Notes under the pieces: model-generated
What the model saw: only the letters and a program-made list of their open reading frames with translations
Told to the model about the DNA's origin: nothing
Databases searched by the model: none
In this document: one piece after another, positions 1-64,000 of the stretch
Layout of the letters: each line of letters begins with the position of its first letter
Numbering within the stretch: position 1 is the first letter of the stretch
Program-made: the position numbers and the translations under genes
Virus record (IMG/VR): IMGVR_UViG_3300026097_000876
Location: 186,001-250,000 of that record
Length of the DNA stretch: 64,000 nt
Direction: 5' to 3' (one strand)

Positions 1-381
1 CGGAGGAAAATTTAATTTTACTCTCGTATCAGCAACAGTCTTAGGATTTTTCTTGCGTCCTGGCTCTTCTGGAATGTGATCAAACGTCATAATTCGAAAG
101 ATAAGTTCGTCTTTCGAAATCTTTTTGTAATCAACTTCGTACTCGGCAAGTTTTACTTTCAGACCTTCGGCTTTTGCAGCTTCAAACCGTTGTTGTTGTA
201 GCCTTTTAGCTTTGTTACGTTTTGCTTCTGCAATAGTTCTAACGTTAATTTTTTCAACATCTGGTAAAATAATATCGTACTGATGATACTCTTTATCGAT
301 ATAACTACAAAACGTATTTTTTGATCTGTGTATTTCTTTTAATATATCTTTATTATTAAGATAGTTAACTCTTTTAGTCAT
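1..381 (-). CDS. Putative phage late-transcription sigma factor (T4 gp55-like), 5' part only; runs off the window
   Basis: Not in the ORF track. Manual translation from ATG at 381 gives MTKRVNYLNNKDILKEIHRSKNTFCSY..., open to position 1. The NY(L/V)NNK-x-L start resembles gp55-like sigma factors. GGAG RBS upstream. Confidence 0.7.
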   Translation of the reverse strand, partial: MTKRVNYLNNKDILKEIHRSKNTFCSYIDKEYHQYDIILPDVEKINVRTIAEAKRNKAKRLQQQRFEAAKAEGLKVKLAEYEVDYKKISKDELIFRIMTFDHIPEEPGRKKNPKTVADTRVKLNFPP

Positions 382-403
382 GATTTCTCCAGGTTATATC
401 CAT

Positions 404-432
404 ATTATAAACTATGCACATAACTTTGTCAA
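404..432 (-). promoter_or_regulatory. Sigma70-type promoter for the sigma factor gene
   Basis: Minus strand reads TTGACA-17 bp-TATAAT (perfect consensus), just upstream of the ATG at 381. Confidence 0.85.
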
Positions 433-439
433 CTAAATA
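433..439 (+). promoter_or_regulatory. Putative late promoter (T4-like TAAATA core) for the baseplate operon
   Basis: CTAAATAatgtata upstream of AGGAG and ATG 462; the same motif recurs before other structural genes. Confidence 0.55.
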
Positions 440-461
440 ATGTATAGGAGACAACATAGCT

Positions 462-1349
462 ATGGCAAAAAATTGGAACAATGGTCGCATTGTAGCAGAC
501 AAAGTTGTACGAGCAACAGGTGCAGCTGGACAAAGTATAGCCGCAGGCGGCATTCCTGATATAGCGTCCAACATTCCAAAAAATGTAAAAGACATTGGAC
601 AGAAAGTGTTCAGTGGAATAGAAGGAGCATCTGGAAATTTTATGAGCGCACTTCGCGGAAAAAATTTACCAGGGCAAATAACTTCCGGTCCAACAGCAAC
701 AGCTTCTTTTTCTTCAGCAAATGTAGAAGAAAAAGACTGGCGTGTTTCGTTAAGTTTGCCAGCGGGTGTTGTTGCATATAATGAATCTGAACTTTTAGAA
801 CCTCTTAAGAGTACAGGCAATCGAATGGTTTTCCCCTTCACTCCAACAATCATTATTCAGCATAGTGCAAATTATAATTCTTCTGCACCGATACATAATA
901 ATTATCCTTTTTTCTCTTATCAAAACTCACAAGTGAACGAATTAGTTATTACAGGACAATTTTTTGTACAAAACTCGTTAGAAGCAAAATATTGGACATC
1001 GTGCTTACATTATTTAAGATCAGTAACTAAAATGGATTTTGGCGAAGGCAGTAATCCAGGTGCTCCGCCGCCTATTGTAAAACTAAATGGTTACGGAGAC
1101 TATGTGTTTAATAATGTTCCTGTAATAATTACAACATTTACTGTAGATATGCCTAACGAAGTAGATTATATTGCAACCGGAATAAATTCAGAAACTGGTA
1201 ATCCTGCAGACAGTAGAAACATAAGCTGGGCTCCTGCAGAATCGCAATTTAGTGTTAGCGTCCAGCCAATTTATAGCAGAAGTAAACAAACAGTATTCAA
1301 CTACGATAACTTTATTAAAGGCAATGATATCGGCCAAGGATATATTTAA
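462..1349 (+). CDS. Baseplate / tail-tube-initiator-like structural protein (gp48/gp54-like)
   Basis: 295 aa; FPFTPTI and PPPIVKLNGYGDYVFNNVPV motifs seen in tube-like baseplate proteins; first gene of the baseplate cluster. Confidence 0.55.
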   Translation: MAKNWNNGRIVADKVVRATGAAGQSIAAGGIPDIASNIPKNVKDIGQKVFSGIEGASGNFMSALRGKNLPGQITSGPTATASFSSANVEEKDWRVSLSLPAGVVAYNESELLEPLKSTGNRMVFPFTPTIIIQHSANYNSSAPIHNNYPFFSYQNSQVNELVITGQFFVQNSLEAKYWTSCLHYLRSVTKMDFGEGSNPGAPPPIVKLNGYGDYVFNNVPVIITTFTVDMPNEVDYIATGINSETGNPADSRNISWAPAESQFSVSVQPIYSRSKQTVFNYDNFIKGNDIGQGYI

Positions 1350-1639
1350 TGGCAAACGGACCCTACGATAAAACTAAACTTGATAGTAATGGATCACTAG
1401 GATATTTTAGAATACGTCCAGTACCAGCATACACTGATGACCCATTATATACTGTAGAACCTCAATACACCCATAGACCAGATCTTTTAGCATATGACCT
1501 ATATGGCGATCAAAGTCTTTGGTGGGTATTTGCACAAAGAAATTTAAATGTAATTGAAGATCCAATATATGATTTAGTTCCAGGAAAACAAATTTATCTT
1601 CCCAATGCCGAACGAATCAAACAAGATTTAGGAGAATAA
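1349..1639 (+). CDS. Baseplate wedge protein, T4 gp53-like (LysM-like)
   Basis: 96 aa; HRPDLLAYDLYGDQSLWWVFAQRN motif. Confidence 0.8.
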   Translation: MANGPYDKTKLDSNGSLGYFRIRPVPAYTDDPLYTVEPQYTHRPDLLAYDLYGDQSLWWVFAQRNLNVIEDPIYDLVPGKQIYLPNAERIKQDLGE

Positions 1640-1641
1640 CT

Positions 1642-4485
1642 GTGCCATATGTTTTTCCGTTAGGCACTGCATTAAAAAAAGATCCAGTAACTGGCAAGTT
1701 GTTAGGAGGAAAATATATACCTCCTAGTGACGAGGATGAAACATCTGAAGTTGAAGGCGATCCTGAAGCTGCAAAAGCTGTATTAAATGGATTAGGACTG
1801 CCTTGGATGTCTACAATGATAGATCAAGCCCAAGCCGGACAAAATCCTTTAAGTTCTAATGTATCTATTCTTGCAGAAAACTCTGTTGTAGATACATTGT
1901 CTACAGCAACTATCGGATCTGCTTCGAACATTATTACCTCTGACGACGCAGGACTTATAACAGAAAGAGAAACAACGGCACTACCACTAACTAACGAATT
2001 AGAAGATTTTGCATCTGTAAATTGTATTTTTGGACTAGGATGTTTAAGTCCAGAAGAATTAAATTTTCCCGACGAAACATATCGCAAGACAGGCATACGT
2101 TCAGGACAAATTGTATTACGATCAGGTCAAACACCGCAAGGAAAACCAAGAACATTTGCTGAAAAAGAATATAACCTTGATGCAGGTTATTTTATTAACA
2201 ATGTTGAAATACAGACAGTTATTGCACCAAATCCTAAAAGCAGAGCAACTAATTTTCATCAAATATCTTTTGAAGTAACTGAACCTTATAGCATGGGACA
2301 GTTGTTACAAACTATGCAAATATGTTCTAAGAATGCCGGGTATTCAAACTATTTAGAGTCGCCGTGGCTATTACAACTAGATTTTGTAGGGCAACTACAG
2401 ACAGCAACTGGTAATACTGAAATACCTAATATGCTAACTAGCACTACAAAAAAACTTCCTTTAAAACTTGTTTCAGTAAATTTTAACGTAGACACTAATG
2501 GCAGTCACTATAGTTTTATTTGCAGCGCATTTAATGACGAAGCATTTTCAGATACAAATCAGTCACTACCAGTAGATATTACTCTTTCGGGTAGATCATT
2601 ACAAGAAGCTGTACAGACTGGTTTTAATAGTTTGTCTAGTCACCTTAATACTCATTTGTTAAATCGAAAAAAAGAAACAAAAGAAAAGGTAGAAGTAGAT
2701 GAATATATTTTTGCATTTCCGTCTGATACTTCTAGCGTAGGATTGCAGAGAGCTTTTAAAACAGCAAGTATAGAAAACACAGCAACCAGTGGTGATTTAC
2801 AATTTAAAGAATTTGACGATTCTGCTATCGAATATGCATTCAAGAGTAGAGGCGGCTTTGATGATTATGTACAAGACAATAGTGATTTTGGCGCAAGGGT
2901 TATCGAACAAAAAAGAGATTATGTTGAAAATAGATTAGGGTATTCTGTAAAAAGGGGAAAACTTAGTGAAAGTATTAAAAAAGCAATTGCTTCTCCAACA
3001 GTAACACCTAACAAAATTGGTAGTTCTAAAATACTTCCGAACGATCCCCTTTCTCCAGGTAATTTAAATTTTGGATTAAGTCAATTTTCTTGGAATCCTG
3101 ACAACGGACTATTAGAAAGAGGCGGAACTGTTATTAATCCAGAAGTAAGAACAATTACATTTAAGGCTGGTACTAAAATACAAAAAATCTTAGAAGAACT
3201 TGTTCTTTTGAGCGATTTTGGAAAAAAATTAACTAAAAACGGAGTTCCAGATAAAAACGGATTCGTTGATTGGTTTAGAATTGAATCAAGCGTTTATCTT
3301 ATTAATGATAAAAAAGCAGAAGCAGTAATGGGTAGACTTCCTAGGATTTATTTGTACAAAGTAGTTCCGTATAAAGTACATAAAAGTCAGTTTATGATGC
3401 CAAATGATCCGCCACCGGGCTATGATAATTTAGTATCACAGGCAGTCAAAGAATACAATTATATGTACACTGGCAAAAATACAGATATCATTAACTTTGA
3501 TATTAAATTTGATAATGCATTTTATGCTGCTGTTTCTACAGATAGAGGAAATCGTTCTGGAAATAACGATCCTTCCGAACAAGGAAATACAGATGTAGAG
3601 GAAGGTGTTGAAGTAACGGGCAATGCAGCAGGTTATCAAGGTGATGGATTAACATCTGCTAATGTTAATAGAAGCATTGGCACTGAAACAGCTGCTGCTA
3701 TGCAAGAAGACAGCGAACTACAAATTGCCAGACAGTTTAACGAAGCAATTGTAAATTCAGACGGAGATTTAGTTAGCATTGAAATGGAAATTTTAGGCGA
3801 TCCGTATTACATTGCTGATAGTGGAGTAGGTAACTATAATGCAGAAGCTACAAATTATACTAATCTTAATATCGATGGAACAATAAATCACCAATCAAGT
3901 GAAGTTGATATTTTAATTAATTTCAGAACACCTGTTGACATTGATCCCGAAACTGGTGCATATTTAATGGACGGACCAGGAATAGGTGTAAAAGATTTTA
4001 GTGGACTATATAAAGTTAATACAGTAATTAATCAGTTTAGAGATAATCTTTTTACTCAAACTTTGCAATGTGTTAGAAGAAGAAATTACCAGTTGAAAGA
4101 CGCAGAAGCAGAAGTGCAAGATGCACTATACGAGCAAAAACGTAGATACGAAAAACGAGTTGAAGAAGCTAGGGAAACTGGCGATCAAGACCAAATTGAT
4201 TTTGCAATTGCAGACAAAAATGCTGATGGTAAACTACAAGTTTGGGAGACTCAACAAAATCCTAATGCTACTGATTTAGCCACTGGAAAAAGAGGTAAGT
4301 CGGTGCAACCTACTACAGAAGAATCTGAAACTAATGCACCTGCTGGCAACACAACCCCTGTGCCTACAGAACAAACTACAACTCCTGCTACTACAACTCC
4401 GCCACCGTCGAGAACAGGCGGTACCGGGTCCGGAAATAACGATCCATACTATAATTACGGAGTAAGAAGAAGAAATGACCAATAA
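1642..4485 (+). CDS. Baseplate hub protein (gp27/GpD-like, putative)
   Basis: 947 aa between the gp53-like and gp5-like genes; C-terminal EILGDPYY...FSGLYKVNTVINQF...FTQTL hub-like signature; Pro/Thr-rich tail. Confidence 0.55.
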   Translation: MPYVFPLGTALKKDPVTGKLLGGKYIPPSDEDETSEVEGDPEAAKAVLNGLGLPWMSTMIDQAQAGQNPLSSNVSILAENSVVDTLSTATIGSASNIITSDDAGLITERETTALPLTNELEDFASVNCIFGLGCLSPEELNFPDETYRKTGIRSGQIVLRSGQTPQGKPRTFAEKEYNLDAGYFINNVEIQTVIAPNPKSRATNFHQISFEVTEPYSMGQLLQTMQICSKNAGYSNYLESPWLLQLDFVGQLQTATGNTEIPNMLTSTTKKLPLKLVSVNFNVDTNGSHYSFICSAFNDEAFSDTNQSLPVDITLSGRSLQEAVQTGFNSLSSHLNTHLLNRKKETKEKVEVDEYIFAFPSDTSSVGLQRAFKTASIENTATSGDLQFKEFDDSAIEYAFKSRGGFDDYVQDNSDFGARVIEQKRDYVENRLGYSVKRGKLSESIKKAIASPTVTPNKIGSSKILPNDPLSPGNLNFGLSQFSWNPDNGLLERGGTVINPEVRTITFKAGTKIQKILEELVLLSDFGKKLTKNGVPDKNGFVDWFRIESSVYLINDKKAEAVMGRLPRIYLYKVVPYKVHKSQFMMPNDPPPGYDNLVSQAVKEYNYMYTGKNTDIINFDIKFDNAFYAAVSTDRGNRSGNNDPSEQGNTDVEEGVEVTGNAAGYQGDGLTSANVNRSIGTETAAAMQEDSELQIARQFNEAIVNSDGDLVSIEMEILGDPYYIADSGVGNYNAEATNYTNLNIDGTINHQSSEVDILINFRTPVDIDPETGAYLMDGPGIGVKDFSGLYKVNTVINQFRDNLFTQTLQCVRRRNYQLKDAEAEVQDALYEQKRRYEKRVEEARETGDQDQIDFAIADKNADGKLQVWETQQNPNATDLATGKRGKSVQPTTEESETNAPAGNTTPVPTEQTTTPATTTPPPSRTGGTGSGNNDPYYNYGVRRRNDQ

Positions 4486-6970
4486 TAGCAAAGACAAAAG
4501 ATCTAGCGGTGCTGCCGCTATTCCAATGCCACCGGGCCCTTATATTGCCAAGGTTGTAAGTCATCTTGATCCAAGACGTACTGGTGCGTTGAAAGTAGAG
4601 CTTTTAAAAAATGCTACAGCCGGCAATGATGCAGGTTTTGAACCAGGACAACTCTTTACAGTAAGATACTGTATGCCGTTTTATGGAGTTACTGATGTTT
4701 CAAGCAACAGAGCTGATAATCAATATAGTAGTACTCAACAGAGTTATGGATTTTGGGCCGTGCCGCCTGACCCGGGCACAAAAGTACTTGTAATATTTGC
4801 AGAAAATCAATCAAATCAAGGATTTTGGATTGGATGCATACCAGACGAATATATGAATCATATGGTGCCAGGAGGATATGCGGCAGCTAAAAGTAACCGA
4901 GTTATCCAAGAAGGTTTAATTGAAGATTATAAAAACAAACCTTTACCTACTGGAGAATATAATAAAGCATCTAATACTAATAAAGGAAATGACCCTGATA
5001 AGTTTTTAAAACCTCACAATCCTTTAATGGTGCAAACATTGGCTTCACAAGGGTTATTAGACGACACTATTAGAGGGCTTACTAGTAGTAGTGCTAGAAG
5101 AGATATACCTAATACAGTATATGGATGGAACACACCAGGTCCGTTGGATAAAAGAGACGGAGCACCTAAGGGAAAATACGGAACAAAAAATGATCAAGTT
5201 GATTATTTTAGAAGTAGACTAGGCGGATCGTCATTTGTAATGGACGACGGAGATCCGACTATACTTAGGTCAGGACTAGCTTCAGATCAAGGACCGGTAT
5301 ACTACGATATAAGCAAAGTTCCTAGTGCTACAAATAGTTCAAATCCGACTCTATTGTTTAATGAACATGTTAGACTTAGGACAAGAACTGGTCATCAAAT
5401 ACTTTTACATAATACAGAAGATTTAATTTATATCGGAAATGCTAGAGGTAGTACTTGGGTAGAATTAACTTCAAACGGTAAAATAGACATCTATGCAGAT
5501 GATAGTATTAGTATTAGAAGTGGCAACGATATTAATTTACATGCCGACAGAGATTTCAATTGGAGTGCCGGCAGAGATGTTAATATCAACGGCGGACGAG
5601 ATATAAAAGTTACCGCATCTAATAACATGGACACTAAAGTAGGTGTTGATGCAAAACTAGATGTTGGAACCAACTATGATCAGTTTGTTGGTGCGAATCA
5701 ACAAGTGTTTGTAGGTGCCGAAGGACATTTGAATGTTGCTGGAGCACATAGCATTACTAGCCAAACAACGTTAGATATACTAACAGGCGGCTCTAGGAAA
5801 GATAAACAAGCAACACTTGATGTCTCTACTACAGGCGCAAATAAATTTACAGCTGGCAACAACACTGAAATTTTGAGCGGTGGCGAACATAGAGAAACAG
5901 CACCTAATATACATATGAACACAAGCGGCAACGCTGCATCAAATGCAGAGGAAGCAGAGTCTGCTAGTATAGCAGAAGTTGCATTACCTGCACTATTTCC
6001 TCGACGAGTACCTAAAAGAGAACCTTGGCTAGAACATGAAAATTTAAATCCCTTGGCGCATACTCCGTCAGAAACACAAGCAATTACAAGTCCACCAGAG
6101 GCTGTAAGAATTGTTAATACAGTTATTAATAGTTCTAGTGATCAAGGCCAATATACTGGATTATCTGGACCTGTACAAGCCAATACATCTGGACCACAAA
6201 CAGTTGTTCCAGGTGCAACAGGCCCTTCCGACGGAAATCAACCTGCGGCTCCTGTTCCTGTTAATGATATGCAAAGATTTTTCTTAAATGAACTCATTGT
6301 TAAATTGGGATTAGATCCGTCAACTTGTTTGAATAGTGCTACAGCGTCACCTACTCCAGGTAACGCAGAAGCATTAGCAATGGCAATGGCACAACCTCAA
6401 GCAGAATGCGGATTTAAACCACGTAGTGAAAATATGAATTATTCTGCATCTAGACTGAGGGCTGTTTATCCTAGCAGAGTAAAATCAGATGCGTTCGCTC
6501 AGCAATTGGTAGCAGCAGGACCTGCTGCTATCGGTAATACTTTATACGGAAATAGATACGGTAATGCTCAAGACGAAGGTTACAAATATAGAGGTAGAGG
6601 ATTAATTCAATTAACATTTAAATCTAATTACGAAACATACGGAAAATTAGCAGGAGTTGATGTTGTTAATAATCCTGAAATGGCTAACGATCCTGAAGTA
6701 GCTACAAAACTAGCTGTAGCTTATATTAATAGTAAAAGTGTCACTTGGTCAAGTCCTAGTTTTTCAAGTTTAGGAGAAGAATTTCGCAAAGCTGTAGGTT
6801 ATGCTAATCAAGGTGGCAAAGAAACATCTCGCAGAATAGGTATTGCTCGAGGATTCTATCAAAAAATTATTAATGGTGAATTAACACCATTATCGTCTTT
6901 AACTAAAACAGAATATCCAGGTACAGGTCAAACAACAATTATCGAAGAACCTCCAACAGGTCCGTTTTAG
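4475..6970 (+). CDS. Baseplate central spike (gp5/VgrG-like) fused to a GH19 lysozyme/chitinase-like domain
   Basis: N-terminal OB-fold motif (DPRRTGALKV...PPDPGTKVLVIF...GFWIGC), RLRTRTGHQILLHNTE, beta-helix repeats, C-terminal AQPQAECG...ENMNYS...YRGRGLIQLT GH19 motif. Confidence 0.85.
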   Translation: MTNNSKDKRSSGAAAIPMPPGPYIAKVVSHLDPRRTGALKVELLKNATAGNDAGFEPGQLFTVRYCMPFYGVTDVSSNRADNQYSSTQQSYGFWAVPPDPGTKVLVIFAENQSNQGFWIGCIPDEYMNHMVPGGYAAAKSNRVIQEGLIEDYKNKPLPTGEYNKASNTNKGNDPDKFLKPHNPLMVQTLASQGLLDDTIRGLTSSSARRDIPNTVYGWNTPGPLDKRDGAPKGKYGTKNDQVDYFRSRLGGSSFVMDDGDPTILRSGLASDQGPVYYDISKVPSATNSSNPTLLFNEHVRLRTRTGHQILLHNTEDLIYIGNARGSTWVELTSNGKIDIYADDSISIRSGNDINLHADRDFNWSAGRDVNINGGRDIKVTASNNMDTKVGVDAKLDVGTNYDQFVGANQQVFVGAEGHLNVAGAHSITSQTTLDILTGGSRKDKQATLDVSTTGANKFTAGNNTEILSGGEHRETAPNIHMNTSGNAASNAEEAESASIAEVALPALFPRRVPKREPWLEHENLNPLAHTPSETQAITSPPEAVRIVNTVINSSSDQGQYTGLSGPVQANTSGPQTVVPGATGPSDGNQPAAPVPVNDMQRFFLNELIVKLGLDPSTCLNSATASPTPGNAEALAMAMAQPQAECGFKPRSENMNYSASRLRAVYPSRVKSDAFAQQLVAAGPAAIGNTLYGNRYGNAQDEGYKYRGRGLIQLTFKSNYETYGKLAGVDVVNNPEMANDPEVATKLAVAYINSKSVTWSSPSFSSLGEEFRKAVGYANQGGKETSRRIGIARGFYQKIINGELTPLSSLTKTEYPGTGQTTIIEEPPTGPF

Positions 6971-7001
6971 TATTAAAGTTTTTGCAGGCAGATAACATAA
7001 G

Positions 7002-7008
7002 ATAAATA
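7002..7008 (+). promoter_or_regulatory. Putative late promoter ATAAATA
   Basis: ATAAATAttagtATG directly before the gp25-like gene. Confidence 0.5.
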
Positions 7009-7013
7009 TTAGT

Positions 7014-7445
7014 ATGGTAGACTTATATAAAGAAATTAAAATTAGAGGTCCAAAAGTACCTAAACCTCCTGTAAAACAAAAAGCCTACAGGGGATTTAGT
7101 ACTGTAAATGTTGAAAATACGTCTTTTCAGCAATACGATTTGAGTTTGATCAAACAAGATTTAATCAATCATTTTAATATTAGGCAAGGCGAAAAATTGT
7201 CTAATCCTGCATTTGGATGTATTATTTGGGATGCTTTATATGAGCCGTTAACAGAAGAATTAAAAGAAGCAATTGCTACTAACGTAACGAATATTGTAAA
7301 TTATGATCCTAGAACTAGCGCAACAGAAATACAAATTACTGAATATGAACAAGGACTTCAAATCGAGTGCACAATAACTTATTTAGATTACAACATTAGC
7401 GAAAATTTGCAACTACAGTTCGACAAATCCATTGGATTATCGTGA
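7014..7445 (+). CDS. Baseplate wedge protein, T4 gp25-like
   Basis: 143 aa; LIKQDLINHFNIRQGEKLSNPAFGCIIWDALYEP is typical of the gp25/GPW family. Confidence 0.85.
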   Translation: MVDLYKEIKIRGPKVPKPPVKQKAYRGFSTVNVENTSFQQYDLSLIKQDLINHFNIRQGEKLSNPAFGCIIWDALYEPLTEELKEAIATNVTNIVNYDPRTSATEIQITEYEQGLQIECTITYLDYNISENLQLQFDKSIGLS

Positions 7446-7475
7446 CATAATTAACTGTTACTATAACTCAATATA

Positions 7476-7482
7476 ATAAATA
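7476..7482 (+). promoter_or_regulatory. Putative late promoter ATAAATA
   Basis: ATAAATActgtata before GAGG RBS and ATG 7506. Confidence 0.6.
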
Positions 7483-7505
7483 CTGTATAGTAAAGAGGAT
7501 CGCCG

Positions 7506-10500
7506 ATGTCATCCACAGATAGACAAAATAGACTGCTGCTAGCAGAAGATTGGAAAAAAGTATATCAAAGCTATCGAAATGCAGAGTTCCGTAGTTACGA
7601 CTTTGACACTTTAAGAAGAGCAATGATTAACTACCTCCGTCAGAACTATCCGGAGGATTTTAACGATTATATTGATACATCGGAATATCTTGCACTTATT
7701 GACATGATTGCCTTCTTAGGGCAAAATATTAGTTATCGTGTTGATCTTAACTCTCGAGAAAACTTTTTAGAACTTGCTGAACGTCGAGAAAGTGTGTTAA
7801 GACTTGCTCGAATGCTGTCTTACAATCCAAAAAGAAATCAGTCAGCTAATGGATTATTAAAATTTGAAACTATTTCAACTACTGAAAGTGTTGTAGATAG
7901 CAACGGATTTAATCTTGCAGATCAAACAATTATATGGAATGATCCTAGTAACTCAAATTGGGCAGAACAATTTAGACGAGTACTAAATTCTGCACTACCT
8001 AACAACAATACTATTGGTAAGCCGGCAAAGAGTGCTTCTGTTAACAGTGTATTGACACAGCAATACAGATTAAAAAGCTCCAATACAGATGTACCAATTT
8101 TTAACTTTAACAAGTCAGTAAACGGACTACCTACACAATTTGAAATTGTATCAACTGATATTGATGTTAATCGGTCAGCCATTACTGAAGAGAATCCTGT
8201 ACCAGGAAACAGTCTTGCATTTTTATATAGAGAAGATGGCAGAGGAAATGCAAGTGCTAACACTGGATATTTTGTACATTTTAGACAAGGAACATTAAAT
8301 AGTTCTCAATTTAATGTTGACAATCCTAGTTCTAATCAAAGAATATCTATTGAAACAGAAAATATTAATGATTCAGATGTTTGGTTATACGCACTAAACG
8401 AATCAGGACAAGAAGATTCGCTATGGACAAAGGTTAGCTCAACTGAAGGCAACAATGCAATTTATAATAGTATTGCTAAAGGAGTTAGAAACTACTACGT
8501 TGTCCAAACAAGACAAAATGATGAAATTACTTTAGTATTTGCTGACGGCACGTTTGGTAATGTGCCTAATGGAAATTTTAGAGTTTATTATAGAACTAGT
8601 GCTAATCGTTCTTTAAGAGTCAAACCTTCAGAACTAACAAACATTACGTTTTCAGTAAATTATATTTCTGCTGCTGGCACGTCAGAAACATTAACTATAG
8701 GTGTTGAGCTAAAAGAACAAGTTACTAATGCTACTACTAGTGAAACTACTCCAAGCATTAGAAACAATGCTCCGCAAACATATTATACGCAGAACAGAAT
8801 GATTACTGGCGAGGATTATAATATTATTCCTCTCACAACTAATCAAGAGATTGTTAAAGTAAAATCTGTTAATAGAACTACTAGCGGTATTAGTAGATAT
8901 TTTGATTTAAAAGATGTAACTGGAAAATATTCTAGTACTAATTTGTATGGTAACGACGGTGTAATCTATAATCAATTTTACGAAAATAAACAAACATTTA
9001 CATTTGCTACACAAACAGATATTGAAGGAACAATAGAAAATACAGTATTACCTATTATTCAAAATCGAGCCGTAAGCAACTTCTATTTTGCAAACTATGC
9101 AAAAATTATTGTAAGCGATCTAAATGCAACATGGACACAATCAACCAAGGGTACTAATACCAGTACAGGATTTTTGAAAAATCTAAATGACATTCCTTAT
9201 GAAACAGGAACATTTACAGGCGGTTCGTTAAAATTCTTAGAACCGGACGCCTTATTAAAATTTGTTCCTCCTGCAGGATTTTATTTTATTAATGATGGAG
9301 AATTAACTTCTGACGCTACGGCTAAAGGTGCAAGCACTTACAAGTGGGTTAAAGTTATTAGCGTAAACGGCGCCGGCACAACGGTTGATAGTGTAACAGG
9401 CGAAGGTCCGATTGTGTTCAATGAAATTTTACCTGCAAACAGTGTTCTCGAAGAAGTAAAACCAAAACTCGTAAAAGACATTTCAGCAGATGTTAGAGCA
9501 CAAATTATCGACCAAGTATTTGCATACAAAACATTTGGTTTGCGTTATGATCAAACACAGCGACAGTGGCGAGTAATTATTAATGAAAACTTAAATGTTA
9601 ACGATGTGTTTAGTAACGGTAAAACTGGCGATGTTACAAATAACCAATTAGATGCTAGTTGGATTTTATTATTTCAAACAAATGGTGAACAGTACACAAT
9701 AACTAATAGAGGGTTAAGATATGTTTTTGAAAGTGACAAAGAATTAAGTTTTTATTTCGATAACCAAAATAAAATTTATGACTCGTCAACAGGACAACTT
9801 GTAAAAGACAAAATTGGAGTTTTAAATTTTAATACCAAACCTGATAGTCTTGAATCATTTAATAATGATATTAATTGGGAAATCGTTGACGTATATAGAA
9901 ATCCAGACGGATACATTAATAGTAAAAAAATTGAAGTTAGTTTCTTTGATCTTAATGACGACGGTAGTGTAGACGATCCTGATATTTTTGACGTTATTGT
10001 TGCACCGCTTGTAAACGAAAATACAAAATACGTTTTTTTAAAGAGAGAGCAGAGCGATCAAGGATTTACAAAATATAATTATTACAGCGCCGGAGATACT
10101 ATAAACGTTGTAGACAGAGAAATAGAAATTGGTGCATACAGTCAGTATGATGACGGGCAAGTCTTTTACATTAAAGAAAACGAAAACTTTAAAGTTTTAA
10201 ACAACAGTCTGTTAACTTTAACATCTGACTATCAAGCATATATTGGCCGATCAAATTTAAGATTCCAATATGTACATAGCGCAGATGAAAGCAATAGAAT
10301 CGACGCTAGTGCAAGTAATATTATTGATGTATACATGTTAACAAGGTCTTATGATATTGAATATAGAAAATATCTTGCTGGCACACTAGCTACTAGACCG
10401 TTACCTCCGAGTAACGATGAGTTGTTTCAAAACTACGGTGCAACAATTAATCAATTTAAATCTATAAGTGACGAAGTAATTTATCATCCAGTAACTTATA

Positions 10501-11045
10501 AATCATTATTTGGCAAGCACTCTCAAGAGAATCTACAAGCAACATTCAAAATTGTAAAAAATACAAACGAAGTTATTAATGATAATGAACTTAAGACAAG
10601 AGTTATTAGTGCAATTAATCAATTCTTTTCATTACAAAACTGGGACTTTGGCGATACTTTCCATTTTTCAGAACTAGTTGCATATGTAATGAATCAAGCG
10701 GCGCCTGATATTTCTAATTTATTACTAGTTCCTAAACAAACAACACAAGCATTTGGTAGTTTGTACGAAATCAAAGCAGAAAATAATGAAATTTTTATTA
10801 ACGATGCAACAGTTGACGATGTTGAAATTATTGATGCAGTCACAGCGTCAAGAATCCAAGCTTCAGGAAATGTAGTTACCGATACGAGTACAAATAATAC
10901 AGGCATTCAAAGTCAGGCATTGTCTGCAACAGGCACAAGTACAAGTACAAGTACAAGCACAAGTACAAGTACAACAAATAGTTCTAGTAGTTCTAGTTCA
11001 AGCGGATCTAGCGGTTCGGGTAGTAGTGGAGGATATAGTTACTAA
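7506..11045 (+). CDS. Baseplate wedge protein, T4 gp6-like
   Basis: 1179 aa; YDFDTLR...DFNDYI...LIDMIAF, FLELAERRESVLRLARMLSYNP, QNRMITGEDY motifs; Ser/Thr/Gly low-complexity C-terminus. Confidence 0.85.
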   Translation: MSSTDRQNRLLLAEDWKKVYQSYRNAEFRSYDFDTLRRAMINYLRQNYPEDFNDYIDTSEYLALIDMIAFLGQNISYRVDLNSRENFLELAERRESVLRLARMLSYNPKRNQSANGLLKFETISTTESVVDSNGFNLADQTIIWNDPSNSNWAEQFRRVLNSALPNNNTIGKPAKSASVNSVLTQQYRLKSSNTDVPIFNFNKSVNGLPTQFEIVSTDIDVNRSAITEENPVPGNSLAFLYREDGRGNASANTGYFVHFRQGTLNSSQFNVDNPSSNQRISIETENINDSDVWLYALNESGQEDSLWTKVSSTEGNNAIYNSIAKGVRNYYVVQTRQNDEITLVFADGTFGNVPNGNFRVYYRTSANRSLRVKPSELTNITFSVNYISAAGTSETLTIGVELKEQVTNATTSETTPSIRNNAPQTYYTQNRMITGEDYNIIPLTTNQEIVKVKSVNRTTSGISRYFDLKDVTGKYSSTNLYGNDGVIYNQFYENKQTFTFATQTDIEGTIENTVLPIIQNRAVSNFYFANYAKIIVSDLNATWTQSTKGTNTSTGFLKNLNDIPYETGTFTGGSLKFLEPDALLKFVPPAGFYFINDGELTSDATAKGASTYKWVKVISVNGAGTTVDSVTGEGPIVFNEILPANSVLEEVKPKLVKDISADVRAQIIDQVFAYKTFGLRYDQTQRQWRVIINENLNVNDVFSNGKTGDVTNNQLDASWILLFQTNGEQYTITNRGLRYVFESDKELSFYFDNQNKIYDSSTGQLVKDKIGVLNFNTKPDSLESFNNDINWEIVDVYRNPDGYINSKKIEVSFFDLNDDGSVDDPDIFDVIVAPLVNENTKYVFLKREQSDQGFTKYNYYSAGDTINVVDREIEIGAYSQYDDGQVFYIKENENFKVLNNSLLTLTSDYQAYIGRSNLRFQYVHSADESNRIDASASNIIDVYMLTRSYDIEYRKYLAGTLATRPLPPSNDELFQNYGATINQFKSISDEVIYHPVTYKSLFGKHSQENLQATFKIVKNTNEVINDNELKTRVISAINQFFSLQNWDFGDTFHFSELVAYVMNQAAPDISNLLLVPKQTTQAFGSLYEIKAENNEIFINDATVDDVEIIDAVTASRIQASGNVVTDTSTNNTGIQSQALSATGTSTSTSTSTSTSTTNSSSSSSSSGSSGSGSSGGYSY
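10935..10970 (+). repeat. Hexamer tandem repeat (ACAAGT)x6, one copy ACAAGC, encoding (TS)6
   Basis: Read directly from the sequence; followed by Ser/Gly-rich codons to the stop. Confidence 0.9.
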
Positions 11046-14000
11046 TGGCTCAAGATGAAAACGGAATTCCAGTTGGCGACGATAACATCAAAAGAAAAAC
11101 CGCTGATTTCTTACCTCGTTATTTTAGAACAGTAGCAAACAAAAAGTTTCTAAGCAGCACTATTGATCAAATGATGCAACCCGGAGTTGTAGAAAAAGTT
11201 GACGGATTTATTGGTAGAAAAGATGCAAAAGCATGGTCTAGCTCAGACAATTATGTTTCTGATGTAAGTGCTGACAGAGAAAATTATCAGTTAGAACCTG
11301 TAGCAGTAGTTGAAGACACCCTTGGCAATACTATTTTGCATAGAGATTATCGCGACTATATGAACAGTGCAAAAATTAGAAATGCACAAGTTGGTAATCA
11401 TAGTTTAACCAATAGTCAAGAATTTTATTCTTGGGATCCGCACATTAACTGGGACAAATTTACAAACTTTAGAGAGTATTATTGGCTACCACAAGGTCCT
11501 GATTCTATTCCAGTATTTGGCGCAGCTAGGGACATTAAAAGTACTTATAATGTAAATTCTTTAGATAATGTAGATAACTTTGCATATTCTTTTAATACCA
11601 CTAATCCTACCGCTAACCCTACGCTAACGTTGTATAGAGGCCAAACATATGTTTTTGATCTCAACACAGTAGATATGCCTTTTACTATTAGAACTTCTAG
11701 AAGTTTAAGTAACGATACAAACTTATATAATACAGGTGTTAGTGAACAAAAAGTAGAAACAGGAACAGTTACGTTTGAAGTAGATTTAGAAGCACCTGAT
11801 TACCTTTATTATATCAACAATAATGATATCGAAGCTTCTGGATTAATTATAATTAAAGACATTAGAGACAACACACAGTTAGATGTAGGATCTGATATTG
11901 TTGGTAAAAAAACATATACTATGCAAAATGGTTACGAAATGACCAATGGCATGAAAGTAAAATTCTACGGAGAAATTACACCTGCTGAATACGCAATAGG
12001 AAATTGGTATGTTGAAGGTGTAGGCGAAAGTATTCGTCTTGTATCTGAAGACGATGTTCTTATAACTGCAGATTATTTGTTAGATAATGCAACAGAATTT
12101 GATGAGCAAGGATTTTCTACTTTGCCCTTTGACAACGCTACATCTTATGCTAGCGAAAAAGATTATATTGTAATTAATCGTGCTTCGCCAGATAACAATC
12201 AATGGTCGAGATATAATAGATGGACACATAGATCTGTTATTGAAACTACTGCTACTATTAATAACGTTCCAGTAATGTTAGATCAAACGTTTCGTGCTGT
12301 ACGACCGATTATCGAATTTGAAGCAGGATTAAAATTATATAATAGTGGAACTTTCGCAAAACAATCTGTTGATCTAGTAGACACTAGGACTACAGACGTA
12401 TTCAGTCAAATTGAAGGACAAGTTGGTTATTTTGTTGACGGTGTTGAATTAGTGTCAGGAATGCGTGTATTGTTTACAGCAGATCCGGATAGTTTAGTAT
12501 CTGGTAAAATTTATGAAGTAAACTTTATCTCGCACAATGGTAGCACACAAATTACTCTTGTGGAAACTACAGACACAGCTCCTTTAGAAAACGAAACTGT
12601 ACTTGTCAAGGCTGGAACAAACTTCAAAGGTAAAATGTTCTATTATGACGGAACAGACTGGAAACAATCTCAAGATAAAACAGGAGTAAATCAACAACCG
12701 TTATTTGATTTATATAATGATGAAGGAACCGCATTATCAGATTTAGACGGTAGTTCGTTCGTTGGTAACAAATTGTTTAGTTATAAAGTAGGCAACGGAT
12801 CGAATGATACTGAATTAGGATTTCCTTTATCTTATAGAACAATTGAAAATAGCGGCGATATTGTTTTTGATTTTAATTTACTAGCCGATACATACACATA
12901 CGATCAATTAACTGACGTAATTACATCAAGTACTGATACGGCTGTTCTAAGAAAGTATACATCAAGATCCTCATTTAATAGTGTGTCTGGATGGACTACA
13001 GCGAGTAAAAAATCAGAGCAATGGGTTGTGCAACAGCCAGAAGTAAAAACTAGAACAAATAACTTTAAAATCGATGTTTATGATCGTAGCGGAGACTTAA
13101 CAGATCTAGCTATCAAAGTTTATGTAAACAACACTCGTTACACAGAAAATGATCAGTATACTATTGTTAAAGTAAACGGTTTTGCATACGTAACGTTTTC
13201 TAACAACTTAACTTCTGGTGATAAACTTGTAATTAAAACAAATACTAGTGCAACTAAAAATGAAAAAGGTTTCTACGAGTTTCCTATCAACTTTGAAAAA
13301 AATCCTCAAAATGAAAATGTTACAACATTTACTTTAGGAGAAGTTTTAGATCATGTTAGTAGTATTGTTGACAACAACGACGAAGTCACTGGAACATTCC
13401 CAGGAGTAGGAAACTTAAGAGACGTTGGACAACTTTCAAAATACGGATTAAAATTTGTAAAACATAGTGGACCGATAAACCTTGCATTGTATAACCTGAC
13501 AAATAAAGATTACGACGCAATCGGAGCTATTCGCTATGCAGGACTTGAATATATAAAATTTAAAAGAGAATTCTTAAGAATAGCTAATGAACTAGGTTTC
13601 GACGGAGTAGACAAAGTACACGTTGACAAAATTCTTACCACATTAAATAGCACAAAAACAAATCAAGATTCATTTTATTTTAGCGATATGGTTCCTTATG
13701 GCAATGATTCGCTAACTACGCACAATATTGACGACCCATCAGAAACTATTTTTTCGTTAACAAGAGGCATCGATTTTACTACTCTTAATGAATATGCAGT
13801 ACTACCTTATCTAAACAATAAGTTGCTAACTAAGGATAAAGACTATTCAATTAGCACATCAGGATTCTTAACACTAGAAATACCAGTTAAGGCAAATGAT
13901 GTATTGGATGTTTATGAATTTGAATCTACTGATGGCTGTTGGATCCCTCCAACTCCTACTAAACTAGGACTGTATCCGAAATATAGACCTGAAGCATATT

Positions 14001-17000
14001 TAGATGACACATACATTTATGTTACACCAGAGTCTACGGGTCCTTATAAGATATACGGAAGAGACGAAACAACTACTGATACATCTTATAAAAATAAATT
14101 AGGTTGGTTTTATCCATTATACACTTCAGAAGAAGATGCACAAAATGCAGATAGAGCAAATGGTGGCACCGGTATGGCACATGATCATGTGTTTGCTGGA
14201 TATAACAAAATCTTCTATATGCCTAACTCTGCAATGAATCATGCAACTGCTGATGACAATCGTTTTGAAGAATGGCCTGCAGCACAACCTATAATCCAAG
14301 GACACGACGGATCTCGTTGGAGATGTTTCGGAGACTATAGAGATCATTTATTATTAGATTTAGAAAGACGAATCTATAATAATATTAAACAACCGTATAA
14401 CGAAACAATTTTAGATATTGCTGACTTTGTTGAAACTAAAGGACGTCAAACACAATTCGGACGTTACAAAGTTACAAAAACAATGATTTCAGATTTTAAT
14501 CGTTGGAGTGAAACTGTAGGAAATCCAGACTACTCTACAAATACTTACTTTGATAGAACTAATGGGTTTACGTTTAATTACAGCAAATTTGCAGATCCGA
14601 ATAATAATTCGTTACCTGGATTTTGGAGAGCTGTTTATAAAGATTTTTATAATACTGATAGACCGCATAGTCACCCTTGGGAAATTTTAGGATTAACTGA
14701 AAAACCAGACTGGTGGGAAGAAGTGTACGGCGAAGCACCATACACTCGCAATAACTTAATTCTATGGGAAGATTTGTCAAAAGGTATAGTAAAAGAACCT
14801 GGTAAGAAAATTGTTTATAGAAACAAATTTAAAAACAGTTTAATTTACACTTATATTCCGGTCGACGATCAAGGAAACTTGCTAGATCCAGCTAATTGTG
14901 GATTAGCCAAAGACGGTATTGATTCTACTTATTCAGAACCATTTGTATTTGGCGACGAAGGTCCTGTTGAAACAGCATGGCGTCGAAGCTCTCATTATCC
15001 GTTTTCTTTAATTACAGCGTGGGCATTACATCAGCCTGCTCAGTTTTTTGGATTAGCTTTTGATAGAAGCAGAATTGCTAGAAATAGTGCAGGTCAGTTA
15101 GTTTACACCGATACTTCAAAAACAATTGAACTAGATCAGTTAAAATTTCCAAACAGCTCGACTGATAGTAGTAGAGTGCTTACAGCAGGAATTGTAAACT
15201 ATATACAAGGATATCTTGCGCAAAATCAAACAGTACAATTTTCTCAATATCAAACAGAAATAAAAAGTTTGCAAAATAAAATTGGCGCAAAACTTGGAGG
15301 ATTTACACAGAAGGATAAGTTTAAATTAATCCTTGATTCTAGAACTCCTACTAATGAAGGAAATATATTCGTCCCAGAAGAAAACTATAAAATTAACCTA
15401 GTAAAAAGTGTACCAATTAATGTGTATACATATAGCGGGGTAATTATCGAAATAGTGCCGTCTGGGTATATTATTAGAGGATACGATAAAGAGAACCCAT
15501 ATTTCAAAACGTATAGTACTATTAAGAAGAATGCAGATCCTCTTATTTCAGTTGGCGGAACAAGCGAATCATTTTTAGCCTGGACATCAAGAAAATTTTA
15601 TGAAGTTGGACAAATTGTTGAACTTAATGAAGTATATTATAGAGTTAAAGTTTCCCATACTAGTGGAGATAACTTTAATTTAGATAACTTCCAAAAATTA
15701 GCCGAACTTCCTGAAGAAGGCGGAGCTAAGGCATTTTTCAGAAAAAACTTTGATCGCACTGAAGTAATTGAAATTCCATATGGAACACTGTATAGAGAAA
15801 TACAAGACGTTGTTGACTTTATTTTAGGTTATGAACAATACTTAATTAGTGTAGGATTTACGTTTGATAGCTTTAACCAAGACCTAGAAGAAGTAGAAAA
15901 TTGGTCATTATCTGCTAAAGAATATATGTTTTGGACGACGCAAAACTGGGAATCAGGCACAGTATTAACATTAAGTCCAAGTGCTAGACAAGTTAACTTT
16001 GAAGAAGAATATGTTGTAGCAGATGACATCTATAATAATTTTTACGATTACAGTTTATTAAAATCAGACGGTAAAAGATTATTAGCCGATTTTGCAACTA
16101 CTGAACGAGATAATACAAATTCTTTTGGAATCTATGTTAAAAATACTGAAGATGGTATTTACAATTTAAAGGTTCCGGTTGTCCAACACGAACACGTTAT
16201 TATTTTAGATAACAGAACAGTATTTGGTGATGTAATCTACAACAGACCTCAAGGATACCGTCAAGAAAGAATTAAAGTAAAGGGTTATAGATCAGACGAT
16301 TGGAACGGATCTTATAATATTCCTGGATTTATCTTTGACGATGCTACTGTAAACGAGTGGCAATCTTATCAAGATTATTCCATAGGTTCTTTGATTAAAC
16401 ACAAGCAATATTATTATGTAGCAAAAGCAAATATAACAGGTACAGAGTTTTTTGAAGATACTAATTATGTTAGATTAAATGAAAAACCTGAGCAAGCTCT
16501 ATTGCCAAACTGGGATTATAAAGCTAAACAGTTTTTAGATTTTTATGATTTAGACAGCGACAATTTTGATACAGAGCAACAAAGACTAGCACAACATCTA
16601 ATTGGATATCAGAACCGAACATATTTAGAAAACATTATTAATGATGATGTGTCTCAATTTAAGTTTTTCCAAGGGGCTATTCAAGACAAAGGTACAAAAA
16701 ATGTTCTTACAAAGTTGTTTGATAAATTAGGAAGTGCAAGTAAAGACAGTTTAGAATTTTACGAAGAATGGGCTGTGCGTGTAGGACGCTACGGAGCAAC
16801 TACAGGCGATGATCAATTTGAAGTATTATTAGATGAAGAAAAATATAGATTGAGCCCACAGCCTGTAGAACTTGTTGAAGTAGTAGATCCTCAAGATACT
16901 TCTTTAGTTTATAGATTAGATCGAAACAATATTCTTGTTAAGTCTCAAAATTATGATCATAAGCCGTTTCCGGTTAAATATTTCAACGATAATAACAGTT

Positions 17001-20000
17001 ACACCAAAACAGCAGGATATGTAAATAGTTCTGATGTAAGCATGTCGTTGCTAAATTATGATGAAATTTTAGATAAAACATTAAGCGAAATCCCAGGAAA
17101 TAGCTATCTATGGGTAGCTCTTCAAAAAAATCAACAAACTTGGGCTGTTTATAAACACACACAAACTGAATTTAAAATCACAAGTATATCTGATAGCAAT
17201 AATACTACGTTTGATATTACATTAAATCGAGCTCCTAATTTTGAAATAGGAGACATTATTGGAGTAAACGACGTTAATGATGATGTAGATAAATTTTATA
17301 AAATTTCTAATATTTCTTTAAACGTTGTTTCGTTATTAACAACTGACAGTATTACAGCAGACGATGAGATTTCTGGATATATCACAGAGTTTAAGAACAC
17401 ACGGTTAGCAAGGTTGTCAGAAGCTAATTCCTTAATTGATAGTGCAAAACGTTTTGATATCGATAACAATAGTGTTGCATCTGACATTATTTGGGTTGAC
17501 GATGACGATACTGGAAAATGGATTGTACTAGAAAATAATCAAGTATTTGAATTAAAGCCAGACATTAAAAATACACTCGCTGGACTTTTTGATTCTACGC
17601 AAAAAGACTTTGGATCTAATATCTCAGTTTCAAATGATAACAATTTAATTGCAATTTCTGCTCCTAAAGACCTAAACGGAAGTGTATACATTTATCAAAG
17701 ACCAAGCGACAACACAGATTTCGGATATTTACAGCAAATTGACGAGCAAACACTAATATCTGATCAGCAAGGAGGATTCGGCTCAAGTGTTGCAATGAGT
17801 CCAGATAAAAAATATCTTGCAATCGGATCACCAAATGCTTCTAATGTAAAGACAAAATTTAAAGGTGATTATAGAAGTAGTAACGCATATGTTGCAAATG
17901 ATATAGTTCTACACGATACTCAGCTATGGAAGGCTAAACGTACAATTGAAAGTGAATTATCTCGCATATTTGACACACATGCATCTAATCAACAAAGTAT
18001 TGAAGACGACTATGATTCTACTGATCAGTCTTATCCAGAAATTCCTTTTATGATTCGAGGAGATTATTCTTTAGGAGCTGATGAATCAACTGATCATATT
18101 TTGATCAGAGCAGAAACTGACCAATGGGAAGGAACAAAAGCCGGAGATCGATTGTTCTTAAAGTGGAACAAATATACTACAACTAATAAGTTAGGTACAC
18201 AGCCTTTTAATAATGACAGTGTACTAACAGAAACATTTATAAACGGCGAACATACAATTGTAAATAAAGTTTCGGCAATATGTCACGTACAGAGTACCTT
18301 GCTAGTACCAGAGGTAGGTAGCGAAATTACAACAGATGTTGGTAAAGCAACCGTAGTATATAGAAAAGTAAACGACGAAAATCAAATGACACTTTATTTG
18401 TCTAATATCAATGGCCAAATTGGAGACGTTGGAACATTTTTGCAAAATGGTGTTACTGTAGGTGATTATGAGCTAGTACTACCTATTAGAGATGACTATC
18501 ATAGCGGATGGTGGTATATCAATGTAGGATCAACGTTTACATCATCCAATCTTACTGAAACTAATGCAAATCTTGTAGTACAGACAATTAAGTTAGAAAA
18601 TGATTTTTCTACACCTACTCCGTATTTTACAAATATTTTAGATGTTGTACAAAATAGAGATCAAACTAAGCCTACGCAACCGTCATACCTGGGTGTATTA
18701 TCACATACTCAAGGACAAACACTAATAGATATTATCGATTCAAGGTGGTACTTTAGAACAGAATTAACACATGGAAGTAATGTTCAAGTGGGTGACAATG
18801 CTAATTTTTGGTTGAATAGCATAAAGGTAAATGATTTAGTTCAAGATCCGTCTGCAATTAATTTAAGTTTTGATTATCTAAACAACACACAACATACAGT
18901 AGATGATATTTGGGACGGCTGGACAGAAGTTAGATTAACAAATTTTGATCTTAATGGAGATCCGTTTTTACCACTTGTTGGAGACACACTATCTGATACA
19001 GCTACTGGAGAAACAGCTGAAATTGCATTTATTGAAAGAGCATTTGGTACAGCAAAAATATATCTAAAAAATAGATCAGGAGCATGGGCGTTAGGCAGCG
19101 ACTTTGGAGAACCTAGTAATGCTACGTTTATCCAAAACGATTCTACACTAAGGACTATTGGTCCTATTAATTCTACGCATATGCAAAATAGTATTTCCGG
19201 ACCAATTATTGTTATAGATAAAGCTGAAAATATTGCAATACCTTCTACAAATTATATACAAGATTTAGAATACTGGCACTACAGTGTTAGTGCTGTCCAA
19301 GGAATAATTGATTCTACTACTCCCCCTTCGAGTATTAATCTAGACTGGACTCGAGTATTTAATATTCCAGCATCACCCGAAGGAACTCAGTCAGGATTAA
19401 CTAACGAAGGTATGTTTGCAATATACGAATTTAGTGGATCAACGTATCAATTAATTAATTACTTTACGGTACCTAACAGTGCTTCTTATAGGCAACTTGG
19501 TACTAATATGATGTTTTCTCAAACAAATGACAATTATAGATTATTTGTACATGCATCCGGTAATAACACAGAACTTAACCAAGGTAGAATTTATTATTTT
19601 GATAAGTCAGACACAGAAAACTGGTCAATCGGTACAGAGCCTAATTATAGAGGATTGTATAGAACATCTGGAACATATTTTGAAGGAGAATATACAAAAT
19701 TTGGCGACACAGTTTATGAAGCAAAAACTAATTTAATTCCTGGAATATTTAATCCTTCTCAATGGACGGAAATAGGATCAGGAATTGATTTATTAGGATA
19801 TGTTCCAAACGACACTAATTTTTCAATATCAGAAAGTACACTTTCGCAAGATATGCTGGAAGAATTCGGATCGGTGTTTGACGTTAGCAATGACGGAAAT
19901 GTATTAATCGCCGCAGCCAGATACACTAATACTCAAGATAGTAGTGTTCCTAATATTAAAATTGTTGTTTACAGAAAAATAAATGACCAATATGTTTATA

Positions 20001-23000
20001 GTCAATTATTAGAACCATCTGATTTAACTGAAAACTTTGGTGAAGATATTGCTATTTCAAATGACGGTAAAAAAATTGCTGTCGGTGCGTCATATAACAG
20101 TAATGTTAGTAGTGCTAACGGAGCCGTTTATATTTACATGCAACACGGCGACAGCTTTGTTTATAATCAAACAATTAGACCTAAGGATGTTTCGCCAAAT
20201 ACCCGATTTGGCGCTAGATTAGACTTTGATGGCAACACTTTAGCTGTGACAGCCAAAGGAGGCGACATTGTTATAGCTACTTTAGTAGATAGCGGATCAA
20301 CAACGTTTGACAATAATAATACAGAATTTACTACTGTTGATAATAATAGTGGATTAGTTAGTGTATACGAAACAGTAAATGATACATTATTGTACGGACA
20401 AGATTTTAGTTACGACCGAGATACTGAAGATTTTGGAAATGTTATTAAAGTAAAAAATAATCACGTGTATATCGGATTACCAACACAAGCTGTTAGTACA
20501 AATAATATTGTAGACAGAGGCGTTGTTTCTGAATTTAGAAAACCAGCAAATTCTACTACTTGGAGCATAACACGAAGCCCAGTACTACCTGCAGACCTAA
20601 GCAAATTTAAAGGTGTATTTTTATACAATAAAAATGATAACAGCTTAGTGTCGTATGTCGACTATATTGATCCGATCCAAGGAAAAATCGCCGGGCCAGC
20701 TGAACAAGAAATTAGTTTTAAAACTAGTTATGATCCTGCTAGGTATTCTAACAGTACAACTACTTCTGTAGTTTCAAATACCTTAGACTTTACAAGCGAT
20801 AAATGGATCGGTAAACTTTGGTGGGATATCGGAAGTGCTAGATTTATCAATCACCACCAAGGCGATATTATTCAGTCAACTGCAAACTTTAATAAATTAT
20901 TCCCTGGTACACAAGTAGATGTTTATGAATGGGTAGAAACTACCCTTACTCCGTCCGAATGGGACGAGCAAAGCGGAACCGAATCGGGCCTAACTAACGG
21001 TATTAGTGGTACTACAAAGTACGGAAATACAGCATACTCTGTCAGAAGAAGATACAACTCTGCCTCGCAAACATTTACAAACTATTATTATTACTGGGTA
21101 AGAAACAAACAAACCTTACCAAATATAGATTCTAATAGAGTTACAACAGCATTTGATGTAGCAAGGTATATTAGCGATCCTGCTGGAATTAATCACAAGT
21201 TTGTTGCAATTTTAGGTGATAACAGATTTAGCATTTACAATTGCGAATCTCTTATACAAGACAAAGATATTGCAATTAGCTTCAATTGGTGGACTATTGA
21301 AAACCAACAACAAAATGTTCATAATGAGTATCAACTTATTAGTGACGGATTATCTACAAGCACTCCAAATAACGAAATTGAACAAAAATGGTTTGATAGC
21401 TTAGTTGGATTTGATACAAATGATAGACCTGTTCCGGATATCAACCTTCCAATGAAACAACGATATGGTTCTTTAAACGAACCGCGACAAAGTTGGTTTA
21501 TTAATAAAACAGAAGCAAGAAAACAGTTTATTGAAAGAACTAACAAGGTTTTATCACAAAACTTAATTGTTGATGATTTTGATCTGTCAGGATTAACAGA
21601 ATTTGATCCATTGCCGACAGTTGCTACAGGCATATTTGATACTACTTCTGATAGTTTTGCAGAACTTTCGTTTGTTAGTATTGCAAGAGTAAAACCTGCT
21701 ACACTTACTTTAGAAATTGAAAACGGTGTTATTATTAATGTTCTTATTACAGATCCAGGCGAAGGATATATTAATTCTCCAACTTATGTAATTAGTGATA
21801 GTCAAGGCACTGAAGGAGAGTTAGAATTTACATTAGACTCTAATGGTAAAATTAATAACGTTAATATTATTAACGGAGGTAAGAATTATTCTCAAAATGC
21901 AAGAATTAGTATTAGAAAATTTGCTGTCCTAGTAAAAAATGACGAAAACATTAATGGTAAATGGAGTGTATTCCAGTGGGACGGAAGTGAGTGGTTAAGA
22001 ACACTTACACAAAGCTATGATGTAAACCTTTATTGGAAATACATTGACTGGTACCAAACCGGGTATAATCAGTTTACATTAATAAATCATTTAATCAATA
22101 GCAGCTACGAGTTATTTGGTCTTGACGATCAAATCGGCGAAGTTGTTAAGATTAAATCTATTGGAACTGGCGGTTGGCTGTTATTAAGAAAAGTTGATAA
22201 CCAAGATGTTACTGATTACAGTATTAACTACCAAACTATCGGTAGAGAAAACGGCACCATAGAATTTTTAGATAGCTTGTATGATGTTAATAGTGAAAAT
22301 ATTGCATTCGATGGTGCAAACTATGATAAGATTTTTTATGATACAGAGCCAGTTGAAGAATTTAGAAAAATAATTTCAATTATTAAAAATAATATATTTG
22401 TTGATCAATTGCAGCTGCATTGGAACGAATTATTCTTTGCTGGGCTTAGATATGTGTTTACAGAACAGCCAAATGTCGACTGGGCGTTTAAAACAAGTTT
22501 TGTAAAAGCAAAACATAATATTGGTGAACTGGCGCAAAAAATTACATTCCAAAACGATAGTCTTCCCAGCTATCAAGACTATGTTGAAGAAATGAAACCG
22601 TATAAAACTAAGATTAGAGAATATTTAAGTTCGTACGAAAAAATCGATCCTGCCAATAATGTAGTAACTGATTTCGATCTTCCGCCAGTATACGATGAAC
22701 TTGAAGGAAAAATTGTTCCGCAAAGTGTACAAATTATAAACGACGAAGTTGTTTCAGGAACATCAGACTTAACAGTTTATCCTGCAAAACACTGGTTGGA
22801 CAATGTAGGATTTGAAATTACAAAGATTAATATTGCATCAGCAGGCAATGGATACGTAGAAGCCCCAATTATTAATATTACCGGCGGCGGCGGATCCGGC
22901 GCAACAGCAAAAGCCTTTATTGGTAATGGACAAGTTGTGTCAATAGAAGTTACAAATCCTGGACAAGGTTATCTGTCCCAACCTACAATTGAAGTAATTG

Positions 23001-26000
23001 GGTCAATTGAAGAAGGTGGCTCAGTAGCAAGACTAAGCCCTGTGTTTGGAAACGGAAAAGTTAAATCTGCACACCTTAGATGCAAATTTGATCGAGTAAC
23101 GGGCACATACTTATTCCAAACATTAGAAGAAACAGAAACATTTACATCGTCAATAGATCAATTGTTTATTGATCTTAAATGGCCTATGGAATTAAAATCT
23201 ACTAATATTACTGTTACAGTTGACGGACTTGAATCTTTAAGAAGTGAATATACATTTGAGAATGTAGAAGATACTTCTAAAGGTTACACTCGATACTACG
23301 GTAGAATTAATTTTACAAATGCATTAAGTTTAGGCAGATCAGTTTCTATAAAGTATAATAAAGCACCAGATCTGTTACAAGCACAAGATAGAATTAATCT
23401 TTATTATAATCCTTCAACAGGAATGTTTGGTAATGAGTTAGGACAATTATTAGACGGAATAGACTACGGCGGAGTAGAAGTTACTAGCTTTGATTTCGGT
23501 GCAGGTTCTGGATGGGATTCAGACTCGTGGTTTACAAGTACCTATGATACATTTGATACTACTTACGAAGATGAAATATTCCAGTTAGATGGTAGTACAG
23601 AAGTATTTGCGTTAAGTCGGCCATTAGAAGACGGGGTTGAATATAATATCTATCTAAATGGTGTAAAAATTGATGATCCAAATTTTGGAGATGACGATAG
23701 CTCCCTAGTTACAAATGAAAATGCTGTTATAAGAAGTATTACCGGAGACGGAGTAACTACTACGGTTACTATTTTAAATGATGTACAACGTTTTAAAGCT
23801 AATGACGTAGTTGTTATTAGAAAGAATACATCCGACGGGTCATTTTTACCAGATCCGAGATCTTATGACACTGTATTAAGCGGCGGAAATTTACAATTTT
23901 CTACAGCAAAAGGTATTAATCCAGAAGAAATAATTATCGACGGCGATGGATTTGTTACACCTACAACGTCTAAAGGTCCTGAAGAGCAAGTACCTGGGCA
24001 GGTTTTAGATACAGTTGATATTAAAGTATTCCATAGGCCTGAAGAGGGAGGTAGCACTCTTTCAAGCAATACTTACAGAGCAAACGGTACCCGGGATACG
24101 TTTGCATTCGGAATTCAGCCACAAAACAAAGAAGGTTTAATTGTAAAACTTGACGAAAACATTCAACGTCAATCCTTATACACTGTCGATTACAAAAATA
24201 AGACTGTTAAATTTAACACAGTCCCTTCTATTAACGCAACAATTAATATTGTTTCAATTAGTGGTAATGGTAAAAATGTATTAGAACAAAGTGAAACAAT
24301 CGGCGACGGATCTTCTATATCCTATGTTACAAAAGCAAGATATACTAGTACGCTTGATTACTATGCTACAGTAAACGGAGTTGCTGTTGAATCGGTTCTA
24401 GTATCAAGTGACGACGGAAGTACTGAAGATTCTAATCCAAAAGCTACTATACTTTTTGGTAGTCCTCCGCCCGATAATAGCGTTATTAGTTATGCAATTT
24501 ACAGTGCTGTAGATTCTTTTAGTAAAATTGAAACTACAGAATTTATAGGTGACGGAAGCACAAAAACATTCGACTTAGAAACAACACCATACAGTGCTCT
24601 TCCAAACAGTCACAATGTAATTGTTAAACAAGGAAATAGAATACTAAATCCTGGGTTTAATCAACAATACAATATTACAGCATCTCAAAGAGAATATTTC
24701 TTAGAAATTTGGCAATCGCCAATTGGAAGTTTTGATACTTCTGATGTACTTGTATTGATTAACGGTGTAGAACAAACTATTGCTGTAGACTATAATATCC
24801 GTCCTGCAAATAGTAGTATTATTCTTGAGCCTGGCATTGGCGCAGACGGTGATATTTTGGAAGTGTATTTAAGAACCGACGGAGACTATGCGTTTGGTAG
24901 TATACAGATTGTTAATAATCAAAATACTTGGATAGACAGCGGGTCAACTCTGCAGTTAGACTCGGCTCCTCCTGAAGGAGAAATATTAACAGTTTATACG
25001 TTTAACAAACACGACGATATGGACTTTGAAAGAATTAACTATGATGTTGTTGCTAGAACAACTCTTGTGGTTGGTTCTGAAGACGACATACAATACAATC
25101 ACATAAAAGGTGGTTTAGTTAAATTAAGATATGCAGCTGTTGATGCACAATATGTATGGTTAACAGTAAATGGGTTATTACAAACTCCGAGCGTTGATTA
25201 CATTCTAACTGACGATAAACAGTACTTAAGATATAAAGGTAGTTTTGCAGATAATGATGTTGTTGAATTAATTCAATTTAGCTCATTAGGCCCACTAACA
25301 CCTAAGTTTGGATTTAGTCAGTTTAAAGATATATTGAATAGAAATATATATAAACGTTTAGGAGATGTTGCACCATTAAAACTTGCTCGTGATTTAAATA
25401 CATTTGATAAAGAAATAATATTAGAAGACGCTTCTACAATAAGTGCTCCAGACAAAAATAGTAAAGTTCCAGGAATTATTTTTATTAACGGAGAACGTAT
25501 TGAGTATTTGATCAAACAAGAAAATACACTAAGGCAAATCCAGCGAGGCACATTAGGAACTGGAGTTCCGCAAACACACTTGTCAGGTAGCGATGTTTAT
25601 AATGCTGCAAGTACACAAACAGCACCGTATGCAGATAATACTATCGTTGACGAAATCGACGGCGACGGTTCGACTTTTGTATTCGAATTAGGATTTACTC
25701 CAGCAAGTGTAAATGAGTTTGAAGTATTTGTTGCAGGTAGAAGATTGCGTAAAAATGAAATTCAAGTATTTGATGCTACTTTAGATCAAGACTCTCCCGA
25801 AGGGGATGTTACTGCACCTGCTGAGTTTAGTGTTGATGGAATAACACCATTTGTAACTTTGTTAAATAAGCCAGCAGACGGTACAAAAATAAAAATTGTT
25901 AGAAGACAAGGAACCTTGTGGACAGATCCAGGAACACCGCTTAATAATTCAGAAAGTTTAGTTGCACGTTTCTTTAAAGCCGAAAAGGTGGAGCTACCCA

Positions 26001-26005
26001 AATAA
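11045..26005 (+). CDS. Giant virion structural protein (baseplate/wedge-associated, 4986 aa)
   Basis: Uninterrupted 15 kb ORF coupled to the gp6-like gene. Contains FG-x-S-V-A beta-propeller-like repeats, (I/V)T(N/D)PG-x-GY-xx-P repeats, GDGST repeats and CBM-like W/Y motifs. Confidence 0.75.
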   Translation: MAQDENGIPVGDDNIKRKTADFLPRYFRTVANKKFLSSTIDQMMQPGVVEKVDGFIGRKDAKAWSSSDNYVSDVSADRENYQLEPVAVVEDTLGNTILHRDYRDYMNSAKIRNAQVGNHSLTNSQEFYSWDPHINWDKFTNFREYYWLPQGPDSIPVFGAARDIKSTYNVNSLDNVDNFAYSFNTTNPTANPTLTLYRGQTYVFDLNTVDMPFTIRTSRSLSNDTNLYNTGVSEQKVETGTVTFEVDLEAPDYLYYINNNDIEASGLIIIKDIRDNTQLDVGSDIVGKKTYTMQNGYEMTNGMKVKFYGEITPAEYAIGNWYVEGVGESIRLVSEDDVLITADYLLDNATEFDEQGFSTLPFDNATSYASEKDYIVINRASPDNNQWSRYNRWTHRSVIETTATINNVPVMLDQTFRAVRPIIEFEAGLKLYNSGTFAKQSVDLVDTRTTDVFSQIEGQVGYFVDGVELVSGMRVLFTADPDSLVSGKIYEVNFISHNGSTQITLVETTDTAPLENETVLVKAGTNFKGKMFYYDGTDWKQSQDKTGVNQQPLFDLYNDEGTALSDLDGSSFVGNKLFSYKVGNGSNDTELGFPLSYRTIENSGDIVFDFNLLADTYTYDQLTDVITSSTDTAVLRKYTSRSSFNSVSGWTTASKKSEQWVVQQPEVKTRTNNFKIDVYDRSGDLTDLAIKVYVNNTRYTENDQYTIVKVNGFAYVTFSNNLTSGDKLVIKTNTSATKNEKGFYEFPINFEKNPQNENVTTFTLGEVLDHVSSIVDNNDEVTGTFPGVGNLRDVGQLSKYGLKFVKHSGPINLALYNLTNKDYDAIGAIRYAGLEYIKFKREFLRIANELGFDGVDKVHVDKILTTLNSTKTNQDSFYFSDMVPYGNDSLTTHNIDDPSETIFSLTRGIDFTTLNEYAVLPYLNNKLLTKDKDYSISTSGFLTLEIPVKANDVLDVYEFESTDGCWIPPTPTKLGLYPKYRPEAYLDDTYIYVTPESTGPYKIYGRDETTTDTSYKNKLGWFYPLYTSEEDAQNADRANGGTGMAHDHVFAGYNKIFYMPNSAMNHATADDNRFEEWPAAQPIIQGHDGSRWRCFGDYRDHLLLDLERRIYNNIKQPYNETILDIADFVETKGRQTQFGRYKVTKTMISDFNRWSETVGNPDYSTNTYFDRTNGFTFNYSKFADPNNNSLPGFWRAVYKDFYNTDRPHSHPWEILGLTEKPDWWEEVYGEAPYTRNNLILWEDLSKGIVKEPGKKIVYRNKFKNSLIYTYIPVDDQGNLLDPANCGLAKDGIDSTYSEPFVFGDEGPVETAWRRSSHYPFSLITAWALHQPAQFFGLAFDRSRIARNSAGQLVYTDTSKTIELDQLKFPNSSTDSSRVLTAGIVNYIQGYLAQNQTVQFSQYQTEIKSLQNKIGAKLGGFTQKDKFKLILDSRTPTNEGNIFVPEENYKINLVKSVPINVYTYSGVIIEIVPSGYIIRGYDKENPYFKTYSTIKKNADPLISVGGTSESFLAWTSRKFYEVGQIVELNEVYYRVKVSHTSGDNFNLDNFQKLAELPEEGGAKAFFRKNFDRTEVIEIPYGTLYREIQDVVDFILGYEQYLISVGFTFDSFNQDLEEVENWSLSAKEYMFWTTQNWESGTVLTLSPSARQVNFEEEYVVADDIYNNFYDYSLLKSDGKRLLADFATTERDNTNSFGIYVKNTEDGIYNLKVPVVQHEHVIILDNRTVFGDVIYNRPQGYRQERIKVKGYRSDDWNGSYNIPGFIFDDATVNEWQSYQDYSIGSLIKHKQYYYVAKANITGTEFFEDTNYVRLNEKPEQALLPNWDYKAKQFLDFYDLDSDNFDTEQQRLAQHLIGYQNRTYLENIINDDVSQFKFFQGAIQDKGTKNVLTKLFDKLGSASKDSLEFYEEWAVRVGRYGATTGDDQFEVLLDEEKYRLSPQPVELVEVVDPQDTSLVYRLDRNNILVKSQNYDHKPFPVKYFNDNNSYTKTAGYVNSSDVSMSLLNYDEILDKTLSEIPGNSYLWVALQKNQQTWAVYKHTQTEFKITSISDSNNTTFDITLNRAPNFEIGDIIGVNDVNDDVDKFYKISNISLNVVSLLTTDSITADDEISGYITEFKNTRLARLSEANSLIDSAKRFDIDNNSVASDIIWVDDDDTGKWIVLENNQVFELKPDIKNTLAGLFDSTQKDFGSNISVSNDNNLIAISAPKDLNGSVYIYQRPSDNTDFGYLQQIDEQTLISDQQGGFGSSVAMSPDKKYLAIGSPNASNVKTKFKGDYRSSNAYVANDIVLHDTQLWKAKRTIESELSRIFDTHASNQQSIEDDYDSTDQSYPEIPFMIRGDYSLGADESTDHILIRAETDQWEGTKAGDRLFLKWNKYTTTNKLGTQPFNNDSVLTETFINGEHTIVNKVSAICHVQSTLLVPEVGSEITTDVGKATVVYRKVNDENQMTLYLSNINGQIGDVGTFLQNGVTVGDYELVLPIRDDYHSGWWYINVGSTFTSSNLTETNANLVVQTIKLENDFSTPTPYFTNILDVVQNRDQTKPTQPSYLGVLSHTQGQTLIDIIDSRWYFRTELTHGSNVQVGDNANFWLNSIKVNDLVQDPSAINLSFDYLNNTQHTVDDIWDGWTEVRLTNFDLNGDPFLPLVGDTLSDTATGETAEIAFIERAFGTAKIYLKNRSGAWALGSDFGEPSNATFIQNDSTLRTIGPINSTHMQNSISGPIIVIDKAENIAIPSTNYIQDLEYWHYSVSAVQGIIDSTTPPSSINLDWTRVFNIPASPEGTQSGLTNEGMFAIYEFSGSTYQLINYFTVPNSASYRQLGTNMMFSQTNDNYRLFVHASGNNTELNQGRIYYFDKSDTENWSIGTEPNYRGLYRTSGTYFEGEYTKFGDTVYEAKTNLIPGIFNPSQWTEIGSGIDLLGYVPNDTNFSISESTLSQDMLEEFGSVFDVSNDGNVLIAAARYTNTQDSSVPNIKIVVYRKINDQYVYSQLLEPSDLTENFGEDIAISNDGKKIAVGASYNSNVSSANGAVYIYMQHGDSFVYNQTIRPKDVSPNTRFGARLDFDGNTLAVTAKGGDIVIATLVDSGSTTFDNNNTEFTTVDNNSGLVSVYETVNDTLLYGQDFSYDRDTEDFGNVIKVKNNHVYIGLPTQAVSTNNIVDRGVVSEFRKPANSTTWSITRSPVLPADLSKFKGVFLYNKNDNSLVSYVDYIDPIQGKIAGPAEQEISFKTSYDPARYSNSTTTSVVSNTLDFTSDKWIGKLWWDIGSARFINHHQGDIIQSTANFNKLFPGTQVDVYEWVETTLTPSEWDEQSGTESGLTNGISGTTKYGNTAYSVRRRYNSASQTFTNYYYYWVRNKQTLPNIDSNRVTTAFDVARYISDPAGINHKFVAILGDNRFSIYNCESLIQDKDIAISFNWWTIENQQQNVHNEYQLISDGLSTSTPNNEIEQKWFDSLVGFDTNDRPVPDINLPMKQRYGSLNEPRQSWFINKTEARKQFIERTNKVLSQNLIVDDFDLSGLTEFDPLPTVATGIFDTTSDSFAELSFVSIARVKPATLTLEIENGVIINVLITDPGEGYINSPTYVISDSQGTEGELEFTLDSNGKINNVNIINGGKNYSQNARISIRKFAVLVKNDENINGKWSVFQWDGSEWLRTLTQSYDVNLYWKYIDWYQTGYNQFTLINHLINSSYELFGLDDQIGEVVKIKSIGTGGWLLLRKVDNQDVTDYSINYQTIGRENGTIEFLDSLYDVNSENIAFDGANYDKIFYDTEPVEEFRKIISIIKNNIFVDQLQLHWNELFFAGLRYVFTEQPNVDWAFKTSFVKAKHNIGELAQKITFQNDSLPSYQDYVEEMKPYKTKIREYLSSYEKIDPANNVVTDFDLPPVYDELEGKIVPQSVQIINDEVVSGTSDLTVYPAKHWLDNVGFEITKINIASAGNGYVEAPIINITGGGGSGATAKAFIGNGQVVSIEVTNPGQGYLSQPTIEVIGSIEEGGSVARLSPVFGNGKVKSAHLRCKFDRVTGTYLFQTLEETETFTSSIDQLFIDLKWPMELKSTNITVTVDGLESLRSEYTFENVEDTSKGYTRYYGRINFTNALSLGRSVSIKYNKAPDLLQAQDRINLYYNPSTGMFGNELGQLLDGIDYGGVEVTSFDFGAGSGWDSDSWFTSTYDTFDTTYEDEIFQLDGSTEVFALSRPLEDGVEYNIYLNGVKIDDPNFGDDDSSLVTNENAVIRSITGDGVTTTVTILNDVQRFKANDVVVIRKNTSDGSFLPDPRSYDTVLSGGNLQFSTAKGINPEEIIIDGDGFVTPTTSKGPEEQVPGQVLDTVDIKVFHRPEEGGSTLSSNTYRANGTRDTFAFGIQPQNKEGLIVKLDENIQRQSLYTVDYKNKTVKFNTVPSINATINIVSISGNGKNVLEQSETIGDGSSISYVTKARYTSTLDYYATVNGVAVESVLVSSDDGSTEDSNPKATILFGSPPPDNSVISYAIYSAVDSFSKIETTEFIGDGSTKTFDLETTPYSALPNSHNVIVKQGNRILNPGFNQQYNITASQREYFLEIWQSPIGSFDTSDVLVLINGVEQTIAVDYNIRPANSSIILEPGIGADGDILEVYLRTDGDYAFGSIQIVNNQNTWIDSGSTLQLDSAPPEGEILTVYTFNKHDDMDFERINYDVVARTTLVVGSEDDIQYNHIKGGLVKLRYAAVDAQYVWLTVNGLLQTPSVDYILTDDKQYLRYKGSFADNDVVELIQFSSLGPLTPKFGFSQFKDILNRNIYKRLGDVAPLKLARDLNTFDKEIILEDASTISAPDKNSKVPGIIFINGERIEYLIKQENTLRQIQRGTLGTGVPQTHLSGSDVYNAASTQTAPYADNTIVDEIDGDGSTFVFELGFTPASVNEFEVFVAGRRLRKNEIQVFDATLDQDSPEGDVTAPAEFSVDGITPFVTLLNKPADGTKIKIVRRQGTLWTDPGTPLNNSESLVARFFKAEKVELPK

Positions 26006-26008
26006 ATA
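26002..26008 (+). promoter_or_regulatory. Putative late promoter ATAAATA
   Basis: ATAAATAcagtata overlapping the giant gene's stop, upstream of ATG 26026. Confidence 0.6.
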
Positions 26009-26025
26009 CAGTATAGGGAAAAGAT

Positions 26026-26637
26026 ATGATTGATACTATCAACGAACAAAATGGAGTAATGCTCCAAGGACATATTAAGATAACAGATCCGACATCGGGC
26101 GAAGTCTTAATTGATAAACGTAACGCTATTCATTACGAAAATATGAGTATTAGTCTTGCAGAAAGTTTAGCTAATGCAGGACAGGGATTTGTTTATGAAA
26201 TGGCATTTGGCAATGGTGGAACAAGCATCGATCCAACTGGTATTATTACATATCTTACTCCTAACAGTACAGGCACCAACGCAAGTTTGTATAATCAAAC
26301 TTTTATTAAAGTAGTAGATGACAGAAGTGTTAACAACACTGATCCTGCTAGAAATAAAATTGAATCAAGACACGTAAGTGGTACTAACTATACTGACATT
26401 GTTGTTACTTGCCTACTTGACTATGGTGAACCTAGCGGGCAAGATGCTGTTGATAATGCAACTAATGCTGATAGTTTGTATGTGTTTGACGAACTTGGTT
26501 TAGTTAGTTATTCACCGTCAGGGCAAGGCAGGCTTTTGACACATGTTATTTTTCACCCGGTGCAAAAATCATTGAATAGACTTATTCAAATTGATTACAC
26601 AGTTAGGGTACAAAGTTTATCGGGGTTTAATGAATAA
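26026..26637 (+). CDS. Conserved virion structural protein (baseplate/fibre attachment, putative)
   Basis: 203 aa; FDELGL...LLTHVIFHPVQKSLNRLIQIDYTVR resembles fibre-attachment (DUF3751-like) domains; structural context. Confidence 0.55.
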   Translation: MIDTINEQNGVMLQGHIKITDPTSGEVLIDKRNAIHYENMSISLAESLANAGQGFVYEMAFGNGGTSIDPTGIITYLTPNSTGTNASLYNQTFIKVVDDRSVNNTDPARNKIESRHVSGTNYTDIVVTCLLDYGEPSGQDAVDNATNADSLYVFDELGLVSYSPSGQGRLLTHVIFHPVQKSLNRLIQIDYTVRVQSLSGFNE

Positions 26638-28718
26638 TGGCATATACAATTAACTATTCCGACACGAACAAAGGTACTATTGCAATTGAAGATAGTACAA
26701 TTAATCAGCAAACTAGTTTAGATTTACCTGGACGTAATACAACTAGTTATGGATCTGTTATTGCAGAAAGTTTTTTAAAAGTTTTAGAAAATTTTGCAAA
26801 TGACACAGCACCTAGGAATCCGGTTCAAGGACAATTGTGGTATGATAGTTCGACTGGTATTAATACGTTAAAGTTATATGACGGAACAGGATGGGTCAGT
26901 GCTAGCGGATTAAAAAAGGGAAATACAGCTCCAGAAGTTGCAAATGCTCTTGCAGGAGATTTATGGAGCGATACTGATAATAATCAGCTATACATTTTTA
27001 CTGGAAGTGGATGGACACTTGTAGGACCTGAATATAGTGACGGTTTATTAACTGGCGCAAAGCCTGCTGTGGTAACAGGTAAAGATGATATCCTATATAC
27101 TATTCTACAAATAGAAGTAGGCGGATCACCAATTGCAATTTATAGCACTAAAACATTTCAACCAAAAAGCACTATTGCAGGATTTACAAGCATAAGACCG
27201 GGTCTTAACTTATCTAGTTTAAATATTGGCGGCTCGGGCATTAGTAAGTATTTTGGTACTAGCGAAAAAGCAGAAAGTTTAGTTGTAAATAACGAAGTAG
27301 TTATTGCAAGCAAGTTTTTAAGAAACGATGTAACAAGTACATCGAACGAACAAATTATTATTAGCAATAACAAAGGCATACAAGTTGGTCAGACAGCAAC
27401 TGTTACATTTGACGTTCAGGGAACATCTGGAGTCGTTACAAATTTAACATCAGGTGCACCTATTGACTTTAAAGTTAATAATTTAGGTGTACAAAAAAAT
27501 GTTATCAGAATTGACTCAACAGAAAAAGTTGGTATTAACACACTGTCTCCTGCAGAAGCATTAGACGTTAACGGCTCTATACAAACAAGCGATAATTTAA
27601 TTGTTCAAGGAACAACTGATAGCGCAAGCATTGGTACTGGATCAGTTAAAATTAGTGGCGGAGTTGGTATTGCTAAAAAACTATTCATCGGCACTGATCT
27701 AAATGTAGCCGGAACTAGCACAACAGGATCAATTTTACCTGCCGCAACCCAAACGTCATCGTTGGGATCAACTGAAAAACGTTGGTCTGCAGTTCATGCA
27801 GTTGAATTTAGAGGAAACTTAATTGGTAATATTACAGGTACAGTAACAGGTGGTGCCACAAACGCAAACAAATTAACTAGTGCTACAACATTTGAAATAA
27901 CAGGAGATGTTAGTTCTAATCAAATTACATTTGATGGACAAGTAGGCGGAACCTCAAAAACATTTTCCACAGAAATTAGCAACACATTTATTGCGGCAAA
28001 AACACCAGTAACTACGCCCAACGACGATGACGAAATTATTATTAATAGAATTTCAGGAGATGAAACTGGCGTATTTAAAATCTCTCAACAAGCATTAGTA
28101 AGTAGTGTTCCGGTTATTCCAATTGGTACAATTATTCCTTTTGCAGGCATTAATCTTCCAGGAGGTTGGTTGTTATGCGATGGCAGCGAAGTTAGGATTT
28201 CAGATTATTTAACACTGTATAATACTATCTTATACCAATTCAAAGACCAGAGTCAAGTAGCTTCAGGATTCTTTGGATTGCCAGATCTTAGAGGTAGATT
28301 CCCACTAGGTGCAGATAACATGGGCGGCACAAGTGCAAATCGTGTAACTGATGTTAACGCAGATACTGTTGGTCTTGCATCAGGTGTAGAAAGTAGATCA
28401 ATTGATGTTAGAAATCTACCAGAGCATGAACACGATCTAAGATCGCCAAAAGGCGCTCAGTTTTATGTTATTCTTGATGACAGTGGTGTACAACAAGATG
28501 CTGATACTATTCCATATGACGCTCCTACAGGTTCTCAAGCAGGACAAGCAAGAACTAGTTCAGGCGGCGTGTTGAACAGAAGAAATATTACTTATAATGC
28601 TGAAACAGGACTAGAAGAATTTCAAACATTTGATATTACAGAATTAGGGACACCGTTTAATGTATTAAACCCATTCTTAACAGTCAAATATATTATCTAT
28701 ACGGGAGTTGGGGGCTAA
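26637..28718 (+). CDS. Tail fibre protein with tail-collar domain
   Basis: 693 aa; shared N-terminal MAY.IN...ENFA...P..GQLWYD domain; collar motif IPIGTIIPFAG...GWLLCDG...LPDLRGRFPLG; NLPEHEH. Confidence 0.8.
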   Translation: MAYTINYSDTNKGTIAIEDSTINQQTSLDLPGRNTTSYGSVIAESFLKVLENFANDTAPRNPVQGQLWYDSSTGINTLKLYDGTGWVSASGLKKGNTAPEVANALAGDLWSDTDNNQLYIFTGSGWTLVGPEYSDGLLTGAKPAVVTGKDDILYTILQIEVGGSPIAIYSTKTFQPKSTIAGFTSIRPGLNLSSLNIGGSGISKYFGTSEKAESLVVNNEVVIASKFLRNDVTSTSNEQIIISNNKGIQVGQTATVTFDVQGTSGVVTNLTSGAPIDFKVNNLGVQKNVIRIDSTEKVGINTLSPAEALDVNGSIQTSDNLIVQGTTDSASIGTGSVKISGGVGIAKKLFIGTDLNVAGTSTTGSILPAATQTSSLGSTEKRWSAVHAVEFRGNLIGNITGTVTGGATNANKLTSATTFEITGDVSSNQITFDGQVGGTSKTFSTEISNTFIAAKTPVTTPNDDDEIIINRISGDETGVFKISQQALVSSVPVIPIGTIIPFAGINLPGGWLLCDGSEVRISDYLTLYNTILYQFKDQSQVASGFFGLPDLRGRFPLGADNMGGTSANRVTDVNADTVGLASGVESRSIDVRNLPEHEHDLRSPKGAQFYVILDDSGVQQDADTIPYDAPTGSQAGQARTSSGGVLNRRNITYNAETGLEEFQTFDITELGTPFNVLNPFLTVKYIIYTGVGG

Positions 28719-30550
28719 TGGCATATCAAATTAACAAAACAAGTGGCGCACTACTTGTTAACTTGGCAGATGGACAAATTGATGTAACATCATCAGATAT
28801 TACACTAATTGGTAGAGGATACTCGGGGTTTGGTGAAGCAGTTAACGAAAACTTCGTTAAGATGTTAGAAAATTTTGCAAGTCCATCTGCACCTACACAA
28901 CCGTTAGCTGGGCAACTATGGTGGGATACATCTGCATCTCGTTTAAAGGTTTATACAGGGACAAACTGGACAACTGGCGGCGGACCTATTGTACAATCAA
29001 CACAACCTGTTATGGTCGCCGGCGATCTTTGGATTAATAACGAAGCTAATCAACTTTATTTCTTTGACGGAACAGACTTAACACTAGCAGGCCCTGTATA
29101 TAATGCGTTCCAGGGAATATCAGGACCTGAAGTAATCACAGTACTTGACAATACAGGAACAAGCAGAACTATTGTTAAGTATTGGGTAGGCGGAACATTA
29201 GTAGGACTATGGAGTAAGATTGGCTTTACTCCGCAAAATATAGATACTATTCCAAACTTTAGTGGAGACGTTGTTAAAGGATTTAACGTTGTTGATGACG
29301 ACTTTATTTTTGCAGGCACAGCAAGTAGAACTGAAACACTTGTTGACTCTAATAATGTTGCAAGAACAGCAGCTCAGTTTTTAGCTAGTGATAGTGATGA
29401 TGCAACTTCGGGTGCGTTAACAGTTAGAAACAACAACGGTTTAACAATTGGATTAACAGACAATCACGTTACAAAGGTTACTAGCGTAGGAGTAGTTGCC
29501 GAAAACAACATTAGTAATCAAGACTTTATTGTTAGGATGACTAATTCGGGTGGTAAACAAGATGCAATAACTATTAAATCACAAACAAATCGAGTTGGAA
29601 TCTACAATGAATCTCCTGCATACACTCTTGATGTAGGCGGCGATGCTAGAATTGGCGGAGACTTAATAGTTGACGGTGATACAGTTTCGATTAATGTTAC
29701 TGAGTTAAATGTAGAAGATAAGAGCATTACACTTGCTAAGCCAAGCGATAGCACAGGACTTGGCGATACTGACGTCGACGAATCAGGAATTATAGTCGCC
29801 TCAGTAGACGGTGACAAAGAATTCCTCTGGAGAACATCGACTAGTTCTTGGACAACAAACCAAAGTATAAATTTAACAAATGGAGCAAAACTTAAATCCA
29901 ACGGAGTGGATCTAATTGACGGTACATCTGCACCAGGTATTACTTCATTAGGTAGTTTATCAAGTGCAACTATTGGTAATATGACATTTGACGGTGTTAG
30001 AATACAATCTAGTTCAACCGATCTTGATGGAAACGGATTTACTTTAAATATTGCTGGCCCTGTTAGTTTAACTACAACGCAGACTATTAAAAATGTTTCT
30101 GATCCTGTGGATCTCCAAGATGTTGCTACAAAAAATTATGTAGACAGTCAAATCAACTTAGAAGTTATTCCTTTAGCACTAGATATCACTGGACTAGGAA
30201 CAGGCGCAACATTGCAATCAAATATTGCAGTAATTCTTAATGATATAGCACCTACTAGTATTAAAGAAGACGGAACTGAAGCAAGAGTACACTGTACAAC
30301 TACTACTGGTGCTACAGCAACACTTACAGGAACTTCTTTGAATACAGCGTTTAACGAAAGTACAGCTATTGTACAGCAATTAGACGGAGGAGGAAATGAC
30401 GATGGATCAGTTGGTGTCATTCAAAGTGCTACATTTAACGATGCAACAGGTTCAATTTCTTCTACAGTATCAAGATCATTAAAATTATTTAGAGTGATTA
30501 GCGGATCATGGACTTATGTACAAGACCTAACTCCGGGCGTATTAGTATAA
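28718..30550 (+). CDS. Tail fibre-like structural protein (paralogue)
   Basis: 610 aa; same N-terminal domain; DPVDLQDVATKNYVD fibre motif. Confidence 0.7.
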   Translation: MAYQINKTSGALLVNLADGQIDVTSSDITLIGRGYSGFGEAVNENFVKMLENFASPSAPTQPLAGQLWWDTSASRLKVYTGTNWTTGGGPIVQSTQPVMVAGDLWINNEANQLYFFDGTDLTLAGPVYNAFQGISGPEVITVLDNTGTSRTIVKYWVGGTLVGLWSKIGFTPQNIDTIPNFSGDVVKGFNVVDDDFIFAGTASRTETLVDSNNVARTAAQFLASDSDDATSGALTVRNNNGLTIGLTDNHVTKVTSVGVVAENNISNQDFIVRMTNSGGKQDAITIKSQTNRVGIYNESPAYTLDVGGDARIGGDLIVDGDTVSINVTELNVEDKSITLAKPSDSTGLGDTDVDESGIIVASVDGDKEFLWRTSTSSWTTNQSINLTNGAKLKSNGVDLIDGTSAPGITSLGSLSSATIGNMTFDGVRIQSSSTDLDGNGFTLNIAGPVSLTTTQTIKNVSDPVDLQDVATKNYVDSQINLEVIPLALDITGLGTGATLQSNIAVILNDIAPTSIKEDGTEARVHCTTTTGATATLTGTSLNTAFNESTAIVQQLDGGGNDDGSVGVIQSATFNDATGSISSTVSRSLKLFRVISGSWTYVQDLTPGVLV

Positions 30551-30553
30551 ATA
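30546..30553 (+). promoter_or_regulatory. T4-type late promoter TATAAATA
   Basis: Exact TATAAATA upstream of ATG 30580. Confidence 0.7.
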
Positions 30554-30579
30554 CATGTAACACAATTAGGGGTTTATAA

Positions 30580-32070
30580 ATGGCGTATATAATTAATTTA
30601 ACAAATGGAGTACAGTTAGCCACTGTCGAAGATGGAACCATTGACCAGAGTACTACACTCAAATTAGTTGGTAAAAATTATGCCGGCTACGGTGAAATTC
30701 AAAATGAAAATTTTGTTCATTTAATGGAAAATTTTTCTAGTGCAAATTCACCAGCAAACCCATTATCAGGGCAAATTTGGTTTGATAGTGCTGTAAGAAA
30801 ATTAAAGTTTTACGACGGATCTAAATTTAGAACCACAGGCGGTGCCGAAGTTTCCACAACTCAACCAGTGGGATTAACAACAGGTGACTTTTGGTGGGAT
30901 AGCGACAACAGTCAACTATATGCCCAAAATGCTGATGGAGGATTTGTCCTAATTGGTCCTCAAAGTATTGGCGATACAGTCAGTGCAATGGTAACAGCAC
31001 AAGTAAGAGATAACGCTCAAAATAATAGAACAATTATTAAAGGTACAGTTGACGACGGTGTTGTTTTTATTGTTAGTAATGCAGAATTTACAATTGATCA
31101 AACAGACCCAGCTAACGTAATTACTGGTTTTGATGTTATACGTCAAGGTCTTACACTAAGAAATACAACAAGCGGCACAGATGGTGTAACATCAACTGCA
31201 CATCGATTCCACGGCACAGCTACTAATGCTGAACGCCTTGGCGGAGTATCAGCAGAAAACTTTGTACAAAATACTCCGGGGCAAGAAAGTTCCTTTGGTG
31301 ACATTGTTAGATTTGCTGATGTAGGACTTACAGTAGGCGCAGCAAACGACCTTGCAATTTATATTGATCAAGCCAATACCGGCGACGAAGGCGTGATTGA
31401 AAATACTACAGGTAAAAAGATTAGATTTAAAGTAAAATCTACGGGCGGAGTTACAACAGAACCATTGCATATTGCTGCAGAAGGAATTGTTCCTACAGCA
31501 ACAACAACATACGATATTGGTAATGCAAGTTTCAAATTTAGAAATATGTATGCTACGTCATTTAACGGTCTAGCAACAAATGCAACAAACTTACAAGTTG
31601 GCTCAAATTATAGAACCGGTGATGTGAATGCTACAAATAACACAGTAGCAGTTCGTGATTCTAGTGGTAATTTAGCAGCTAACGTATTTAATGGTATTTC
31701 GACTAGTGCTAGGTACGCTGACTTAGCAGAAAAATATACAACTGAAATCGATCATCCAGTAGGAACAATAATGGCTATTTGCGTTCACGAAGATCACGAA
31801 GCAGATATTGCAAATATAGGTGATGTAGTTGTTGGAGTAATCAGTGATAAACCTGCATATTTAATGAATGCAGAAGCTGAAGGACAAGCACTTGCCCTCA
31901 AAGGACGAGTGCCTGTAAGAACAGTAGGACCGGTCGTCAAAGGACAATCAATTTATGTTAGTCAAGACGGTATTGCTTCAGCAGAAGGCAACGGCGACCT
32001 AGTAGGAATTGCATTAGAATCAAATAATAACACTGCCGAAAAATTAATCGAGTGTGTATTAAAAGTATAA
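30580..32070 (+). CDS. Tail fibre-like protein with C-terminal chaperone/auto-cleavage-type domain
   Basis: 496 aa; same N-terminal domain; C-terminal ARYADLAEKY...GVISDKPAYLMN...ALKGRVPV motif typical of phage fibre C-termini. Confidence 0.7.
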   Translation: MAYIINLTNGVQLATVEDGTIDQSTTLKLVGKNYAGYGEIQNENFVHLMENFSSANSPANPLSGQIWFDSAVRKLKFYDGSKFRTTGGAEVSTTQPVGLTTGDFWWDSDNSQLYAQNADGGFVLIGPQSIGDTVSAMVTAQVRDNAQNNRTIIKGTVDDGVVFIVSNAEFTIDQTDPANVITGFDVIRQGLTLRNTTSGTDGVTSTAHRFHGTATNAERLGGVSAENFVQNTPGQESSFGDIVRFADVGLTVGAANDLAIYIDQANTGDEGVIENTTGKKIRFKVKSTGGVTTEPLHIAAEGIVPTATTTYDIGNASFKFRNMYATSFNGLATNATNLQVGSNYRTGDVNATNNTVAVRDSSGNLAANVFNGISTSARYADLAEKYTTEIDHPVGTIMAICVHEDHEADIANIGDVVVGVISDKPAYLMNAEAEGQALALKGRVPVRTVGPVVKGQSIYVSQDGIASAEGNGDLVGIALESNNNTAEKLIECVLKV

Positions 32071-32073
32071 ATA
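32066..32073 (+). promoter_or_regulatory. T4-type late promoter TATAAATA
   Basis: Exact TATAAATA upstream of GAGG RBS and ATG 32102. Confidence 0.7.
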
Positions 32074-32101
32074 TATACGTAGTTAAAGAGGAAGTATTAC
32101 T

Positions 32102-33016
32102 ATGGCAGTCGGCAACGATATTACCGCAGCGAGATATAACAACATACGTTCAAGAATAGCAGCCGTCCTTGGTTTAGGATCAGGCGATGAAGGATATGGT
32201 CAATCAGTAAAAAGTGAAACAATAGCAGTCGGTGCAACTGTTAGTGCTGTTGACATGGAAAATTTGTTTGATGATATGACTAAAATTAGATTGCATCAAA
32301 CAGGACTTGCACCTAGCGAAATTGCCAAGCCTTCGATAGGCGATACTGTAGAAGATTCTAATGTCACTTCGAAAGAAGGATACGTACAGTACGAAGATCT
32401 TAGTATTACTTGTCAAAGCGCAAGGCTAAATGCAGCTAGTAATCAGCTAGGATTGCAAGCAGGGACTTCTAGTGTTAGATCGGCCGCTTGGTCAACAGAT
32501 ATTAATCATTTATTTACTGTTACTTTTGGCGGATATAGTGTTACAAATGGCGATGGATCGACAACAACTGTCTCTGGAGCAGATCATATGCGTGTATTCT
32601 TTAATGCAGGCGGATCTATTAATATCAGCGGGTCAATTGGTAGCGGAAATTCTACAATTAATAATGACTGGCGTAACCTAATGTCAAGTGTAGGTACTGT
32701 AGTATTTGATAGAGATAATACTAGTAACGGATCAACAGGAACTAATTTTGGATATGCAAATCTACCTGGGTCGTACACAACTATCTTTAATAAAACAGCA
32801 ACAGCATATAGTGCTAACGATTATTTAATTGAAGCCTACAAAAGCGGTAATGTACTGTACTTTAGAGTAACATTTAATGAAGACAAAGGACCTAATCCAA
32901 ATTTTGACGAAGCGGTCACGGCTACAACTACAAGTACGGTTCAAATGAACAGGCCTAACAACAGTGCAAGTGTAGACATTACAGCGCCATCTTTTGCAAC
33001 AACTAATAACCTTTAA
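32102..33016 (+). CDS. Virion structural protein (putative)
   Basis: 304 aa, Ser/Thr/Gly-rich; GYGQ and RVFFNAGG motifs; late promoter upstream. Confidence 0.55.
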   Translation: MAVGNDITAARYNNIRSRIAAVLGLGSGDEGYGQSVKSETIAVGATVSAVDMENLFDDMTKIRLHQTGLAPSEIAKPSIGDTVEDSNVTSKEGYVQYEDLSITCQSARLNAASNQLGLQAGTSSVRSAAWSTDINHLFTVTFGGYSVTNGDGSTTTVSGADHMRVFFNAGGSINISGSIGSGNSTINNDWRNLMSSVGTVVFDRDNTSNGSTGTNFGYANLPGSYTTIFNKTATAYSANDYLIEAYKSGNVLYFRVTFNEDKGPNPNFDEAVTATTTSTVQMNRPNNSASVDITAPSFATTNNL

Positions 33017-33018
33017 AC

Positions 33019-33025
33019 GTAAATA
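33019..33025 (+). promoter_or_regulatory. Putative late promoter (GTAAATA) heading the glycosyltransferase/tailoring operon
   Basis: GTAAATAgttata before AGGAG and ATG 33053; matches the recurring motif imperfectly. Confidence 0.5.
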
Positions 33026-33052
33026 GTTATACTATAAACTAGGAGTATAACT

Positions 33053-33400
33053 ATGGATGACGCTCTAGAAAAGGCACTTGAATTCTCAAATTTTACAGCA
33101 ACCTTAAATAATCAAAAAAGAATACTTCATGAAAAATATACTGAAGAGCTTGGACTTTACTATTGCGGCGGTAAGTTTACAGTAACAAAAGAATTATTAA
33201 CGTTTTGTCATTTGCTTTTAAGTAAAGACATTTCAAAAACTGTAGTAATAGACGATAATAATTCTCCTATCCAAATTGATGACATTGATGATTTTATGAC
33301 AGTGTCATTACAACAATACGCAACTGCCGCTAACAAATATTTTGCGCATTATAAAGAACTTAGTACTAAACGGAGTGTTGAAGGTTTAGCAGATGTCTGA
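33053..33400 (+). CDS. Hypothetical protein (possible fibre assembly chaperone)
   Basis: 115 aa ORF with strong RBS; directly after the fibre genes. Confidence 0.5.
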   Translation: MDDALEKALEFSNFTATLNNQKRILHEKYTEELGLYYCGGKFTVTKELLTFCHLLLSKDISKTVVIDDNNSPIQIDDIDDFMTVSLQQYATAANKYFAHYKELSTKRSVEGLADV

Positions 33401-34220
33401 CGGAGTATTATGTTTTGCTCATAATAATGGATCTATTGACTATATAAAGCAAGCGGCGTTCTTGGCAAAAAGAGTAAAACAACATTTAGACATACCAGTG
33501 TCTGTTGTTACATCAACACCTGACAAAATTAATAAAAAACACAGTAAACTATTTGATAATATTATTTTTATTGATGATGACAATACAAATTCTAAAAGAT
33601 ATAATGACGGACAGAACACACATCAAAATCTTTATTTTAAAAACAACGGAAGAATAAACAGTTACGACCTTACTCCGTATGATAGAACACTAGTTTTAGA
33701 TACAGATTACATTATTTGTAATGATGTTTTTAAAAATGCATTTGGAAATGGTAAATTTCAAATATATAGAGATGGGGTTGATTTATGTAGCTGGCGAAAA
33801 CATGCAGAGTTTGATTATATTAACAATAAAGGCATTCCTTTCTATTGGGCAACTTGTTTCTATTTTGAAAAAGATCTAGAAAATAAGATATTTTTTGATA
33901 CTCTAAAACAATTACAATCAAATTGGAGCTACTATAGCACAGTTTATGATTTAGGAAGTCGTAATTTTAGAAATGATCATATTTTTAGTATGGGTATTCA
34001 TATCATGAATGGATTTTCAGATAGCCACTGGGCTAAGTTATTACCGGGTAAAATGTTTTACACACTAGATAGAGATAAATTATACAAACTAGACAATGAT
34101 AAATTAGTTTTTATGTTAGAAAAAGAAAGTCGAGTTAATGAATATGTTCTGTCTTCGACAGATCGATGTAATGTACATGTAATGAATAAATTTAGCTTGG
34201 AGCGTGTTTTAGATGTCTAA
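33393..34220 (+). CDS. Glycosyltransferase, GT-A fold (GT8-like)
   Basis: YDLTPYDRTLVLDTD (DxD) motif; N-terminal DYIKQAAFLAK. Confidence 0.7.
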   Translation: MSDGVLCFAHNNGSIDYIKQAAFLAKRVKQHLDIPVSVVTSTPDKINKKHSKLFDNIIFIDDDNTNSKRYNDGQNTHQNLYFKNNGRINSYDLTPYDRTLVLDTDYIICNDVFKNAFGNGKFQIYRDGVDLCSWRKHAEFDYINNKGIPFYWATCFYFEKDLENKIFFDTLKQLQSNWSYYSTVYDLGSRNFRNDHIFSMGIHIMNGFSDSHWAKLLPGKMFYTLDRDKLYKLDNDKLVFMLEKESRVNEYVLSSTDRCNVHVMNKFSLERVLDV

Positions 34221-35022
34221 AGGATACGTAATGATGGCTTCGGGTGCCGAATACGTTAAACAAGCATATTTGTGTGCTAAAAGTATTAGAGAAACTCAAA
34301 CCATCAATAATGTGTCATTGCTTACTAATGACACAGTGCCGCAAGAATATAAATCAGTATTCGACAAAATAATTGAAGTCCCTAACAGTCAAACAGATTT
34401 TTATCGTACAGACTTTCGCTGGAAAGTATTTCATATTACTCCGTATGACGAAACAATTGTATTAGACACTGATATGATATTTCTTACTGATGTTAGTCAT
34501 TGGTGGAATTATCTCAGAAAATACGATATCTGTTTTACAAAAAACACAAGAACATATCGTAATACTCTGATAACAAACAATTATTATAGAAAGGCATTTG
34601 AAGATAATTATCTTCCTAATATTTATTGTGCATTTCATTATTTTAAAAAAACTGACATAGCTTTAAATTATTACTTAAAGTTAAAACAAATTTGTAAAAA
34701 CTATAAAGAATTTTATAAAATCTATGTTCCGAAACAAACACCTAAACTAAGTAGTATGGACATTAATCATGCCATTACAGTATTGGATCAACAAATAGAA
34801 AATTATATTTTTGAACCTGCTAGTTTTGTACACATGAAAAGCAATGTACAAGATTGGAAAAACCCAACAGAAAATTGGACAGATACTATTCCTTTTTATT
34901 TTTCACAAGATTTTACTCTTAAAGTTGGAAATTATTTACAACACGGAATCTTTCATTATACCGAAAACAGTTTTTGCAACACTATAATACAACAACTAGG
35001 AAAACAAAATGAAGTATATTGA
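34213..35022 (+). CDS. Glycosyltransferase, GT-A fold (GT8-like), paralogue
   Basis: FHITPYDETIVLDTD (DxD), FVHMK, FHY motifs. Confidence 0.7.
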   Translation: MSKGYVMMASGAEYVKQAYLCAKSIRETQTINNVSLLTNDTVPQEYKSVFDKIIEVPNSQTDFYRTDFRWKVFHITPYDETIVLDTDMIFLTDVSHWWNYLRKYDICFTKNTRTYRNTLITNNYYRKAFEDNYLPNIYCAFHYFKKTDIALNYYLKLKQICKNYKEFYKIYVPKQTPKLSSMDINHAITVLDQQIENYIFEPASFVHMKSNVQDWKNPTENWTDTIPFYFSQDFTLKVGNYLQHGIFHYTENSFCNTIIQQLGKQNEVY

Positions 35023-35527
35023 AGTACCTACTCCACAATATGTTTGTTATAATAAAAATACTGGAGAAATTTTTAGCATTGGACCTAGCATTGACGATGA
35101 ATATTCTTATATTGAAATTGCAGAAGAGCAATCTCAATTATTTAAAAATTTTACAGAAAGAATGGTTGAATGGAAAGTACTGTATAATAAAAGATCTAAA
35201 AAATTTGAACTTCGTAAAGATATAGAAAAAACAGAAAACGAATTTCCTCTTAAAAAAATTACAAAAGCAGTAGATGAATACGCCGATGTTGAATTAATAA
35301 TTGACAAACTAAAAAACTTGTGTTACATTAATATTAATGATCTTCCTGTTAACATAGACAAAGAAATAGAGTTTTTTATAACTAAAGAAAACGATCCACA
35401 TTTTTTGTATCAATCTTTAAAGTTTAATTTAGGAAGTGCTGATAAAATACATATTGAGATAGCACATACATACAGTGTATATTCTAATAATATGTTTGTA
35501 GAGTGTGCTGTAAAGGAGATAGTTTGA
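35009..35527 (+). CDS. Hypothetical protein
   Basis: 172 aa ORF translationally coupled to both neighbours. Confidence 0.6.
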   Translation: MKYIEVPTPQYVCYNKNTGEIFSIGPSIDDEYSYIEIAEEQSQLFKNFTERMVEWKVLYNKRSKKFELRKDIEKTENEFPLKKITKAVDEYADVELIIDKLKNLCYININDLPVNIDKEIEFFITKENDPHFLYQSLKFNLGSADKIHIEIAHTYSVYSNNMFVECAVKEIV

Positions 35528-36426
35528 AATTAAAAATTGCAGAACAAGACATTATCTATTTGTCGTACGACGAACCAAATGCAGAAAAAAATTATGCAGA
35601 CTTGTTATCTAAGGTTCCGTGGGCAAAACGAATTCACGGAGTCAAAGGTTCAGATGCGGCACATAAAGCCTGTGCAGAAATTAGCGAAACTGACAGATTT
35701 ATTACTGTAGACGGTGATAATATTGTTGATCAAAAATTTTTAGATCAAGTCATTGATTTAGATCAACATACTGATTTAAAGAAAAGTGTTATTAGCTGGT
35801 GCGGGCGTAATGTTATTAATGGACTTGTATACGGCAACGGTGGACTTAAATGTTGGCCTAAAGATTATGTTTTAAATATGCGTACACACGAAGCAGCAGA
35901 TCCTAACGATATTAATGCACAAGTTGAATTTTGTTGGGATGCAGAATACATTCAAATGTCTGACTGTTATAGCACAGTACACAACAATGCAAGTCCAAAA
36001 CAAGCGTGGCGAGCAGGTTTTCGTGAAGGTGTAAAACTTGCATTAGACCGAGGCGTAAAAGTAGACAAAGAATTATTTTTACAAAGCCATGAAAAAAATT
36101 TACATATGTTATATATTTGGCTTATGGTAGGATATGATGTTCCGAACGGGCATTTTTCAGTGTATGGTGCCAGAGAAGGACTTATGATGACTATGCTAAG
36201 TGATTGGGATTATGTTCAGGTCCGTGACTTTGATTATTTAGATAGTCATTGGGAGGGTATTAGTAGCATGCCTATGGATGTTCTTTATAGTGAAATTAAT
36301 AATAACGGATTTATGTTAAGAGATGAGTTAGGTATTCCGATTGCACCTGAACCATTATCAGAAGATCAGAGTGAATTTTTTAAAGCAGTTCACCACAGCT
36401 TCGGAAGAGGTAAACATCTTAAATGA
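35524..36426 (+). CDS. Glycosyltransferase-like protein (GT-A, DxD)
   Basis: Start reassigned to TTG 35524 after AAGGAG. Motifs LSYDEPNA, RIHGVKGSDAAH, FITVDGD, AWRAGFREGVKL. Confidence 0.65.
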   Translation: MKLKIAEQDIIYLSYDEPNAEKNYADLLSKVPWAKRIHGVKGSDAAHKACAEISETDRFITVDGDNIVDQKFLDQVIDLDQHTDLKKSVISWCGRNVINGLVYGNGGLKCWPKDYVLNMRTHEAADPNDINAQVEFCWDAEYIQMSDCYSTVHNNASPKQAWRAGFREGVKLALDRGVKVDKELFLQSHEKNLHMLYIWLMVGYDVPNGHFSVYGAREGLMMTMLSDWDYVQVRDFDYLDSHWEGISSMPMDVLYSEINNNGFMLRDELGIPIAPEPLSEDQSEFFKAVHHSFGRGKHLK

Positions 36427-37757
36427 ATAAAAATGAAGTAAAACAAAAATTAGATTCGGTTGGTTGCGGATTTTGTCTAGCTAAATGGACGCAAGTTACA
36501 ATTCATCTTGGATCCGGAATCAATCATAGTTGTCATCATGTCAGAGCACATGCAATTCCATTAAAAGATCTTGCTGACAATCCTAATGTTTTACACAACA
36601 CAGGATTCAAAAAGAATACCAGAAAGCAAATGCTAAACAACGAACGTCCTGATGAATGTGACTATTGTTGGAGAATCGAAGATAATACAGATAAACTTAG
36701 TGACAGAGTATTAAAAAGTGCAGATTCCTGGTCTTGGCCTGAATACGATATAATTAGTAAATCTTCAGGAGACGAGGATGTTTATCCTAAATATGTAGAA
36801 GTCAGTTTTAGTAATGTGTGTAATTTTAAATGTGGGTATTGCGGACCTGCATTTAGCAGCAAGTGGGCTGAAGAAATTAATCAACATGGTCCGTACACAT
36901 TTGATAAAACTAATTGGAAATATAATTTGATTGACGAATATCAACAACAAATTCCTACTAGAGAACATAATCCTTATATTGAAGCATTTTGGAAATGGTT
37001 TCCGGAAGCTGTTGAACACATGCATACCTTTCGAATTACAGGTGGAGAACCATTACTAAGTAAACATACTGACAAAGTTTTACAACATTTATTAGAAAAC
37101 CCCCAACCAGAATTAGAATTTAGTATTAATACTAATGCATGTCCCCCGAATAATTTGTGGAAAGAATTTACTAAAAAAATAAAAGTTTTAGAAGAAAAAA
37201 ACTGTATTAAAAGATTTGTATTATTTGTAAGTGCAGAAGCCAAAGGAAAACAACAAGAATATAACAGACACGGAATGAATTGGCAATTGTTTGTAGATAA
37301 TGTAGAATACTTTCTTGAAAATACTAATGGGCGGCTTAGTTTTATGAGTGCATTTAATATTTTAAGTGTACCAACATTTTTGCCTTTTTTAAAATATGTA
37401 TCTAGTCTCAAAGGAAGATTTGATAATGATGTAAATATTGATATTCCATATGTAAGAAATCCTCATTTTCTAGATTGTATGATTGCAACTGAAGAACTTG
37501 TACAAACATATTTACATCCTTGTCTTAAATTTATGCAAGAAAAAAACTTTGAAGCGTTTGAGATACAAAAATTTGAAAGAATTCTCGAAGATTTAGATGG
37601 TCGTTTTAAAAATCCAGATAAATTTAAACAAATATCAAATGAAGGACGAAGAATGTTTTACGACTGGATTAGAGAACACGATAAGCGTCGAGGAACAAAT
37701 TTTGAAAAAACTTTTCCAGAACTGATAACATTTTATAGAGATTGCTTGTATGTATGA
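36423..37757 (+). CDS. Radical SAM protein with N-terminal Twitch/SPASM-like domain
   Basis: CNFKCGYC motif and TGGEP; N-terminal CLAKW...SCHH...ECDYCW auxiliary cysteines. Confidence 0.85.
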   Translation: MNKNEVKQKLDSVGCGFCLAKWTQVTIHLGSGINHSCHHVRAHAIPLKDLADNPNVLHNTGFKKNTRKQMLNNERPDECDYCWRIEDNTDKLSDRVLKSADSWSWPEYDIISKSSGDEDVYPKYVEVSFSNVCNFKCGYCGPAFSSKWAEEINQHGPYTFDKTNWKYNLIDEYQQQIPTREHNPYIEAFWKWFPEAVEHMHTFRITGGEPLLSKHTDKVLQHLLENPQPELEFSINTNACPPNNLWKEFTKKIKVLEEKNCIKRFVLFVSAEAKGKQQEYNRHGMNWQLFVDNVEYFLENTNGRLSFMSAFNILSVPTFLPFLKYVSSLKGRFDNDVNIDIPYVRNPHFLDCMIATEELVQTYLHPCLKFMQEKNFEAFEIQKFERILEDLDGRFKNPDKFKQISNEGRRMFYDWIREHDKRRGTNFEKTFPELITFYRDCLYV

Positions 37758-38433
37758 TATTGTGTTTATAAGTTATCATGAATCTAATGCAGAACAAAAC
37801 TTTGATAAATTGCATCAAAGATTTAACAATATAGGCGTTTTTGGAGATAGAATAAAACGGGTATCTAATGTTAAGGGAATACATAATGCACATATCGAAG
37901 CTGCTAAGATAGTTAATACAAACTATTTTTATGTAGTCGATGGAGATGCTGATATTGTAAGTGACTTTAAATTTGATTATGAAACTATTGATAGTGATGT
38001 AGTACATGTATATTCCAGTATTAATCCTATTAATAATCTTGAATACGGCTACGGTGGAGTAAAATTACTACCAACACAACTTACTAAAAATATAGATACT
38101 ACTACACACGATATGACCACAAGTATATCAAAAAAATTTAAAGTTTTAGATGAAATATCAAATATTACAGCATTTAATACAGATGAATTTAGCACTTGGC
38201 GTTCGGCATTTAGAGAATGTGCAAAATTATCGAGTAGAACAATACAAGGACAAATCGATGAAGAAACCGAACAAAGACTCAAAATTTGGACAACCGTGGG
38301 ACACGATAGAGACTTCGGTGAACATGCCATTAACGGTGCTAGGGCCGGTATGGAGTTTGGCCTTTCTAACCAGTCTGATATATCATTAATAAACGATTTT
38401 GATTGGCTAAAAGAGCAATTCAATAATGATTAA
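37750..38433 (+). CDS. Glycosyltransferase-like protein, paralogue of 35524
   Basis: ISYHESNA, VKGIHNAH, VVDGDAD, YGYGGVKL, WRSAFRECAKL. Confidence 0.65.
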   Translation: MYDIVFISYHESNAEQNFDKLHQRFNNIGVFGDRIKRVSNVKGIHNAHIEAAKIVNTNYFYVVDGDADIVSDFKFDYETIDSDVVHVYSSINPINNLEYGYGGVKLLPTQLTKNIDTTTHDMTTSISKKFKVLDEISNITAFNTDEFSTWRSAFRECAKLSSRTIQGQIDEETEQRLKIWTTVGHDRDFGEHAINGARAGMEFGLSNQSDISLINDFDWLKEQFNND

Positions 38434-39277
38434 TATCGTTGTTACAAGTAAACCAGTAGATGGACTTCTTTATTATAGTTACGAATACTGTGATATGCTT
38501 AACAAAGCAGGCTATCCTGCTAAGGTTGTTATTATATGTCACCAAAAATTTAGTGTACTAGATTATATGGAAGTCCTAACCACCAAATACACATATGTAG
38601 ATAATGTTGTGTATAACAATTTAAATGTAGGCAATGACGATGTAACACTTGTTATGGGCAGGAGTATGATTACACTGTCTTGGATCAATTACAACGATTA
38701 TACAGAAGAACAAAAACAAACACTGCATAGTGTATTTGCTAATAAAGTAATAAGTGTGTATTCAGAAAATCATCCTGCACAATATCCGCAGGCAGTAGAG
38801 TTTTATAGCCCTAAACAAATTGTAGACCTATGCGACACTGAAGTGTATCCTAATGGCGTAGGAGAACACTTTGAAAAAACAATTAATTTTAGTATATATA
38901 AACCGCACACAGACAACATACAATTTAAACATTTATTTCTAGGAACAAACGACAAATACTACGCAACAGTAGAAAAGGTAATTGACCAATTTCCTGATCA
39001 CGGGATCTTGACATATGACGAAAAGTATGTTAATATTAAAAATAATAACGTATTTGCACCTGTAGGAAATCTAATGGGCATGTTCGAAACATATGTTTAC
39101 ACAAAAGAAACATTTGATCCGGCTCCTAGAATCTTTCAAGAGTGCAAATATTATGGAAAGGATGTGATTTACTTGAGAGACAAAAACATACAAGACGGCG
39201 GCAGTGTGTACTGGAAACGAGATCTAAAAGAACCAGATGTAACAGCAATCATAAATGCTATAAAGGAATTTAAATGA
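38426..39277 (+). CDS. Hypothetical protein (possibly GT-B-like)
   Basis: 283 aa; DPAPRIFQECKYYGK weakly resembles GT-B C-terminal motifs. Confidence 0.45.
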   Translation: MINIVVTSKPVDGLLYYSYEYCDMLNKAGYPAKVVIICHQKFSVLDYMEVLTTKYTYVDNVVYNNLNVGNDDVTLVMGRSMITLSWINYNDYTEEQKQTLHSVFANKVISVYSENHPAQYPQAVEFYSPKQIVDLCDTEVYPNGVGEHFEKTINFSIYKPHTDNIQFKHLFLGTNDKYYATVEKVIDQFPDHGILTYDEKYVNIKNNNVFAPVGNLMGMFETYVYTKETFDPAPRIFQECKYYGKDVIYLRDKNIQDGGSVYWKRDLKEPDVTAIINAIKEFK

Positions 39278-39633
39278 AAATTGATCCAAAATGTCTAAAA
39301 TTTAATACCCCAAAAAATAAAGGTGCGGCATATACTTCTGATGGATTTATGCTGCCCTGCTGTTGGATAGACGATCCGCCAGTTTATAGATATCTTGTAG
39401 AAATGGGTATGAAAGATCCGGAATTAGCATTAGAAAATAACGATTGCTTAGAAGACATTTTTACATCAGATCAATGGGAGAACTTCTTCCAAAAATTATA
39501 CGATGATCCTGATCGGTGTTCATATATGTGTAAGAAAAAATGCGGCGTTGAACTTACCGACGGCGAAACTGAAATTCGTAAAGTAGAAGAAAGACTAGAG
39601 GTTTTAAAACAAAGTGAAGGAAAGAATTACTGA
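39274..39633 (+). CDS. Stand-alone Twitch/SPASM-like Fe-S protein
   Basis: PKC...GFMLPCCW...CSYMCKKKC cysteine pattern; no radical SAM core. Confidence 0.65.
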   Translation: MKIDPKCLKFNTPKNKGAAYTSDGFMLPCCWIDDPPVYRYLVEMGMKDPELALENNDCLEDIFTSDQWENFFQKLYDDPDRCSYMCKKKCGVELTDGETEIRKVEERLEVLKQSEGKNY

Positions 39634-40357
39634 TACCTATGTAAAATATCAGAAAAATTGCAGGATTAATGTCGATACCTCGCATCGTTGTCCCTTTCGG
39701 TGCCCTCAGTGCGTGAGACAAAAGACAATAAGCCAAGATATGATACGTAGAAGTTTTGATTTGGAAGAACATAACTTTCAAAAAATATTAGATTATTACG
39801 ATAATGGTCCTACATTTTGTGGACAAATTTCTGACCCTATCTATCATCCTAGATTTTTAAATTTTTTAAAAATGTGCAATGGACGAAATAGAGCTGTTCG
39901 TATTGCCACAGTAGGTAGTGGTAAAAGCGACGAGTGGTGGGACGAGGCTTATAGCTATGGTCTTGGAGAAAATCAGTGGACTTTCGGAGTAGACGGTATA
40001 GACGAAAAGAGCGAACTGTATCGCGTTGGTAGTAATTTCAAAGATCAATGGCGTCGAATGCAACAGGGTAGAGATCTAGGACATGTAATTGTTTGGCAGT
40101 ATATTATATTTGGTTATAATGAACACGAAATAGATCAGGCAGTAGAAATTGCAAAGAAAGAAGATTTTACTCTGCTTTTTGTTAACACAAACAGGGGATT
40201 TAATCCAGAAAGTGATACCCTGAGAAAGAATGTTAATTTTAAAATAAACAGTCCCGATCCAAAGCATCTTACTGATCGTCTTAAGAAAGAATGGTATGCT
40301 CATACCACAGATGTATTTCAGGCCTGGCGTGATCTTCCTCCTTGGAGTCCGAAATGA
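39614..40357 (+). CDS. Radical SAM protein (core only)
   Basis: CPFRCPQC; FCGQISDPIYHP; FGVDG; WQYIIFGYNEH. Confidence 0.85.
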   Translation: MKERITDTYVKYQKNCRINVDTSHRCPFRCPQCVRQKTISQDMIRRSFDLEEHNFQKILDYYDNGPTFCGQISDPIYHPRFLNFLKMCNGRNRAVRIATVGSGKSDEWWDEAYSYGLGENQWTFGVDGIDEKSELYRVGSNFKDQWRRMQQGRDLGHVIVWQYIIFGYNEHEIDQAVEIAKKEDFTLLFVNTNRGFNPESDTLRKNVNFKINSPDPKHLTDRLKKEWYAHTTDVFQAWRDLPPWSPK

Positions 40358-40923
40358 AAAGTAAAAAGAATAGCCTAGTTAAATGTGAGCATTATCCAAC
40401 ATTATTTTATGATACGCAATCTGATACTTTTGTAAAGTATTATAGTGATCGAGCTCCTTTTGAAAAATGGTGGAGTGTTTATAGAGAGTATCAAAATTTT
40501 GAACATAGAACTGTGCAGGTTTTAGACGTAAATTTCAAAAAGAAATACTTTGTAATGGAGTCAATAAAAGGTATTAATCTTGAGCACGAGATGATTAAAC
40601 TAGATTTTGAGGATACAAAGAAAGTTCTGACACAGACTTTAGAAATTTTTAGTAATAAATTTAGTTTTGCATGCGAAGCTATGCATGACACAGAGATATT
40701 TTTCCATAAAGACTTTCGAACTGAAAATCTCATGTTTGACGAAAATAAAAATGTGAGACTAGTAGACCCTGATAGTTTCAGTGTTTTGCCACTTGATAGA
40801 ATGAATAATTTATTGTTTTTTGGAAGGTACATGGATACTCTTACATCCATTCGAGAACGCCTTAGTTTTGCAGAGCTTACCGAAGAGCAAAAATATCGAT
40901 TAGGAAGAGGATATTTATACTAA
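40354..40923 (+). CDS. Small protein-kinase-fold phosphotransferase (Kdo/RIO/APH-like)
   Basis: FVMESIKG, HKDFRTENLMFD (HxDxxxxN catalytic loop), VRLVDPD; ATG start at 40354 preferred. Confidence 0.65.
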   Translation: MKSKKNSLVKCEHYPTLFYDTQSDTFVKYYSDRAPFEKWWSVYREYQNFEHRTVQVLDVNFKKKYFVMESIKGINLEHEMIKLDFEDTKKVLTQTLEIFSNKFSFACEAMHDTEIFFHKDFRTENLMFDENKNVRLVDPDSFSVLPLDRMNNLLFFGRYMDTLTSIRERLSFAELTEEQKYRLGRGYLY

Positions 40924-41996
40924 TGATTTCTTATGACGGCTGGGATAAGGAGTATCAAGAAAATCGAGAAGAATACTTGGAAGTGTTTGATCGTTTTATG
41001 AGTCAAATGAATTACGAAAATAATGAAGACTGGGAGCGTAGTTTTGCAGAACGTGTAGGTCGTAAACATTGTGTTAGTGTTGCTAGTGCCACAGATGCAC
41101 TACACTTTACGCTATTAGCACACGGTATTGGTACAGACGACGAAGTACTAGTAACAGACTTTAGTTGGATTAGTAGTTCAGCTTGCGTAAGTATGGTAGG
41201 TGCCACTCCAGTATTTTGCGACATTGACTTAGATACATATCATATGAGCTTAGACAGCATACAGCGCATGTACAGCAGTAAGACTAAGGCAATTGTATAT
41301 GTACACCTATTTGGTAACATGACTGACACAAGCGCAATACAAGCGTTCTGTGCAGAAAAAAATATACTGTTTATCGAAGATGCTGCACAGAGTTTAGGTA
41401 GTAGTCTCAACGGTGTTAGAGCAGGCACTATTGGCGATTGCAGTGTGTACAGTTTTAACTCAAACAAAGTTATTGCAGGCATCAACGGCGGCGGCGTTGT
41501 GTTAACCGACAACGAAGATATTGCAAAACGTGTAAAGCAGATTCGCAGACACGGCAAAGACAAAACATTCGACACGCTAGGCTACAACAGTCGCATGTAT
41601 GTGCTTAATGCAGAAATTATTAATCTGCGATTACAACGTGCAGAAGAAAATCAATCAAAGCGTCAAGATATTGCAAAACGTTACAACGAAGCATTTGCAG
41701 AGTTGTCTGTAGTAACACAAGCAATGTCAAACGGATTAAATCACAACTATCACAAATACGTAGTAAGATTCAAAGACAAGGACACTAGAAAGCGTGTTAA
41801 AGACGCCTTAAATGCTAGTATACACTACGAGACTCCGTTGAGTGCTAACGGTATGTACGACACACTACAGTGCAGGAGAGACGCTTGTACAGCGTCTGTG
41901 ACGGCATCTAATACTGTTTTATCGTTGCCGATACACGCTTGGTTAACTGAGGATGAAATAAGTAATATTATCAAACTAGTTAAGGATAACATATGA
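40923..41996 (+). CDS. DegT/DnrJ/EryC1/StrS family PLP-dependent aminotransferase
   Basis: SATDAL, GATPVFCDID, VHLFG, IEDAAQS, SFNSNK (PLP lysine), GGGVV, GYNSRM, LSLPIH. Confidence 0.93.
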   Translation: MISYDGWDKEYQENREEYLEVFDRFMSQMNYENNEDWERSFAERVGRKHCVSVASATDALHFTLLAHGIGTDDEVLVTDFSWISSSACVSMVGATPVFCDIDLDTYHMSLDSIQRMYSSKTKAIVYVHLFGNMTDTSAIQAFCAEKNILFIEDAAQSLGSSLNGVRAGTIGDCSVYSFNSNKVIAGINGGGVVLTDNEDIAKRVKQIRRHGKDKTFDTLGYNSRMYVLNAEIINLRLQRAEENQSKRQDIAKRYNEAFAELSVVTQAMSNGLNHNYHKYVVRFKDKDTRKRVKDALNASIHYETPLSANGMYDTLQCRRDACTASVTASNTVLSLPIHAWLTEDEISNIIKLVKDNI

Positions 41997-42712
41997 TAGA
42001 AGAATTATTTGGTAAAAGAAAACATGTTGTACATTATGATACAGAAATTATTCCTACACGATCCGAAGTAGAAGAAATACTAAGAGTAGGGTATTCTCTA
42101 GCAACATCCAAACAGAAGGCTTATGCCTATAAGTTTTGGATATTAGGACCAAATAAAGAACGCAGTCACATGTTATGGGAAATGGCTGAAGGTAGGAAAA
42201 TTGATGTGGATTACGAAGCATACGGTACTACTACAAAAGATAAAAAATATGTTGCTAATCCCGCTTTGTTCCATCTAAAAAGTTCTCCGTGGACTTTTTT
42301 GGTTACTCCGAGAACTTCGTCCCCTAATCCGCATTTTAAGTATGCATTTGAAACTGCTGGCAGTAAATGGCAGTTAGAAGACAGGGACTTTGTTAATACA
42401 AAAAACAGAGAATCAAATGCCATAGATGTAGGAATGGTGGCAAAAACAATCAGCGGAGCCGCATTTGAAAAAGGTTGGGATGTATCATACAATATCTGTT
42501 TTGAAAACGACAAAACAAAATGGCCAAAGTGTCTTCCATTCATTAGTGACCATGCTACAGGTTTTAGGCCTGTAATGATGATGACCTTAGGAAAAGGAAA
42601 AAAATATTATTATGAAAGATTGATTAGTGACGGCACAATCGCAAATGATCCTAAATATAATGCAGATCCTCCTTTTGAAACTATTTTCGAATTTTTTGAC
42701 GAGAACAAATGA
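41993..42712 (+). CDS. Nitroreductase-fold protein 1
   Basis: KRKHVVHYD, ATSKQKAYAYKFWILGP, IDVGM, MTLGKG. Confidence 0.65.
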   Translation: MIEELFGKRKHVVHYDTEIIPTRSEVEEILRVGYSLATSKQKAYAYKFWILGPNKERSHMLWEMAEGRKIDVDYEAYGTTTKDKKYVANPALFHLKSSPWTFLVTPRTSSPNPHFKYAFETAGSKWQLEDRDFVNTKNRESNAIDVGMVAKTISGAAFEKGWDVSYNICFENDKTKWPKCLPFISDHATGFRPVMMMTLGKGKKYYYERLISDGTIANDPKYNADPPFETIFEFFDENK

Positions 42713-43398
42713 TGGAAAATTATAAGTATGTTTTAGAGTATGATAATTCTGCATTTATTGATCCTACTCATATTGATAATGCATTAGAATATGCTTGGAA
42801 GGTAACTCCGTCAAAACAAAATTTTATGCCTTATAAGGTGCATGTTCTCTCACCCGAAGCTGAAGGGCATAAACAAATTTTATACAACAAAGCACTCATT
42901 CAACAAGCGCGAGGATCAGGAATTAAGATAAAAAATTCTAAAGCCTTGCAAAAATATGATCAGCGATTAAAGAATGATGACATGCAACCTTTTTTTCGTA
43001 ATTTAAAAACAGCTCCGTATGTTTTTATATTTGCACAGCGGGTTGAAGACGAACCTAATCCATTCCAGCAACATAATATCAATTATGGATTAACATATTG
43101 TCAAACAGAGAATAGCGACCCCGGACATGCACACGGTAAAGATATTGCAAGAATTGAAATAGGCATGTTCAGTGCAAATCTTGCATCGCATTTGTTAACT
43201 AATAAGATAGATGTTTCTTTTACACAGTGTTTTCCTGGTGAGCTTGACACTTGGACTGAAAAAGAATTTAAATTTTTAAAAGATGACGTTCTTTTAATTA
43301 TGACGGCAGGCAAAGGCAAAATATATAGAAGAGATCTTAAATCACAAGAAAAAGATCTAAAACCAAATTTTAAAAGAATAGTAAACAAGGAAGTATAA
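42709..43398 (+). CDS. Nitroreductase-fold protein 2
   Basis: AWKVTPSKQNFMPYKVHVL, TAPYVFIF, IEIGMFSANL, MTAGKG. Confidence 0.7.
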   Translation: MMENYKYVLEYDNSAFIDPTHIDNALEYAWKVTPSKQNFMPYKVHVLSPEAEGHKQILYNKALIQQARGSGIKIKNSKALQKYDQRLKNDDMQPFFRNLKTAPYVFIFAQRVEDEPNPFQQHNINYGLTYCQTENSDPGHAHGKDIARIEIGMFSANLASHLLTNKIDVSFTQCFPGELDTWTEKEFKFLKDDVLLIMTAGKGKIYRRDLKSQEKDLKPNFKRIVNKEV

Positions 43399-44078
43399 TG
43401 ATTAAAAAGATTTTAGACAAATGGAAATATGTTCTTGCATTCGATACTGAACACAGAACAGACAAAACTGTTATTAAAGACATAATGCATACAGCTTGGC
43501 AGACAACGCCGAGCAAAAACAGTTTCATGCCTTATAGAGTTCATGTATTTGGCCCAGGAGAAGAAAAGTCAAAAAGAATAATATATGAAACAAGTGCCGC
43601 AAAAGAGAAAAATTCAAACAGCAGAAATTCGAACCCCGATCAATGGGAAGTTAATTCAAATAAAGCAAGTTTATTAACAGCTGAATATATCCTGGTATTC
43701 ACTCCGAGAGCAGAAGATAATCCTAGTCCTTGGCAAATTCATCTACACAACGGCGGGTGCTACATGGATGCATGGTACGAAGACAAATTAAAAAAATATA
43801 GGGCAACAATTTTAGTAGAAGTTGGGTTATTTGCACAAGCAGTCTCTACATTGTGTTTAGAACAAGGTCTGCATACTAACTACATTTCATCATTTGAATC
43901 AGATTTAGAATACTGGAAAGATCTTGACTTTATAAAGCATCCACCTTGTCTAATTATGGGAATAGGTAAGGCTAAGTATTTTCGTAGAGAATGGATGAAA
44001 AAAATCGGATGGGACGAAGGTGATCATAAACCGAGCTTCAGCAGTGTAGTTAATTTCCATGGAATTGATACCGAATGA
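43398..44078 (+). CDS. Nitroreductase-fold protein 3
   Basis: AWQTTPSKNSFMPYRVHVFGP, VEVGLFAQAV...GLHTNYI, MGIGK. Confidence 0.7.
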   Translation: MIKKILDKWKYVLAFDTEHRTDKTVIKDIMHTAWQTTPSKNSFMPYRVHVFGPGEEKSKRIIYETSAAKEKNSNSRNSNPDQWEVNSNKASLLTAEYILVFTPRAEDNPSPWQIHLHNGGCYMDAWYEDKLKKYRATILVEVGLFAQAVSTLCLEQGLHTNYISSFESDLEYWKDLDFIKHPPCLIMGIGKAKYFRREWMKKIGWDEGDHKPSFSSVVNFHGIDTE

Positions 44079-44713
44079 TGTCAACCGATCAAATGGAAAA
44101 TAATTTTTTTAACCGAACTGAAGTAAATGTGGATATTGCATATAGATGTGCTCTTGACTGTCCGAGATGTCAACGTTGGAGGGTCTATAGAAAGCATAAC
44201 AAGAAAGTTCCAGGTTATGACATGACCATGACTGAGTTTAAAAGAATTGTCTCACACTTTACTGAAGTTAGTTTTTGCGGACAGTATTCTGATCCAATTC
44301 ATCATCCGAAATTTATTGATTTTCTAAAACTATGCAAGGATAAAGGTATAAAAGCATCTGTGCATAATGCATCATCTGCTAAATCAGAAGATTGGTATAT
44401 TCAAGCATTTAAAGCAAATCCCAATGCTCAATGGTTTTTTGGAATAGACGGGTTGCCTCATCAGAGCCATCAGTATAGAATTAATCAAGATGGCGTAAAA
44501 CTTTATAATATTATGCTAGAAGCAAAAAAGTATTTAAAAACAAAACCAATATGGCAGTACATCATTTTTAATTACAATGAAAATCATGTCGAAGAAGCTA
44601 AAAAAATGGCTGACGACGACGACGTCTATTTTATGTTAGTAAGATCTTCTAGGTGGGACCGAGACGATCCATTAATGCCTACTCTTAAAGAATATAAGTT
44701 AAATAGATTATGA
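44075..44713 (+). CDS. Radical SAM protein (core only), paralogue of 39614
   Basis: CALDCPRC; FCGQYSDPIHHP; FGIDG; WQYIIFNYNENH. Confidence 0.85.
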   Translation: MMSTDQMENNFFNRTEVNVDIAYRCALDCPRCQRWRVYRKHNKKVPGYDMTMTEFKRIVSHFTEVSFCGQYSDPIHHPKFIDFLKLCKDKGIKASVHNASSAKSEDWYIQAFKANPNAQWFFGIDGLPHQSHQYRINQDGVKLYNIMLEAKKYLKTKPIWQYIIFNYNENHVEEAKKMADDDDVYFMLVRSSRWDRDDPLMPTLKEYKLNRL

Positions 44714-45045
44714 CTGTAGAATTAAAACCAAAATGTTTTGAAGATCAGCAGATGGCTGTAACTAATAGAGGTCATTTAATACCTTGTTGTTATTGCGATA
44801 CTCAGCATACTATGAATGATTTAGAATTTCAAAAACTATTGAAAGTTAGCAAAATAAGCGACTATAACAGTATAGAAGAAATTTTGAATACAAACGAATG
44901 GAAAGAGTTTTATAAAAATCTGCAACAAAATATTGGGCCTCGTGCTTGTCAGACTGTCTGTGCTAAAAATAAAAAAGACCCGTTAAATATTAAAGAAATA
45001 GAAGACGGTCGAACAGGAAAAATTATACATACTAGAATTGCATAG
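44710..45045 (+). CDS. Stand-alone Twitch/SPASM-like Fe-S protein, paralogue of 39274
   Basis: PKC...GHLIPCCYCD...ACQTVC. Confidence 0.65.
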   Translation: MTVELKPKCFEDQQMAVTNRGHLIPCCYCDTQHTMNDLEFQKLLKVSKISDYNSIEEILNTNEWKEFYKNLQQNIGPRACQTVCAKNKKDPLNIKEIEDGRTGKIIHTRIA

Positions 45046-45064
45046 CAACATATGGAAGATTAAA

Positions 45065-45736
45065 ATGTTAGAAGAGTTAATGCTGAAAAGGCAACAAGTA
45101 AGATTTTTTGATAGAGAAAACTATCCTAGCGAAAAAATAATTTACTCAATCTTAGAAAAAACTTATCAAATAGTTCCATCTAAACAAAATTTAGTGCCTT
45201 ACAAAGTCCATGTGTTAGGTCCAAGCATGGAAGAACATAAAAGAGAGTTATATCTTTTATCTTCTAAACAACAGCTAGGTGACAAGTTAAATTATAACGA
45301 ACTTGCCAAACGTAATAGCGGAAATACACAGTTGTTGGCTCCTTATGTTCTACTTTTTGAAAAAAGATTACCAGAACCTAACGATTTTGTAAAAAAAGAA
45401 ATGCTCCTAGGACATAAATTTAATGAATGTTTGCCCGAACAACAAAGAAATCAAAGGATAGCTACAGCTATCGAGGTGGGTATGTTTACAGCAATGCTAT
45501 CTGGGTTTTGTATGGAGGAAGATATTTCTCTAAGTTATATAGGATGCCTTCCTGGAAACCCAGAAACCTACAAAAATAATCCTTCTGTCAATTTTGATTT
45601 TATCGAACAACACATTTTTTTAGGGATAGGCATAGGTTACCAAGACTATTCTATCGAAGAAAATCTTAGATTATCTCGTTTACAAAATTGTGGAGAGATA
45701 AAACCTAAAAGTGATAATGTAATTGTTAAACATTAA
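45065..45736 (+). CDS. Nitroreductase-fold protein 4
   Basis: KRQQVRFFD, VPSKQNLVPYKVHVLGP, IEVGMF, GIGIGY; ATG 45065 preferred over TTG 45038. Confidence 0.7.
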   Translation: MLEELMLKRQQVRFFDRENYPSEKIIYSILEKTYQIVPSKQNLVPYKVHVLGPSMEEHKRELYLLSSKQQLGDKLNYNELAKRNSGNTQLLAPYVLLFEKRLPEPNDFVKKEMLLGHKFNECLPEQQRNQRIATAIEVGMFTAMLSGFCMEEDISLSYIGCLPGNPETYKNNPSVNFDFIEQHIFLGIGIGYQDYSIEENLRLSRLQNCGEIKPKSDNVIVKH

Positions 45737-45741
45737 TGGTG

Positions 45742-45770
45742 TTGACAATTCATATTAATTAGTGTATAAT
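45742..45770 (+). promoter_or_regulatory. Sigma70-type promoter
   Basis: TTGACA-17 bp-TATAAT, perfect consensus, upstream of AGGA and ATG 45799. Confidence 0.85.
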
Positions 45771-45798
45771 ATAAGAAAATAAGTATAGGAAAATAAAA

Positions 45799-46635
45799 AT
45801 GTTTCTAACCCTTGAAGATTTAAAAGGTTCAGAATATCGTACAGTAGACTTTTATATGACAAAAAGTTGTAATAAGAGTTGCCATTATTGTACTGCATGG
45901 ACTCTTGAAATGCGTAATCTTGATGTTGACATGGATTTTTTGCGTACTATTTTAGAAGGTCTTGCTCCTTATAAAACACGTATTTGTTTGCTCGGCGGTG
46001 AACCTGGACTTGTTAAGAACTTAAGAGAAGTTATTGCCGAAATTAAAAAGTATCCCAATCTAGTAGTACAGGTACTTTCTAACAGTCTTATACGTAAATT
46101 TTATCCAGAAGTATTAGAAGATCCTGAGATTATTTACATCGAACATTTAGTGTTGGACTTTTACGAAGATCGAATTGAAAAGTTAGGTAACTATGATTTC
46201 TTTGAACCTAATGATCTAAACAATTATAATCTTATAATTGAAACACCTGGATACTTTGATTACAGAGACAAACATGATTTGTCTTATCTTATGCACAAAA
46301 ATACAGAATTTAAAGAATATAATTCACGCTCTCCGGATTTCTTTTCAGATCATAAAATTGTACAAGCGCCAGAAATTGAAAGACGAGTATGTGCTAAGTT
46401 TCCGCAAGTTCCTGTGTTTGATTTTGAAATACAAAAAATTAGACATTGTAGCAGGAAAGTTATTAACGGTAGCCGTCAATTTGATGTTACTAAAGAAAAT
46501 ATTGAAAAGATGATGAACTACGAACTTTTTGAATTCGAAAACTATTGCAAAGGTTGTATGGATATTATTCCTCCGAGGCCAGTAGCACGTAGATTAGAAA
46601 TATTAGAAAAAATAGCATTAGAAGATATCACATGA
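45799..46635 (+). CDS. Radical SAM protein with C-terminal auxiliary cysteines
   Basis: CNKSCHYC, LGGEPG; C-terminal C...HC...CKGC. Confidence 0.85.
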   Translation: MFLTLEDLKGSEYRTVDFYMTKSCNKSCHYCTAWTLEMRNLDVDMDFLRTILEGLAPYKTRICLLGGEPGLVKNLREVIAEIKKYPNLVVQVLSNSLIRKFYPEVLEDPEIIYIEHLVLDFYEDRIEKLGNYDFFEPNDLNNYNLIIETPGYFDYRDKHDLSYLMHKNTEFKEYNSRSPDFFSDHKIVQAPEIERRVCAKFPQVPVFDFEIQKIRHCSRKVINGSRQFDVTKENIEKMMNYELFEFENYCKGCMDIIPPRPVARRLEILEKIALEDIT

Positions 46636-48095
46636 AGTTTTATGCAGTAGCCTTAAATATGCACGATCATAATACATATGACGGTGTAACACACTATCAA
46701 CTAGAAAGACACACCCGTGCTAAACATAATCTAAATTATAAAAATGTTCATGATCCAGAACCGAGTAAACGTTTTTTTGATAATTTTGTAAAGACTAATG
46801 ATAAAGTACTTTGCTTTACTGTTTCTAATCTAGGACAAGAATTTGTATTAGACCGGATTGAAAAAAAATTCGGAAAAGACTTTTTAAACTTCAGACCTAG
46901 CCATATCTGGGATTGTTATCATACCGATGATTTTTATTATATCGATCATCATCAAAGTCATGCTACCTATGCTCTTCTAAGTTCAGGATTTCCGGAAAGT
47001 GACATTCTTGCTATCGACGGCAGAGGTTGGCAATTTAATTGTATTTTTGTTAACAAAGAAGGAAGAATAAAAGATCTTACAGATGAATTATCTATTGGCG
47101 GACTTTGGAATAGGCTATCGCAAGATCTTGGTTTTGGATATTTAGGCGCAGGTAAAGTAATGGGTCTTGCTGGTTACGGTAAGTATGATCATAGGGTTCA
47201 CGCTATGTTAGAAGTATATCTCACTAATGATAATAACCTTCCTAACTGGTATAAAAAAATTATCGACAGCTGCAACAAAGAAGATATTGCTTTTACTCTA
47301 CAATATGTTACAGAAGAATTAATTAAAAAATATGTATATCCTCTCAAAACTAGTGACAATTTGTGTGTAGCAGGCGGAGTAGCATATAATGGCTACATGA
47401 ATGAGGAATTTACTAAACATTATAAAAACGTACATGTACCGCCTGCTGTTGGTGACGAAGGTCAGGCAATAGGTACTTACATGCATGCCGAATATGTAGT
47501 AAACGGAAATGTACACATTCCTTGTGTATACTCTGGTGTTGAACATAAGTACACACTACCAGATACATTTGAAGATTTGAATATCCCTAAACTGGCACAA
47601 CAAATAGCAGATGGCAAAATAGTAGGATGGTTCCAAGGAAAGAGTGAAAGTGGTAATAGAGCACTAGGCAATCGTAGTATACTTGCAGATCCACGCAATC
47701 CCGATATTAAAGATATTATTAACAGTAAGATTAAACTACGTGAAGACTTTAGACCGTTTGCTCCTAGCGTACTAGAAGAACATTATACAGAATATTTTGA
47801 TACTAATCAGCCATCGCCTTATATGAGCAGGATTGTAAAAGTTAAAGGTAACATCATACCGGGCGTAACTCACGTAGACAGTACAGCAAGGATTCAAACT
47901 GTTAATAAAACACAGAATCAAAAATTTTATGATTTAATTAACGAATTTTATAAAATTACAGGAGTTCCTATGTTACTTAACACAAGTTTTAACTGTCAAG
48001 AACCTATTGTAGAAACTCCGCACGAAGCATATGAAACTTATAACAAAACTTCTTTGGATATTCTTGTTATTAATGATAAAGTGATTGAAAAATGA
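46632..48095 (+). CDS. Carbamoyltransferase (NodU/CmcH/TobZ family)
   Basis: HHQSHA, IDGRG, GKVMGLAGYG, AGGVAYN, GDEGQAIG, RALGNRSILADP, REDFRPFAPS, HVDSTARIQTV, LLNTSFN. Confidence 0.95.
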   Translation: MKFYAVALNMHDHNTYDGVTHYQLERHTRAKHNLNYKNVHDPEPSKRFFDNFVKTNDKVLCFTVSNLGQEFVLDRIEKKFGKDFLNFRPSHIWDCYHTDDFYYIDHHQSHATYALLSSGFPESDILAIDGRGWQFNCIFVNKEGRIKDLTDELSIGGLWNRLSQDLGFGYLGAGKVMGLAGYGKYDHRVHAMLEVYLTNDNNLPNWYKKIIDSCNKEDIAFTLQYVTEELIKKYVYPLKTSDNLCVAGGVAYNGYMNEEFTKHYKNVHVPPAVGDEGQAIGTYMHAEYVVNGNVHIPCVYSGVEHKYTLPDTFEDLNIPKLAQQIADGKIVGWFQGKSESGNRALGNRSILADPRNPDIKDIINSKIKLREDFRPFAPSVLEEHYTEYFDTNQPSPYMSRIVKVKGNIIPGVTHVDSTARIQTVNKTQNQKFYDLINEFYKITGVPMLLNTSFNCQEPIVETPHEAYETYNKTSLDILVINDKVIEK

Positions 48096-48697
48096 TAGAC
48101 GAAATTATTTTTAGAAATGTACTAAAAGAAATTAAACAAAATTCAGAATATGCTGACGATATTATTGATTCATTCAGTGACAATCAGTTTATTGCTAAAC
48201 GCAAAGTTTTAGAATATGCTAATAGATTAAATATACTAGATAAAGATTCAGAAGTAATTATTTTTGGATCTTGGTACGGAAGTATTTTAATTCCTGGATT
48301 AGTTGATAAAGTAAAAAAAATTAGTTGTATTGATATTGACAAACGAGTTTTACAAACTGCAAAAAATAGATTCTTCAAAGATTATACCAATATAGATTAT
48401 ATTGCAGGCAACGTATTTGATTTAGATCTCAAAAGATATCACACGGCTAATCTTTTTATAAACACGTCGTGCGAACATATGCCGTCGATGAAGGAATTTT
48501 TATACTGGCCTGACCAAACCCATTTTGTCTTCACAAGTAATGATATGTTCAACATCGAAGGACACATAAATTGTGTAAACAGTTTAGATGAATTTAAAGA
48601 ACAATTGCCCGAACGTGCAGAAGTATTGTATGAAGAAGAAGTAGAGGATACCAGAGGCACACGTTATATACTAGTCGGAAAAATTAACGGTATTTAA
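48092..48697 (+). CDS. Class I SAM-dependent methyltransferase-like protein
   Basis: IFGSWYG glycine loop, CIDID, INTSCEHM. Confidence 0.65.
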   Translation: MIDEIIFRNVLKEIKQNSEYADDIIDSFSDNQFIAKRKVLEYANRLNILDKDSEVIIFGSWYGSILIPGLVDKVKKISCIDIDKRVLQTAKNRFFKDYTNIDYIAGNVFDLDLKRYHTANLFINTSCEHMPSMKEFLYWPDQTHFVFTSNDMFNIEGHINCVNSLDEFKEQLPERAEVLYEEEVEDTRGTRYILVGKINGI

Positions 48698-49931
48698 TTC
48701 GTATACTTCTTGTAAACTGATCTAATTTTTGATAAATTTCTTCTACAGTTTTGCCTAGTAGAATTAATTGTCCGTTTTGATGCCCTATACTTGCATTCCA
48801 ATTGTCTGGTATTACACTCTTAGAAGTTAGTGTGCTACTAAAATGATGTACACTTTCATCTGCCTCAGGCCAGTCGATACTTTCAATTGTTCCGGGTGCA
48901 AATCTAAATTGTTTTCCTAAAGAATAATTAAACTGCGTATCATGTTTTTGCGTAAAGTCTGAAATATAGTCTTTCGAATTTAGCTTAACTAATTCTCGAG
49001 TTACATTATAACCGTATATTTTATGAAAACTTGTTGCAGTATGACTACTACCAGGACGCAAATTAGTTTCAATTACGTTAATTACATTTAAATCTTTATC
49101 GTAAAAAAATTCTGTTCGTAGAGCACCGTTTTTGATTTCGAGAACATCTGTTAGTTGTTGTAAAATTGATAGTACTTCGTCTGTTAAGAATTTTGGATCA
49201 CTAGGGAACAATGCTTCTTCGTAATAGAAATAAGGTAATCTTTCTTGCTCTAATTTGCTTTTTTGATCTCTAGCATAATGTGTGTAAGGTTTAATTATAC
49301 CGTCTTGTACATAACAGTTTACACCACTAAAATAATCAGCATCTGTATATTGTTGAACTAGATAATAATCATATTTCTTATCTAAATTCCATCCATTTGA
49401 ACGATCTTGATCATCCATGAATGATTTTAATTCAGCTGCATTATGTATTTGTTTAATTCCGTTGCTTCCTGCCCCGTAGTTAGGTTTTACAATACAGGGA
49501 TACTCCAATGTTGATAAGTCTTTAATTTCGTCATATCGATAGGACCAGTCTGGTCTAGGCAAATTTTGATTTTCTAATAATTTATGCCATGCTTCTTTAC
49601 TTGCACAGTGTGTTGCAGCAACTTCTCCAATGCCCTTAAATCCCATACGAGTGTTTACACATGCCATAGCCATGCTAGCATCGTTAGTACATGGGTGTGT
49701 AACAGTCATACTAGCGCCACTAGTTTTTGCAAGATTTACTAATGCATCGATATCCATATAACTTATAATATGAAATTCGTCTATCATGTCTTTTACTGTG
49801 TCGTAATAGTATTTGCTAGTAATATCCATAGGATGTGTTGCTACTATTTTATATCCAAGTGCTTGTGCTTCTCGCATATAAAGATAACTATCATCAAAAA
49901 CACCAATGTGTAATGCTACTTTATCCGCCAT
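48684..49931 (-). CDS. ATP-grasp ligase
   Basis: YPCIVKPNYGAGSNGI, YLVQQY, TEFF...VIETNLRPG; C-terminal domain like L-amino-acid ligases. Confidence 0.85.
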   Translation of the reverse strand: MADKVALHIGVFDDSYLYMREAQALGYKIVATHPMDITSKYYYDTVKDMIDEFHIISYMDIDALVNLAKTSGASMTVTHPCTNDASMAMACVNTRMGFKGIGEVAATHCASKEAWHKLLENQNLPRPDWSYRYDEIKDLSTLEYPCIVKPNYGAGSNGIKQIHNAAELKSFMDDQDRSNGWNLDKKYDYYLVQQYTDADYFSGVNCYVQDGIIKPYTHYARDQKSKLEQERLPYFYYEEALFPSDPKFLTDEVLSILQQLTDVLEIKNGALRTEFFYDKDLNVINVIETNLRPGSSHTATSFHKIYGYNVTRELVKLNSKDYISDFTQKHDTQFNYSLGKQFRFAPGTIESIDWPEADESVHHFSSTLTSKSVIPDNWNASIGHQNGQLILLGKTVEEIYQKLDQFTRSIRIKYR

Positions 49932-51375
49932 AAATATCTCTTATATCTTTGCCTGTAATTTTTTTATATCGTTCTACTAGAAATGTTGGTGAGTCTAACG
50001 CAAATTTGTAACCTAAATCTCTGCAATGATTGCGTAATCTAAACCATCTTTCAATTCTTACTTTTTGTGTGTTATCACCGATTTCCCATGCTCCTACATC
50101 GTCATAGTCTACACCCATTTCTTGAAACTGATCGAATAGCGGCGTGCCTGGATAGATTCGCATAGTTGCTCCGAGACTGACTTGAAAAACTGTTCCATCT
50201 TTTGCATACTTGGCATTTCGAGTAAACATGTCCATAGTTTCTTGAAATTCTTCCTCGCCTTCGCCCGGGTATCCAATTAGCATCATCATTACAGTATCGA
50301 TGCCGTTTTTAGAACATTGTTCCAAAGTGTAGTCAATATCAACAGCTCTAGCACCCTTTTTCATTGCATTAAGAACTTTTTGACTGCCGCTCTCGATACC
50401 TAACAGCATTCTAGTACATCCGCTCTTTGATAACTTTTCGTATATTTCTGGACCTTGCGAATTAGGAGGTCTCACAATAAATTGTCCTCCCCATTTTACA
50501 CCATCTAAATTTTCTTCAATGAGTGTGTCCATCATTGCATCCATTTGGGGAATATTACCGTTTAGTAAACTATCTGTAAAATAAAACTCTTTTATTCCTG
50601 GATGCGTCTTAACTTGATGTATAATTTCTTTTGCAATAGTTACTCCGCTTTTACTAGTAAAAGATGGCCAGCGTTTGCCTACATCACAAAACTTACAACG
50701 TCTAATACACCCTCTACTTCCAGTTAAGTATAACAGATCTGTTCCTTTTGGATCTTCAAATGGATCTCTAAACAAATGACTATATTGTGACAAGTCATAA
50801 TCTGTATAATCAGCAAACGGAAGTGAATCTAACTCTTTCATCTGTATAGGAAACTTTCCGTTTATTCCTGGATAGTCTGTATTTCCGTTAAGCAGATGTA
50901 GTATAGGATTTTCTCCTTCTGCTTCCACATATGCATAAATTCTATCTTGTTTAAGATTAGTAGGCCCGTAATCAGGTGATGCACCCGGTCCTCCTAATAT
51001 AACTTTAACTTCGGGCAATCTAATAAGTATTTCGTCTAAGAACAAGTCACACATTACAAGTTGCCAATGACTTAATAATGTTATACCAACAAACTTTGGA
51101 TTATAACCTGCAATTTTCTCTACAGCCTGTTCTACTAACGGAACAAATATATGTTTAACTTTTTCAAAATATTTCTTGTTAATTAGTGTTTGGTCGTTGT
51201 CTAGCCAAAGATGAGCATATTCGTCTTTTACAATATTCCAAAATTCTACATTAAAGTCAATACATTTACTAGTATAACCATGTTCTTCGACAACTGCCTT
51301 TAGTGCTGCTGGCCCAATAAGAGGGCTTTGTACTTCAAATTTTGGAATACTAATAAAAACAATATCTTTATTCAT
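49921..51375 (-). CDS. B12-binding-domain radical SAM protein
   Basis: N-terminal cobalamin-binding-like domain (ILGGP, EAEGE), GSRGCIRRCKFC, FTDSLLNG, GIESGSQKVL, IGYPGE. Confidence 0.9.
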   Translation of the reverse strand: MNKDIVFISIPKFEVQSPLIGPAALKAVVEEHGYTSKCIDFNVEFWNIVKDEYAHLWLDNDQTLINKKYFEKVKHIFVPLVEQAVEKIAGYNPKFVGITLLSHWQLVMCDLFLDEILIRLPEVKVILGGPGASPDYGPTNLKQDRIYAYVEAEGENPILHLLNGNTDYPGINGKFPIQMKELDSLPFADYTDYDLSQYSHLFRDPFEDPKGTDLLYLTGSRGCIRRCKFCDVGKRWPSFTSKSGVTIAKEIIHQVKTHPGIKEFYFTDSLLNGNIPQMDAMMDTLIEENLDGVKWGGQFIVRPPNSQGPEIYEKLSKSGCTRMLLGIESGSQKVLNAMKKGARAVDIDYTLEQCSKNGIDTVMMMLIGYPGEGEEEFQETMDMFTRNAKYAKDGTVFQVSLGATMRIYPGTPLFDQFQEMGVDYDDVGAWEIGDNTQKVRIERWFRLRNHCRDLGYKFALDSPTFLVERYKKITGKDIRDIYGG

Positions 51376-52114
51376 AAGTTCGATTTACCCTTCCTAAGTA
51401 TATGAGAACAGCATATACTATAGTAGTTATCACACTTACTGATAAGACACTTGGACTAATGATGTCAGTAACATAACTCCACATAATAATTGGAAGAGTT
51501 TGAGTACTATGATCTAATAACAACAACGCTACAATAAACTCGTCAAAACTAGTAATAAACGCAAGAGAACATCCTGCAAGCAATCCGGGCAACATAACTG
51601 GAAGTTGTATATCTTTTAATATTTGAAAACTATTTGCACCGCATAGTCTAGCACTTTTTGCAATATTTTCATCATAGTTATTTAGACTACTTAGCGTCAT
51701 TAAAATTACATAAGGAACACATAAAACAGTATGTGCTATAATAAGATTGATAAAACTGTTAGTAAACCCTATATCATTAAAAAAGAAAATCCAGCCAAGG
51801 CCAATAATGATACTCGGTATTACAATAGGACTGATTATTACACTTAGAACTATTCCGTTTCTATATTGGTTCAACCACAACGCCGCAGGAACAGATAGTA
51901 GTATACAACTAATAACAGTATATGCTCCTACTTGAAAACTAGTTACAATACTTTTATACCACATAGGATCTGTAAATAATTGGTTATACCATTTCAAGCT
52001 GAACTCAAAATCAGAAATTTTAAAATAGTTTCCACCGTCAACGCTAAACAAAATAATAACCAACATAGGCATTAACAAATATAAGAACATGCCATAAGCA
52101 AATAATCTAAGCAC
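51368..52114 (-). CDS. potC: Polyamine ABC transporter permease (PotC-like)
   Basis: FSLKWY, EAA-like loop (KSARLCGAN), AFITSFDEF, TLPIIMW; GTG start at 52114 after AGGAG. Confidence 0.85.
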   Translation of the reverse strand: MLRLFAYGMFLYLLMPMLVIILFSVDGGNYFKISDFEFSLKWYNQLFTDPMWYKSIVTSFQVGAYTVISCILLSVPAALWLNQYRNGIVLSVIISPIVIPSIIIGLGWIFFFNDIGFTNSFINLIIAHTVLCVPYVILMTLSSLNNYDENIAKSARLCGANSFQILKDIQLPVMLPGLLAGCSLAFITSFDEFIVALLLLDHSTQTLPIIMWSYVTDIISPSVLSVSVITTIVYAVLIYLGRVNRTYE

Positions 52115-53093
52115 GGGCGTCTCCTTTAAAGTTAATACGATAATAAACATAAAACAACATTAAACTAGTTGATAGCATAATAACTGTTAGCGCACTTGCT
52201 AGGCCCCAGTTTAATGTATATTGAACTTGTCTAATTATTTGTTCTGTAACAAACAGGCCTTTACTTCCACCTAACAGACTTGGAGTAATATAGTATCCAG
52301 TAACACTCATAAATGTTAGTATGGTGCTGTTTGCAATACCTTTGATTGTTTGCGGCAAATACACATATCTAAATGTTTGAAATTTATTAGCACCTGAAAT
52401 TGTACTTACTTTAATTAAATCGTTATTAACATTTTTCATAGCAAGATATATAGGTAATACACTTAGTGGCAGTGCGATATATACACTGCCTATATAAATT
52501 GCTGTAATTGTATTCATAAGATCGAAAGGTTGTAACAATAATATCCAACTAACTGTACGACTTAAGAAGCTACTAAACAGCGGAATCAACACAACAAATA
52601 GTGCAATCTTAGCTGCTTTGCCTTTTAGTTTAGTAAGATAATATGCAAGAGGATACGCTACTACTAAGCAAATGGCTGTAATAATTGCACTAAGAAGATA
52701 TGTCCTTCCTATAACTTTTAAGTATAAGTCGTTAAATGCACGTTTAAAATTAGCAAATGTATAAGGCTTTACTTCTTGTTCTATTACACTCCAAAATGCA
52801 GGGTCTTGCCATCCAGGGTGTTCTAAACCTTTTCTAAACATACTTCGTGTTTTGTGATAGTGATGATTAAGGTAGGTGATAGATCTACGACTGTCCTCAC
52901 GGGCTAAGTCACTTTTTATAGCTTCAGTCCGGTCTCCGCCGTTAACTACGTAGTCGGTTATGTTTGGAAGATAACGTTCAACAGTTGTGTTGTAAACACT
53001 ATTTTTAAGAATTTCACCTAGTGGAAGGAGAAAGAACACTGCTAGAAAAAATACTAGCGGTATAATCTTTCCATGTTTCGCAAACAAATTCAT
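52107..53093 (-). CDS. potB: Polyamine ABC transporter permease (PotB-like)
   Basis: AYPLAY, RTVSWILLL, LPIY..., FRYVYLPQT, YITPSLLGG, NWGLASAL. Confidence 0.85.
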   Translation of the reverse strand: MNLFAKHGKIIPLVFFLAVFFLLPLGEILKNSVYNTTVERYLPNITDYVVNGGDRTEAIKSDLAREDSRRSITYLNHHYHKTRSMFRKGLEHPGWQDPAFWSVIEQEVKPYTFANFKRAFNDLYLKVIGRTYLLSAIITAICLVVAYPLAYYLTKLKGKAAKIALFVVLIPLFSSFLSRTVSWILLLQPFDLMNTITAIYIGSVYIALPLSVLPIYLAMKNVNNDLIKVSTISGANKFQTFRYVYLPQTIKGIANSTILTFMSVTGYYITPSLLGGSKGLFVTEQIIRQVQYTLNWGLASALTVIMLSTSLMLFYVYYRINFKGDARA

Positions 53094-53757
53094 TTACAAA
53101 ATCACTCCTAGGATTATCAAGAATTTCTGTAGGACTGCCTACTTGCTCTACTTTTCCTTGATTCATAATAACAATAGTGTCGCACATATTAAATGCTTCA
53201 GTGAAGTCGTGTGTGACGTACACTACTGTTGTATTTTTAAGTAGCTGTTTAATATCTTTTTGTAATTTAATTCTTAGCTTTAAGTCTAGCGATGCTAAAG
53301 GTTCGTCCATTAGTATAACATCTGGATTATATACTAATGCCCTTGCAATTGCAACTCGCTGTTGTTGCCCACCGCTTAATTGTTTAGGATATTTATCAGC
53401 ATGTTCTTCCATTCCTATAACATTTAAAATATTAGATACAGCGGATGTATTCTTGCCTTTTACTCTCAATGGATATGCTATATTTTCATAAGCAGTCATA
53501 TTAGGAAATAAACTAAAGTTTTGAAACACCATTCCTAGTGGTCTTTTATTACTACTTAGGCTAGTAATATCCAAACCGTTAACTATTACTTGTCCACAGT
53601 CTGGTGTTTCAAACCCTGTAATGCAATTAAGTAGGGTACTTTTGCCGCTGCCACTAGGTCCTAGAACAGCGACATTCGATCCAGAAGAAACATTAAAAGT
53701 TACATCATCGAGAACTTTATCTCGAAATGTTTTGCTAATGTTCTTTATTTCTAGCAT
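53014..53757 (-). CDS. potA: Polyamine ABC transporter ATPase (PotA-like, lacking C-terminal TOBE domain)
   Basis: Walker A GPSGSGKST, VFQNFSLFPNM, LSGGQQQRVAIARAL, DEP, YVTHD; only 247 aa. Confidence 0.9.
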   Translation of the reverse strand: MLEIKNISKTFRDKVLDDVTFNVSSGSNVAVLGPSGSGKSTLLNCITGFETPDCGQVIVNGLDITSLSSNKRPLGMVFQNFSLFPNMTAYENIAYPLRVKGKNTSAVSNILNVIGMEEHADKYPKQLSGGQQQRVAIARALVYNPDVILMDEPLASLDLKLRIKLQKDIKQLLKNTTVVYVTHDFTEAFNMCDTIVIMNQGKVEQVGSPTEILDNPRSDFVNEFVCETWKDYTASIFSSSVLSPSTR

Positions 53758-54842
53758 TAGTCTAAGAGCCAGGCTTCCCAGCGTTCATTGATGCGTTCGC
53801 CATTGTCAGCCCACCATGCGCCGTCACGTGGAATGCTACCAGTATAGTTATTAGGGTTAGTAACCATTTCGGCTTCCATGTCTGATCCAGTGTCTACCGA
53901 AGTCCAGTTGCCTGAATTTAAATCAATTGAACTCTTACGTGTAGGCGAGTAAGGAATAATACGACTAATTAGTGCTAGTGTTTCTGTACTAGTAGCATGT
54001 TGCAAAAACGCCTTTACTTCAGGAGTCATTTGTCCTTTTGCTACTACCCAAGGAGAAACTGTATAAATTTGTGCATCCCAAATTTGCTCAATGCTTTGTC
54101 CGTCTACGTTCTTGGCTTTCCAAAAACGTCCATTATAGCTTGCTAAAATTTGTACTTGTCCTGCACTCAATTGTTGAATACCAGCGGCTGCTTTGTCCCA
54201 CCATACAATATGATCTTTAATAGTATCTAACTTAGCAAATGCACGATCGAGTCCTTCGTCAGTTGCTAGTACATCACGTACAATGTTTCGATCCACTCCA
54301 TCGGCAATCAGTGCCCATTCTAAGTTATTGTAAGGACGGCGTTGTAATCCTCGCTTTCCTGGAAACTGTTCAACATCAAATACATCGTAAATTGTTTGTG
54401 GTGCGTTGTTAGCGTATGTTTCTGGATCGTATCCAAACTGAATACTGTATACTGCCTGTGGTGCCACACAATCTTTTAGCATACCAGGAAGAAAGTCCTC
54501 ACTAGGTAGTGTACCGTCTGGTGCAGGCAGCAACACATCGTCGTGATTAAAGTTTTCTACTAAACCGTCTTCGCATGCAATAGCAAGTGCTTCCTGAGGA
54601 ATATCAATTACATCATATGTAATGTTTCCTGTTTCAATTTGTGTACGCAATGCTGCTAGTGCAGAGTGTGCATTTTTGATAACGTTTACAGTTACATCTG
54701 GATTCTGCTCAATAAACGGATCAATTGCTGCTCTTTGTTGTGCTTCGCCCCATGCACCGCCATAATTTACAATATTTACAGTACTGTCAGCATATGCTGA
54801 ACTTGCAACAAGTGCTAGAACTGTCATAAAGGTATATTTCAT
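53757..54842 (-). CDS. potD: Polyamine ABC transporter substrate-binding protein (PotD/PotF family)
   Basis: Signal peptide (MKYTFMTVLALVASSAYA), YGGAW, FPGKRGL, LEWALIADGV, DRAFAKLDTIKDHIVWW, YNGR. Confidence 0.85.
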   Translation of the reverse strand: MKYTFMTVLALVASSAYADSTVNIVNYGGAWGEAQQRAAIDPFIEQNPDVTVNVIKNAHSALAALRTQIETGNITYDVIDIPQEALAIACEDGLVENFNHDDVLLPAPDGTLPSEDFLPGMLKDCVAPQAVYSIQFGYDPETYANNAPQTIYDVFDVEQFPGKRGLQRRPYNNLEWALIADGVDRNIVRDVLATDEGLDRAFAKLDTIKDHIVWWDKAAAGIQQLSAGQVQILASYNGRFWKAKNVDGQSIEQIWDAQIYTVSPWVVAKGQMTPEVKAFLQHATSTETLALISRIIPYSPTRKSSIDLNSGNWTSVDTGSDMEAEMVTNPNNYTGSIPRDGAWWADNGERINERWEAWLLD

Positions 54843-54916
54843 TTCATCTCCTGTAAGTCTTACTATAGTAATTATCTACGTATATAACTTAGATATTTAC
54901 TTCTGACATACTAATA

Positions 54917-54945
54917 ATAATACTACAATCAGCTCTAGTAGTCAA
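54917..54945 (-). promoter_or_regulatory. Sigma70-type promoter for the pot/B12-rSAM/ATP-grasp operon
   Basis: Minus strand TTGACT-17 bp-TATTAT; a GTAAATA late-like motif also lies at 54894-54900. Confidence 0.6.
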
Positions 54946-54973
54946 CTGTTTTATCGAGCATATATAATATACA

Positions 54974-55828
54974 ATGTCATATAAAGTAACACATAATCAC
55001 CATCTTAGCGTTCGCAAAACAACAGATTATATTGTAAAATTAGGTCGTTGTGAGAACATGCCTATGGATTTTAAATCTGAAGCATTACGAGCTGCTAAGT
55101 TAATAGCAAAAGAATCTAATAATATATGGATTAGTTACAGCGGCGGTATAGACAGTGAGTTTATTATTCAAGTGTTTCTTGAAGCAGGCATCCAATTTAG
55201 AGTTGCCACAATTGTTATGAAAGACGGATCTAACGATTACGATCTACAGCACAGTAGAAATTTTTGTAAACGTATGGGTATCAAGCTACACGAATTTGAA
55301 ATTGATTTAGAAGAGTTTTATAAAAATGATCTAGAAACATATGCTGTTGCAACTAATTGTATTAGTCCACAGTTTCCGGTGCATATGTGGTTATGGGATC
55401 AACTAGATGGATTTATAGTTGCAGGCCACGGTGATCCAATCTTTAAACGTAAAGATTCTAGATGGTATCTTCAAATTCAAAAAAAAGAAGACAGCGTATT
55501 TAGATATGCTCAGTGGAGAAATAGAAACATGGCTCCGGGATTTTACGTATATACTCCGGAACTTCTACTAAGTTTTATGCTAGAAAAAGAAGTAAGTAAT
55601 ATGTTTATTGCTCCTAAGTTAGCAGGGTTAAGAGATATTGCACAAGTCAAACATCTGGTTTATTCTAAATATTACGATATGGTCGAAAGAGAAAAAAGAA
55701 CTGGCTTTGAGTTAGTAGATAACTTAAACAATGAATATAAAATACATTTAGAAAATACAATACCCGGACATGGCGTATTTCTACAATCAGTAGAAGACCT
55801 ATTACATAGAATTTGGCCTAAACTATGA
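54974..55828 (+). CDS. PP-loop ATP pyrophosphatase (asparagine-synthetase-like synthetase domain, no glutaminase domain)
   Basis: ISYSGGIDSE PP-loop motif; 284 aa. Confidence 0.7.
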   Translation: MSYKVTHNHHLSVRKTTDYIVKLGRCENMPMDFKSEALRAAKLIAKESNNIWISYSGGIDSEFIIQVFLEAGIQFRVATIVMKDGSNDYDLQHSRNFCKRMGIKLHEFEIDLEEFYKNDLETYAVATNCISPQFPVHMWLWDQLDGFIVAGHGDPIFKRKDSRWYLQIQKKEDSVFRYAQWRNRNMAPGFYVYTPELLLSFMLEKEVSNMFIAPKLAGLRDIAQVKHLVYSKYYDMVEREKRTGFELVDNLNNEYKIHLENTIPGHGVFLQSVEDLLHRIWPKL

Positions 55829-56274
55829 TTATTAAACAAGTAGATTTTGAAACAGTGTTACCTGCGTGGGAAAACAATCTTTGGCCTAATCGCAAAGATC
55901 CTATTAAACCTACAAATAATATTTGTTATCTAGGTGGAAGAGATAAAGATATTAATAATCAAACACCTGTATTTTTTGCCGTGTACGATAATAAAACTAT
56001 AGTAGGTGTAAACAGCGGCTTTCCTACACTACACGGAGGATTTCGTAGTAGAGGTATTTGGGTTGATCCGGCATATAGAGAAAAAGGTGTTGGGGCAATG
56101 TTGCTAAATGCTGTAATTGATTATGCTCGAGAGAATGAATATTCTTATGCATGGAGTATGCCAAGACAAAGTGCTCTATCAGCATATACTAATGTAGGCT
56201 TTGAGCAAACAAGCGATTTTTTTGACGAAGGCGTAGAGTTTGGTCCTAACTGTTTTGTAAGGATTGATCTATGA
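55825..56274 (+). CDS. GNAT family N-acetyltransferase
   Basis: RGIWVDPAYREKGVGAMLL motif A; AYTNVGF. Confidence 0.88.
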   Translation: MIIKQVDFETVLPAWENNLWPNRKDPIKPTNNICYLGGRDKDINNQTPVFFAVYDNKTIVGVNSGFPTLHGGFRSRGIWVDPAYREKGVGAMLLNAVIDYARENEYSYAWSMPRQSALSAYTNVGFEQTSDFFDEGVEFGPNCFVRIDL

Positions 56275-57743
56275 CTGATGTAGTTTTAGTTACTTTACCT
56301 AAAATGGAAATTAGAGCACCCTTAATTGGCCCGGCTGCTCTTAAAAGTATATGCGAAGCAGATGGGTACTCTGTACATTGCGTTGACTTTAATATCGAAC
56401 TATATCATCAATTGCGAACACAAGTTCCTGAATGGTGGATTTATAATGATCAAACATTTATGCAAGACGATTTATTTGACGAAGCATGGACTACTATATT
56501 AGAACCTATAGTTCACAGCTGGTGTAAAAAACTACAAGACCTAAATCCTAAAGTAATTGGTGTTACAGTATTAAGCATGTGGACCGAACGTATCTGTAAT
56601 AAGTTTTTGCAAACACTAGAATTATATTGTCCAGATACCCGTGTAGTATTAGGGGGACCGGGAACACAGCCAGCATATGGTCCAAAGATGCTAGAAGCAA
56701 AAAAAATTGATGCATACATTACAGGCGAAGGCGAAGTTAGTTTTTTAGAATATCTTAGAGGCAACAAATATTATCCTGGAATAAATGGCAATCCTGCTGA
56801 ACAGATTGGAGATATGAATACATTACCGTTTCCTGACTATAGTGATTTTGATTTATCAAAATATAGCAGCACTTGGTGGGAACCTCACAAAGAGCCAACA
56901 GGGTGTAAATGGTTGTATATTACAGGCACTCGGGGGTGTATTAAGCGATGCACTTTTTGTAATGTAGGATCAATATGGCCAAAGTTTGTTAGCAAAACAG
57001 GTGAAACTATTGCTAAAGAAATAAAACATTATATGGATACTACAGGAGTAACTCACTATTATTTTACTGACAGTTTACTCAATGGTAATGTAAAGAATCT
57101 AGAAGAAATGGTAGACGCTATTATTTCTTTAGGTATTAAGCCTACTATAAAAGGACAATGGATTGCTCGTGGTAAAGATTTAATTAATAGTGAGCTATGG
57201 AAAAAGATGGGCAGAGCAGGTTTCAAACAACTCTTAGTGGGTATCGAAAGTGGAAGTTATAAAACACGCAACGAAATGAAAAAGGGTGTTAGAGAAGAAG
57301 ATATAGAATATACATTTGAACAAGCAAGCAAAAACAAAATTAGATGTATACCGTTGCTTATGGTAGGATATCCAACAGAGACAGCAGAAGATTTTGAGGA
57401 AAATATTAAATTTTGGACTAGGTATAAAAAATATAATGACAATGGTACTATTCTAAAACCTAGTGTGATGGCAACGAATATTTTACCAGACACTCCTCTA
57501 CATCATAAATTTACCGGAAACGGACTAGAGTATGACGATTTAGGTAACTGGGTATATAAAGACAACACTATGAAAGTTCGAATCGAACGCTGGTTTAGAT
57601 ATCGAGACGAGGCACATCGCTTAGGTTATGAACTTACTTTAGATACTCCTAAACATCTCATAAGAGAATACAAGCGTATTACTGGAATAGATCTTAGTGA
57701 AGAATACAAACTCAAAGATACAGAAGAAATATGGAATGATTGA
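56271..57743 (+). CDS. B12-binding-domain radical SAM protein, paralogue of 49921
   Basis: PLIGPAALK, GTRGCIKRCTFC, FTDSLLNGN, GIESGS, VGYPTET, KVRIERWFR shared with 49921. Confidence 0.9.
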   Translation: MTDVVLVTLPKMEIRAPLIGPAALKSICEADGYSVHCVDFNIELYHQLRTQVPEWWIYNDQTFMQDDLFDEAWTTILEPIVHSWCKKLQDLNPKVIGVTVLSMWTERICNKFLQTLELYCPDTRVVLGGPGTQPAYGPKMLEAKKIDAYITGEGEVSFLEYLRGNKYYPGINGNPAEQIGDMNTLPFPDYSDFDLSKYSSTWWEPHKEPTGCKWLYITGTRGCIKRCTFCNVGSIWPKFVSKTGETIAKEIKHYMDTTGVTHYYFTDSLLNGNVKNLEEMVDAIISLGIKPTIKGQWIARGKDLINSELWKKMGRAGFKQLLVGIESGSYKTRNEMKKGVREEDIEYTFEQASKNKIRCIPLLMVGYPTETAEDFEENIKFWTRYKKYNDNGTILKPSVMATNILPDTPLHHKFTGNGLEYDDLGNWVYKDNTMKVRIERWFRYRDEAHRLGYELTLDTPKHLIREYKRITGIDLSEEYKLKDTEEIWND

Positions 57744-57770
57744 TACATATTTAATAAAGGATTAAACAAT

Positions 57771-58373
57771 ATGATAAACACACTTTATAAAGTACCAATT
57801 TGGATACAAGACAATACATTGCCGCAAGATAAATTAGATATGCTAGAACAAGCATGCTACGACAAGTGTCAACCATTGTCAGATTATCCAGATGAATTTA
57901 ATCCTGATATTTTTAAATTTTCTCGTTCTAACAAAATAAATGTTCATACGGAGCCTGAATTTAAAGAAGTTACTAACTTAATGTTAACAGCCGCAAGAAA
58001 TATGATGTTAGAAATGAGTTACACACAAGAACAGGCTCAGCGTCTTAGAATTGTTAACAGCTGGTTTGCAATATATAAAAATAAAGATAATCTACCTATG
58101 CATACACACCGTGATAGTTTCTTTTCAGGAGCATATTATATTAAAGATGTTACAGATTGTAAATTACGATTTATTCATGACATCTATAGAAATACACCTT
58201 ACCCAGAAGATTTACATAATGAATGGGGCAAAAATGTTACAGACTTTGATTGTAAAGACGGACGAATTATTATATTTCCTAGTGACTGTATACACGGAAT
58301 TGATCAGCTTAATAGTAATAAGCCCGATAATGAACCTATTAAAGTTATGTTATCGTATAATTTTAATTTTTAA
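57771..58373 (+). CDS. 2OG-Fe(II) oxygenase-like protein (TIGR02466-like)
   Basis: NSWF...HTH...FSGAYY...GRIIIFPS..HG...LSYN pattern. Confidence 0.75.
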   Translation: MINTLYKVPIWIQDNTLPQDKLDMLEQACYDKCQPLSDYPDEFNPDIFKFSRSNKINVHTEPEFKEVTNLMLTAARNMMLEMSYTQEQAQRLRIVNSWFAIYKNKDNLPMHTHRDSFFSGAYYIKDVTDCKLRFIHDIYRNTPYPEDLHNEWGKNVTDFDCKDGRIIIFPSDCIHGIDQLNSNKPDNEPIKVMLSYNFNF

Positions 58374-58864
58374 ACACAGGCAACAATATGAATTCGATCC
58401 TCAAAACTTCCGTTTAATGCTAGGTGCTTTAATCTAGTATCTAACCAATATAAATGACCTACTGATTCCATTCTTAATATTTCTTCGTCTACTATAAACA
58501 TACAATTATTATTTGTAGTTACAGGAATATGCATTCGCGGGGTTGGATCTGTGTGATATGAATAACATTCTTTAGAGCGCAGTGTCATTACTCTAGTTCT
58601 ATATAAATTATTTTCTTTAATAATACTATTAATATATGGTATATCGTAGTAACATTCGGTAATATCTGTTTCTTCAAAATGTGTTTTAGCAGTTCTTTCT
58701 TTGTTTATAGGATCAAACACATCAAAATCACCTCTCCATGTTTGTAGATTATTGTTAGAATTTATAGCGTAGTTAATACTTTCTAATTCACTAATAATCT
58801 TTTCAACATCATATTTTTTGCCTGTTTTTATAAATTTATTCACGTACCTTTTCCCTTCGGACAT
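58370..58864 (-). CDS. Aspartyl/asparaginyl beta-hydroxylase-like 2OG-Fe(II) oxygenase
   Basis: RTRVM...YHTD...RMHIPV...HLALNGSFEDRIH (HxD...H triad). Confidence 0.7.
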   Translation of the reverse strand: MSEGKRYVNKFIKTGKKYDVEKIISELESINYAINSNNNLQTWRGDFDVFDPINKERTAKTHFEETDITECYYDIPYINSIIKENNLYRTRVMTLRSKECYSYHTDPTPRMHIPVTTNNNCMFIVDEEILRMESVGHLYWLDTRLKHLALNGSFEDRIHIVACV

Positions 58865-59292
58865 ACAGTTAATTCTTTTACTCTATACGGCTGGTCCAAT
58901 ACCCATTCAATTATACCTACTACATATTCTAAATCCATTTTAGGAGTGTCAATGTCTGCTACTCGTTCGGTATCAAAAAAACCAAAATTTAAACATGTAG
59001 TATCGTAATAATTATCAAAAAGTTGGCTGTTTGCATCACGCAGAGCTTTCTTTTCTACGCCATATCTATATGTTTTTTTTCCTGGATGATAAATCCAGTC
59101 ACTTGCTGAACTTCCTATATTAATTACTTTTTTGTTTTTTTCTATTGCTTTGTAGAGTAATTTTACTTGAGAAAATTCGTCATGCTTACAGTTAATAAAC
59201 ACATCGCATTCGTCTAACGATTCGCAATTGCCGTATTTTTCTTCAAGAACTTTTCCTAGACCTCGTCTTGTTCCTGTGATATAAAATTTCAT
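58840..59292 (-). CDS. Minimal short-chain dehydrogenase/reductase-like protein
   Basis: ITGTRRGLG Rossmann motif, INIGS, YGVEK (YxxxK); only 150 aa. Confidence 0.7.
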   Translation of the reverse strand: MKFYITGTRRGLGKVLEEKYGNCESLDECDVFINCKHDEFSQVKLLYKAIEKNKKVINIGSSASDWIYHPGKKTYRYGVEKKALRDANSQLFDNYYDTTCLNFGFFDTERVADIDTPKMDLEYVVGIIEWVLDQPYRVKELTVCPKGKGT

Positions 59293-59359
59293 TAGTAAGT
59301 TCCTTGGCTATAACACTATTATAAGTATATATACACTTATATTAGAAAGGACATATATT

Positions 59360-59713
59360 ATGGCATGGGGCTATCATTTATTAGTGGACTGTAAGCAAGG
59401 CGACATTCCTAGTATTACTAGCAAAGAAAATGTATCTACTTTTGTTAGGAAATTAGTAAAAGGAATTGACATGGTAGCATACGGTGATTTAATGATTGAA
59501 CGCTTTGCTACACATGATCCTGATAAAGCCGGTATTAGTTTTTGTCAAATGATTGAAACGTCAAACATTACAGGACATTTCGTCGAACTTAATGGAAACT
59601 TTTATATTGATGTTTTTAGTTGTAAACCTTATGATACTCATACAGTGCTGGATTTAATACAAGAATATTTTAATCCAGCATCTGTTAGCACAACTTTTAT
59701 TAATAGAGATTAA
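59360..59713 (+). CDS. speD: S-adenosylmethionine decarboxylase proenzyme-like (pyruvoyl-dependent)
   Basis: GYHLLVD, QMIETSNITGHF, YIDVFSCK motifs of class 1 AdoMetDC. Confidence 0.8.
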   Translation: MAWGYHLLVDCKQGDIPSITSKENVSTFVRKLVKGIDMVAYGDLMIERFATHDPDKAGISFCQMIETSNITGHFVELNGNFYIDVFSCKPYDTHTVLDLIQEYFNPASVSTTFINRD

Positions 59714-60705
59714 GCAACTAAGTTGACCCAAGCGCCGTTTTCGTAGCCTTGGAATTTATTGTCAGTTGTATTATAGATAACCATGCCATTGGCAGCAGTT
59801 AATGCATCTCTTTCAGTAGTAGTTAAGCTACCAAACTGTACAAATCCTGTAAAAGAACCGTTTCCTCTAATGTCTAGTTCATTTTGAGGAAAGTATGTAC
59901 CATAAGCAATACCTTCGTATGTAATTGTAGTAGTAGTTTCTTGTACCCAGTTACCTGGATTTCCAGTAGCAAAGTCGTTTTGTATAAACAAACCATATCT
60001 ACCACCGACAAGTTTTAATCCTTGTCCTTTTAGACCAGTAGTTGTTCTACCAGAAAAAATAACTTCCCCATATGACTGATCTAAGTCGCCCATGTTGTCA
60101 TACACAAGTTCTACTATAGCTCTATTACCATCCTCGCTGTAGAGTGTTTTACTTCCACTCATATTAGGAGCATGCAATGTACCGTTAATAGCATCTAATA
60201 AAAGACTAGAATCATCAGCAAACACACTACCTTCAATATCACCGACAACATTTCCAAAGTGAGATCCTGTCGTATTACCGATTACGCTACCAGTAACACT
60301 ACCAGTTACATCACCTATTAAGTCGCCTACAATATTACCAGAACTTATAACTGACGTAGTATTAACAGGCCCAAGTATTTGTCCATTGATTGCATCTACT
60401 AACAATGTAGAATCGTCAGCGTAAATATTACCACGTAAGTCTAGTGCAGGATTGTCAGTAGGAGCCCAATTTGAACCATTATAAACAAGGATTTGATCTT
60501 TCTGCGGTGCTAATGCTTGCACATTGCCTAAATCTTCTAAATCTTGCGTAGATACTGAAACTGGAACACCGCCTACTGTTGCTCCATCGCCTACAAAAAC
60601 TTCTTTAGAATCCGTAGTGTAAACGAGTTCACCTTCTGCAGGAGTAAATCCCGGACTGTCTTGTAATGCAGTCTTAGTTCCTCGTTTAATTCTTAACGTA
60701 CCCAT
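59710..60705 (-). CDS. Fibre-like virion protein with Mtd-N/hyaluronidase-type N-terminal domain
   Basis: LRIKRGT...GELVYTTDSKEVFVGDG; two G-x-(I/V)-(Y/F)ADDS-x-LL-x-DAING repeats; G-x-VTG repeats; C-terminal TTTERDAL...GMVIYNTT. Confidence 0.7.
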   Translation of the reverse strand: MGTLRIKRGTKTALQDSPGFTPAEGELVYTTDSKEVFVGDGATVGGVPVSVSTQDLEDLGNVQALAPQKDQILVYNGSNWAPTDNPALDLRGNIYADDSTLLVDAINGQILGPVNTTSVISSGNIVGDLIGDVTGSVTGSVIGNTTGSHFGNVVGDIEGSVFADDSSLLLDAINGTLHAPNMSGSKTLYSEDGNRAIVELVYDNMGDLDQSYGEVIFSGRTTTGLKGQGLKLVGGRYGLFIQNDFATGNPGNWVQETTTTITYEGIAYGTYFPQNELDIRGNGSFTGFVQFGSLTTTERDALTAANGMVIYNTTDNKFQGYENGAWVNLVA

Positions 60706-60732
60706 TTAATGCTCCTAAATCGTTGTTATATG

Positions 60733-60739
60733 TATTTAT
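60733..60739 (-). promoter_or_regulatory. Putative late promoter ATAAATA
   Basis: Minus strand ATAAATAcatata upstream of AGGAG and ATG 60705. Confidence 0.6.
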
Positions 60740-60755
60740 GCCATAATCAGAAATA

Positions 60756-61070
60756 TCATCTTCTTTTTTTAGTAGGATTTTTTAAAAAGGCTCTAGTTTT
60801 TTTAATAACATCTTTTTTAACTTTCTGCGTATTCAAACGAAAATCAACATGGAGAATTTCATCTCCATACTCATCAAATAACCCAGCTACAGTTTCGTCA
60901 AGATTTGCACCTGTTTCTTTTTTGGCATTACAATCTATTTCCCATACAGTACCTTCTTTAAATTCTATTCGAATCGTACTAAGATAGTTAATGGGAATAG
61001 TGTGTATATCAATGTCTTTAAAGACTTCGGGCCAATGTTTAATTACATCCTCAGGAAGTCTTTTATTCAC
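60756..61070 (-). CDS. Hypothetical phage protein
   Basis: 104 aa ORF coupled to the upstream gene. Confidence 0.6.
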   Translation of the reverse strand: MNKRLPEDVIKHWPEVFKDIDIHTIPINYLSTIRIEFKEGTVWEIDCNAKKETGANLDETVAGLFDEYGDEILHVDFRLNTQKVKKDVIKKTRAFLKNPTKKRR

Positions 61071-61707
61071 TTTTGACTTTCTTTTTTGTAGGGACTAATT
61101 CTTCTGCCTGCTTTCTTAACGCTTGTGCTTCTTTAAACAATCTGTCAGCTTGTGATCTATAACTTGCAGCTAAGTCGTCGTCTGAAAGAACTCCGTCTGT
61201 CGGCGCTTGTAAGTTTGCAGCTTGCGATTCTGCCACTACAGGAGAGGGTTTGCTAGGCATCTCATTAACAGATCCCGCTTCTTGAATAGTAGTACCTTCG
61301 GGAAGTTCGTTAGGATCCTTAAGTGCTAAGTCGGCTATTGTTACACCACGCTGGTCTGCAATAATTTTATTAAGTTCATCAAGACCGATACTAGTTGTTG
61401 TGTTAGGAGTCATTTCGATTTGACTCATTGGAATCTTTTGTAACTTTCCAGTTGCATGGAAACGTGCAAGCATATTAGCGCCATCACTTAATTGTGAGCG
61501 TGACATCACTTCTACAAACTCAAATGCACTCTGTCCTGCATTGCTTTCAACAGTTCTAATTACGGTATCATGATCAGAATCTGATAAACTAGCTGTGTCA
61601 ATTACAAGTGCGTTAGTTGGAGGATTTTCACCGGGGATAACTCGGTAAGCAACAATAACTTTACGTTGATTTGCTTTAAGTCTTCCTACATGTTTAATTT
61701 CGCTCAT
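61063..61707 (-). CDS. Hypothetical phage protein
   Basis: 214 aa ORF with GGAG RBS and coiled-coil-like C-terminus. Confidence 0.65.
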   Translation of the reverse strand: MSEIKHVGRLKANQRKVIVAYRVIPGENPPTNALVIDTASLSDSDHDTVIRTVESNAGQSAFEFVEVMSRSQLSDGANMLARFHATGKLQKIPMSQIEMTPNTTTSIGLDELNKIIADQRGVTIADLALKDPNELPEGTTIQEAGSVNEMPSKPSPVVAESQAANLQAPTDGVLSDDDLAASYRSQADRLFKEAQALRKQAEELVPTKKKVKSE

Positions 61708-61949
61708 TACTTGTCTCCTTGTGCCTCGTCGGCTTGGGCCTTAGCTTCTTCTTCCGCTTTTTGTACAGTCTGCAAGAAAGTATCAAGTTTGTTAAACGTT
61801 TTACCAACTGCTTCTAGCTCATTAGCTTTGAATGCACCCCGCTGAGATGCAACATCAATAATAGATCTTAATACACCAAGATCTTGTACAGTAAGCTCAA
61901 CTGCTGTTTGAGTTGTTTCTGCTTCCTGAGTTGCTGTTTCTGTAGACAT
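61707..61949 (-). CDS. Hypothetical phage protein
   Basis: 80 aa; AAGGAG RBS; TATAAATA on the minus strand at 61987-61994. Confidence 0.65.
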   Translation of the reverse strand: MSTETATQEAETTQTAVELTVQDLGVLRSIIDVASQRGAFKANELEAVGKTFNKLDTFLQTVQKAEEEAKAQADEAQGDK

Positions 61950-61985
61950 ATTAATACTCCTTCTAGTTATATATGTACTTAATAT

Positions 61986-62267
61986 TTATTTATATTTTAG
62001 GAAAGGACATGCAAGAACGAAATAGGAAAGCTCTTTTGGATCTTCAAATCCGACTCTTACAATGTTATCTATTTTATTTTCGCTAGTAACTCCTACGCTT
62101 TTACTAAGAAAATATCTTTTTTTAAGATTAGCTTCTATCCATTTTTCTAATGCTTTTTCTATATTATATGTGTAAGCTAAGTCAATAGTTTCAAGGTGGG
62201 GAGGCTGATGAGAAAGCCTCCTTATCTTAAATAAATTTTCTGGTGTAGTAGCAGACTTAATTGACAT
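61986..62267 (-). CDS. Hypothetical phage protein
   Basis: Start reassigned to ATG 62267 (MSIKSATT...), overlapping the VWA gene stop; the longer track ORF overlaps the VWA gene. Confidence 0.55.
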   Translation of the reverse strand: MSIKSATTPENLFKIRRLSHQPPHLETIDLAYTYNIEKALEKWIEANLKKRYFLSKSVGVTSENKIDNIVRVGFEDPKELSYFVLACPFLKYK

Positions 62268-63573
62268 GTTCGTCGTACAGTGCCGTTTGTCCAAATGGTG
62301 CCTGAATGTTCTTGTCGTGGTGAGAGTGAATAACAAATACTGTATCACAGTAGTCCTCGTCGCCCCAGCTGTTCCAAGCATAACCATCTGTAAACATAAT
62401 AAACTTCTTAGGAACAATGTTATTTTCTTTCATGTAATCCCAGTTACACATAAAGTCAGTACCACCGCCACCTACAATTTCGTAGTCTAGCAAGTCATCT
62501 CCTCCGTCTGCACTAAAGTCTTGCTCATTATATACCTTAGTGTCAAAACACCACAATTTAATATTGTAGTCTTTATACTCTTCCATAATACCTTTGATTT
62601 CGCTAAGAAAGTCCTGAGCTTGATCATTACCAATTGACCCGCTCATATCAAGAGATACAGCAATATCAATTGTCTCTGAGAAATTCATACCAGGTAGTAC
62701 TGCACCAGTATGCCAACCTTTACGTGACGGACGTTGAAACGTAAAGTCGTTTCGAATAGTGCTCTGGATTTGTTGACGTAACAGTTCACGCCAGTTCATC
62801 TTAGGCTCTGTAAGCTCTTTAATCATCCTAGCAACTTCGCCTGGAATATTTCCTGCTCCGGCACTTTGCGCTGCACTAAGCATGTTCTCTTTGATCTCGT
62901 CTTTGATCTGCTTCATTTCTTCTTCAGAGAACTTAGGCCTACGCTTGCTTACATCGTTGCCGTTACTGTCTTCGCCTTCTGCATCACCTTCACTGTCATT
63001 GTCGTCTTCGCCTTCACCGTCAAGGTGTTCATCTAGCATTTCGCCTAACTTTTCTAAGAACTCTTCGCCGTTTTTTTCAGCTTGCTCGAATAAGTCATCA
63101 TACACTTCTTCCGAACTCCAGCCGTCGTATTTAAAGTCTTGGAAACAGTCTACAATCTTAGGAGTTTCGCCGATGCGATCACGTACTAGAGTATTGTTTA
63201 CAATATAGTCAGCTGCAATATTATACAGCATGGGATTACGTTCTTCACGTCGCCCTAAGTGATCAAACACCATGTGTAGAATTTCGTGTGCAACAACAAA
63301 CTCGATCTCCTTGTTTGACATTGCATTAAAGAATTGTGTGTTATAATATAAGTTACGTCCGTCTACAGCGGCTGTCGGAAGCCAGTCATCAGCCGCTAGT
63401 ACACGCAATCGTGTTGCCATATTACCAAAGAATGGATGACGTAGTAGCAAGCCGACTCGTGCAATAATAATACGATCGTATACTTCTACACGCATTTTTT
63501 CTAATTCTTCTTGCGTGATATCCGGGTCGGGTGTCCAGTTTTTAAGTTTACTTGCTGTATCTTTAGCCGCCAT
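62257..63573 (-). CDS. VWA-like domain / putative metallopeptidase (DUF2201-type)
   Basis: TAAVDG, HEILH (HExxH), acidic linker, DMSGS MIDAS motif, GGGGTDF, FTDG. Confidence 0.85.
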   Translation of the reverse strand: MAAKDTASKLKNWTPDPDITQEELEKMRVEVYDRIIIARVGLLLRHPFFGNMATRLRVLAADDWLPTAAVDGRNLYYNTQFFNAMSNKEIEFVVAHEILHMVFDHLGRREERNPMLYNIAADYIVNNTLVRDRIGETPKIVDCFQDFKYDGWSSEEVYDDLFEQAEKNGEEFLEKLGEMLDEHLDGEGEDDNDSEGDAEGEDSNGNDVSKRRPKFSEEEMKQIKDEIKENMLSAAQSAGAGNIPGEVARMIKELTEPKMNWRELLRQQIQSTIRNDFTFQRPSRKGWHTGAVLPGMNFSETIDIAVSLDMSGSIGNDQAQDFLSEIKGIMEEYKDYNIKLWCFDTKVYNEQDFSADGGDDLLDYEIVGGGGTDFMCNWDYMKENNIVPKKFIMFTDGYAWNSWGDEDYCDTVFVIHSHHDKNIQAPFGQTALYDEHVN

Positions 63574-63605
63574 ATTGCACCTTATTTGTTAATTTCTATA
63601 GTATA

Positions 63606-63634
63606 ACTATAACAGTATTTACAGAGTAAGTCAA
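63606..63634 (-). promoter_or_regulatory. Sigma70-type promoter for the VWA gene
   Basis: Minus strand TTGACT-17 bp-TATAGT with TGn extended -10. Confidence 0.65.
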
Positions 63635-63639
63635 GAGAT

Positions 63640-63660
63640 TAAGGGGCATTATGCCCCTTA
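63640..63660. terminator. Perfect inverted repeat just after the AAA gene stop (putative terminator)
   Basis: TAAGGGGCAT-T-ATGCCCCTTA; only a weak U-tract follows. Confidence 0.55.
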
Positions 63661-63661
63661 G

Positions 63662-64000
63662 TTATGCACTTTGTGCTGCTTGGATATACTTGCCAAACCG
63701 CTCGTGGAATTCATCAAAACATTCAATGGAGTCCGGATCAATAGGCAATGAGTATTGCGTAAGAGCAAGTTTAATGCCCATCACTACAAGCTCTGTATCA
63801 AAATTGTCCATAGCAAAACGCAAGAAGTTATTTACTTTGTTATCAAACTTCTTGTCATCTTTATCACAAGCATCTTTTAACTCGTAGCATAGCGATACTG
63901 TCAACGAGTACAATGCACTAATTTCTTTAGTCTTAATATCTTTGACTTTGCCGTTTAAAATATCTGTTGGATTAGGGAGTTTGCTAGCAACTTTTCGATG
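63662..64000 (-). CDS. C-terminal part of a MoxR/AAA+-type ATPase (partial, starts beyond the window)
   Basis: Frame open to the window end (HRKVASKLPNPTDILNGKV...LYSLTVSLCYEL...). The AAA call rests on the usual pairing with DUF2201/VWA genes; Walker motifs are not in the window. Confidence 0.55.
   Translation of the reverse strand, partial: HRKVASKLPNPTDILNGKVKDIKTKEISALYSLTVSLCYELKDACDKDDKKFDNKVNNFLRFAMDNFDTELVVMGIKLALTQYSLPIDPDSIECFDEFHERFGKYIQAAQSA

Follow-up and report, generated by a model that had tools for sequence, protein, structure and literature searches.

A candidate fibre-glycosylation gene set and an adjoining importer cassette in a jumbo phage

A giant phage carries, directly after its tail-fibre genes, a conserved set of glycosyltransferases and radical SAM enzymes that is best, although tentatively, explained as a system that decorates the fibre or baseplate proteins with an unusual sugar. 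Beside this set lies a separate, also conserved cassette that is inferred to import a polyamine-like compound and to modify it. These genes occupy positions 33053-59713 of a 64,000-nucleotide stretch of viral DNA (hereafter the window; positions 186,001 to 250,000 of IMG/VR record IMGVR_UViG_3300026097_000876), and are referred to here by their start positions in the window. A sequence-only reading had described the region as a single biosynthetic island of tailoring enzymes between fibre genes. The observation itself is confirmed, whereas the accompanying interpretation is only partly supported, since the region is not one pathway but a juxtaposition of three modules (M1, M2, and M3) with separate histories. 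No function has been shown experimentally.

Gene content of the region between the fibre genes

The open reading frames and their coordinates are as previously described, and the region encodes about 34 tightly packed enzymes of the classes that had been listed (Table 1). The analysis confirmed six radical SAM proteins (36423, 39614, 44075, 45799, 49921, and 56271), each with a CxxxCxxC motif, two free Cys-rich SPASM-like proteins that are paralogs of one another, and four nitroreductase-fold paralogs. A DegT aminotransferase (291 bits), a carbamoyltransferase with both domains above cut-off, an ATP-grasp protein, a GNAT, a 2OG oxygenase, an Asp/Arg hydroxylase, an AdoMetDC fold, and a full ABC importer were likewise confirmed. 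The PP-loop motif SGGxDS is invariant in five orthologs. The fibre genes that had been proposed to bracket the region on both sides were also confirmed. The clustering is not due to chance, as all six radical SAM matches in the 261.8-kb sister contig fall inside this 27 kb.

The four proteins that had been called glycosyltransferases have no Pfam or NCBIfam hit, but the assignment stands up to other evidence. Proteins 33393 and 34213 are paralogs that match a glycogenin/GT8 profile (E 2e-7), whereas 35503 and 37750 are paralogs with a GT-A fold (VIA-align Z about 10.6). An AF2 model (pLDDT 89) supports the GT-A fold, and its nearest structures include B4GALNT1 (Z 10.6), the viral glycosyltransferase A197, and the peptide and protein glycosyltransferases SunS, ThuS, and ppGalNAcT. 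Only three of the calls made from sequence alone are weak, namely the kinase, the methyltransferase, and the SDR.

Table 1. Genes of the region and its flanks, with coordinates in the window and supporting observations.
Position	Strand	Module	Feature	Observations
26637-28718	+	Fibre block	Fibre gene with a Collar domain	Paralogous to the next two; the block lies downstream of the gp5-like hub, gp25 wedge, and a 4986-aa protein; homologs precede M1 in 45-49 of 80 loci
28718-30550	+	Fibre block	Fibre gene	Paralog
30580-32070	+	Fibre block	Fibre gene	Paralog
32102-33016	+	Fibre block	Conserved 304-aa gene
33053-33400	+	M1	Small conserved 115-aa protein of unknown role	No conserved Cys, Ser, or Thr, so not a RiPP-type precursor; in 50 of 80 loci and in RsoM2USA
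33393-34220	+	M1	GT8/glycogenin-like glycosyltransferase	Conserved DTD motif
34213-35022	+	M1	GT8/glycogenin-like glycosyltransferase	Conserved DTD motif
35009-35527	+	M1	172-aa protein	No family match; in about a third of relatives
35503-36426	+	M1	GT-A fold (GT2-like) glycosyltransferase	DGD motif; helical C-terminal domain of its own
36423-37757	+	M1	N-terminal-twitch radical SAM enzyme	NF033640, 310 bits against a cut-off of 170
37750-38433	+	M1	Second GT-A paralog	hhalign probability 100% to 35503
38426-39277	+	M2 core	283-aa protein, probably GT-B/GT4-like transferase	Language-model lead only
39274-39633	+	M2 accessory	Cys-rich SPASM-like 119-aa protein	First split radical SAM pair, with 39614
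39614-40357	+	M2 accessory	247-aa radical SAM core	First split pair
40342-40923	+		Small kinase-like protein	Weak call, below cut-offs; in only 1-2 relatives, almost unique to this phage
40923-41996	+	M2 core	DegT/DnrJ/EryC1 PLP sugar aminotransferase
41993-44078	+	M2 accessory	Three tandem nitroreductase-fold paralogs (41993, 42709, 43398)
44075-44713	+	M2 accessory	Radical SAM core	Second split pair, with 44710; paralogous to the first pair, parts in the opposite order
44710-45045	+	M2 accessory	SPASM-like protein	Second split pair
45038-45736	+	M2 accessory	Fourth nitroreductase-fold paralog
45742-45770			Perfect sigma-70 consensus
45799-46635	+	M2 core	278-aa radical SAM enzyme with four C-terminal Cys	About 80-93% identity across more than 100 metagenomic clusters
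46632-48095	+	M2 core	NodU/CmcH-type carbamoyltransferase
48092-48697	+	M2 core	Putative SAM methyltransferase	Weak family call (Pfam E 0.005), strongly co-conserved
48684-49931	-	M3	ATP-grasp ligase
49921-51375	-	M3	B12-binding radical SAM enzyme
51368-52150	-	M3	Permease of Pot-type ABC importer
52107-53093	-	M3	Permease of Pot-type ABC importer
53014-53757	-	M3	ATPase of Pot-type ABC importer
53757-54842	-	M3	Periplasmic binding protein of the importer	Signal peptide
54974-55828	+	M3	Orphan PP-loop ATP pyrophosphatase	SGGIDS motif
55825-56274	+	M3	GNAT acetyltransferase
56271-57743	+	M3	Second B12 radical SAM enzyme	45% identical to 49921
57771-58373	+	M3	2OG-Fe(II) oxygenase
58370-58864	-	M3	Asp/Arg-hydroxylase-like protein
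58840-59292	-	M3	150-aa Rossmann-like fragment (the SDR call)	Gly-rich N-terminal motif only; no family hit
59360-59713	+	M3	Pyruvoyl AdoMetDC-fold decarboxylase	Ser/His/Cys spacing needed for self-processing kept; substrate uncertain (PMC10407285)
59710-60705	-	Downstream flank	Fibre-like protein	Mtd_N domain

Conservation of the three modules

Random, non-co-conserved combinations of these genes in relatives had been put forward in advance as an outcome that would speak against a shared function. Comparison of gene order across related viral loci instead revealed that the genes are co-conserved, although not as a single 27-kb unit. The order fibre genes, 33053, two GT8, GT-A, radical SAM, GT-A is kept in 45-68 of 80 related IMG/VR loci, down to about 25-50% identity. 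It is also kept in ORF354-348 of the Ralstonia jumbo phage RsoM2USA, beside the baseplate/tail ORFs of that phage. In the window, the hub, wedge, 4986-aa protein, and fibre genes lie directly upstream of M1 on the same strand, with overlapping stop and start codons.

M2 was examined independently by anchoring on the small radical SAM gene 45799. DegT, the carbamoyltransferase, and the methyltransferase are present alongside it in 29 of 29 loci of at least 18 kb, 38426 is present in 25 of 29, and the M1 GT-A genes lie within 10 kb in 24 of 29. This adjacency holds even where M2 is inverted relative to M1.

M3, in contrast, is absent within 10 kb of M2 in 68 of 68 relatives. All 13 of its genes have orthologs in one cassette, including the AdoMetDC gene, in another contig (L154), and 7-10 have orthologs in each of four more (L151, L152, L153, and L155). 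Two further contigs (L226 and L227) end at the PP-loop gene and show only part of the cassette. In the two contigs whose flanks were read, M3 lies next to ribonucleotide reductase, PAAR, NifU, and rubrerythrin genes rather than fibre genes.

Interpretation of the M1 and M2 genes

The sequence-only reading had inferred one multi-step pathway that makes an elaborate modified glycan or small molecule, most plausibly to decorate the virion. The multi-step character is supported and virion decoration is the best fit for the first half of the region, but a single pathway is not supported. We interpret M1 and M2 (33053-48697) as a soluble, cytoplasmic glycosylation system that lies on the same strand directly behind the baseplate/fibre genes, with no gap large enough for a separate promoter, and that is therefore probably co-transcribed with them. 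What the analysis shows is the presence of four GT-A-type transferases, probably a fifth of GT-B type, and an N-terminal-twitch radical SAM enzyme, and that this set travels with the fibre genes in the loci counted above; the remaining steps are inferences. In this view, the M2 core makes the unusual donor sugar or finishes the attached sugar, with 45799 oxidizing or otherwise activating a sugar position in the manner of twitch-type dehydrogenases such as BtrN and SpeY, DegT then installing an amine, and the carbamoyltransferase and methyltransferase capping it. The split radical SAM/SPASM pairs and nitroreductase-fold paralogs would be optional editors that differ between relatives and thereby diversify the glycan. 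The acceptor would be a fibre or baseplate protein, such that the glycan would change adsorption, stability, or recognition of the virion.

This reading, together with that of M3 below, is held with less than even confidence. No glycan, acceptor, or product has been observed, and the target is inferred from gene linkage only. The cluster contains no sugar nucleotidyltransferase or 4,6-dehydratase, and the only such genes found lie about 95 kb upstream in the 261.8-kb sister contig. The role proposed for 45799 rests on a low-confidence model (pLDDT 63) and on non-significant matches to EpeE (E 4e-3), SpeY (2.6e-2), and BtrN (0.06). The BtrN/BtrS and SpeY aminoglycoside pathways nevertheless offer a parallel, in that a small radical SAM enzyme with an auxiliary Cys cluster lies next to a DegT aminotransferase, and carbamoyl- and methyltransferases are also present, with SpeY and BtrN among the nearest structures and sequences; membership is not established, and there is no cyclitol synthase here.

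Of the alternative targets that had been suggested, the host surface is disfavored. GT8 and GT2 families and DegT, carbamoyl, and methyl tailoring are typical of O-antigen clusters, and marine phages carry LPS-type genes, which could allow remodelling of host LPS or capsule to give superinfection exclusion or release from cell debris. However, no transmembrane segment occurs in any M1 or M2 protein, and there is no priming transferase, flippase, polymerase, or ligase, while the conserved neighbors are fibre genes, including in a soil Ralstonia phage. We consider this explanation very unlikely.

Hypermodification of phage DNA with a sugar or polyamine-containing group to evade restriction is also considered unlikely. 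Phages glycosylate DNA and attach putrescine or amino acids to thymidine (Pyle et al. 2024 as cited in PMC12619734), and M3 combines amine import, a GNAT, and a PP-loop enzyme of which a few relatives match the QueC family. Yet the 261.8-kb sister contig (73% complete) has no thymidylate-synthase-like (ThyA-like) hydroxymethylase, no TET/JBP, and no TGT/DpdA gene, the island has no 5-hydroxymethyl-dU kinase-like gene beyond the weak, non-conserved kinase, and M1 is embedded in the late structural operon rather than among replication genes.

A third possibility is maturation of the RiPP type, in which the radical SAM/SPASM, B12 radical SAM, ATP-grasp, hydroxylase, GNAT, and flavoprotein enzymes modify residues of a fibre protein or small peptide to which the glycosyltransferases add sugars, as in glycocins. 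Radical SAM/SPASM, B12 radical SAM, ATP-grasp, and hydroxylase enzymes are equally typical of such maturation, the B12 radical SAM enzymes score best or near-best against RiPP C-methyltransferase models, the nearest structures to 45799 include the peptide epimerase EpeE, and SunS and ThuS are among the nearest to the GT-A protein. In one Bacteriovorax locus, moreover, the radical SAM family of 36423 lies beside an M16 peptidase and a radical SAM/SPASM enzyme. Nevertheless, all family scores are far below the RiPP equivalog cut-offs, no precursor-like small ORF lies in the gaps of the island, and 33053, the only small conserved protein, does not have the residues of a precursor (Table 1). DegT and the NodU-type carbamoyltransferase are sugar or small-molecule enzymes, and an importer that depends on a binding protein has no place in a RiPP pathway. 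This explanation is regarded as unlikely, although it is the least so of the alternatives.

The enzyme repertoire also mirrors aminoglycoside clusters, with a DegT-type aminotransferase, a twitch-type radical SAM enzyme, a carbamoyltransferase, B12 radical SAM methyltransferases, a GT4-like transferase, ATP-grasp, GNAT, a small kinase-like protein, and a 2OG oxygenase. Butirosin, tobramycin, gentamicin, and kanamycin biosynthesis use these classes. The product could then be a diffusible aminoglycoside- or nucleoside-like pseudosaccharide used during infection, for example against competing phages or bacteria. This is considered unlikely, since none of the 34 island proteins matched a cyclitol-forming enzyme (2-deoxy-scyllo-inosose synthase or dehydroquinate-synthase family) in Pfam scans, there is no exporter, and the half of the list that completes the resemblance lies in the separately inherited M3. 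Strict linkage of M1 to fibre genes over great evolutionary distance is likewise not expected for a diffusible product.

Among described systems, the virion glycosylation cassettes of mycobacteriophages (Freeman et al. 2023, as cited in PMC12619734) similarly place phage-encoded glycosyltransferases with methyltransferase-type tailoring beside structural genes, and act in the cytoplasm on virion proteins. Here, however, the neighbors are baseplate and fibre genes rather than capsid and tail-tube genes, and the set includes an obligatory radical SAM enzyme, an aminotransferase, a carbamoyltransferase, and up to five further radical SAM and flavoprotein editors. Giant viruses that synthesize chlorovirus capsid glycans (as cited in PMC5852040), or Mimivirus fibril glycans with a viosamine/bacillosamine pathway, encode both sugar-tailoring enzymes (DegT-type aminotransferase, methyl- and acetyltransferases) and GT-A-type transferases to coat their own surface fibres, in clusters that vary between clades. 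Those are eukaryotic viruses that use NAD-dependent dehydratases, which are absent from the cluster here, where radical SAM enzymes and a carbamoyltransferase are present instead. Protein 36423 is a full member of the NF033640 family, for which we found no known function. Our analysis adds that this family is linked to glycosyltransferases in jumbo phages and in Bdellovibrionota, where it sits next to GT1 and GT2 genes on the chromosomes, often in tandem arrays.

The importer cassette

M3 (48684-59713) is interpreted as an independent cassette whose adjacency to M1 and M2 is peculiar to this phage. The data show that a binding-protein-dependent importer of the spermidine/putrescine/GABA/opine family is co-inherited with a PP-loop enzyme, GNAT, ATP-grasp, B12 radical SAM enzymes, oxygenases, and an AdoMetDC-fold decarboxylase. 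From this we infer that the cassette takes up a polyamine-like amine during infection and converts it into a modified amine or amine conjugate by ligation, acetylation, C-methylation, and hydroxylation. The best solved relative of the binding protein is a spermidine/putrescine-binding protein (E 5e-53), followed by GABA and opine binders, and the permeases score best against PotB and PotC. The ATPase, however, scores slightly higher against a 2-aminoethylphosphonate transporter model than against PotA, and no transporter or AdoMetDC equivalog cut-off is reached. A PP-loop-GNAT fusion protein exists.

The binding protein, two permeases, and ATPase resemble the PotABCD/PotFGHI polyamine importers, and an AdoMetDC-fold pyruvoyl decarboxylase and a GNAT are present, as in phage polyamine metabolism (PMC9992855, PMC10407285). 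The survey of viral polyamine genes mentions no transporter, whereas here the importer is fixed in one cassette with PP-loop, ATP-grasp, B12 radical SAM, and oxygenase genes, which points to derivatization of the imported compound rather than plain supply.

Genomic setting and family assignments of the island genes

The window corresponds to bases 2070-66069 of a 71,988-bp IMG/VR viral contig, and a near-identical sister contig of 261,806 bp, rated as 73% complete by CheckV, covers the whole region. An identical protein was also identified on a 331,644-bp contig. The phage genome is therefore roughly 350 kb, that of a jumbo phage. G+C content stays at 0.30-0.39 across the window, with no compositional break at the island. 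Upstream on the + strand lie, in order, genes for a gp5-like hub, a gp25 wedge protein, a single very large ORF, and three paralogous fibers, and the island begins 36 nt after the last gene of this structural operon. The very large ORF, which lies between the baseplate wedge genes and the fiber genes, is uninterrupted, has FG-GAP and weak CBM_5_12 matches, and presumably encodes a giant baseplate or fiber protein. In what follows, island genes are named by their start positions in the window.

Positions of features in the window and in related contigs
Feature	Sequence	Coordinates	Strand
gp5-like hub with a lysozyme domain	window	4475-6970	+
gp25 wedge protein	window	7014-7445	+
Single ORF of 4986 aa	window	11045-26005	+
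Three paralogous fiber genes sharing an N-terminal domain	window		+
Segment associated with the single public sequencing run	window	31500-37500	
Perfect sigma-70 consensus (TTGACA, 17 nt, TATAAT)	window	45742-45770	+
M3 cassette (13 genes)	window	48684-59713	
Fiber-like protein with an Mtd_N (major tropism determinant) N-terminal domain	window	59710-60705	-
DUF2201 metallopeptidase plus VWA-like domain protein	window	62257-63573	-
HldE-like sugar kinase/nucleotidyltransferase fusion, SDR epimerase/dehydratase, and cupin	sister contig	125037-128657	
NifU-like, rubrerythrin, and rubredoxin genes preceding M3	contigs L152; L155	8689-9860; 831-2150	

The sequence-only reading had described the island as a dense block of glycosyltransferases, radical SAM enzymes, and other tailoring enzymes, and had named family-level annotation of each gene as a way to check this. 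Scans with Pfam, NCBIfam, and PHROG models bear out most of that list, and the observation of a dense enzyme block is confirmed. All six radical SAM matches in the 261.8-kb sister contig fall inside these 27 kb, indicating that the clustering is real. Each of the six radical SAM proteins has a CxxxCxxC motif. The Pfam Radical_SAM model is above its cut-off (29.5) for 36423, 45799, 49921, and 56271, but below it for 39614 (27.3) and 44075 (19.4). The N-terminal-twitch enzyme 36423 is a full member of family NF033640, scoring 310 bits against a cut-off of 170 and covering model positions 4-397 of 398. Two of the six combine an N-terminal B12-binding domain with a radical SAM core; 49921 scores 32.9 against a cut-off of 32.1, whereas 56271 scores 30.8, just under the cut-off, but is a 45% identical paralog of 49921. 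No equivalog model (PhpK, RiPP C-MT, HpnJ, and others) reached its cut-off for these proteins. The two free Cys-rich SPASM-like proteins each belong to a split radical SAM pair, and the two pairs are paralogous.

The four nitroreductase-fold proteins are paralogs. The DegT/DnrJ/EryC1 aminotransferase scores 291 bits against a cut-off of 19.8, but the PseC, LegC, ArnB, and DesI equivalogs are all below their cut-offs, and thus its substrate was not identified. The NodU/CmcH carbamoyltransferase has both the Carbam_trans_N and Carbam_trans_C domains (73 and 225 bits, both above cut-off), although the NodU equivalog is far from reached (139 against 1000). An ATP-grasp protein, a GNAT, two oxygenases, an AdoMetDC-fold protein, and a complete binding-protein-dependent ABC importer were also confirmed. 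In contrast, three assignments are weak. The kinase 40342 is below cut-offs and nearly unique to this phage, the methyltransferase 48092 is weak by family but strongly conserved, and the proposed SDR 58840 has no family hit.

The four proposed glycosyltransferases have no Pfam or NCBIfam hit at E 0.01, but they hold up under more sensitive tests. A profile of 34213 orthologs searched against PDB sequences matches glycogenin at E 2e-7. The 33393 profile reaches only E 0.03, but 33393 is a paralog of 34213 (hhalign 99.7%). The DxD metal/nucleotide-sugar motif is conserved in this pair: DTD at 103-105 is invariant in 23 sequences, and DTD at 85-87 is at least 90% conserved in 25 sequences. Because neither protein reaches the gathering score of the Pfam Glyco_transf_8 model, we refer to them as GT8-like and not as GT8 members. 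The other two, 35503 and 37750, are paralogs of one another (hhalign 100%). A confident AF2 model of 35503 (pLDDT 89) has a GT-A N-terminal domain, with VIA-align Z of 10.6 to 9.4 over residues 9-161 against B4GALNT1, a Leptospira GT, the archaeal-virus GT A197 of STIV, and the peptide S-glycosyltransferases SunS/ThuS. GT2-annotated AFDB clusters match at E 8e-7, and a DGD motif is conserved. Membership in Pfam Glycos_transf_2 is not supported by sequence, and since the fold class also includes sugar nucleotidyltransferases (HddC and IspD appear at Z 7.6-9.1), transferase chemistry is inferred for this pair. A fifth protein, 38426, is a possible GT-B/GT4-like transferase, although this rests on a language-model lead only. 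Profile searches of the twitch radical SAM enzyme, the GT-A pair, and the PP-loop protein against PDB sequences returned nothing significant.

Distribution of the M1 and M2 modules

Random, non-co-conserved combinations of the genes in relatives had been put forward in advance as part of what would refute the pathway reading, and gene order was compared across related loci. The genes are co-conserved and biosynthetic. However, their distribution led us to reject a single 27-kb pathway: the sequence-only interpretation of one multi-step pathway is only partly supported, since the genes form three modules, denoted M1 (linked to the fiber genes), M2 (a tailoring cassette that follows M1), and M3 (an importer cassette).

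Megablast of the island against 50,697 phage records found nothing. The twitch radical SAM enzyme 36423 of M1, however, has 334 relatives in IMG/VR. In the 80 loci that were fetched, homologs of 35503 and 37750 were present in 68 loci each, those of 33393 and 34213 in 55 each, that of the small conserved protein 33053 in 50, and those of the fiber genes in 45-49, and the order is always the same. A tblastn search with three M1 proteins identified only one cultured phage with the module, the Ralstonia jumbo phage RsoM2USA, such that XacN1 and other cultured jumbo phages lack the module at this sensitivity. In RsoM2USA, ORF354-348 reproduce the order gene for gene at 33-50% identity. All are annotated as hypothetical, and they lie directly beside the ORFs that its authors assign to baseplate, tail, and structural proteins. 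These observations indicate that M1 has stayed attached to the fiber/baseplate operon across very distant jumbo phages.

To examine M2 we used the small radical SAM enzyme 45799 as an independent anchor. This enzyme is unusually conserved, at about 80-93% identity across more than 100 metagenomic clusters, some of which are on contigs of over 300 kb. Among 29 loci of at least 18 kb anchored on 45799, DegT, the carbamoyltransferase, and the methyltransferase have homologs in 29, 38426 in 25, and the M1 GT-A genes (within 10 kb) in 24. Adjacency to M1 holds whether M2 points the same way as M1 or is inverted. In contrast, the split radical SAM/SPASM pairs and the nitroreductase-fold paralogs occur in only some loci, and the pattern is thus one of a fixed core with a variable set of editors.

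More distant relatives carry tandem arrays of up to five twitch radical SAM paralogs in the same position. Arrays of up to five or more diverged paralogs of this family were identified both in phage-like contigs and in Bdellovibrionota contigs (loci L114, L115, L117, L119, L133, L139, and L145). Promoter and terminator scans were at chance level overall, apart from one perfect sigma-70 consensus that sits in the only + strand gap of over 60 nt in M1/M2, directly upstream of 45799. Only one DNA run, and no RNA run, holds the sequence, and co-transcription was therefore not examined. Beyond the island, no template/variable repeat pair was found within 56-64 kb, and there is thus no sign of a diversity-generating retroelement near the fiber-like gene with the Mtd_N domain. 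The DUF2201/VWA-like protein that lies just beyond the island also occurs in the phage-like locus L086.

A separate importer cassette, M3

Single-protein scans of IMG/VR with the B12 radical SAM enzymes and the binding protein returned only the sister contig. Homologs of the binding protein at 52-64% identity in the protein database led, through inspection of their contigs, to other metagenomic sequences. In one of these contigs (L154), all 13 M3 genes have orthologs in one cassette, including the AdoMetDC-fold gene at 68% identity. Four further contigs (L151, L152, L153, and L155) share 7-10 of them, and two IMG/VR contigs that end at the PP-loop gene show part of the cassette. The neighbors in L152 are ribonucleotide reductase, PAAR, NifU, and rubrerythrin genes, and those in L155 are NifU, rubrerythrin, and rubredoxin genes; none of them are fiber genes. 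The NifU-like, rubrerythrin, and rubredoxin genes that precede the cassette may provide iron-sulfur assembly and oxygen protection for the many radical SAM enzymes. None of 68 M2-anchored relatives has the importer, ATP-grasp, PP-loop, GNAT, or AdoMetDC genes within 10 kb. M3 is therefore coherent, but its adjacency to M1/M2 is peculiar to this phage.

The M3 importer comprises, in one operon, a binding protein with a cleavable signal peptide and no lipobox, two BPD_transp_1 permeases, and an ABC ATPase, as in a Pot-type importer. The best solved relative of the binding protein is a spermidine/putrescine-binding protein (E 5e-53), followed by GABA and opine binders, and the permeases score best as PotB and PotC. 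However, the ATPase scores marginally better as a 2-aminoethylphosphonate transporter (PhnT2, 282 bits) than as PotA (256 bits), no equivalog cut-off is reached, and whether a polyamine is the substrate was not assayed. The AdoMetDC-fold protein scores 59.5 bits against a Pfam cut-off of 25 and retains the residues needed for self-processing, with Ser, His (+5), and Cys (+20) at the same spacing as S63/H68/C83 of the T. maritima class 1b enzyme SpeD (PMC10407285). It scores below the equivalog cut-off (32 against 76 bits) and therefore may be an ornithine or arginine decarboxylase. Phage homologs are known to have become such decarboxylases (PMC10407285). The PP-loop protein belongs to an orphan family with 113 metagenomic hits, none of which is named and a few of which match QueC. 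One relative (P0294, 474 aa) is fused to a GNAT domain, which suggests that the two enzymes act on the same substrate.

Possible targets of M1 and M2 and comparison with known systems

Several targets were considered for the M1 and M2 enzymes. A hydropathy scan found multi-span proteins only in the two ABC permeases, and no M1 or M2 protein has a transmembrane segment. The membrane priming transferase, flippase, and polymerase of an undecaprenyl-phosphate-dependent surface polysaccharide cluster were therefore not identified, and such a pathway is unlikely. No ThyA-like hydroxymethylase, TET/JBP, or TGT/DpdA gene was found in the 261.8-kb contig, which argues against DNA base modification. However, this contig is incomplete, and the TET/JBP test is weak, as its control found the family in none of the control genomes. 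A RiPP cluster would be expected to include a precursor peptide gene co-conserved with the maturases, but no small ORF lies in the gaps of the island and 33053 lacks conserved modifiable residues, although a structural protein as substrate is not excluded. In Bdellovibrionota chromosomes, where most of the bacterial homologs of the twitch radical SAM enzyme that we found lie, this enzyme also sits beside GT1 and GT2 genes, which ties the family to glycan chemistry independently of phages. Together with the position in the structural operon, these observations favor cytoplasmic glycosylation of fiber or baseplate proteins.

The presence of glycosyltransferases encoded beside, and conserved with, structural genes is consistent with a phage virion glycosylation system. 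While this linkage was demonstrated by our comparisons, the protein target is inferred from it, as is the proposed order of chemistry, namely radical SAM activation, DegT amination, carbamoylation, and then methylation; no function has been shown experimentally. Attachment of a glycan to virion proteins was not measured here, and proteomics of RsoM2USA identified only abundant bands and did not look for glycans. The comparison of 45799 with twitch dehydrogenases such as SpeY and BtrN rests on non-significant scores and on a poor AF2 model (pLDDT 63), owing to an alignment that is too shallow, and the idea that it is such a dehydrogenase was thus not tested. Nucleotide-sugar genes are not in the cluster. 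However, about 95 kb upstream of the island in the sister contig, the same phage encodes an HldE-like kinase/nucleotidyltransferase fusion, an SDR epimerase/dehydratase, and a cupin, which may supply a nucleotide-activated heptose or hexose.

The nearest known systems are the virion glycosylation cassettes of mycobacteriophages and the glycosylation machinery of chloroviruses and Mimivirus (cited in part in PMC12619734 and PMC5852040), the radical SAM/aminotransferase logic of aminoglycoside pathways, and Pot importers together with viral polyamine enzymes, a survey of which mentions no transporter (PMC9992855). Our literature searches found no description of this module. A 2025 paper on aquatic ‘moraphages’ reports four core glycosyltransferase orthogroups in aquatic jumbo phages, which may be the same genes, although we did not confirm this correspondence. 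Relative to virus-encoded glycosylation as already known, what is new here is a fiber-linked system rich in radical SAM enzymes, whereas the importer cassette is an uncharacterized second system.

Virion glycosylation in phages has so far been shown only for a few mycobacteriophages. The module would extend it to the receptor-binding fibers of jumbo phages, and it is abundant, as the number of relatives of 36423 in IMG/VR shows. It would also give a first functional context, glycan chemistry, to the uncharacterized NF033640 family and would point to sugar modifications made by radical SAM enzymes rather than by the usual NAD-dependent dehydratases. The existence of one cultured carrier, RsoM2USA, makes the main claim directly testable. 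The importer cassette would be a rare case of a phage bringing a complete binding-protein-dependent uptake system fused to a biosynthetic pathway, which would widen the concept of auxiliary metabolic genes and of viral polyamine metabolism.

A more far-reaching possibility, which our data do not exclude but which we consider less likely than not, is that a widespread lineage of jumbo phages, from the ocean to a soil Ralstonia phage, carries a dedicated fiber-glycosylation system driven by radical SAM enzymes. In this view, the tailoring genes would be swapped between relatives much as O-antigen genes are, giving the receptor-binding fibers a variable coat of carbamoylated and methylated amino sugar, and the same radical SAM family would do related glycan chemistry in predatory Bdellovibrionota. 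Separately, some of these phages would install their own periplasmic-binding-protein importer in the host, to capture an amine and convert it with B12 radical SAM, ATP-grasp, and PP-loop enzymes into a new metabolite needed for infection.

The only public run holding the sequence is labeled ‘soil metagenome,’ whereas the relatives found through IMG/VR and the protein database include many carrying Tara source labels, and the habitat of this particular phage is therefore uncertain. Full M1-plus-fiber arrangements were also identified in ‘bacterial’ MAGs (loci L086, L109, L115, L119, and L139), and these look like phage contigs swept into bins. Several phage-like contigs carrying M1 (loci L084, L091, L115, L119, and L141) were binned into Bacteroidota MAGs (Crocinitomicaceae, Flavobacteriaceae, Haliscomenobacter, and Saprospiraceae), which is a weak hint at the hosts of part of this lineage.

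What the first reader, a model, noticed from the sequence alone, without database searches (positions are those of the whole stretch)
39274..45045. Two split radical SAM enzymes with separately encoded Twitch/SPASM subunit, in opposite gene orders
Seen: 39274 (Cys-rich, GxxxPCC) precedes rSAM core 39614, while the paralogous core 44075 precedes the paralogous small protein 44710. The cores lack C-terminal auxiliary cysteines. Known: Twitch/SPASM domains are normally fused C-terminally. The reversed order in one pair and the ATGA overlap in the other argue for real two-subunit enzymes rather than frameshifts.
Basis: partly seen in the sequence, partly recalled or inferred. Interest (0 to 1): 0.7.

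Follow-up and report, generated by a model that had tools for sequence, protein, structure and literature searches.

The report
Two-piece radical SAM enzymes in phage
A large marine T4-like phage encodes two radical SAM enzymes whose iron-sulfur "Twitch" domain is a separate small protein, placed before the catalytic gene in one pair and after it in the other; this split design recurs in hundreds of uncultured marine phage sequences and has not been studied.

Summary

**The genes.** The window holds two paralogous gene pairs:
- Pair A: smallA (39274-39633), then coreA (39614-40357).
- Pair B: coreB (44075-44713), then smallB (44710-45045).

**Conservation.**
- The split is conserved in more than 40 divergent viral or MAG loci.
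- The junctions differ: overlaps of 1-25 nt, or a 2-nt gap, in both frame relations. Frameshift errors and programmed frameshifting are therefore unlikely.
- Natural fusions exist at the C-terminus (9 seen) and at the N-terminus (2 seen).

**The small protein.**
- It has five invariant Cys in a CX11GX4C(C)...CX3C pattern.
- It passes the Pfam SPASM threshold.
- Its closest structural matches are BtrN's Twitch region and stand-alone SPASM-annotated proteins.
- It is predicted to dock on its core: ipSAE 0.92, against 0.23 for the best control.
- The cysteine count fits one auxiliary cluster, so it is Twitch-type, not a 7-Cys SPASM domain.

**Context.** The pair sits in a conserved cassette of a glycosyltransferase-like gene, the pair, a DegT aminotransferase, another rSAM and a carbamoyltransferase. 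This lies in the phage's host-recognition cluster and suggests BtrN/DesII-like sugar tailoring. That function is inferred, not shown.

**Verdict.** This is a new variant of a known kind and is moderately interesting. Iron-sulfur binding, complex formation and substrate are all untested.

The parts
39274..39633 (+). smallA: 119-aa stand-alone Twitch-like subunit, upstream partner of coreA. Cys7...G24-x4-C29C30...C82x3C86.
   Evidence: ORF. Homologous to smallB. Aligns with the family's invariant Cys. 45% identical to the N-terminal domain of the natural fusion P0187.
39614..40357 (+). coreA: 247-aa radical SAM catalytic core (CX3CX2C) with no auxiliary-cluster domain. GTG start, 20-nt overlap with smallA.
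   Evidence: About 300 homologues, and almost all of the 120 listed are 223-270 aa stand-alone proteins (one is 313 aa). 53% identical to the C-terminal part of the fusion P0187.
44075..44713 (+). coreB: 212-aa radical SAM catalytic core, paralogue of coreA.
   Evidence: Invariant C25/C29/C32, G69, S72, D73, W160, Q161 and R193. Predicted to bind smallB.
44710..45045 (+). smallB: 111-aa stand-alone Twitch-like subunit, downstream partner of coreB (ATGA overlap). C9, G21-x4-C26C27, C80x3C84.
   Evidence: Pfam SPASM PF13186, 24.5 bits against a cut-off of 21.5. AF2 model with pLDDT 86. Best PDB matches are the BtrN Twitch region. AFDB hits are SPASM-annotated proteins. Complex ipSAE 0.92 against 0.23 for the best control.
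38426..39277 (+). 283-aa glycosyltransferase-like gene (lead only). It lies immediately upstream of the pair in about half of the related loci, whichever order the pair has.
   Evidence: Synteny. ESM Atlas feature hits to GT4/GT-B clusters at 0.92. No Pfam hit.
40923..41996 (+). DegT/DnrJ/EryC1-family PLP sugar aminotransferase, a conserved neighbour of the pair.
   Evidence: Pfam PF01041, E 1.7e-86. Present in 23 of 51 related loci.
36423..37757 (+). Fused comparator: a 444-aa radical SAM protein with an N-terminal twitch domain (NF033640 member).
   Evidence: NCBIfam NF033640, 310 bits against a cut-off of 170.
45799..46635 (+). Fourth radical SAM gene of the cassette (278 aa), a conserved neighbour.
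   Evidence: Pfam PF04055, 31.6 bits. Present in 15 of 51 loci.
46632..48095 (+). Carbamoyltransferase (NodU/CmcH type), a cassette member.
   Evidence: Pfam PF16861 (E 6.6e-67) and PF02543. Synteny.
41993..44078 (+). Three tandem nitroreductase-like paralogues upstream of coreB. A fourth lies at 45038-45736.
   Evidence: Pfam PF00881: 25.9 bits, above the 23.5 cut-off, for 43398-44078; 18.7 bits, below it, for 41993-42712; none for 42709-43398. Paralogy by BLASTP. Homologues in 13-15 of 51 loci.

Best explanation
Each pair encodes a heteromeric radical SAM enzyme.

**Catalytic core.** The roughly 210-250-aa core is a minimal partial TIM barrel. Its CX3CX2C motif holds the SAM-cleaving [4Fe-4S] cluster.

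**Twitch subunit.** The roughly 110-aa partner is a free-standing Twitch domain.
- It adds its beta-hairpin to the core's first strand and packs against the core's C-terminal strand.
- It places one auxiliary Fe-S cluster at the mouth of the barrel. The likely ligands are the Cys before the hairpin (C9), one of the C26/C27 pair after it, and the CX3C (C80/C84) after the last helix.
- This is the same position the C-terminal Twitch domain occupies in BtrN, SkfB or MoaA.

**Expression.** The two genes have overlapping stop and start codons, so they are probably translationally coupled. Because the module is a separate polypeptide, gene order is free: small then core (pair A), core then small (pair B). 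Relatives have re-fused it at either end.

**Function.** Function is inferred from the conserved cassette (glycosyltransferase-like gene, the pair, DegT aminotransferase, a further rSAM, carbamoyltransferase) inside the tail-fibre / host-recognition cluster of a T4-like myophage. It is most likely radical oxidation or rearrangement of a sugar or aminosugar. One possibility is a BtrN-like alcohol-to-ketone step that feeds the aminotransferase, as part of building an unusual glycan.

**What is shown and what is inferred.**
- Shown: gene structure, conservation, homology.
- Predicted: fold, docking.
- Inferred: Fe-S ligation, substrate class.
For: **Split is conserved.**
- Among the roughly 45 viral and MAG loci where both parts were found, about 40 have them as separate genes. 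Overlaps are 1, 4, 8, 11, 14, 16, 17, 19, 20 and 25 nt, or a 2-nt gap, in both +1 and +2 frame relations.
- Pelagibacter phage Mosig has the same split (Mosig_00084/85).

**Family size.**
- The profile search found 583 clusters at 50% identity.
- Of the top 150, 139 are 75-164-aa stand-alone proteins.
- Six are C-terminal fusions and two are N-terminal fusions to a coreA-like rSAM.

**Small-protein features.**
- Invariant C9, P25, C26, C27, W64, F67, C80 and C84.
- Pfam SPASM hit above the gathering score for smallB, and 15 of 29 family members match at E <= 0.01.

**Fold.**
- The small model (pLDDT 86) best matches BtrN residues 163-239 (Z 3.0; Foldseek rank 1-2).
- It also matches AFDB '4Fe4S-binding SPASM domain' proteins (E 2.7e-4, TM 0.65).
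- The fused homologue model (pLDDT 85) aligns end to end with SuiB, MoaA, SkfB, BlsE, PqqE, DesII, anSME and BtrN at Z 14-17.6. Most rSAMs without such a domain (NifB, most PFL-AE rows) align only to about residue 213.

**Predicted complex, coreB + smallB.**
- ipSAE 0.92 against 0.23 for the best of 3 controls.
- In the tool's calibration that mark was reached by 58 of 80 solved complexes and 2 of 110 mismatched pairs.
- Runs agree on at least 97% of contacts, and partner pLDDT is at least 87.

**Co-divergence.**
- Core and small distances correlate at r = 0.70, reached by 0 of 2000 permutations.
- Cognate assignment beats swapped assignment in 6 of 7 genomes that carry two pairs.

**Context.** Cassette synteny, DegT and carbamoyltransferase, and T4-like baseplate and tail genes upstream.
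Against: - No experiment exists. Fe-S binding, stoichiometry and activity are all unmeasured.
- The small model's PDB matches are weak on their own (Z 3.0; Foldseek E 1.9).
- The complex predictor may score high from memory of fused SPASM/Twitch structures, and my own alignments were used, so its calibration holds only roughly.
- Only pair B was folded as a complex.
- Co-divergence can arise from linkage alone.
- Five invariant Cys are one more than a 4-ligand cluster needs, and the role of the extra one is unexplained.
- The sugar-substrate idea rests only on neighbours. Structural relatives include peptide maturases as well as sugar enzymes.
- The glycosyltransferase assignments are language-model leads.
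Confidence: 0.75

Rival explanations
1. The pairs are broken versions of fused genes: pseudogenes or assembly or sequencing frameshifts. In that case only a truncated core, or nothing functional, is made.
For: Fused homologues exist in the same family. The two genes of each pair are in different frames and overlap.
Against: - The split recurs in about 40 loci from many samples, with many different junctions and both frame relations. It is also in a cultured phage.
- Almost all of the 120 closest coreA homologues are 223-270 aa stand-alone proteins.
- 139 of the top 150 small-family clusters are stand-alone.
- Both halves keep their invariant residues.
- Compared with the fusion P0187, pair A has about 50 nt of extra junction sequence carrying a stop, a GAGG and a start. 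That is not a 1-nt slip.
Confidence: 0.03
2. A programmed ribosomal frameshift or a coupling event joins the two ORFs into one polypeptide, so the enzyme is effectively a fused SPASM/Twitch rSAM.
For: The genes have short overlaps in different frames.
Against: - There is no conserved slippery site.
- Overlap lengths and frame relations vary between orthologous pairs.
- One pair has a 2-nt gap.
- Every downstream gene has its own start codon at or next to the junction.
- In the core-then-small pairs the upstream stop overlaps the downstream ATG, the classic termination-reinitiation layout.
Confidence: 0.03
3. The small Cys-rich protein is not a subunit. It is either the substrate of the rSAM (a RiPP-like precursor) or an independent small metal-binding or redox protein.
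For: Small Cys-rich ORFs next to rSAM genes are often precursor peptides (general knowledge). In P0199 and in L046 3621-4676 the small domain is fused to a non-rSAM, glycosyltransferase-like domain. So it can exist away from a core in cis.
Against: - It matches the SPASM profile and the Twitch CX9-15GX4C hairpin motif.
- Its fold matches Twitch/SPASM.
- In fused relatives it occupies the Twitch position on the barrel.
- The cores lack any auxiliary domain of their own, while their best structural relatives all have one.
- The predicted interface is a beta-sheet extension with 135-142 confident contacts.
- Fusions at either end of the core exist.
Confidence: 0.07
4. The small protein is a true subunit but carries no Fe-S cluster. 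It may hold Zn, or its Cys may be purely structural, and it acts only as a lid or substrate-binding cap.
For: Cluster content cannot be read from sequence. The motif is CX3C rather than BtrN's CX2C. There is an odd fifth invariant Cys.
Against: The pattern of one Cys before the hairpin, one after it and two after the last helix is exactly the BtrN ligation pattern described in PMC6231123. All five Cys are invariant across 23-55% identical sequences.
Confidence: 0.08

Closest known systems
BtrN (butirosin 2-deoxy-scyllo-inosamine dehydrogenase; PDB 4M7T/4M7S), the founding Twitch-domain rSAM
   Same: - It is a compact rSAM core plus one auxiliary cluster.
- Its ligand pattern is one Cys before the hairpin, one after it and two after the last helix (PMC6231123).
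- It is the best PDB match of the small subunit, at BtrN residues 163-239.
- It works with a DegT-family aminotransferase in its pathway (my own knowledge), and a DegT gene is a conserved neighbour here.
   Different: BtrN is one polypeptide with a C-terminal Twitch domain; here the Twitch is a separate gene. Sequence identity is only about 17-20%. The motif is CX3C instead of CX2C, and there is an extra invariant Cys. No shared substrate has been shown.
SPASM-domain rSAM maturases (anSME, SuiB, CteB, PqqE)
   Same: There is a Pfam PF13186 match. The fused homologue aligns with them end to end at Z 15-17.6.
   Different: They carry the 7-Cys motif and two auxiliary clusters. This family has five invariant Cys and lacks CX2CX5CX3C. 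They are single chains and often have an RRE domain, which is absent here.
NCBIfam NF033640 'N_Twi_rSAM' (twitch domain at the N-terminus); a member lies in the window at 36423-37757
   Same: The domain order of Twitch then core matches gene pair A and the fusions P0187 and P0250. smallB hits the model's N-terminal positions 11-73 (E 3.8e-4).
   Different: It is a fused 400-450-aa protein. The scores of the pair are far below the family cut-off (19.7 and 18.1 bits against 170). hhalign of the family profiles against the neighbour found nothing significant. It is not the same family.
Pelagibacter phage Mosig EXVC030M genes Mosig_00084 / Mosig_00085
   Same: They are an orthologous split core-then-small pair (56% and 45% identity) with an 8-nt overlap, in the same cassette.
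   Different: They are annotated only as 'putative molybdenum cofactor biosynthesis enzyme' and 'hypothetical protein'. The split Twitch nature is not noted. Mosig has one pair, and no small-then-core pair was seen.
Stand-alone '4Fe4S-binding SPASM domain-containing protein' entries in UniProt/AlphaFold DB (e.g. A0A2D6LTL6, 115 aa; A0A2D7ZE04, 114 aa)
   Same: Same size and same predicted fold (TM 0.62-0.65, E about 3e-4). They show that free-standing SPASM/Twitch modules are already in the databases.
   Different: They carry automatic names only. No partner, gene order or function is recorded, and I found no paper on them.

Membership tests
Radical SAM superfamily (cores) | CX3CX2C motif for the SAM-binding [4Fe-4S] cluster | tested here: met
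   C25, C29 and C32 are invariant in 29 cores, and the motif is present in both window cores.
Radical SAM superfamily (cores) | Pfam PF04055 at or above the gathering score | tested here: not met
   coreA scores 27.3 bits and coreB 19.4 bits against a cut-off of 29.5. These are sub-threshold but specific hits, and PHROG 21308 'radical SAM' matches at E 3e-18 and 8e-13.
Radical SAM superfamily (cores) | [quoted passage not shown] | tested here: met
   The model of the fused homologue L032 (52% identical to coreB) matches solved rSAM structures at Z 14-17.6, and 179 Foldseek hits have E <= 0.001. This is a prediction and was made on a homologue.
Twitch domain (small proteins) | CX9-15GX4C motif spanning a beta-hairpin | tested here: met
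   smallB has CX11GX4C. The Gly is conserved in at least 90% of members and P-C-C is invariant. smallA has CX16GX4C, one residue over the published range. Hairpin strands fall at about residues 15-17 and 22-24 of the model.
Twitch domain (small proteins) | Hairpin followed by helices, then two further Cys ligands after the last helix (BtrN pattern) | tested here: met
   Helices to 78-84 carry the invariant C80 and C84. The pattern is as described in PMC6231123. The spacing is CX3C, not BtrN's CX2C.
Twitch domain (small proteins) | Structural similarity to solved Twitch/SPASM domains | tested here: inconclusive
   On its own the small model gives only a weak match: BtrN is rank 1 but at Z 3.0 and Foldseek E 1.9. 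Support is stronger elsewhere: AFDB SPASM-annotated proteins at E 2.7e-4 and TM 0.65, and the fused homologue aligns through this domain with Twitch/SPASM enzymes.
Twitch domain (small proteins) | Packs on the rSAM barrel next to the active site | tested here: met
   In the predicted complex the small strand 14-20 pairs with the core strand 16-23. ipSAE is 0.92 against 0.23 for the best control; the mark was reached by 58 of 80 solved and 2 of 110 mismatched pairs; runs agree on at least 97% of contacts; partner pLDDT is at least 87. This is a prediction only.
Twitch domain (small proteins) | Binds one auxiliary Fe-S cluster | not testable with these tools
   This needs Fe/S analysis and EPR or Mossbauer spectroscopy.
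SPASM domain proper (two auxiliary clusters) | Seven-Cys motif CX9-15GX4C-gap-CX2CX5CX3C-gap-C | tested here: not met
   Only five Cys are invariant and there is no CX2CX5CX3C block. Pfam PF13186 still matches (24.5 bits against 21.5; 15 of 29 members), because that model also covers the Twitch half.
NCBIfam NF033640 N_Twi_rSAM | Score at or above the family cut-off of 170 bits | tested here: not met
   smallB scores 19.7 bits and coreA 18.1 bits. Only 3 of 29 small proteins hit at all. The neighbouring gene 36423-37757 is a member at 310 bits.
BtrN/DesII-like sugar-modifying rSAM (function) | Acts on a sugar or aminocyclitol, coupled to a DegT-family aminotransferase | not testable with these tools
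   Only context is available: DegT, carbamoyltransferase and glycosyltransferase-like neighbours are conserved.

The most novel reading that the evidence does not exclude
The free-standing Twitch protein may be a portable iron-sulfur module rather than just a detached domain.

It has been shuffled repeatedly within this phage family:
- placed before or after the core;
- re-fused at either end of the core, with at least 8 architecture changes on the core tree;
- in some phages fused instead to a glycosyltransferase-like domain (P0199, L046).

If so, split-gene intermediates of this type could be the route by which N-terminal-Twitch radical SAM enzymes arose from C-terminal ones. The module might also physically bridge the radical SAM core to the glycosyltransferase in a phage glycan-tailoring complex.
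Probability: 0.25. Interest if true: 0.7.

Novelty: new variant of a known kind. Interest (0 to 1): 0.55.

Why it matters
**For radical SAM enzymology.**
- The roles of auxiliary clusters in SPASM/Twitch enzymes are still debated.
- They are hard to study because all clusters sit in one chain, and papers in the library develop cluster-selective 57Fe labelling for exactly this reason (PMC10337720, listed).
- A naturally split enzyme would let the SAM cluster and the auxiliary cluster be expressed, labelled, mutated and titrated on separate polypeptides.
- Cognate and swapped partners could be compared directly.

**For protein evolution.** The family shows one domain in four arrangements (split in both orders, fused at both ends) within one clade. 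It is a clean natural example of domain permutation through gene fission and fusion.

**For phage biology.** The pair marks a conserved and abundant enzyme cassette of unknown product in the host-recognition cluster of marine T4-like phages, including a cultured SAR11 phage.

Tried and rejected
- **PDB sequence search.** A profile of the small family against PDB sequences found nothing significant; the best hit had E 0.58 and was unrelated.
- **Comparison with the N_Twi_rSAM neighbour.** hhalign of the small and core profiles against it gave no significant alignment. I do not claim homology to that family beyond a weak HMM hit.
- **Combined alignment.** A MAFFT alignment of fused, core and small rows misaligned the small proteins (A3) and was not used. 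A5 (fused plus cores) was used instead.
It was rebuilt without that row as A2.
  - The search for related loci with A2 failed for lack of a conserved stretch, so A4 (cores) was used for the genome scan.
- **GenBank phages.** Only Mosig has smallB-like sequence, and none has smallA-like sequence.
- **Sequencing runs.** Only one run holds the region. It is probably the source sample and is kept as contigs, so laying reads would add no independent check and was not done.
- **Literature.** Searches for split or stand-alone SPASM/Twitch proteins or an N-terminal twitch found no description. That is absence in this library only.
- **Not run for lack of jobs.** The complex of pair A and the swapped pairs could not be run, because the complex job is capped at one.
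- **Rejected readings.** Frameshift artefact, programmed frameshift and RiPP precursor; see the rival explanations.

Full report
**What is in the sequence.**

- smallA, 39274-39633, 119 aa;
- coreA, 39614-40357, 247 aa;
- coreB, 44075-44713, 212 aa;
- smallB, 44710-45045, 111 aa.

coreA starts at a GTG. This is the first start after an in-frame stop at 39605-39607, has GAGG 12 nt upstream, and overlaps smallA by 20 nt. The public protein collection holds the same 247-aa product, so an independent gene caller made the same call (P0001). coreB and smallB overlap in ATGA.

The cores are paralogues (32% identity, E 5e-38), and so are the small proteins (23%, E 6e-9). Both cores have CX3CX2C and no cysteines in their C-terminal halves.

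**Where it lies.**

The window belongs to an IMG/VR viral contig. The same sequence sits in a 262-kb viral contig.

Upstream are T4-type baseplate and tail genes: a gp6-like wedge protein (E 3.5e-291), a gp5-like hub-lysozyme and tail-fibre proteins. There is also a 4986-aa ORF.

The only GenBank phage with DNA or protein similarity in this region is Pelagibacter phage Mosig, family Kyanoviridae. The enzyme block therefore sits in what a pelagimyophage study calls the hypervariable 'host recognition cluster'. That study notes radical SAM gene cassettes coming and going there (PMC7029224).

**Is the split real?**

I fetched relatives of both cores from viral contigs and from prokaryote genome assemblies. 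I then located both parts by tblastn and ORF tracing.

- Among the roughly 45 loci where both parts were found, about 40 have them as separate, adjacent genes on the same strand.
- Most are core then small. Small then core occurs in the window, L005, L006, L011/L018, L020 and L037. Several phages carry tandem pairs.
- The junctions differ from locus to locus. Overlaps are 1, 4, 8, 11, 14, 16, 17, 19, 20 and 25 nt, or there is a 2-nt gap. Both frame relations occur, and each downstream gene has its own start at the junction.
- Mosig has the same split with an 8-nt overlap. Its genes are annotated as a MoaA-like enzyme plus a hypothetical protein.
- Almost all of the 120 closest coreA homologues are 223-270 aa.

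This pattern is not what sequencing errors, pseudogenes or a programmed frameshift would give. It is the usual layout of translationally coupled cistrons.

**Fused relatives exist at both ends.**

Single ORFs with the core followed by the small domain occur in L005 (324 aa), L032-34/L042 (333 aa) and L036 (308 aa).

A profile of the small family was scored against 1.84 billion representative proteins. It found 583 clusters at E <= 0.001. The top 150 break down as follows:

| Class | Count | Examples |
|---|---|---|
| Stand-alone, 75-164 aa | 139 | - |
| Core with C-terminal small domain | 6 | P0155, P0173, P0210, P0222, P0224, P0245 (checked) |
| Small domain at the N-terminus of a coreA-like rSAM | 2 | P0187, P0250 |
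| Small domain fused to an unrelated domain | 1 | P0199 |
| Small domain followed by a tail with no radical SAM motif | 2 | P0252, P0256 |

P0187 is 45% identical to smallA and 53% identical to coreA.

On a maximum-likelihood tree of 38 cores the architecture label changes at least 8 times.
- Clade A (98/97 support) holds the three small-then-core pairs and the two N-terminal fusions.
- Clade B holds core-then-small pairs interleaved with C-terminal fusions, plus scattered small-then-core exceptions.

**What the small protein is.**

- *Sequence.* Thirty homologues share invariant C9, P25, C26, C27, W64, F67, C80 and C84 (smallB numbering) and a nearly invariant G21. That gives CX11GX4C(C)...CX3C. 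The published Twitch/SPASM signature is CX9-15GX4C spanning a beta-hairpin. In BtrN the ligands are one Cys before the hairpin, one after it and two after the following helix. Twitch is defined as the truncated form that binds one cluster (PMC6231123). The family fits the Twitch pattern but lacks the CX2CX5CX3C block of a true SPASM domain.
- *Profiles.* smallB passes Pfam SPASM (24.5 bits against 21.5), and 15 of 29 members match at E <= 0.01.
- *Fold of the small protein.* The AF2 model (pLDDT 86) has the hairpin and the helices. Its best PDB match by two aligners is BtrN, specifically BtrN residues 163-239. The scores are weak (Z 3.0; Foldseek E 1.9).
- *Broader structure libraries.* In AlphaFold DB nearly all of the top 30 matches are '4Fe4S-binding SPASM domain-containing proteins', many of them 85-190-aa stand-alone entries (best E 2.7e-4, TM 0.65). 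The ESM Atlas returns viral clusters only, both stand-alone and fused.
- *Fold of a fused homologue.* The model of L032 (pLDDT 85) aligns over residues 1-320 with SuiB, MoaA, SkfB, BlsE, PqqE, DesII, anSME and BtrN at Z 14-17.6. Most rSAMs without such a domain (NifB, most PFL-activase rows) align only to about residue 213.

The small module therefore occupies the Twitch/SPASM position.

**Do the two chains bind?**

One complex job was available, and I used it on coreB plus smallB with family alignments.
- ipSAE was 0.92, against 0.23 for the best of three controls.
- In the tool's calibration that mark was reached by 58 of 80 solved complexes and 2 of 110 mismatched pairs.
- The runs agree on at least 97% of contacts, and partner pLDDT is at least 87.
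- Residues 14-20 of the small protein pair with the core's first strand (16-23). Other contacts involve core residues 46-72, 176-193 and the C-terminal tail.

The tool warns that such a pass can reflect memory of solved fused enzymes, and that my own alignments weaken the calibration. It supports binding but does not show it.

Independently, core-core and small-small distances correlate across 33 pairs (r = 0.70, reached by 0 of 2000 permutations). In 6 of 7 genomes with two pairs the cognate assignment fits better than the swapped one; for the window it is 0.82 against -0.56. Linkage alone could produce this. It does show that each small gene has travelled with its adjacent core since before the A/B duplication.

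**Likely mechanism and function.**

- *Mechanism (predicted).* The enzyme is a heteromeric Twitch-type radical SAM enzyme. The core cleaves SAM at its CX3CX2C cluster. The small subunit completes the sheet, caps the barrel and supplies one auxiliary cluster.
- *Function (inferred from context only).*
  - A 283-aa gene (38426-39277) lies immediately upstream of the pair in 26 of 51 loci, whichever order the pair has. It has no Pfam hit, and language-model features point to GT4-type glycosyltransferases.
  - A DegT-family aminotransferase (E 1.7e-86), a further rSAM and a carbamoyltransferase follow.
  - Other loci carry a GT-A-like gene instead.
  - Nitroreductase-like paralogues are frequent neighbours.
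  - A recent cyanophage paper lists an AHBA-synthase/DegT-like gene, an rSAM and an inosamine amidinotransferase together (PMC12801897).
- *Reading.* This resembles sugar or aminocyclitol tailoring, in which Twitch enzymes such as BtrN or DesII act beside aminotransferases. I put roughly 0.35-0.4 on that substrate class. A peptide substrate is not excluded, because structural relatives include peptide maturases.

**Comparison with what is known, and novelty.**

- The parts are known kinds: a radical SAM core and a Twitch module.
- An N-terminal twitch is already a curated architecture (NF033640), and a full member lies 1.5 kb upstream at 36423-37757 (310 bits). The pairs here are not members of that family (about 18-20 bits against 170; hhalign negative).
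- Free-standing SPASM-annotated proteins already exist in UniProt under automatic names.
- What I did not find in the searchable literature is any description of a radical SAM enzyme whose Twitch/SPASM domain is a separate subunit, or of its permutable gene order.
- The family is essentially viral. Among the genomes of 185,579 prokaryote species, 12 loci were confirmed as relatives. Eight of them are close relatives, and all eight again carry the split pair. All but three of the 12 are on MAG contigs under 12 kb. Among 50,697 phage records only Mosig has it.

I rate it a new variant of a known kind, with interest about 0.55. It is a useful natural tool for separating the two clusters experimentally and a clean case of domain permutation by fission and fusion. 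It is not a new principle.

**Limits.**
- Nothing here measures iron, binding or activity.
- Only pair B was modelled as a complex.
- The tree is rooted on one distant outgroup with a long branch, so the direction of change (fission or fusion) is open.
- The glycosyltransferase labels are leads only.

Noticed in passing
window 36423-37757 (+): A complete fused radical SAM protein with an N-terminal twitch domain (NCBIfam NF033640, 310 bits). It is flanked by two paralogous genes of unknown function (35503-36426 and 37750-38433; 29% identity, E 5e-24) that have no Pfam hit.
   Followed up: partly
P0199 (352 aa) and L046:3621-4676: The small Twitch-like domain is fused to a non-radical-SAM domain with weak glycosyltransferase (GT8 / Nucleotid_trans) likeness. 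The same GT-A-like gene lies next to the pair in 12 of 51 loci. It largely replaces the GT-like 283-aa gene found in the other loci; only L001 (Mosig) has both.
   Followed up: partly
window 41993-44078 and 45038-45736 (+): Four paralogous nitroreductase-like genes (23-33% identity to each other) bracket pair B. Only one passes the Pfam cut-off. Homologues occur in 13-15 of 51 related loci. Their role (flavin redox partner or tailoring enzyme) is unknown.
   Followed up: partly
window 11045-26005 (+): A single 4986-aa ORF lies between the baseplate genes and the tail-fibre-like genes. It is presumably a giant structural or fibre protein and was not analysed.
   Followed up: no
window 40342-40923 (+): A 193-aa ORF directly after coreA has weak protein-kinase / phosphotransferase-like Pfam hits (Pkinase E 3.4e-5, below the cut-off). 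Its TTG start overlaps the end of coreA.
   Followed up: no
L013, L014, L026-L031: Tandem duplications (core-small-core-small) occur in several marine viral contigs. L005 carries a fused core+small gene immediately followed by a split small-then-core pair.
   Followed up: partly
L045 (Hyphomicrobiales MAG contig, 227,718 bp): This is the only long 'cellular' contig with a close split pair. It could be a misbinned large phage contig or a prophage, and I did not examine it.
   Followed up: no
window 62257-63573 (-): A 438-aa HNH endonuclease-family ORF (phrog_1314, E 1.4e-115) lies on the minus strand. Coding strand and GC skew change sign after about 48.7 kb.
   Followed up: no
G000 /: The 72-kb viral record is rated only 14% complete by CheckV. 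Identical sequence lies on contigs of 262 kb and 332 kb. This suggests an unusually large myophage genome.
   Followed up: no

What the first reader, a model, noticed from the sequence alone, without database searches (positions are those of the whole stretch)
39274..51375. Enzyme set mirrors aminoglycoside/amino-sugar tailoring chemistry
Known family parallels: Twitch radical SAM dehydrogenase plus DegT aminotransferase (BtrN/BtrR), O-carbamoyltransferase (TobZ/NodU), B12 radical SAM C-methyltransferase (GenK/GenD1), ATP-grasp (BtrJ) and phosphotransferase (GenP). Seen: members of all these families in this stretch. Inference: oxidise-transaminate-carbamoylate-methylate chemistry on a sugar or cyclitol. 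No 2-deoxy-scyllo-inosose synthase or NDP-sugar dehydratase is visible, so the scaffold is unknown and family membership does not fix substrate.
Basis: partly seen in the sequence, partly recalled or inferred. Interest (0 to 1): 0.6.

Follow-up and report, generated by a model that had tools for sequence, protein, structure and literature searches.

The report
Phage sugar-tailoring cassette plus importer module
The stretch lies in a large marine T4-like phage and holds two separate conserved gene modules: one probably builds and decorates an amino sugar with radical SAM enzymes, and the other is built around a complete nutrient importer. It is not a single aminoglycoside-like pathway.

Summary
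It spans two convergent operons.

Module A (plus strand, about 33393-48697) is a conserved cassette found only in phage-like contigs. It occurs in at least 25 marine myophage contigs and in Pelagibacter phage Mosig. Its order is:
- a GT-B-fold glycosyltransferase-like protein;
- a two-subunit (split) twitch radical SAM enzyme;
- a DegT aminotransferase;
- a small 7-Cys radical SAM enzyme;
- a NodU/TobZ-type O-carbamoyltransferase;
- a methyltransferase.

Relatives add a GT8 glycosyltransferase and an SGNH-like hydrolase. This copy adds four nitroreductase-like paralogs and a kinase-like protein.

Module B (48684-59713) holds the ATP-grasp and the B12 radical SAM enzymes. In other phages these travel with a PotD-like ABC importer, a PP-loop ATPase, a GNAT and SpeD, not with the sugar genes.

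Amino-sugar tailoring (oxidise, transaminate, carbamoylate, methylate) is the best reading of module A. The 261.8-kb contig has no 2-deoxy-scyllo-inosose synthase. The DegT scores higher against NDP-sugar aminotransferases than against inosose aminotransferases. The related N_Twi radical SAM family sits in a bacterial O-antigen cluster. The acceptor is unknown: virion protein, host envelope or a free metabolite.

Verdict: partly supported; a new variant of a known kind.

The parts
33393..35022 (+). Two paralogous DxD proteins (33393-34220, 34213-35022), probably GT-A-type nucleotide-sugar transferases. Upstream part of module A.
   Evidence: 30% identical to each other. No Pfam hit. Atlas feature score 0.95-0.96, with 180-182 shared features, to clusters carrying Nucleotid_trans/GT8. 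hhalign against the GT8 family of relatives is not significant, so this is a lead only.
35503..38433 (+). N-terminal-twitch radical SAM enzyme (36423-37757), flanked by two paralogous DxD proteins of unknown family (35503-36426, 37750-38433).
   Evidence: NF033640 N_Twi_rSAM 310 bits against a cut-off of 170. The flanking proteins are 29% identical to each other. The family lies in a bacterial O-antigen cluster.
38426..39277 (+). GT-B-fold glycosyltransferase-like protein ('U283'), the first gene of the conserved cassette.
   Evidence: No Pfam, NCBIfam or PHROG hit. AF2 model pLDDT 87.7. Foldseek and VIA hits are all GT-B enzymes: Z 13.9 to PimA, 13.4 to BshA, 12.4 to T4 alpha-glucosyltransferase, each over residues 1-283. 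Present in 24 related loci.
39274..40357 (+). Split twitch radical SAM enzyme, pair 1: small Cys-rich subunit (39274-39633), then the core with CX3CX2C (39614-40357, GTG start). The gene order is swapped relative to pair 2.
   Evidence: In fused relatives the Cys-rich part is C-terminal. The same swapped order occurs in L015 and L032.
40342..40923 (+). Small protein-kinase/Bud32-like protein, found only in this phage.
   Evidence: Pkinase 23.8 bits (below the cut-off) and Bud32 22 bits. No homolog in any related locus except the same phage.
40923..41996 (+). DegT/DnrJ/EryC1/StrS PLP aminotransferase.
   Evidence: PF01041 291 bits. An SxxxK lysine is present. All equivalog models score below their cut-offs: PseC 194, LegC-like 192, ArnB 163. 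PDB: 7b0d 214, QdtB 172, WbpE 166, perosamine synthase 161, 2-DOI aminotransferases 126-132 bits.
41993..44078 (+). Three tandem nitroreductase-fold (FMN) paralogs: 41993-42712, 42709-43398, 43398-44078.
   Evidence: Weak PF00881 hits. 23-33% identical to each other. A family profile hits PDB nitroreductases and iodotyrosine deiodinase at E about 1e-5.
44075..45045 (+). Split twitch radical SAM enzyme, pair 2: core (44075-44713) and small Cys-rich subunit (44710-45045).
   Evidence: The core has invariant C25/C29/C32. The small subunit has conserved C9/C26/C27/C80/C84. The predicted complex scores 0.92 against a best control of 0.00. More than 500 metagenomic clusters are mostly about 200-230 aa among those listed, so the split is the normal state. 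hhalign to the N_Twi family: core 97% probability, small subunit 57%.
45038..45736 (+). Fourth nitroreductase-like paralog.
45742..45770 (+). Perfect sigma-70 consensus (TTGACA-17-TATAAT) in the only sizeable intergenic gap of the cassette, just before the 7-Cys radical SAM gene.
   Evidence: 12 of 12 matches. Sequence read. Function not shown.
45799..46635 (+). Small radical SAM enzyme with seven invariant cysteines (C24/C28/C31 plus C198/C217/C250/C253). Candidate BtrN-like twitch dehydrogenase.
   Evidence: Alignment. PF04055 31.6 bits. AF2 pLDDT is only 65. Foldseek top hits are AbmM, MoaA, EpeE and viperin-like enzymes; BtrN ranks 10. Present in 21 related loci, next to DegT and the carbamoyltransferase.
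46632..48095 (+). NodU/TobZ/NovN/GdmN-type O-carbamoyltransferase.
   Evidence: PDB: GdmN 173, NovN 162, TobZ 147 bits. phrog_1601, 376 bits. 59% identical to the Mosig protein.
48092..48697 (+). SAM-dependent methyltransferase-like protein, the last gene of module A. In related loci it follows the carbamoyltransferase, directly or after one or more intervening genes.
   Evidence: Weak Methyltransf_25 hit. Present in 18 related loci.
48684..51375 (-). ATP-grasp ligase (48684-49931) and B12-binding radical SAM enzyme (49921-51375). These are the distal genes of the minus-strand importer operon (module B).
   Evidence: No close solved relative. In other phages they are linked to the importer. 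The same junction appears in independent assemblies.
51368..54842 (-). Complete ABC importer: two permeases, an ATPase, and a PotD-like solute-binding protein with a signal peptide.
   Evidence: The solute-binding protein scores 184 bits to a spermidine/putrescine-binding protein, 8jv1. TM segments are found only in the permeases, apart from one nitroreductase-like paralog that marginally exceeds the crude threshold.
54974..59713 (.). The rest of module B: PP-loop ATPase (54974-55828), GNAT (55825-56274), second B12 radical SAM (56271-57743), 2OG oxygenase (57771-58373), AspH-like cupin (58370-58864, minus strand) and SpeD (59360-59713).
   Evidence: Orthologs are 33-68% identical and in one operon with the importer and the ATP-grasp in L058/L073; a subset also in L060.

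Best explanation
The stretch lies in the hypervariable, tail-fibre-proximal island of a jumbo T4-like marine myophage. It spans two independent modules.

Module A (plus strand, about 33393-48697) is a cytoplasmic sugar/glycan assembly and tailoring cassette.
- Glycosyltransferase-like proteins (GT-B U283 and upstream GT-A-like proteins; GT8 in relatives) transfer sugars taken from host or phage nucleotide-sugar pools.
- Twitch radical SAM enzymes (the 7-Cys enzyme at 45799-46635 and the two-subunit core-plus-Cys-rich pairs) oxidise or otherwise activate sugar carbons.
- The DegT enzyme converts a keto sugar into an amino sugar.
- The NodU/TobZ-type enzyme O-carbamoylates a hydroxyl through carbamoyl-AMP.
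- The methyltransferase methylates.
- The nitroreductase-fold FMN proteins are accessory redox partners of unknown step.

The acceptor is not known. A virion (tail-fibre or baseplate) protein is favoured slightly, then a host envelope glycan, then a free metabolite.

Module B (48684-59713) is a separate import-and-modify unit. It is built on a PotD-like ABC importer with a PP-loop ATPase, a GNAT, an ATP-grasp, B12 radical SAM enzymes, a 2OG oxygenase and SpeD.

Shown: family and fold assignments, conservation of gene order, phage restriction, operon structure, and a predicted complex of the split enzyme. Inferred: every catalytic step, their order, and the substrate.
For: - The window is part of a 261.8-kb viral contig. 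It carries T4-like baseplate and tail genes. Its closest isolate is Pelagibacter phage Mosig.
- The cassette order GT-B / split rSAM / DegT / 7-Cys rSAM / carbamoyltransferase / methyltransferase recurs in at least 25 viral contigs.
- Among about 185,000 species genomes it was found in only three MAG contigs, and those carry the same cassette and other gene families shared with the related viral contigs.
- U283 has a GT-B fold: pLDDT 87.7, VIA Z 12-14 over its full length.
- Relatives add a GT8 transferase (28.5 bits against a cut-off of 24.3) and an SGNH-like hydrolase with conserved Ser, Gly, Asn, Asp and His.
- The GT-A-like assignment of 34213-35022 comes from the Atlas search.
- The DegT is closest to NDP-sugar aminotransferases.
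- The carbamoyltransferase is an unambiguous NodU/TobZ family member.
- The 7-Cys radical SAM has an invariant second four-Cys set, as twitch enzymes do.
- The split enzyme is predicted to form a complex: score 0.92, best control 0.00. That mark was reached by 51 of 78 solved complexes and 2 of 108 mismatched pairs; the partner's pLDDT was 88 and the runs agreed in at least 97% of contacts.
- The split enzyme is remotely homologous to N_Twi_rSAM. In a bacterial genome that family forms a four-copy array inside a Wzm/Wzt O-antigen cluster with RmlC, RmlD, a TylF-like O-methyltransferase and a WbsX glycosyltransferase.
- The radical SAM cluster motif sits at about residue 25 in each enzyme, which leaves no room for an N-terminal peptide-recognition domain. 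No cassette protein has a clear transmembrane segment; one nitroreductase-like paralog marginally exceeds the crude hydropathy threshold.
- Module B linkage.
- The late-promoter motif NATAAATA occurs only 12-35 nt before structural genes. The last one on the plus strand (32067) precedes an uninterrupted, overlapping gene string that runs to 45736.
Against: - No enzyme was assayed and no product is known.
- The cassette has no nucleotidyltransferase or 4,6-dehydratase. The only phage sugar-activation genes found (RfaE-like, epimerase, cupin) lie about 90 kb away.
- The model of the 7-Cys radical SAM is poor (pLDDT 65). Its fold hits include peptide-modifying enzymes (EpeE, anSME, sactipeptide synthases) as well as BtrN.
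- The link from the split enzyme to N_Twi_rSAM is remote. It rests on one bacterial context; a second genome's context was uninformative.
- The same islands are rich in families typical of peptide modification: B12 radical SAM, AspH-like, 2OG oxygenase, nitroreductase, ATP-grasp.
- The GT-A-like calls upstream lack Pfam support.
- No RNA data were found.
Confidence: 0.55

Rival explanations
1. Protein or peptide post-translational modification (RiPP-like). The radical SAM, nitroreductase-fold, B12 radical SAM, AspH/2OG and ATP-grasp enzymes modify a phage structural protein or a peptide directly. The sugar enzymes are at most a side branch.
For: - The islands hold up to eight radical SAM genes, with nitroreductase, AspH-like and B12 radical SAM genes.
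- Fold hits of the 7-Cys enzyme include EpeE, anSME and sactipeptide synthases.
- NCBIfam weak hits include RiPP C-methyltransferases and LanL.
- The island sits among tail-fibre genes and behind a late promoter.
Against: - The radical SAM cluster motif starts at about residue 25, so there is no room for an N-terminal RRE/PqqD-like domain.
- The cassette genes overlap, leaving no room for a precursor ORF.
- There is no protease or exporter.
- DegT, a NodU-type carbamoyltransferase, GT-B, GT8 and SGNH are not RiPP families, and they form the conserved core.
- N_Twi_rSAM has a glycan context in bacteria.
Confidence: 0.17
2. One reading: one pathway makes an aminoglycoside- or aminocyclitol-like small molecule, with all six families (including the ATP-grasp, B12 radical SAM and kinase) tailoring one scaffold.
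For: - Superfamily parallels exist for each enzyme.
- The top PDB hit of the DegT is deposited as 'glutamine--scyllo-inositol transaminase'. That appears to be an automatic family name; I could not trace the entry.
- All cassette proteins are soluble.
Against: - The 261.8-kb contig has no DHQ-synthase/DOIS family gene.
- 2-DOI aminotransferases score lower than NDP-sugar aminotransferases.
- The ATP-grasp and B12 radical SAM belong to another conserved module on the other strand.
- The kinase-like gene is not APH-like and is unique to this phage.
- There are no resistance or export genes.
Confidence: 0.06
3. Nucleic-acid hypermodification. The GT-B enzyme glycosylates phage DNA, as T4 alpha- and beta-glucosyltransferases do, and the other enzymes tailor the DNA-bound sugar. 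Alternatively the Kae1/YrdC-like carbamoyltransferase and the Bud32-like kinase act on tRNA.
For: - T4 alpha-glucosyltransferase is among the fold matches of U283 (Z 12.4).
- Phage DNA glycosylation with tailoring is known (PMC13326640).
- The TsaD model scores 24.2 bits on the carbamoyltransferase, and the kinase-like ORF has Bud32-like hits.
Against: - No thymidylate-synthase homolog (hydroxymethylase or hydroxylase) and no ThyX were found in the 261.8-kb contig. The complete Mosig genome, which carries the cassette, also has no thymidylate-synthase homolog.
- The 2OG oxygenase is PF13759, not TET/JBP.
- T4 AGT scores no better than generic GT4 enzymes.
- The carbamoyltransferase scores far higher on the NodU/TobZ models.
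Confidence: 0.07
4. Same chemistry, but the target is the host envelope. The cassette alters host LPS or capsule sugars during infection to block superinfection, as proposed for LPS genes of pelagimyophages. This is a variant of the best explanation that differs only in the acceptor.
For: - PMC7029224 places LPS-type glycosyltransferases and radical SAM cassettes in this island and proposes O-chain modification.
- N_Twi_rSAM lies in a bacterial O-antigen cluster.
- A sigma-70-type promoter precedes the rSAM / carbamoyltransferase / methyltransferase genes.
Against: - The cassette has no membrane protein, flippase, polymerase or lipid-carrier transferase.
- The bulk of the cassette follows a late promoter together with structural genes.
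Confidence: 0.15

Closest known systems
Hypervariable tail-fibre island ('HRC') of pelagimyophages and Pelagibacter phage Mosig EXVC030M (PMC7029224; MT647606)
   Same: Same genomic place (downstream of the giant VrlC-like baseplate gene, among tail fibres). Same cassette order in Mosig: nitroreductase, GT-B-like protein annotated as 'MoaA', radical SAM, small Cys protein, DegT, radical SAM, carbamoyltransferase, methyltransferase. [quoted passage not shown]
   Different: No function has been assigned there. The GT-B protein is mis-annotated as a molybdenum cofactor enzyme in Mosig. This phage is much larger (at least 262-332 kb). It has duplicated radical SAM and nitroreductase genes, lacks the GT8 and SGNH genes, and adjoins the importer module.
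BtrN/BtrR (butirosin), and the analogous WbpB/WbpE and DesI/DesII pairs (from my own knowledge of these pathways)
   Same: The logic of making a keto sugar or inosose and transaminating it with a DegT enzyme. A small radical SAM enzyme with a second four-Cys cluster site sits next to a DegT gene.
   Different: No specific sequence match to BtrN. Fold rank is only 10 on a weak model. No DOIS gene. The DegT is closer to QdtB, WbpE and perosamine synthase than to BtrR-type enzymes. A DesII-like deamination after transamination is equally compatible with the gene adjacency.
TobZ/NodU/NovN/GdmN O-carbamoyltransferases
   Same: Both domains are present and score far above their cut-offs. A methyltransferase usually follows it in the cassette (directly, or after one or more intervening genes), reminiscent of NodU/NodS.
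   Different: Shorter (487 aa against 576-700). The N-terminal domain matches only profile positions 123-344. The acceptor is unknown. Cyanophage homologs (32% identical) stand alone between the major head gene and gp3.
N_Twi_rSAM (NF033640) arrays in bacterial Wzm/Wzt O-antigen clusters
   Same: 36423-37757 is a full member (310 bits). The split enzymes are remote homologs of both its twitch domain and its core. Tandem paralogs occur in both bacteria and phages. The context is sugar genes.
   Different: In the split phage enzymes the twitch domain is a separate polypeptide, encoded either before or after the core. In some relatives it is fused C-terminally rather than N-terminally.
Virus-encoded virion glycosylation systems (chloroviruses, mimiviruses, mycobacteriophages; from my own knowledge)
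   Same: Virus-encoded glycosyltransferases plus sugar-tailoring enzymes acting in the cytoplasm, without membrane-linked steps.
   Different: No radical SAM or carbamoyltransferase steps are known to me in those systems. No evidence here that virion proteins carry glycans.

Membership tests
DegT/DnrJ/EryC1/StrS aminotransferases | PF01041 domain above its cut-off, with the PLP-binding lysine | tested here: met
   291 bits against a cut-off of 19.8. An SxxxK lysine is present in the translated sequence.
Specific NDP-sugar aminotransferase equivalogs (PseC, LegC-like, ArnB, WecE, DesI) | Score above the curated equivalog cut-off | tested here: not met
   Best scores are 194 (cut-off 423), 192 (420), 163 (631) and 145 (650).
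2-deoxy-scyllo-inosose (BtrR/BtrS-type) aminotransferases and aminoglycoside pathways | A DOIS (DHQ-synthase family) scaffold enzyme in the genome, and the closest similarity to inosose aminotransferases | tested here: not met
   No PF01761 match in 261.8 kb (the contig is about 73% complete). 2-DOI aminotransferases score 126-132 bits against 161-172 for NDP-sugar enzymes.
NodU/CmcH/TobZ O-carbamoyltransferases | Kae1-like N domain plus YrdC-like C domain | tested here: met
   Carbam_trans_C 224.7 bits and Carbam_trans_N 73.4 bits. GdmN, NovN and TobZ score 147-173 bits.
NodU/CmcH/TobZ O-carbamoyltransferases | Identity of the acceptor hydroxyl | not testable with these tools
   Needs an enzyme assay.
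Twitch radical SAM dehydrogenases (BtrN type) | A CX3CX2C motif plus a short C-terminal domain with four Cys for one auxiliary cluster | tested here: met
   Invariant C24/C28/C31 and C198/C217/C250/C253 in 13 sequences.
Twitch radical SAM dehydrogenases (BtrN type) | Closer to BtrN than to other twitch/SPASM enzymes | tested here: inconclusive
   Model pLDDT 65. BtrN ranks 10, behind AbmM, MoaA, EpeE and a viperin-like enzyme. No sequence hit to BtrN in the PDB.
N_Twi_rSAM (NF033640) | Score above the curated cut-off | tested here: met
   36423-37757 scores 310 bits against 170. The split enzymes reach only 18-20 bits, so they are not members, only remote homologs.
Class B (B12) radical SAM methyltransferases such as GenK/GenD1 | An N-terminal B12-binding domain plus a radical SAM core | tested here: met
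   PF02310 32.9 bits and PF04055 70.7 bits. All subfamily models score far below their cut-offs.
Class B (B12) radical SAM methyltransferases such as GenK/GenD1 | Genetic linkage to the sugar cassette | tested here: not met
   It lies on the opposite strand. Orthologs sit in the importer operon in L058/L073. In nine cassette loci it is divergent and paired with an AspH-like gene.
ATP-grasp ligases (BtrJ-like role) | ATP-grasp fold and linkage to the sugar cassette | tested here: not met
   The fold is met weakly (30.7 bits). All three contexts examined place it with the ABC importer. It is absent from the other cassette loci.
Aminoglycoside phosphotransferases (APH/GenP) | An APH-family match | tested here: not met
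   Only sub-threshold Pkinase and Bud32 hits, and no APH-family match was listed at E <= 0.01.
GT-B glycosyltransferases | Two Rossmann-like domains superposable on GT-B enzymes | tested here: met
   VIA Z 12-14 with 229-258 aligned residues, and every top hit is a GT-B enzyme. Sequence-family membership is not met (no Pfam hit). Nucleotide-sugar binding was not tested.

The most novel reading that the evidence does not exclude
Marine T4-like phages use a phage-restricted cassette to put a carbamoylated, methylated amino sugar on their own tail-fibre or baseplate proteins. The cassette consists of a GT-B transferase, two-subunit twitch radical SAM enzymes, a DegT aminotransferase and a NodU-type carbamoyltransferase. 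Shuffling of the cassette in the hypervariable island tunes host recognition or virion stability. This would be the first radical-SAM-dependent glycan tailoring pathway described in a virus, and the first radical SAM enzyme whose auxiliary-cluster domain is a separate subunit.
Probability: 0.2. Interest if true: 0.8.

Novelty: new variant of a known kind. Interest (0 to 1): 0.55.

Why it matters
- Abundance: the radical SAM core alone has more than 500 sequence clusters in ocean metagenomes, and the cassette sits in phages of the most abundant marine bacteria. No function is assigned. Published annotations call its parts 'molybdenum cofactor enzymes' or treat the carbamoyltransferase as a pyrimidine-synthesis enzyme.
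- If it tailors a glycan, it adds radical SAM chemistry and O-carbamoylation to the known repertoire of virus-encoded glycobiology. It also gives a concrete, testable hypothesis for what the hypervariable island next to the tail fibres does.
- Enzymology: the split twitch radical SAM enzyme occurs with its twitch part as a separate subunit in either gene order, fused C-terminally, or N-terminal in the related N_Twi family. That makes it a natural experiment in domain architecture.
- Testability: the cultured Mosig/HTCC1062 pair carries the core cassette, so the idea can be tested directly.

Tried and rejected
- Megablast of the stretch against phage genomes found only a 443-bp match to Mosig.
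- Sequence searches of the radical SAM enzymes against the PDB gave nothing useful.
- hhalign of the GT8 family against the two upstream DxD proteins was not significant. Their GT-A assignment rests on the Atlas search alone.
- The ATP-grasp and the B12 radical SAM enzyme have no close solved relative.
- The pattern scan for ATP-grasp relatives in viral contigs found only the same phage. The protein search then found 23 other clusters.
- The scan of about 185,000 species genomes with the 7-Cys radical SAM found only three phage-like MAG contigs.
- 'Relatives' cannot be drawn for a virus record.
- A literature search for 7B0D and for cyanophage carbamoyltransferase with radical SAM found nothing.
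- No RNA sequencing run holds the stretch, so read laying was not used and expression is untested.
- Host assignment through the solute-binding protein failed: SAR11 homologs are only 33-38% identical.
- DNA glycosylation was considered and set aside.
- A frameshift explanation for the split radical SAM genes was rejected. The split form dominates in metagenomes, and both gene orders occur.

Full report
WHERE THE STRETCH LIES

The window is part of an IMG/VR virus record. It is identical to positions 186001-250000 of a 261,806-bp viral contig that CheckV estimates as 73% complete. Proteins of the same phage also occur on independent assemblies of 278.7 kb and 331.6 kb. The left half of the window encodes T4-like baseplate and tail-fibre proteins, including a 4986-aa ORF. 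The closest isolate is Pelagibacter phage Mosig EXVC030M, family Kyanoviridae. The pelagimyophage literature calls this place the hypervariable region downstream of VrlC. [quoted passage not shown]

CHECK OF THE OBSERVATION

- a DegT aminotransferase (40923-41996, 291 bits);
- a NodU/TobZ-type carbamoyltransferase (46632-48095; 225 and 73 bits);
- a B12-binding radical SAM enzyme (49921-51375, minus strand);
- an ATP-grasp protein (48684-49931, minus strand);
- three radical SAM cores (39614-40357, 44075-44713, 45799-46635).

The 'phosphotransferase' is a 193-aa ORF with only sub-threshold protein-kinase/Bud32-like hits and no listed APH-family match.

- four paralogous nitroreductase-fold genes (23-33% identical to each other; family profile against the PDB);
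- a methyltransferase (48092-48697);
- two small Cys-rich ORFs (39274-39633, 44710-45045);
- the strand change at 48684-48697.

TWO MODULES, NOT ONE

I fetched 35 viral contigs through the radical SAM core 44075-44713 and clustered all their ORFs. A conserved, co-directional cassette recurs at 50-65% amino-acid identity in at least 25 contigs and in Mosig. Its order is:
- a 283-aa protein ('U283');
- a radical SAM core of about 210 aa;
- a Cys-rich protein of about 115 aa;
- an SGNH-like protein;
- DegT;
- a radical SAM enzyme of about 278 aa;
- the carbamoyltransferase;
- (sometimes a nitroreductase-like protein);
- the methyltransferase;
- a GT8 glycosyltransferase.

The kinase-like gene, the ATP-grasp and the ABC importer occur in none of these contigs apart from the same phage. 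B12 radical SAM genes occur in nine, always on the opposite strand and paired with an AspH-like cupin.

A protein search with the ATP-grasp found 23 other clusters. In the contexts I read, the ATP-grasp sits in one operon with a PotD-like solute-binding protein, an ABC ATPase and two permeases. A PP-loop ATPase and a GNAT lie in or beside that operon. One lineage adds two B12 radical SAM enzymes, a 2OG oxygenase and SpeD. The orthologs are 33-68% identical to window genes 48684-59713.

The first is the 3' two-thirds of a plus-strand sugar cassette (module A, about 33393-48697). The second is the distal two genes of a convergent importer operon (module B). The junction is the same in independent assemblies, so it is not an assembly artefact.

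WHAT MODULE A IS

Evidence that it handles sugars:
- U283 has no family hit. It folds with confidence (pLDDT 87.7) into a GT-B fold. All top structural matches are GT-B nucleotide-sugar enzymes: VIA Z 13.9 to PimA, 13.4 to BshA, 12.4 to T4 alpha-glucosyltransferase.
- The gene that follows the methyltransferase in relatives is a GT8 transferase.
- The gene before DegT in relatives has SGNH-type conserved Ser, Gly, Asn, Asp and His residues.
- Upstream in the window lie two DxD proteins that the Atlas places with nucleotide-diphospho-sugar transferases (hhalign gave no support).
- Also upstream is a full member of the N_Twi_rSAM family (310 bits), flanked by two more DxD paralogs.
- The DegT has the PLP lysine and scores best against NDP-sugar 3- and 4-aminotransferases: QdtB 172, WbpE 166, perosamine synthase 161 bits. 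2-deoxy-scyllo-inosose aminotransferases reach 126-132 bits. The single best hit, 7b0d at 214 bits, carries what I take to be an automatic name; I could not trace the entry.
- The carbamoyltransferase is a clear relative of GdmN, NovN and TobZ.

THE RADICAL SAM ENZYMES

The 278-aa enzyme has seven invariant cysteines: C24/C28/C31 plus C198/C217/C250/C253. That is the layout of a twitch enzyme with one auxiliary cluster. From memory, the spacing resembles that of BtrN. The AF2 model is weak (pLDDT 65). Its fold matches (AbmM, MoaA, EpeE, viperin-like enzymes, BtrN at rank 10, anSME, BlsE, DesII) do not tell sugar-acting enzymes from peptide-acting ones.

The core of about 210 aa and the Cys-rich protein of about 115 aa form a split enzyme.
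- Fused relatives carry the Cys-rich part C-terminally.
- More than 500 metagenomic clusters are mostly about 200-230 aa among those listed, so the split is normal and not a frameshift.
- The small protein keeps four invariant cysteines and a fifth in 33 of 36 sequences.
- The complex prediction gives 0.92 against a best control of 0.00. That mark was reached by 51 of 78 solved complexes and 2 of 108 mismatched pairs; the partner's pLDDT was 88 and the runs agreed in at least 97% of contacts. This supports binding but does not show it.
- In pair 1 of the window the gene order is swapped, as in two relatives.
- Profile comparison links the core to the N_Twi_rSAM core (97% probability, E 7.7e-11) and the small subunit to its N-terminal twitch domain (57%, E 1.1e-4).

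N_Twi_rSAM is rare in bacteria: 2 of 401 Pseudomonadota genomes searched. In one of those genomes four tandem copies lie inside a Wzm/Wzt O-antigen cluster with RmlC, RmlD, a TylF-like sugar O-methyltransferase, a second methyltransferase and a WbsX glycosyltransferase. One copy runs in frame with Wzt. This is the most direct outside evidence that this radical SAM lineage works on glycans. It is one context only.

SCAFFOLD SEARCH IN THE REST OF THE GENOME

The 261.8-kb contig has:
- no DHQ-synthase/DOIS family gene;
- no PF00483 nucleotidyltransferase;
- no SIS_2 isomerase;
- an RfaE-like kinase/cytidylyltransferase, an SDR epimerase and a cupin at contig positions 125284-127740;
- two GT8 genes near 92 kb and 98 kb.

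The cassette therefore probably draws on host nucleotide sugars or on a phage ADP-heptose-type pool. About a quarter of the genome was not available.

MECHANISM PROPOSED (INFERRED)

- Glycosyltransferases place a sugar on an acceptor, or the enzymes act on the nucleotide sugar itself.
- A twitch radical SAM enzyme oxidises a secondary alcohol to a ketone (BtrN-like), and DegT transaminates it. Alternatively DegT acts first and the radical SAM enzyme deaminates (DesI/DesII-like).
- The carbamoyltransferase O-carbamoylates through carbamoyl-AMP.
- The methyltransferase methylates the amine or a hydroxyl.
- The FMN nitroreductase-fold proteins serve an unknown redox step.

The proteins are soluble, apart from one nitroreductase-like paralog that marginally exceeds the crude hydropathy threshold. 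In each radical SAM enzyme the cluster motif begins at about residue 25, which leaves no room for a peptide-recognition domain.

WHICH ACCEPTOR

The T4-type late-promoter motif NATAAATA is depleted in the window. It occurs only 12-35 nt upstream of structural genes. The last one on the plus strand (32067) precedes an unbroken, overlapping gene string that runs to 45736. The simple scan predicts no plus-strand terminator in that stretch. This, and the position among tail fibres, mildly favours a virion protein as target. A perfect sigma-70 consensus at 45742-45770 before the last three genes would also allow early expression, which fits a host-envelope target. I cannot decide between them.

RIVALS

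- A peptide or protein-modification role is the main rival, because these islands are rich in B12 radical SAM, AspH-like, 2OG and nitroreductase genes. The conserved core, however, consists of sugar families.
- DNA glycosylation is unlikely. No thymidylate-synthase homolog and no ThyX were found in the 261.8-kb contig, and the complete Mosig genome has no thymidylate-synthase homolog either.
- The aminoglycoside/cyclitol reading lacks its defining scaffold enzyme and depends on genes that belong to module B.

NOVELTY

The cassette exists in published genomes, but only as family-level and partly wrong annotations. PHROGs has no family for five of the ten module A proteins searched. A scan of about 185,000 species genomes found the 7-Cys enzyme only on three phage-like MAG contigs. 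I rate it a new variant of a known kind: a virus-encoded glycan-modification cluster, here with radical SAM and carbamoyl chemistry and a split twitch enzyme.

LIMITS

- There are no expression data.
- The host is unresolved.
- One of the two structure models is weak.
- All catalytic roles are inferred.

Noticed in passing
window 48684-59713: A phage-encoded complete ABC importer (PotD-like binding protein with signal peptide, ATPase, two permeases) is linked to a PP-loop ATPase, a GNAT, an ATP-grasp, two B12 radical SAM enzymes, a 2OG oxygenase and SpeD. The importer, PP-loop, GNAT and ATP-grasp recur as a unit in at least two other phage lineages (L058/L073, L060). The substrate is unknown, possibly a polyamine-like amine.
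   Followed up: partly
window 11045-26005: A single 4986-aa ORF lies between the baseplate wedge gene and the tail-fibre genes, presumably the VrlC-like giant baseplate protein. It is far longer than Mosig's VrlC gene, which spans about 6.1 kb.
   Followed up: no
whole phage (G001): The same phage was assembled independently at 261.8, 278.7 and 331.6 kb, and CheckV rates the 261.8-kb contig 73% complete. That would make it a jumbo T4-like (Kyanoviridae-like) phage. This is well above the 132-164 kb of the complete pelagimyophage genomes in PMC7029224 and, from memory, above other known members of the family.
   Followed up: partly
window 7002, 7476, 26002, 30547, 32067 (+) and 60739 (-): The T4-type late-promoter motif NATAAATA occurs 12-35 nt upstream of structural gene starts. 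TATAAATA is depleted overall (4 found, 12.5 expected).
   Followed up: partly
window 39614-40357: The public gene call for this radical SAM core starts at 39740, which would cut off the CX3CX2C motif. The GTG start at 39614 restores it and matches the paralog from residue 18.
   Followed up: yes
window 39274-40357 against 44075-45045; L027:9953-10954; window 36423-37757: The twitch domain occurs in four arrangements in one gene neighbourhood family: separate gene before the core, separate gene after the core, fused C-terminally, and N-terminal in the related N_Twi family.
   Followed up: partly
G001 122298-127740 (L045:2298-7740): Two tandem tryptophan-halogenase-like genes are followed by an RfaE-like kinase/cytidylyltransferase, an SDR epimerase and a cupin. 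A NUDIX gene precedes them, next to a gp15-like tail gene. This may be a phage heptose-activation set, about 90 kb from the cassette.
   Followed up: partly
L068 (G107:C19) 351-13375: A bacterial Wzm/Wzt O-antigen cluster holds four tandem N_Twi_rSAM paralogs. One is in frame with Wzt, giving an 854-aa ORF with ABC_tran, Wzt_C, SPASM and Radical_SAM domains. This suggests radical SAM chemistry on an O-antigen.
   Followed up: partly
L054, L055, L056: Three MAG contigs filed under Rhodobiaceae, Candidatus Pelagibacter and Gammaproteobacteria carry the phage cassette together with gene families shared with the related viral contigs. They look like phage contigs binned into bacterial genomes.
   Followed up: yes
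L070 (Synechococcus phage ACG-2014d) 9001-10500: The cyanophage homolog of the carbamoyltransferase (32% identical) stands alone between the major head protein gene and gp3, inside the structural block. One cyanophage paper (PMC9146016) describes this gene family as the first enzyme of pyrimidine synthesis, which does not fit a NodU/TobZ-type enzyme.
   Followed up: partly
L073 1-20453: A related phage carries eight radical SAM genes (three with a B12-binding domain match by Pfam or by homology to the window's B12 enzymes), a nitroreductase and an AspH-like gene within 20 kb around the importer module. No DegT or carbamoyltransferase lies in that span.
   Followed up: no
window 62257-64000: A DUF2201 metallopeptidase/VWA-like protein is followed by an ORF that is cut by the window end. 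In L058 the ortholog's neighbour is an AAA ATPase, the CobT/CobS-like pair common in T4-like marine phages. This may bear on how the B12 radical SAM enzymes get their cofactor.
   Followed up: no
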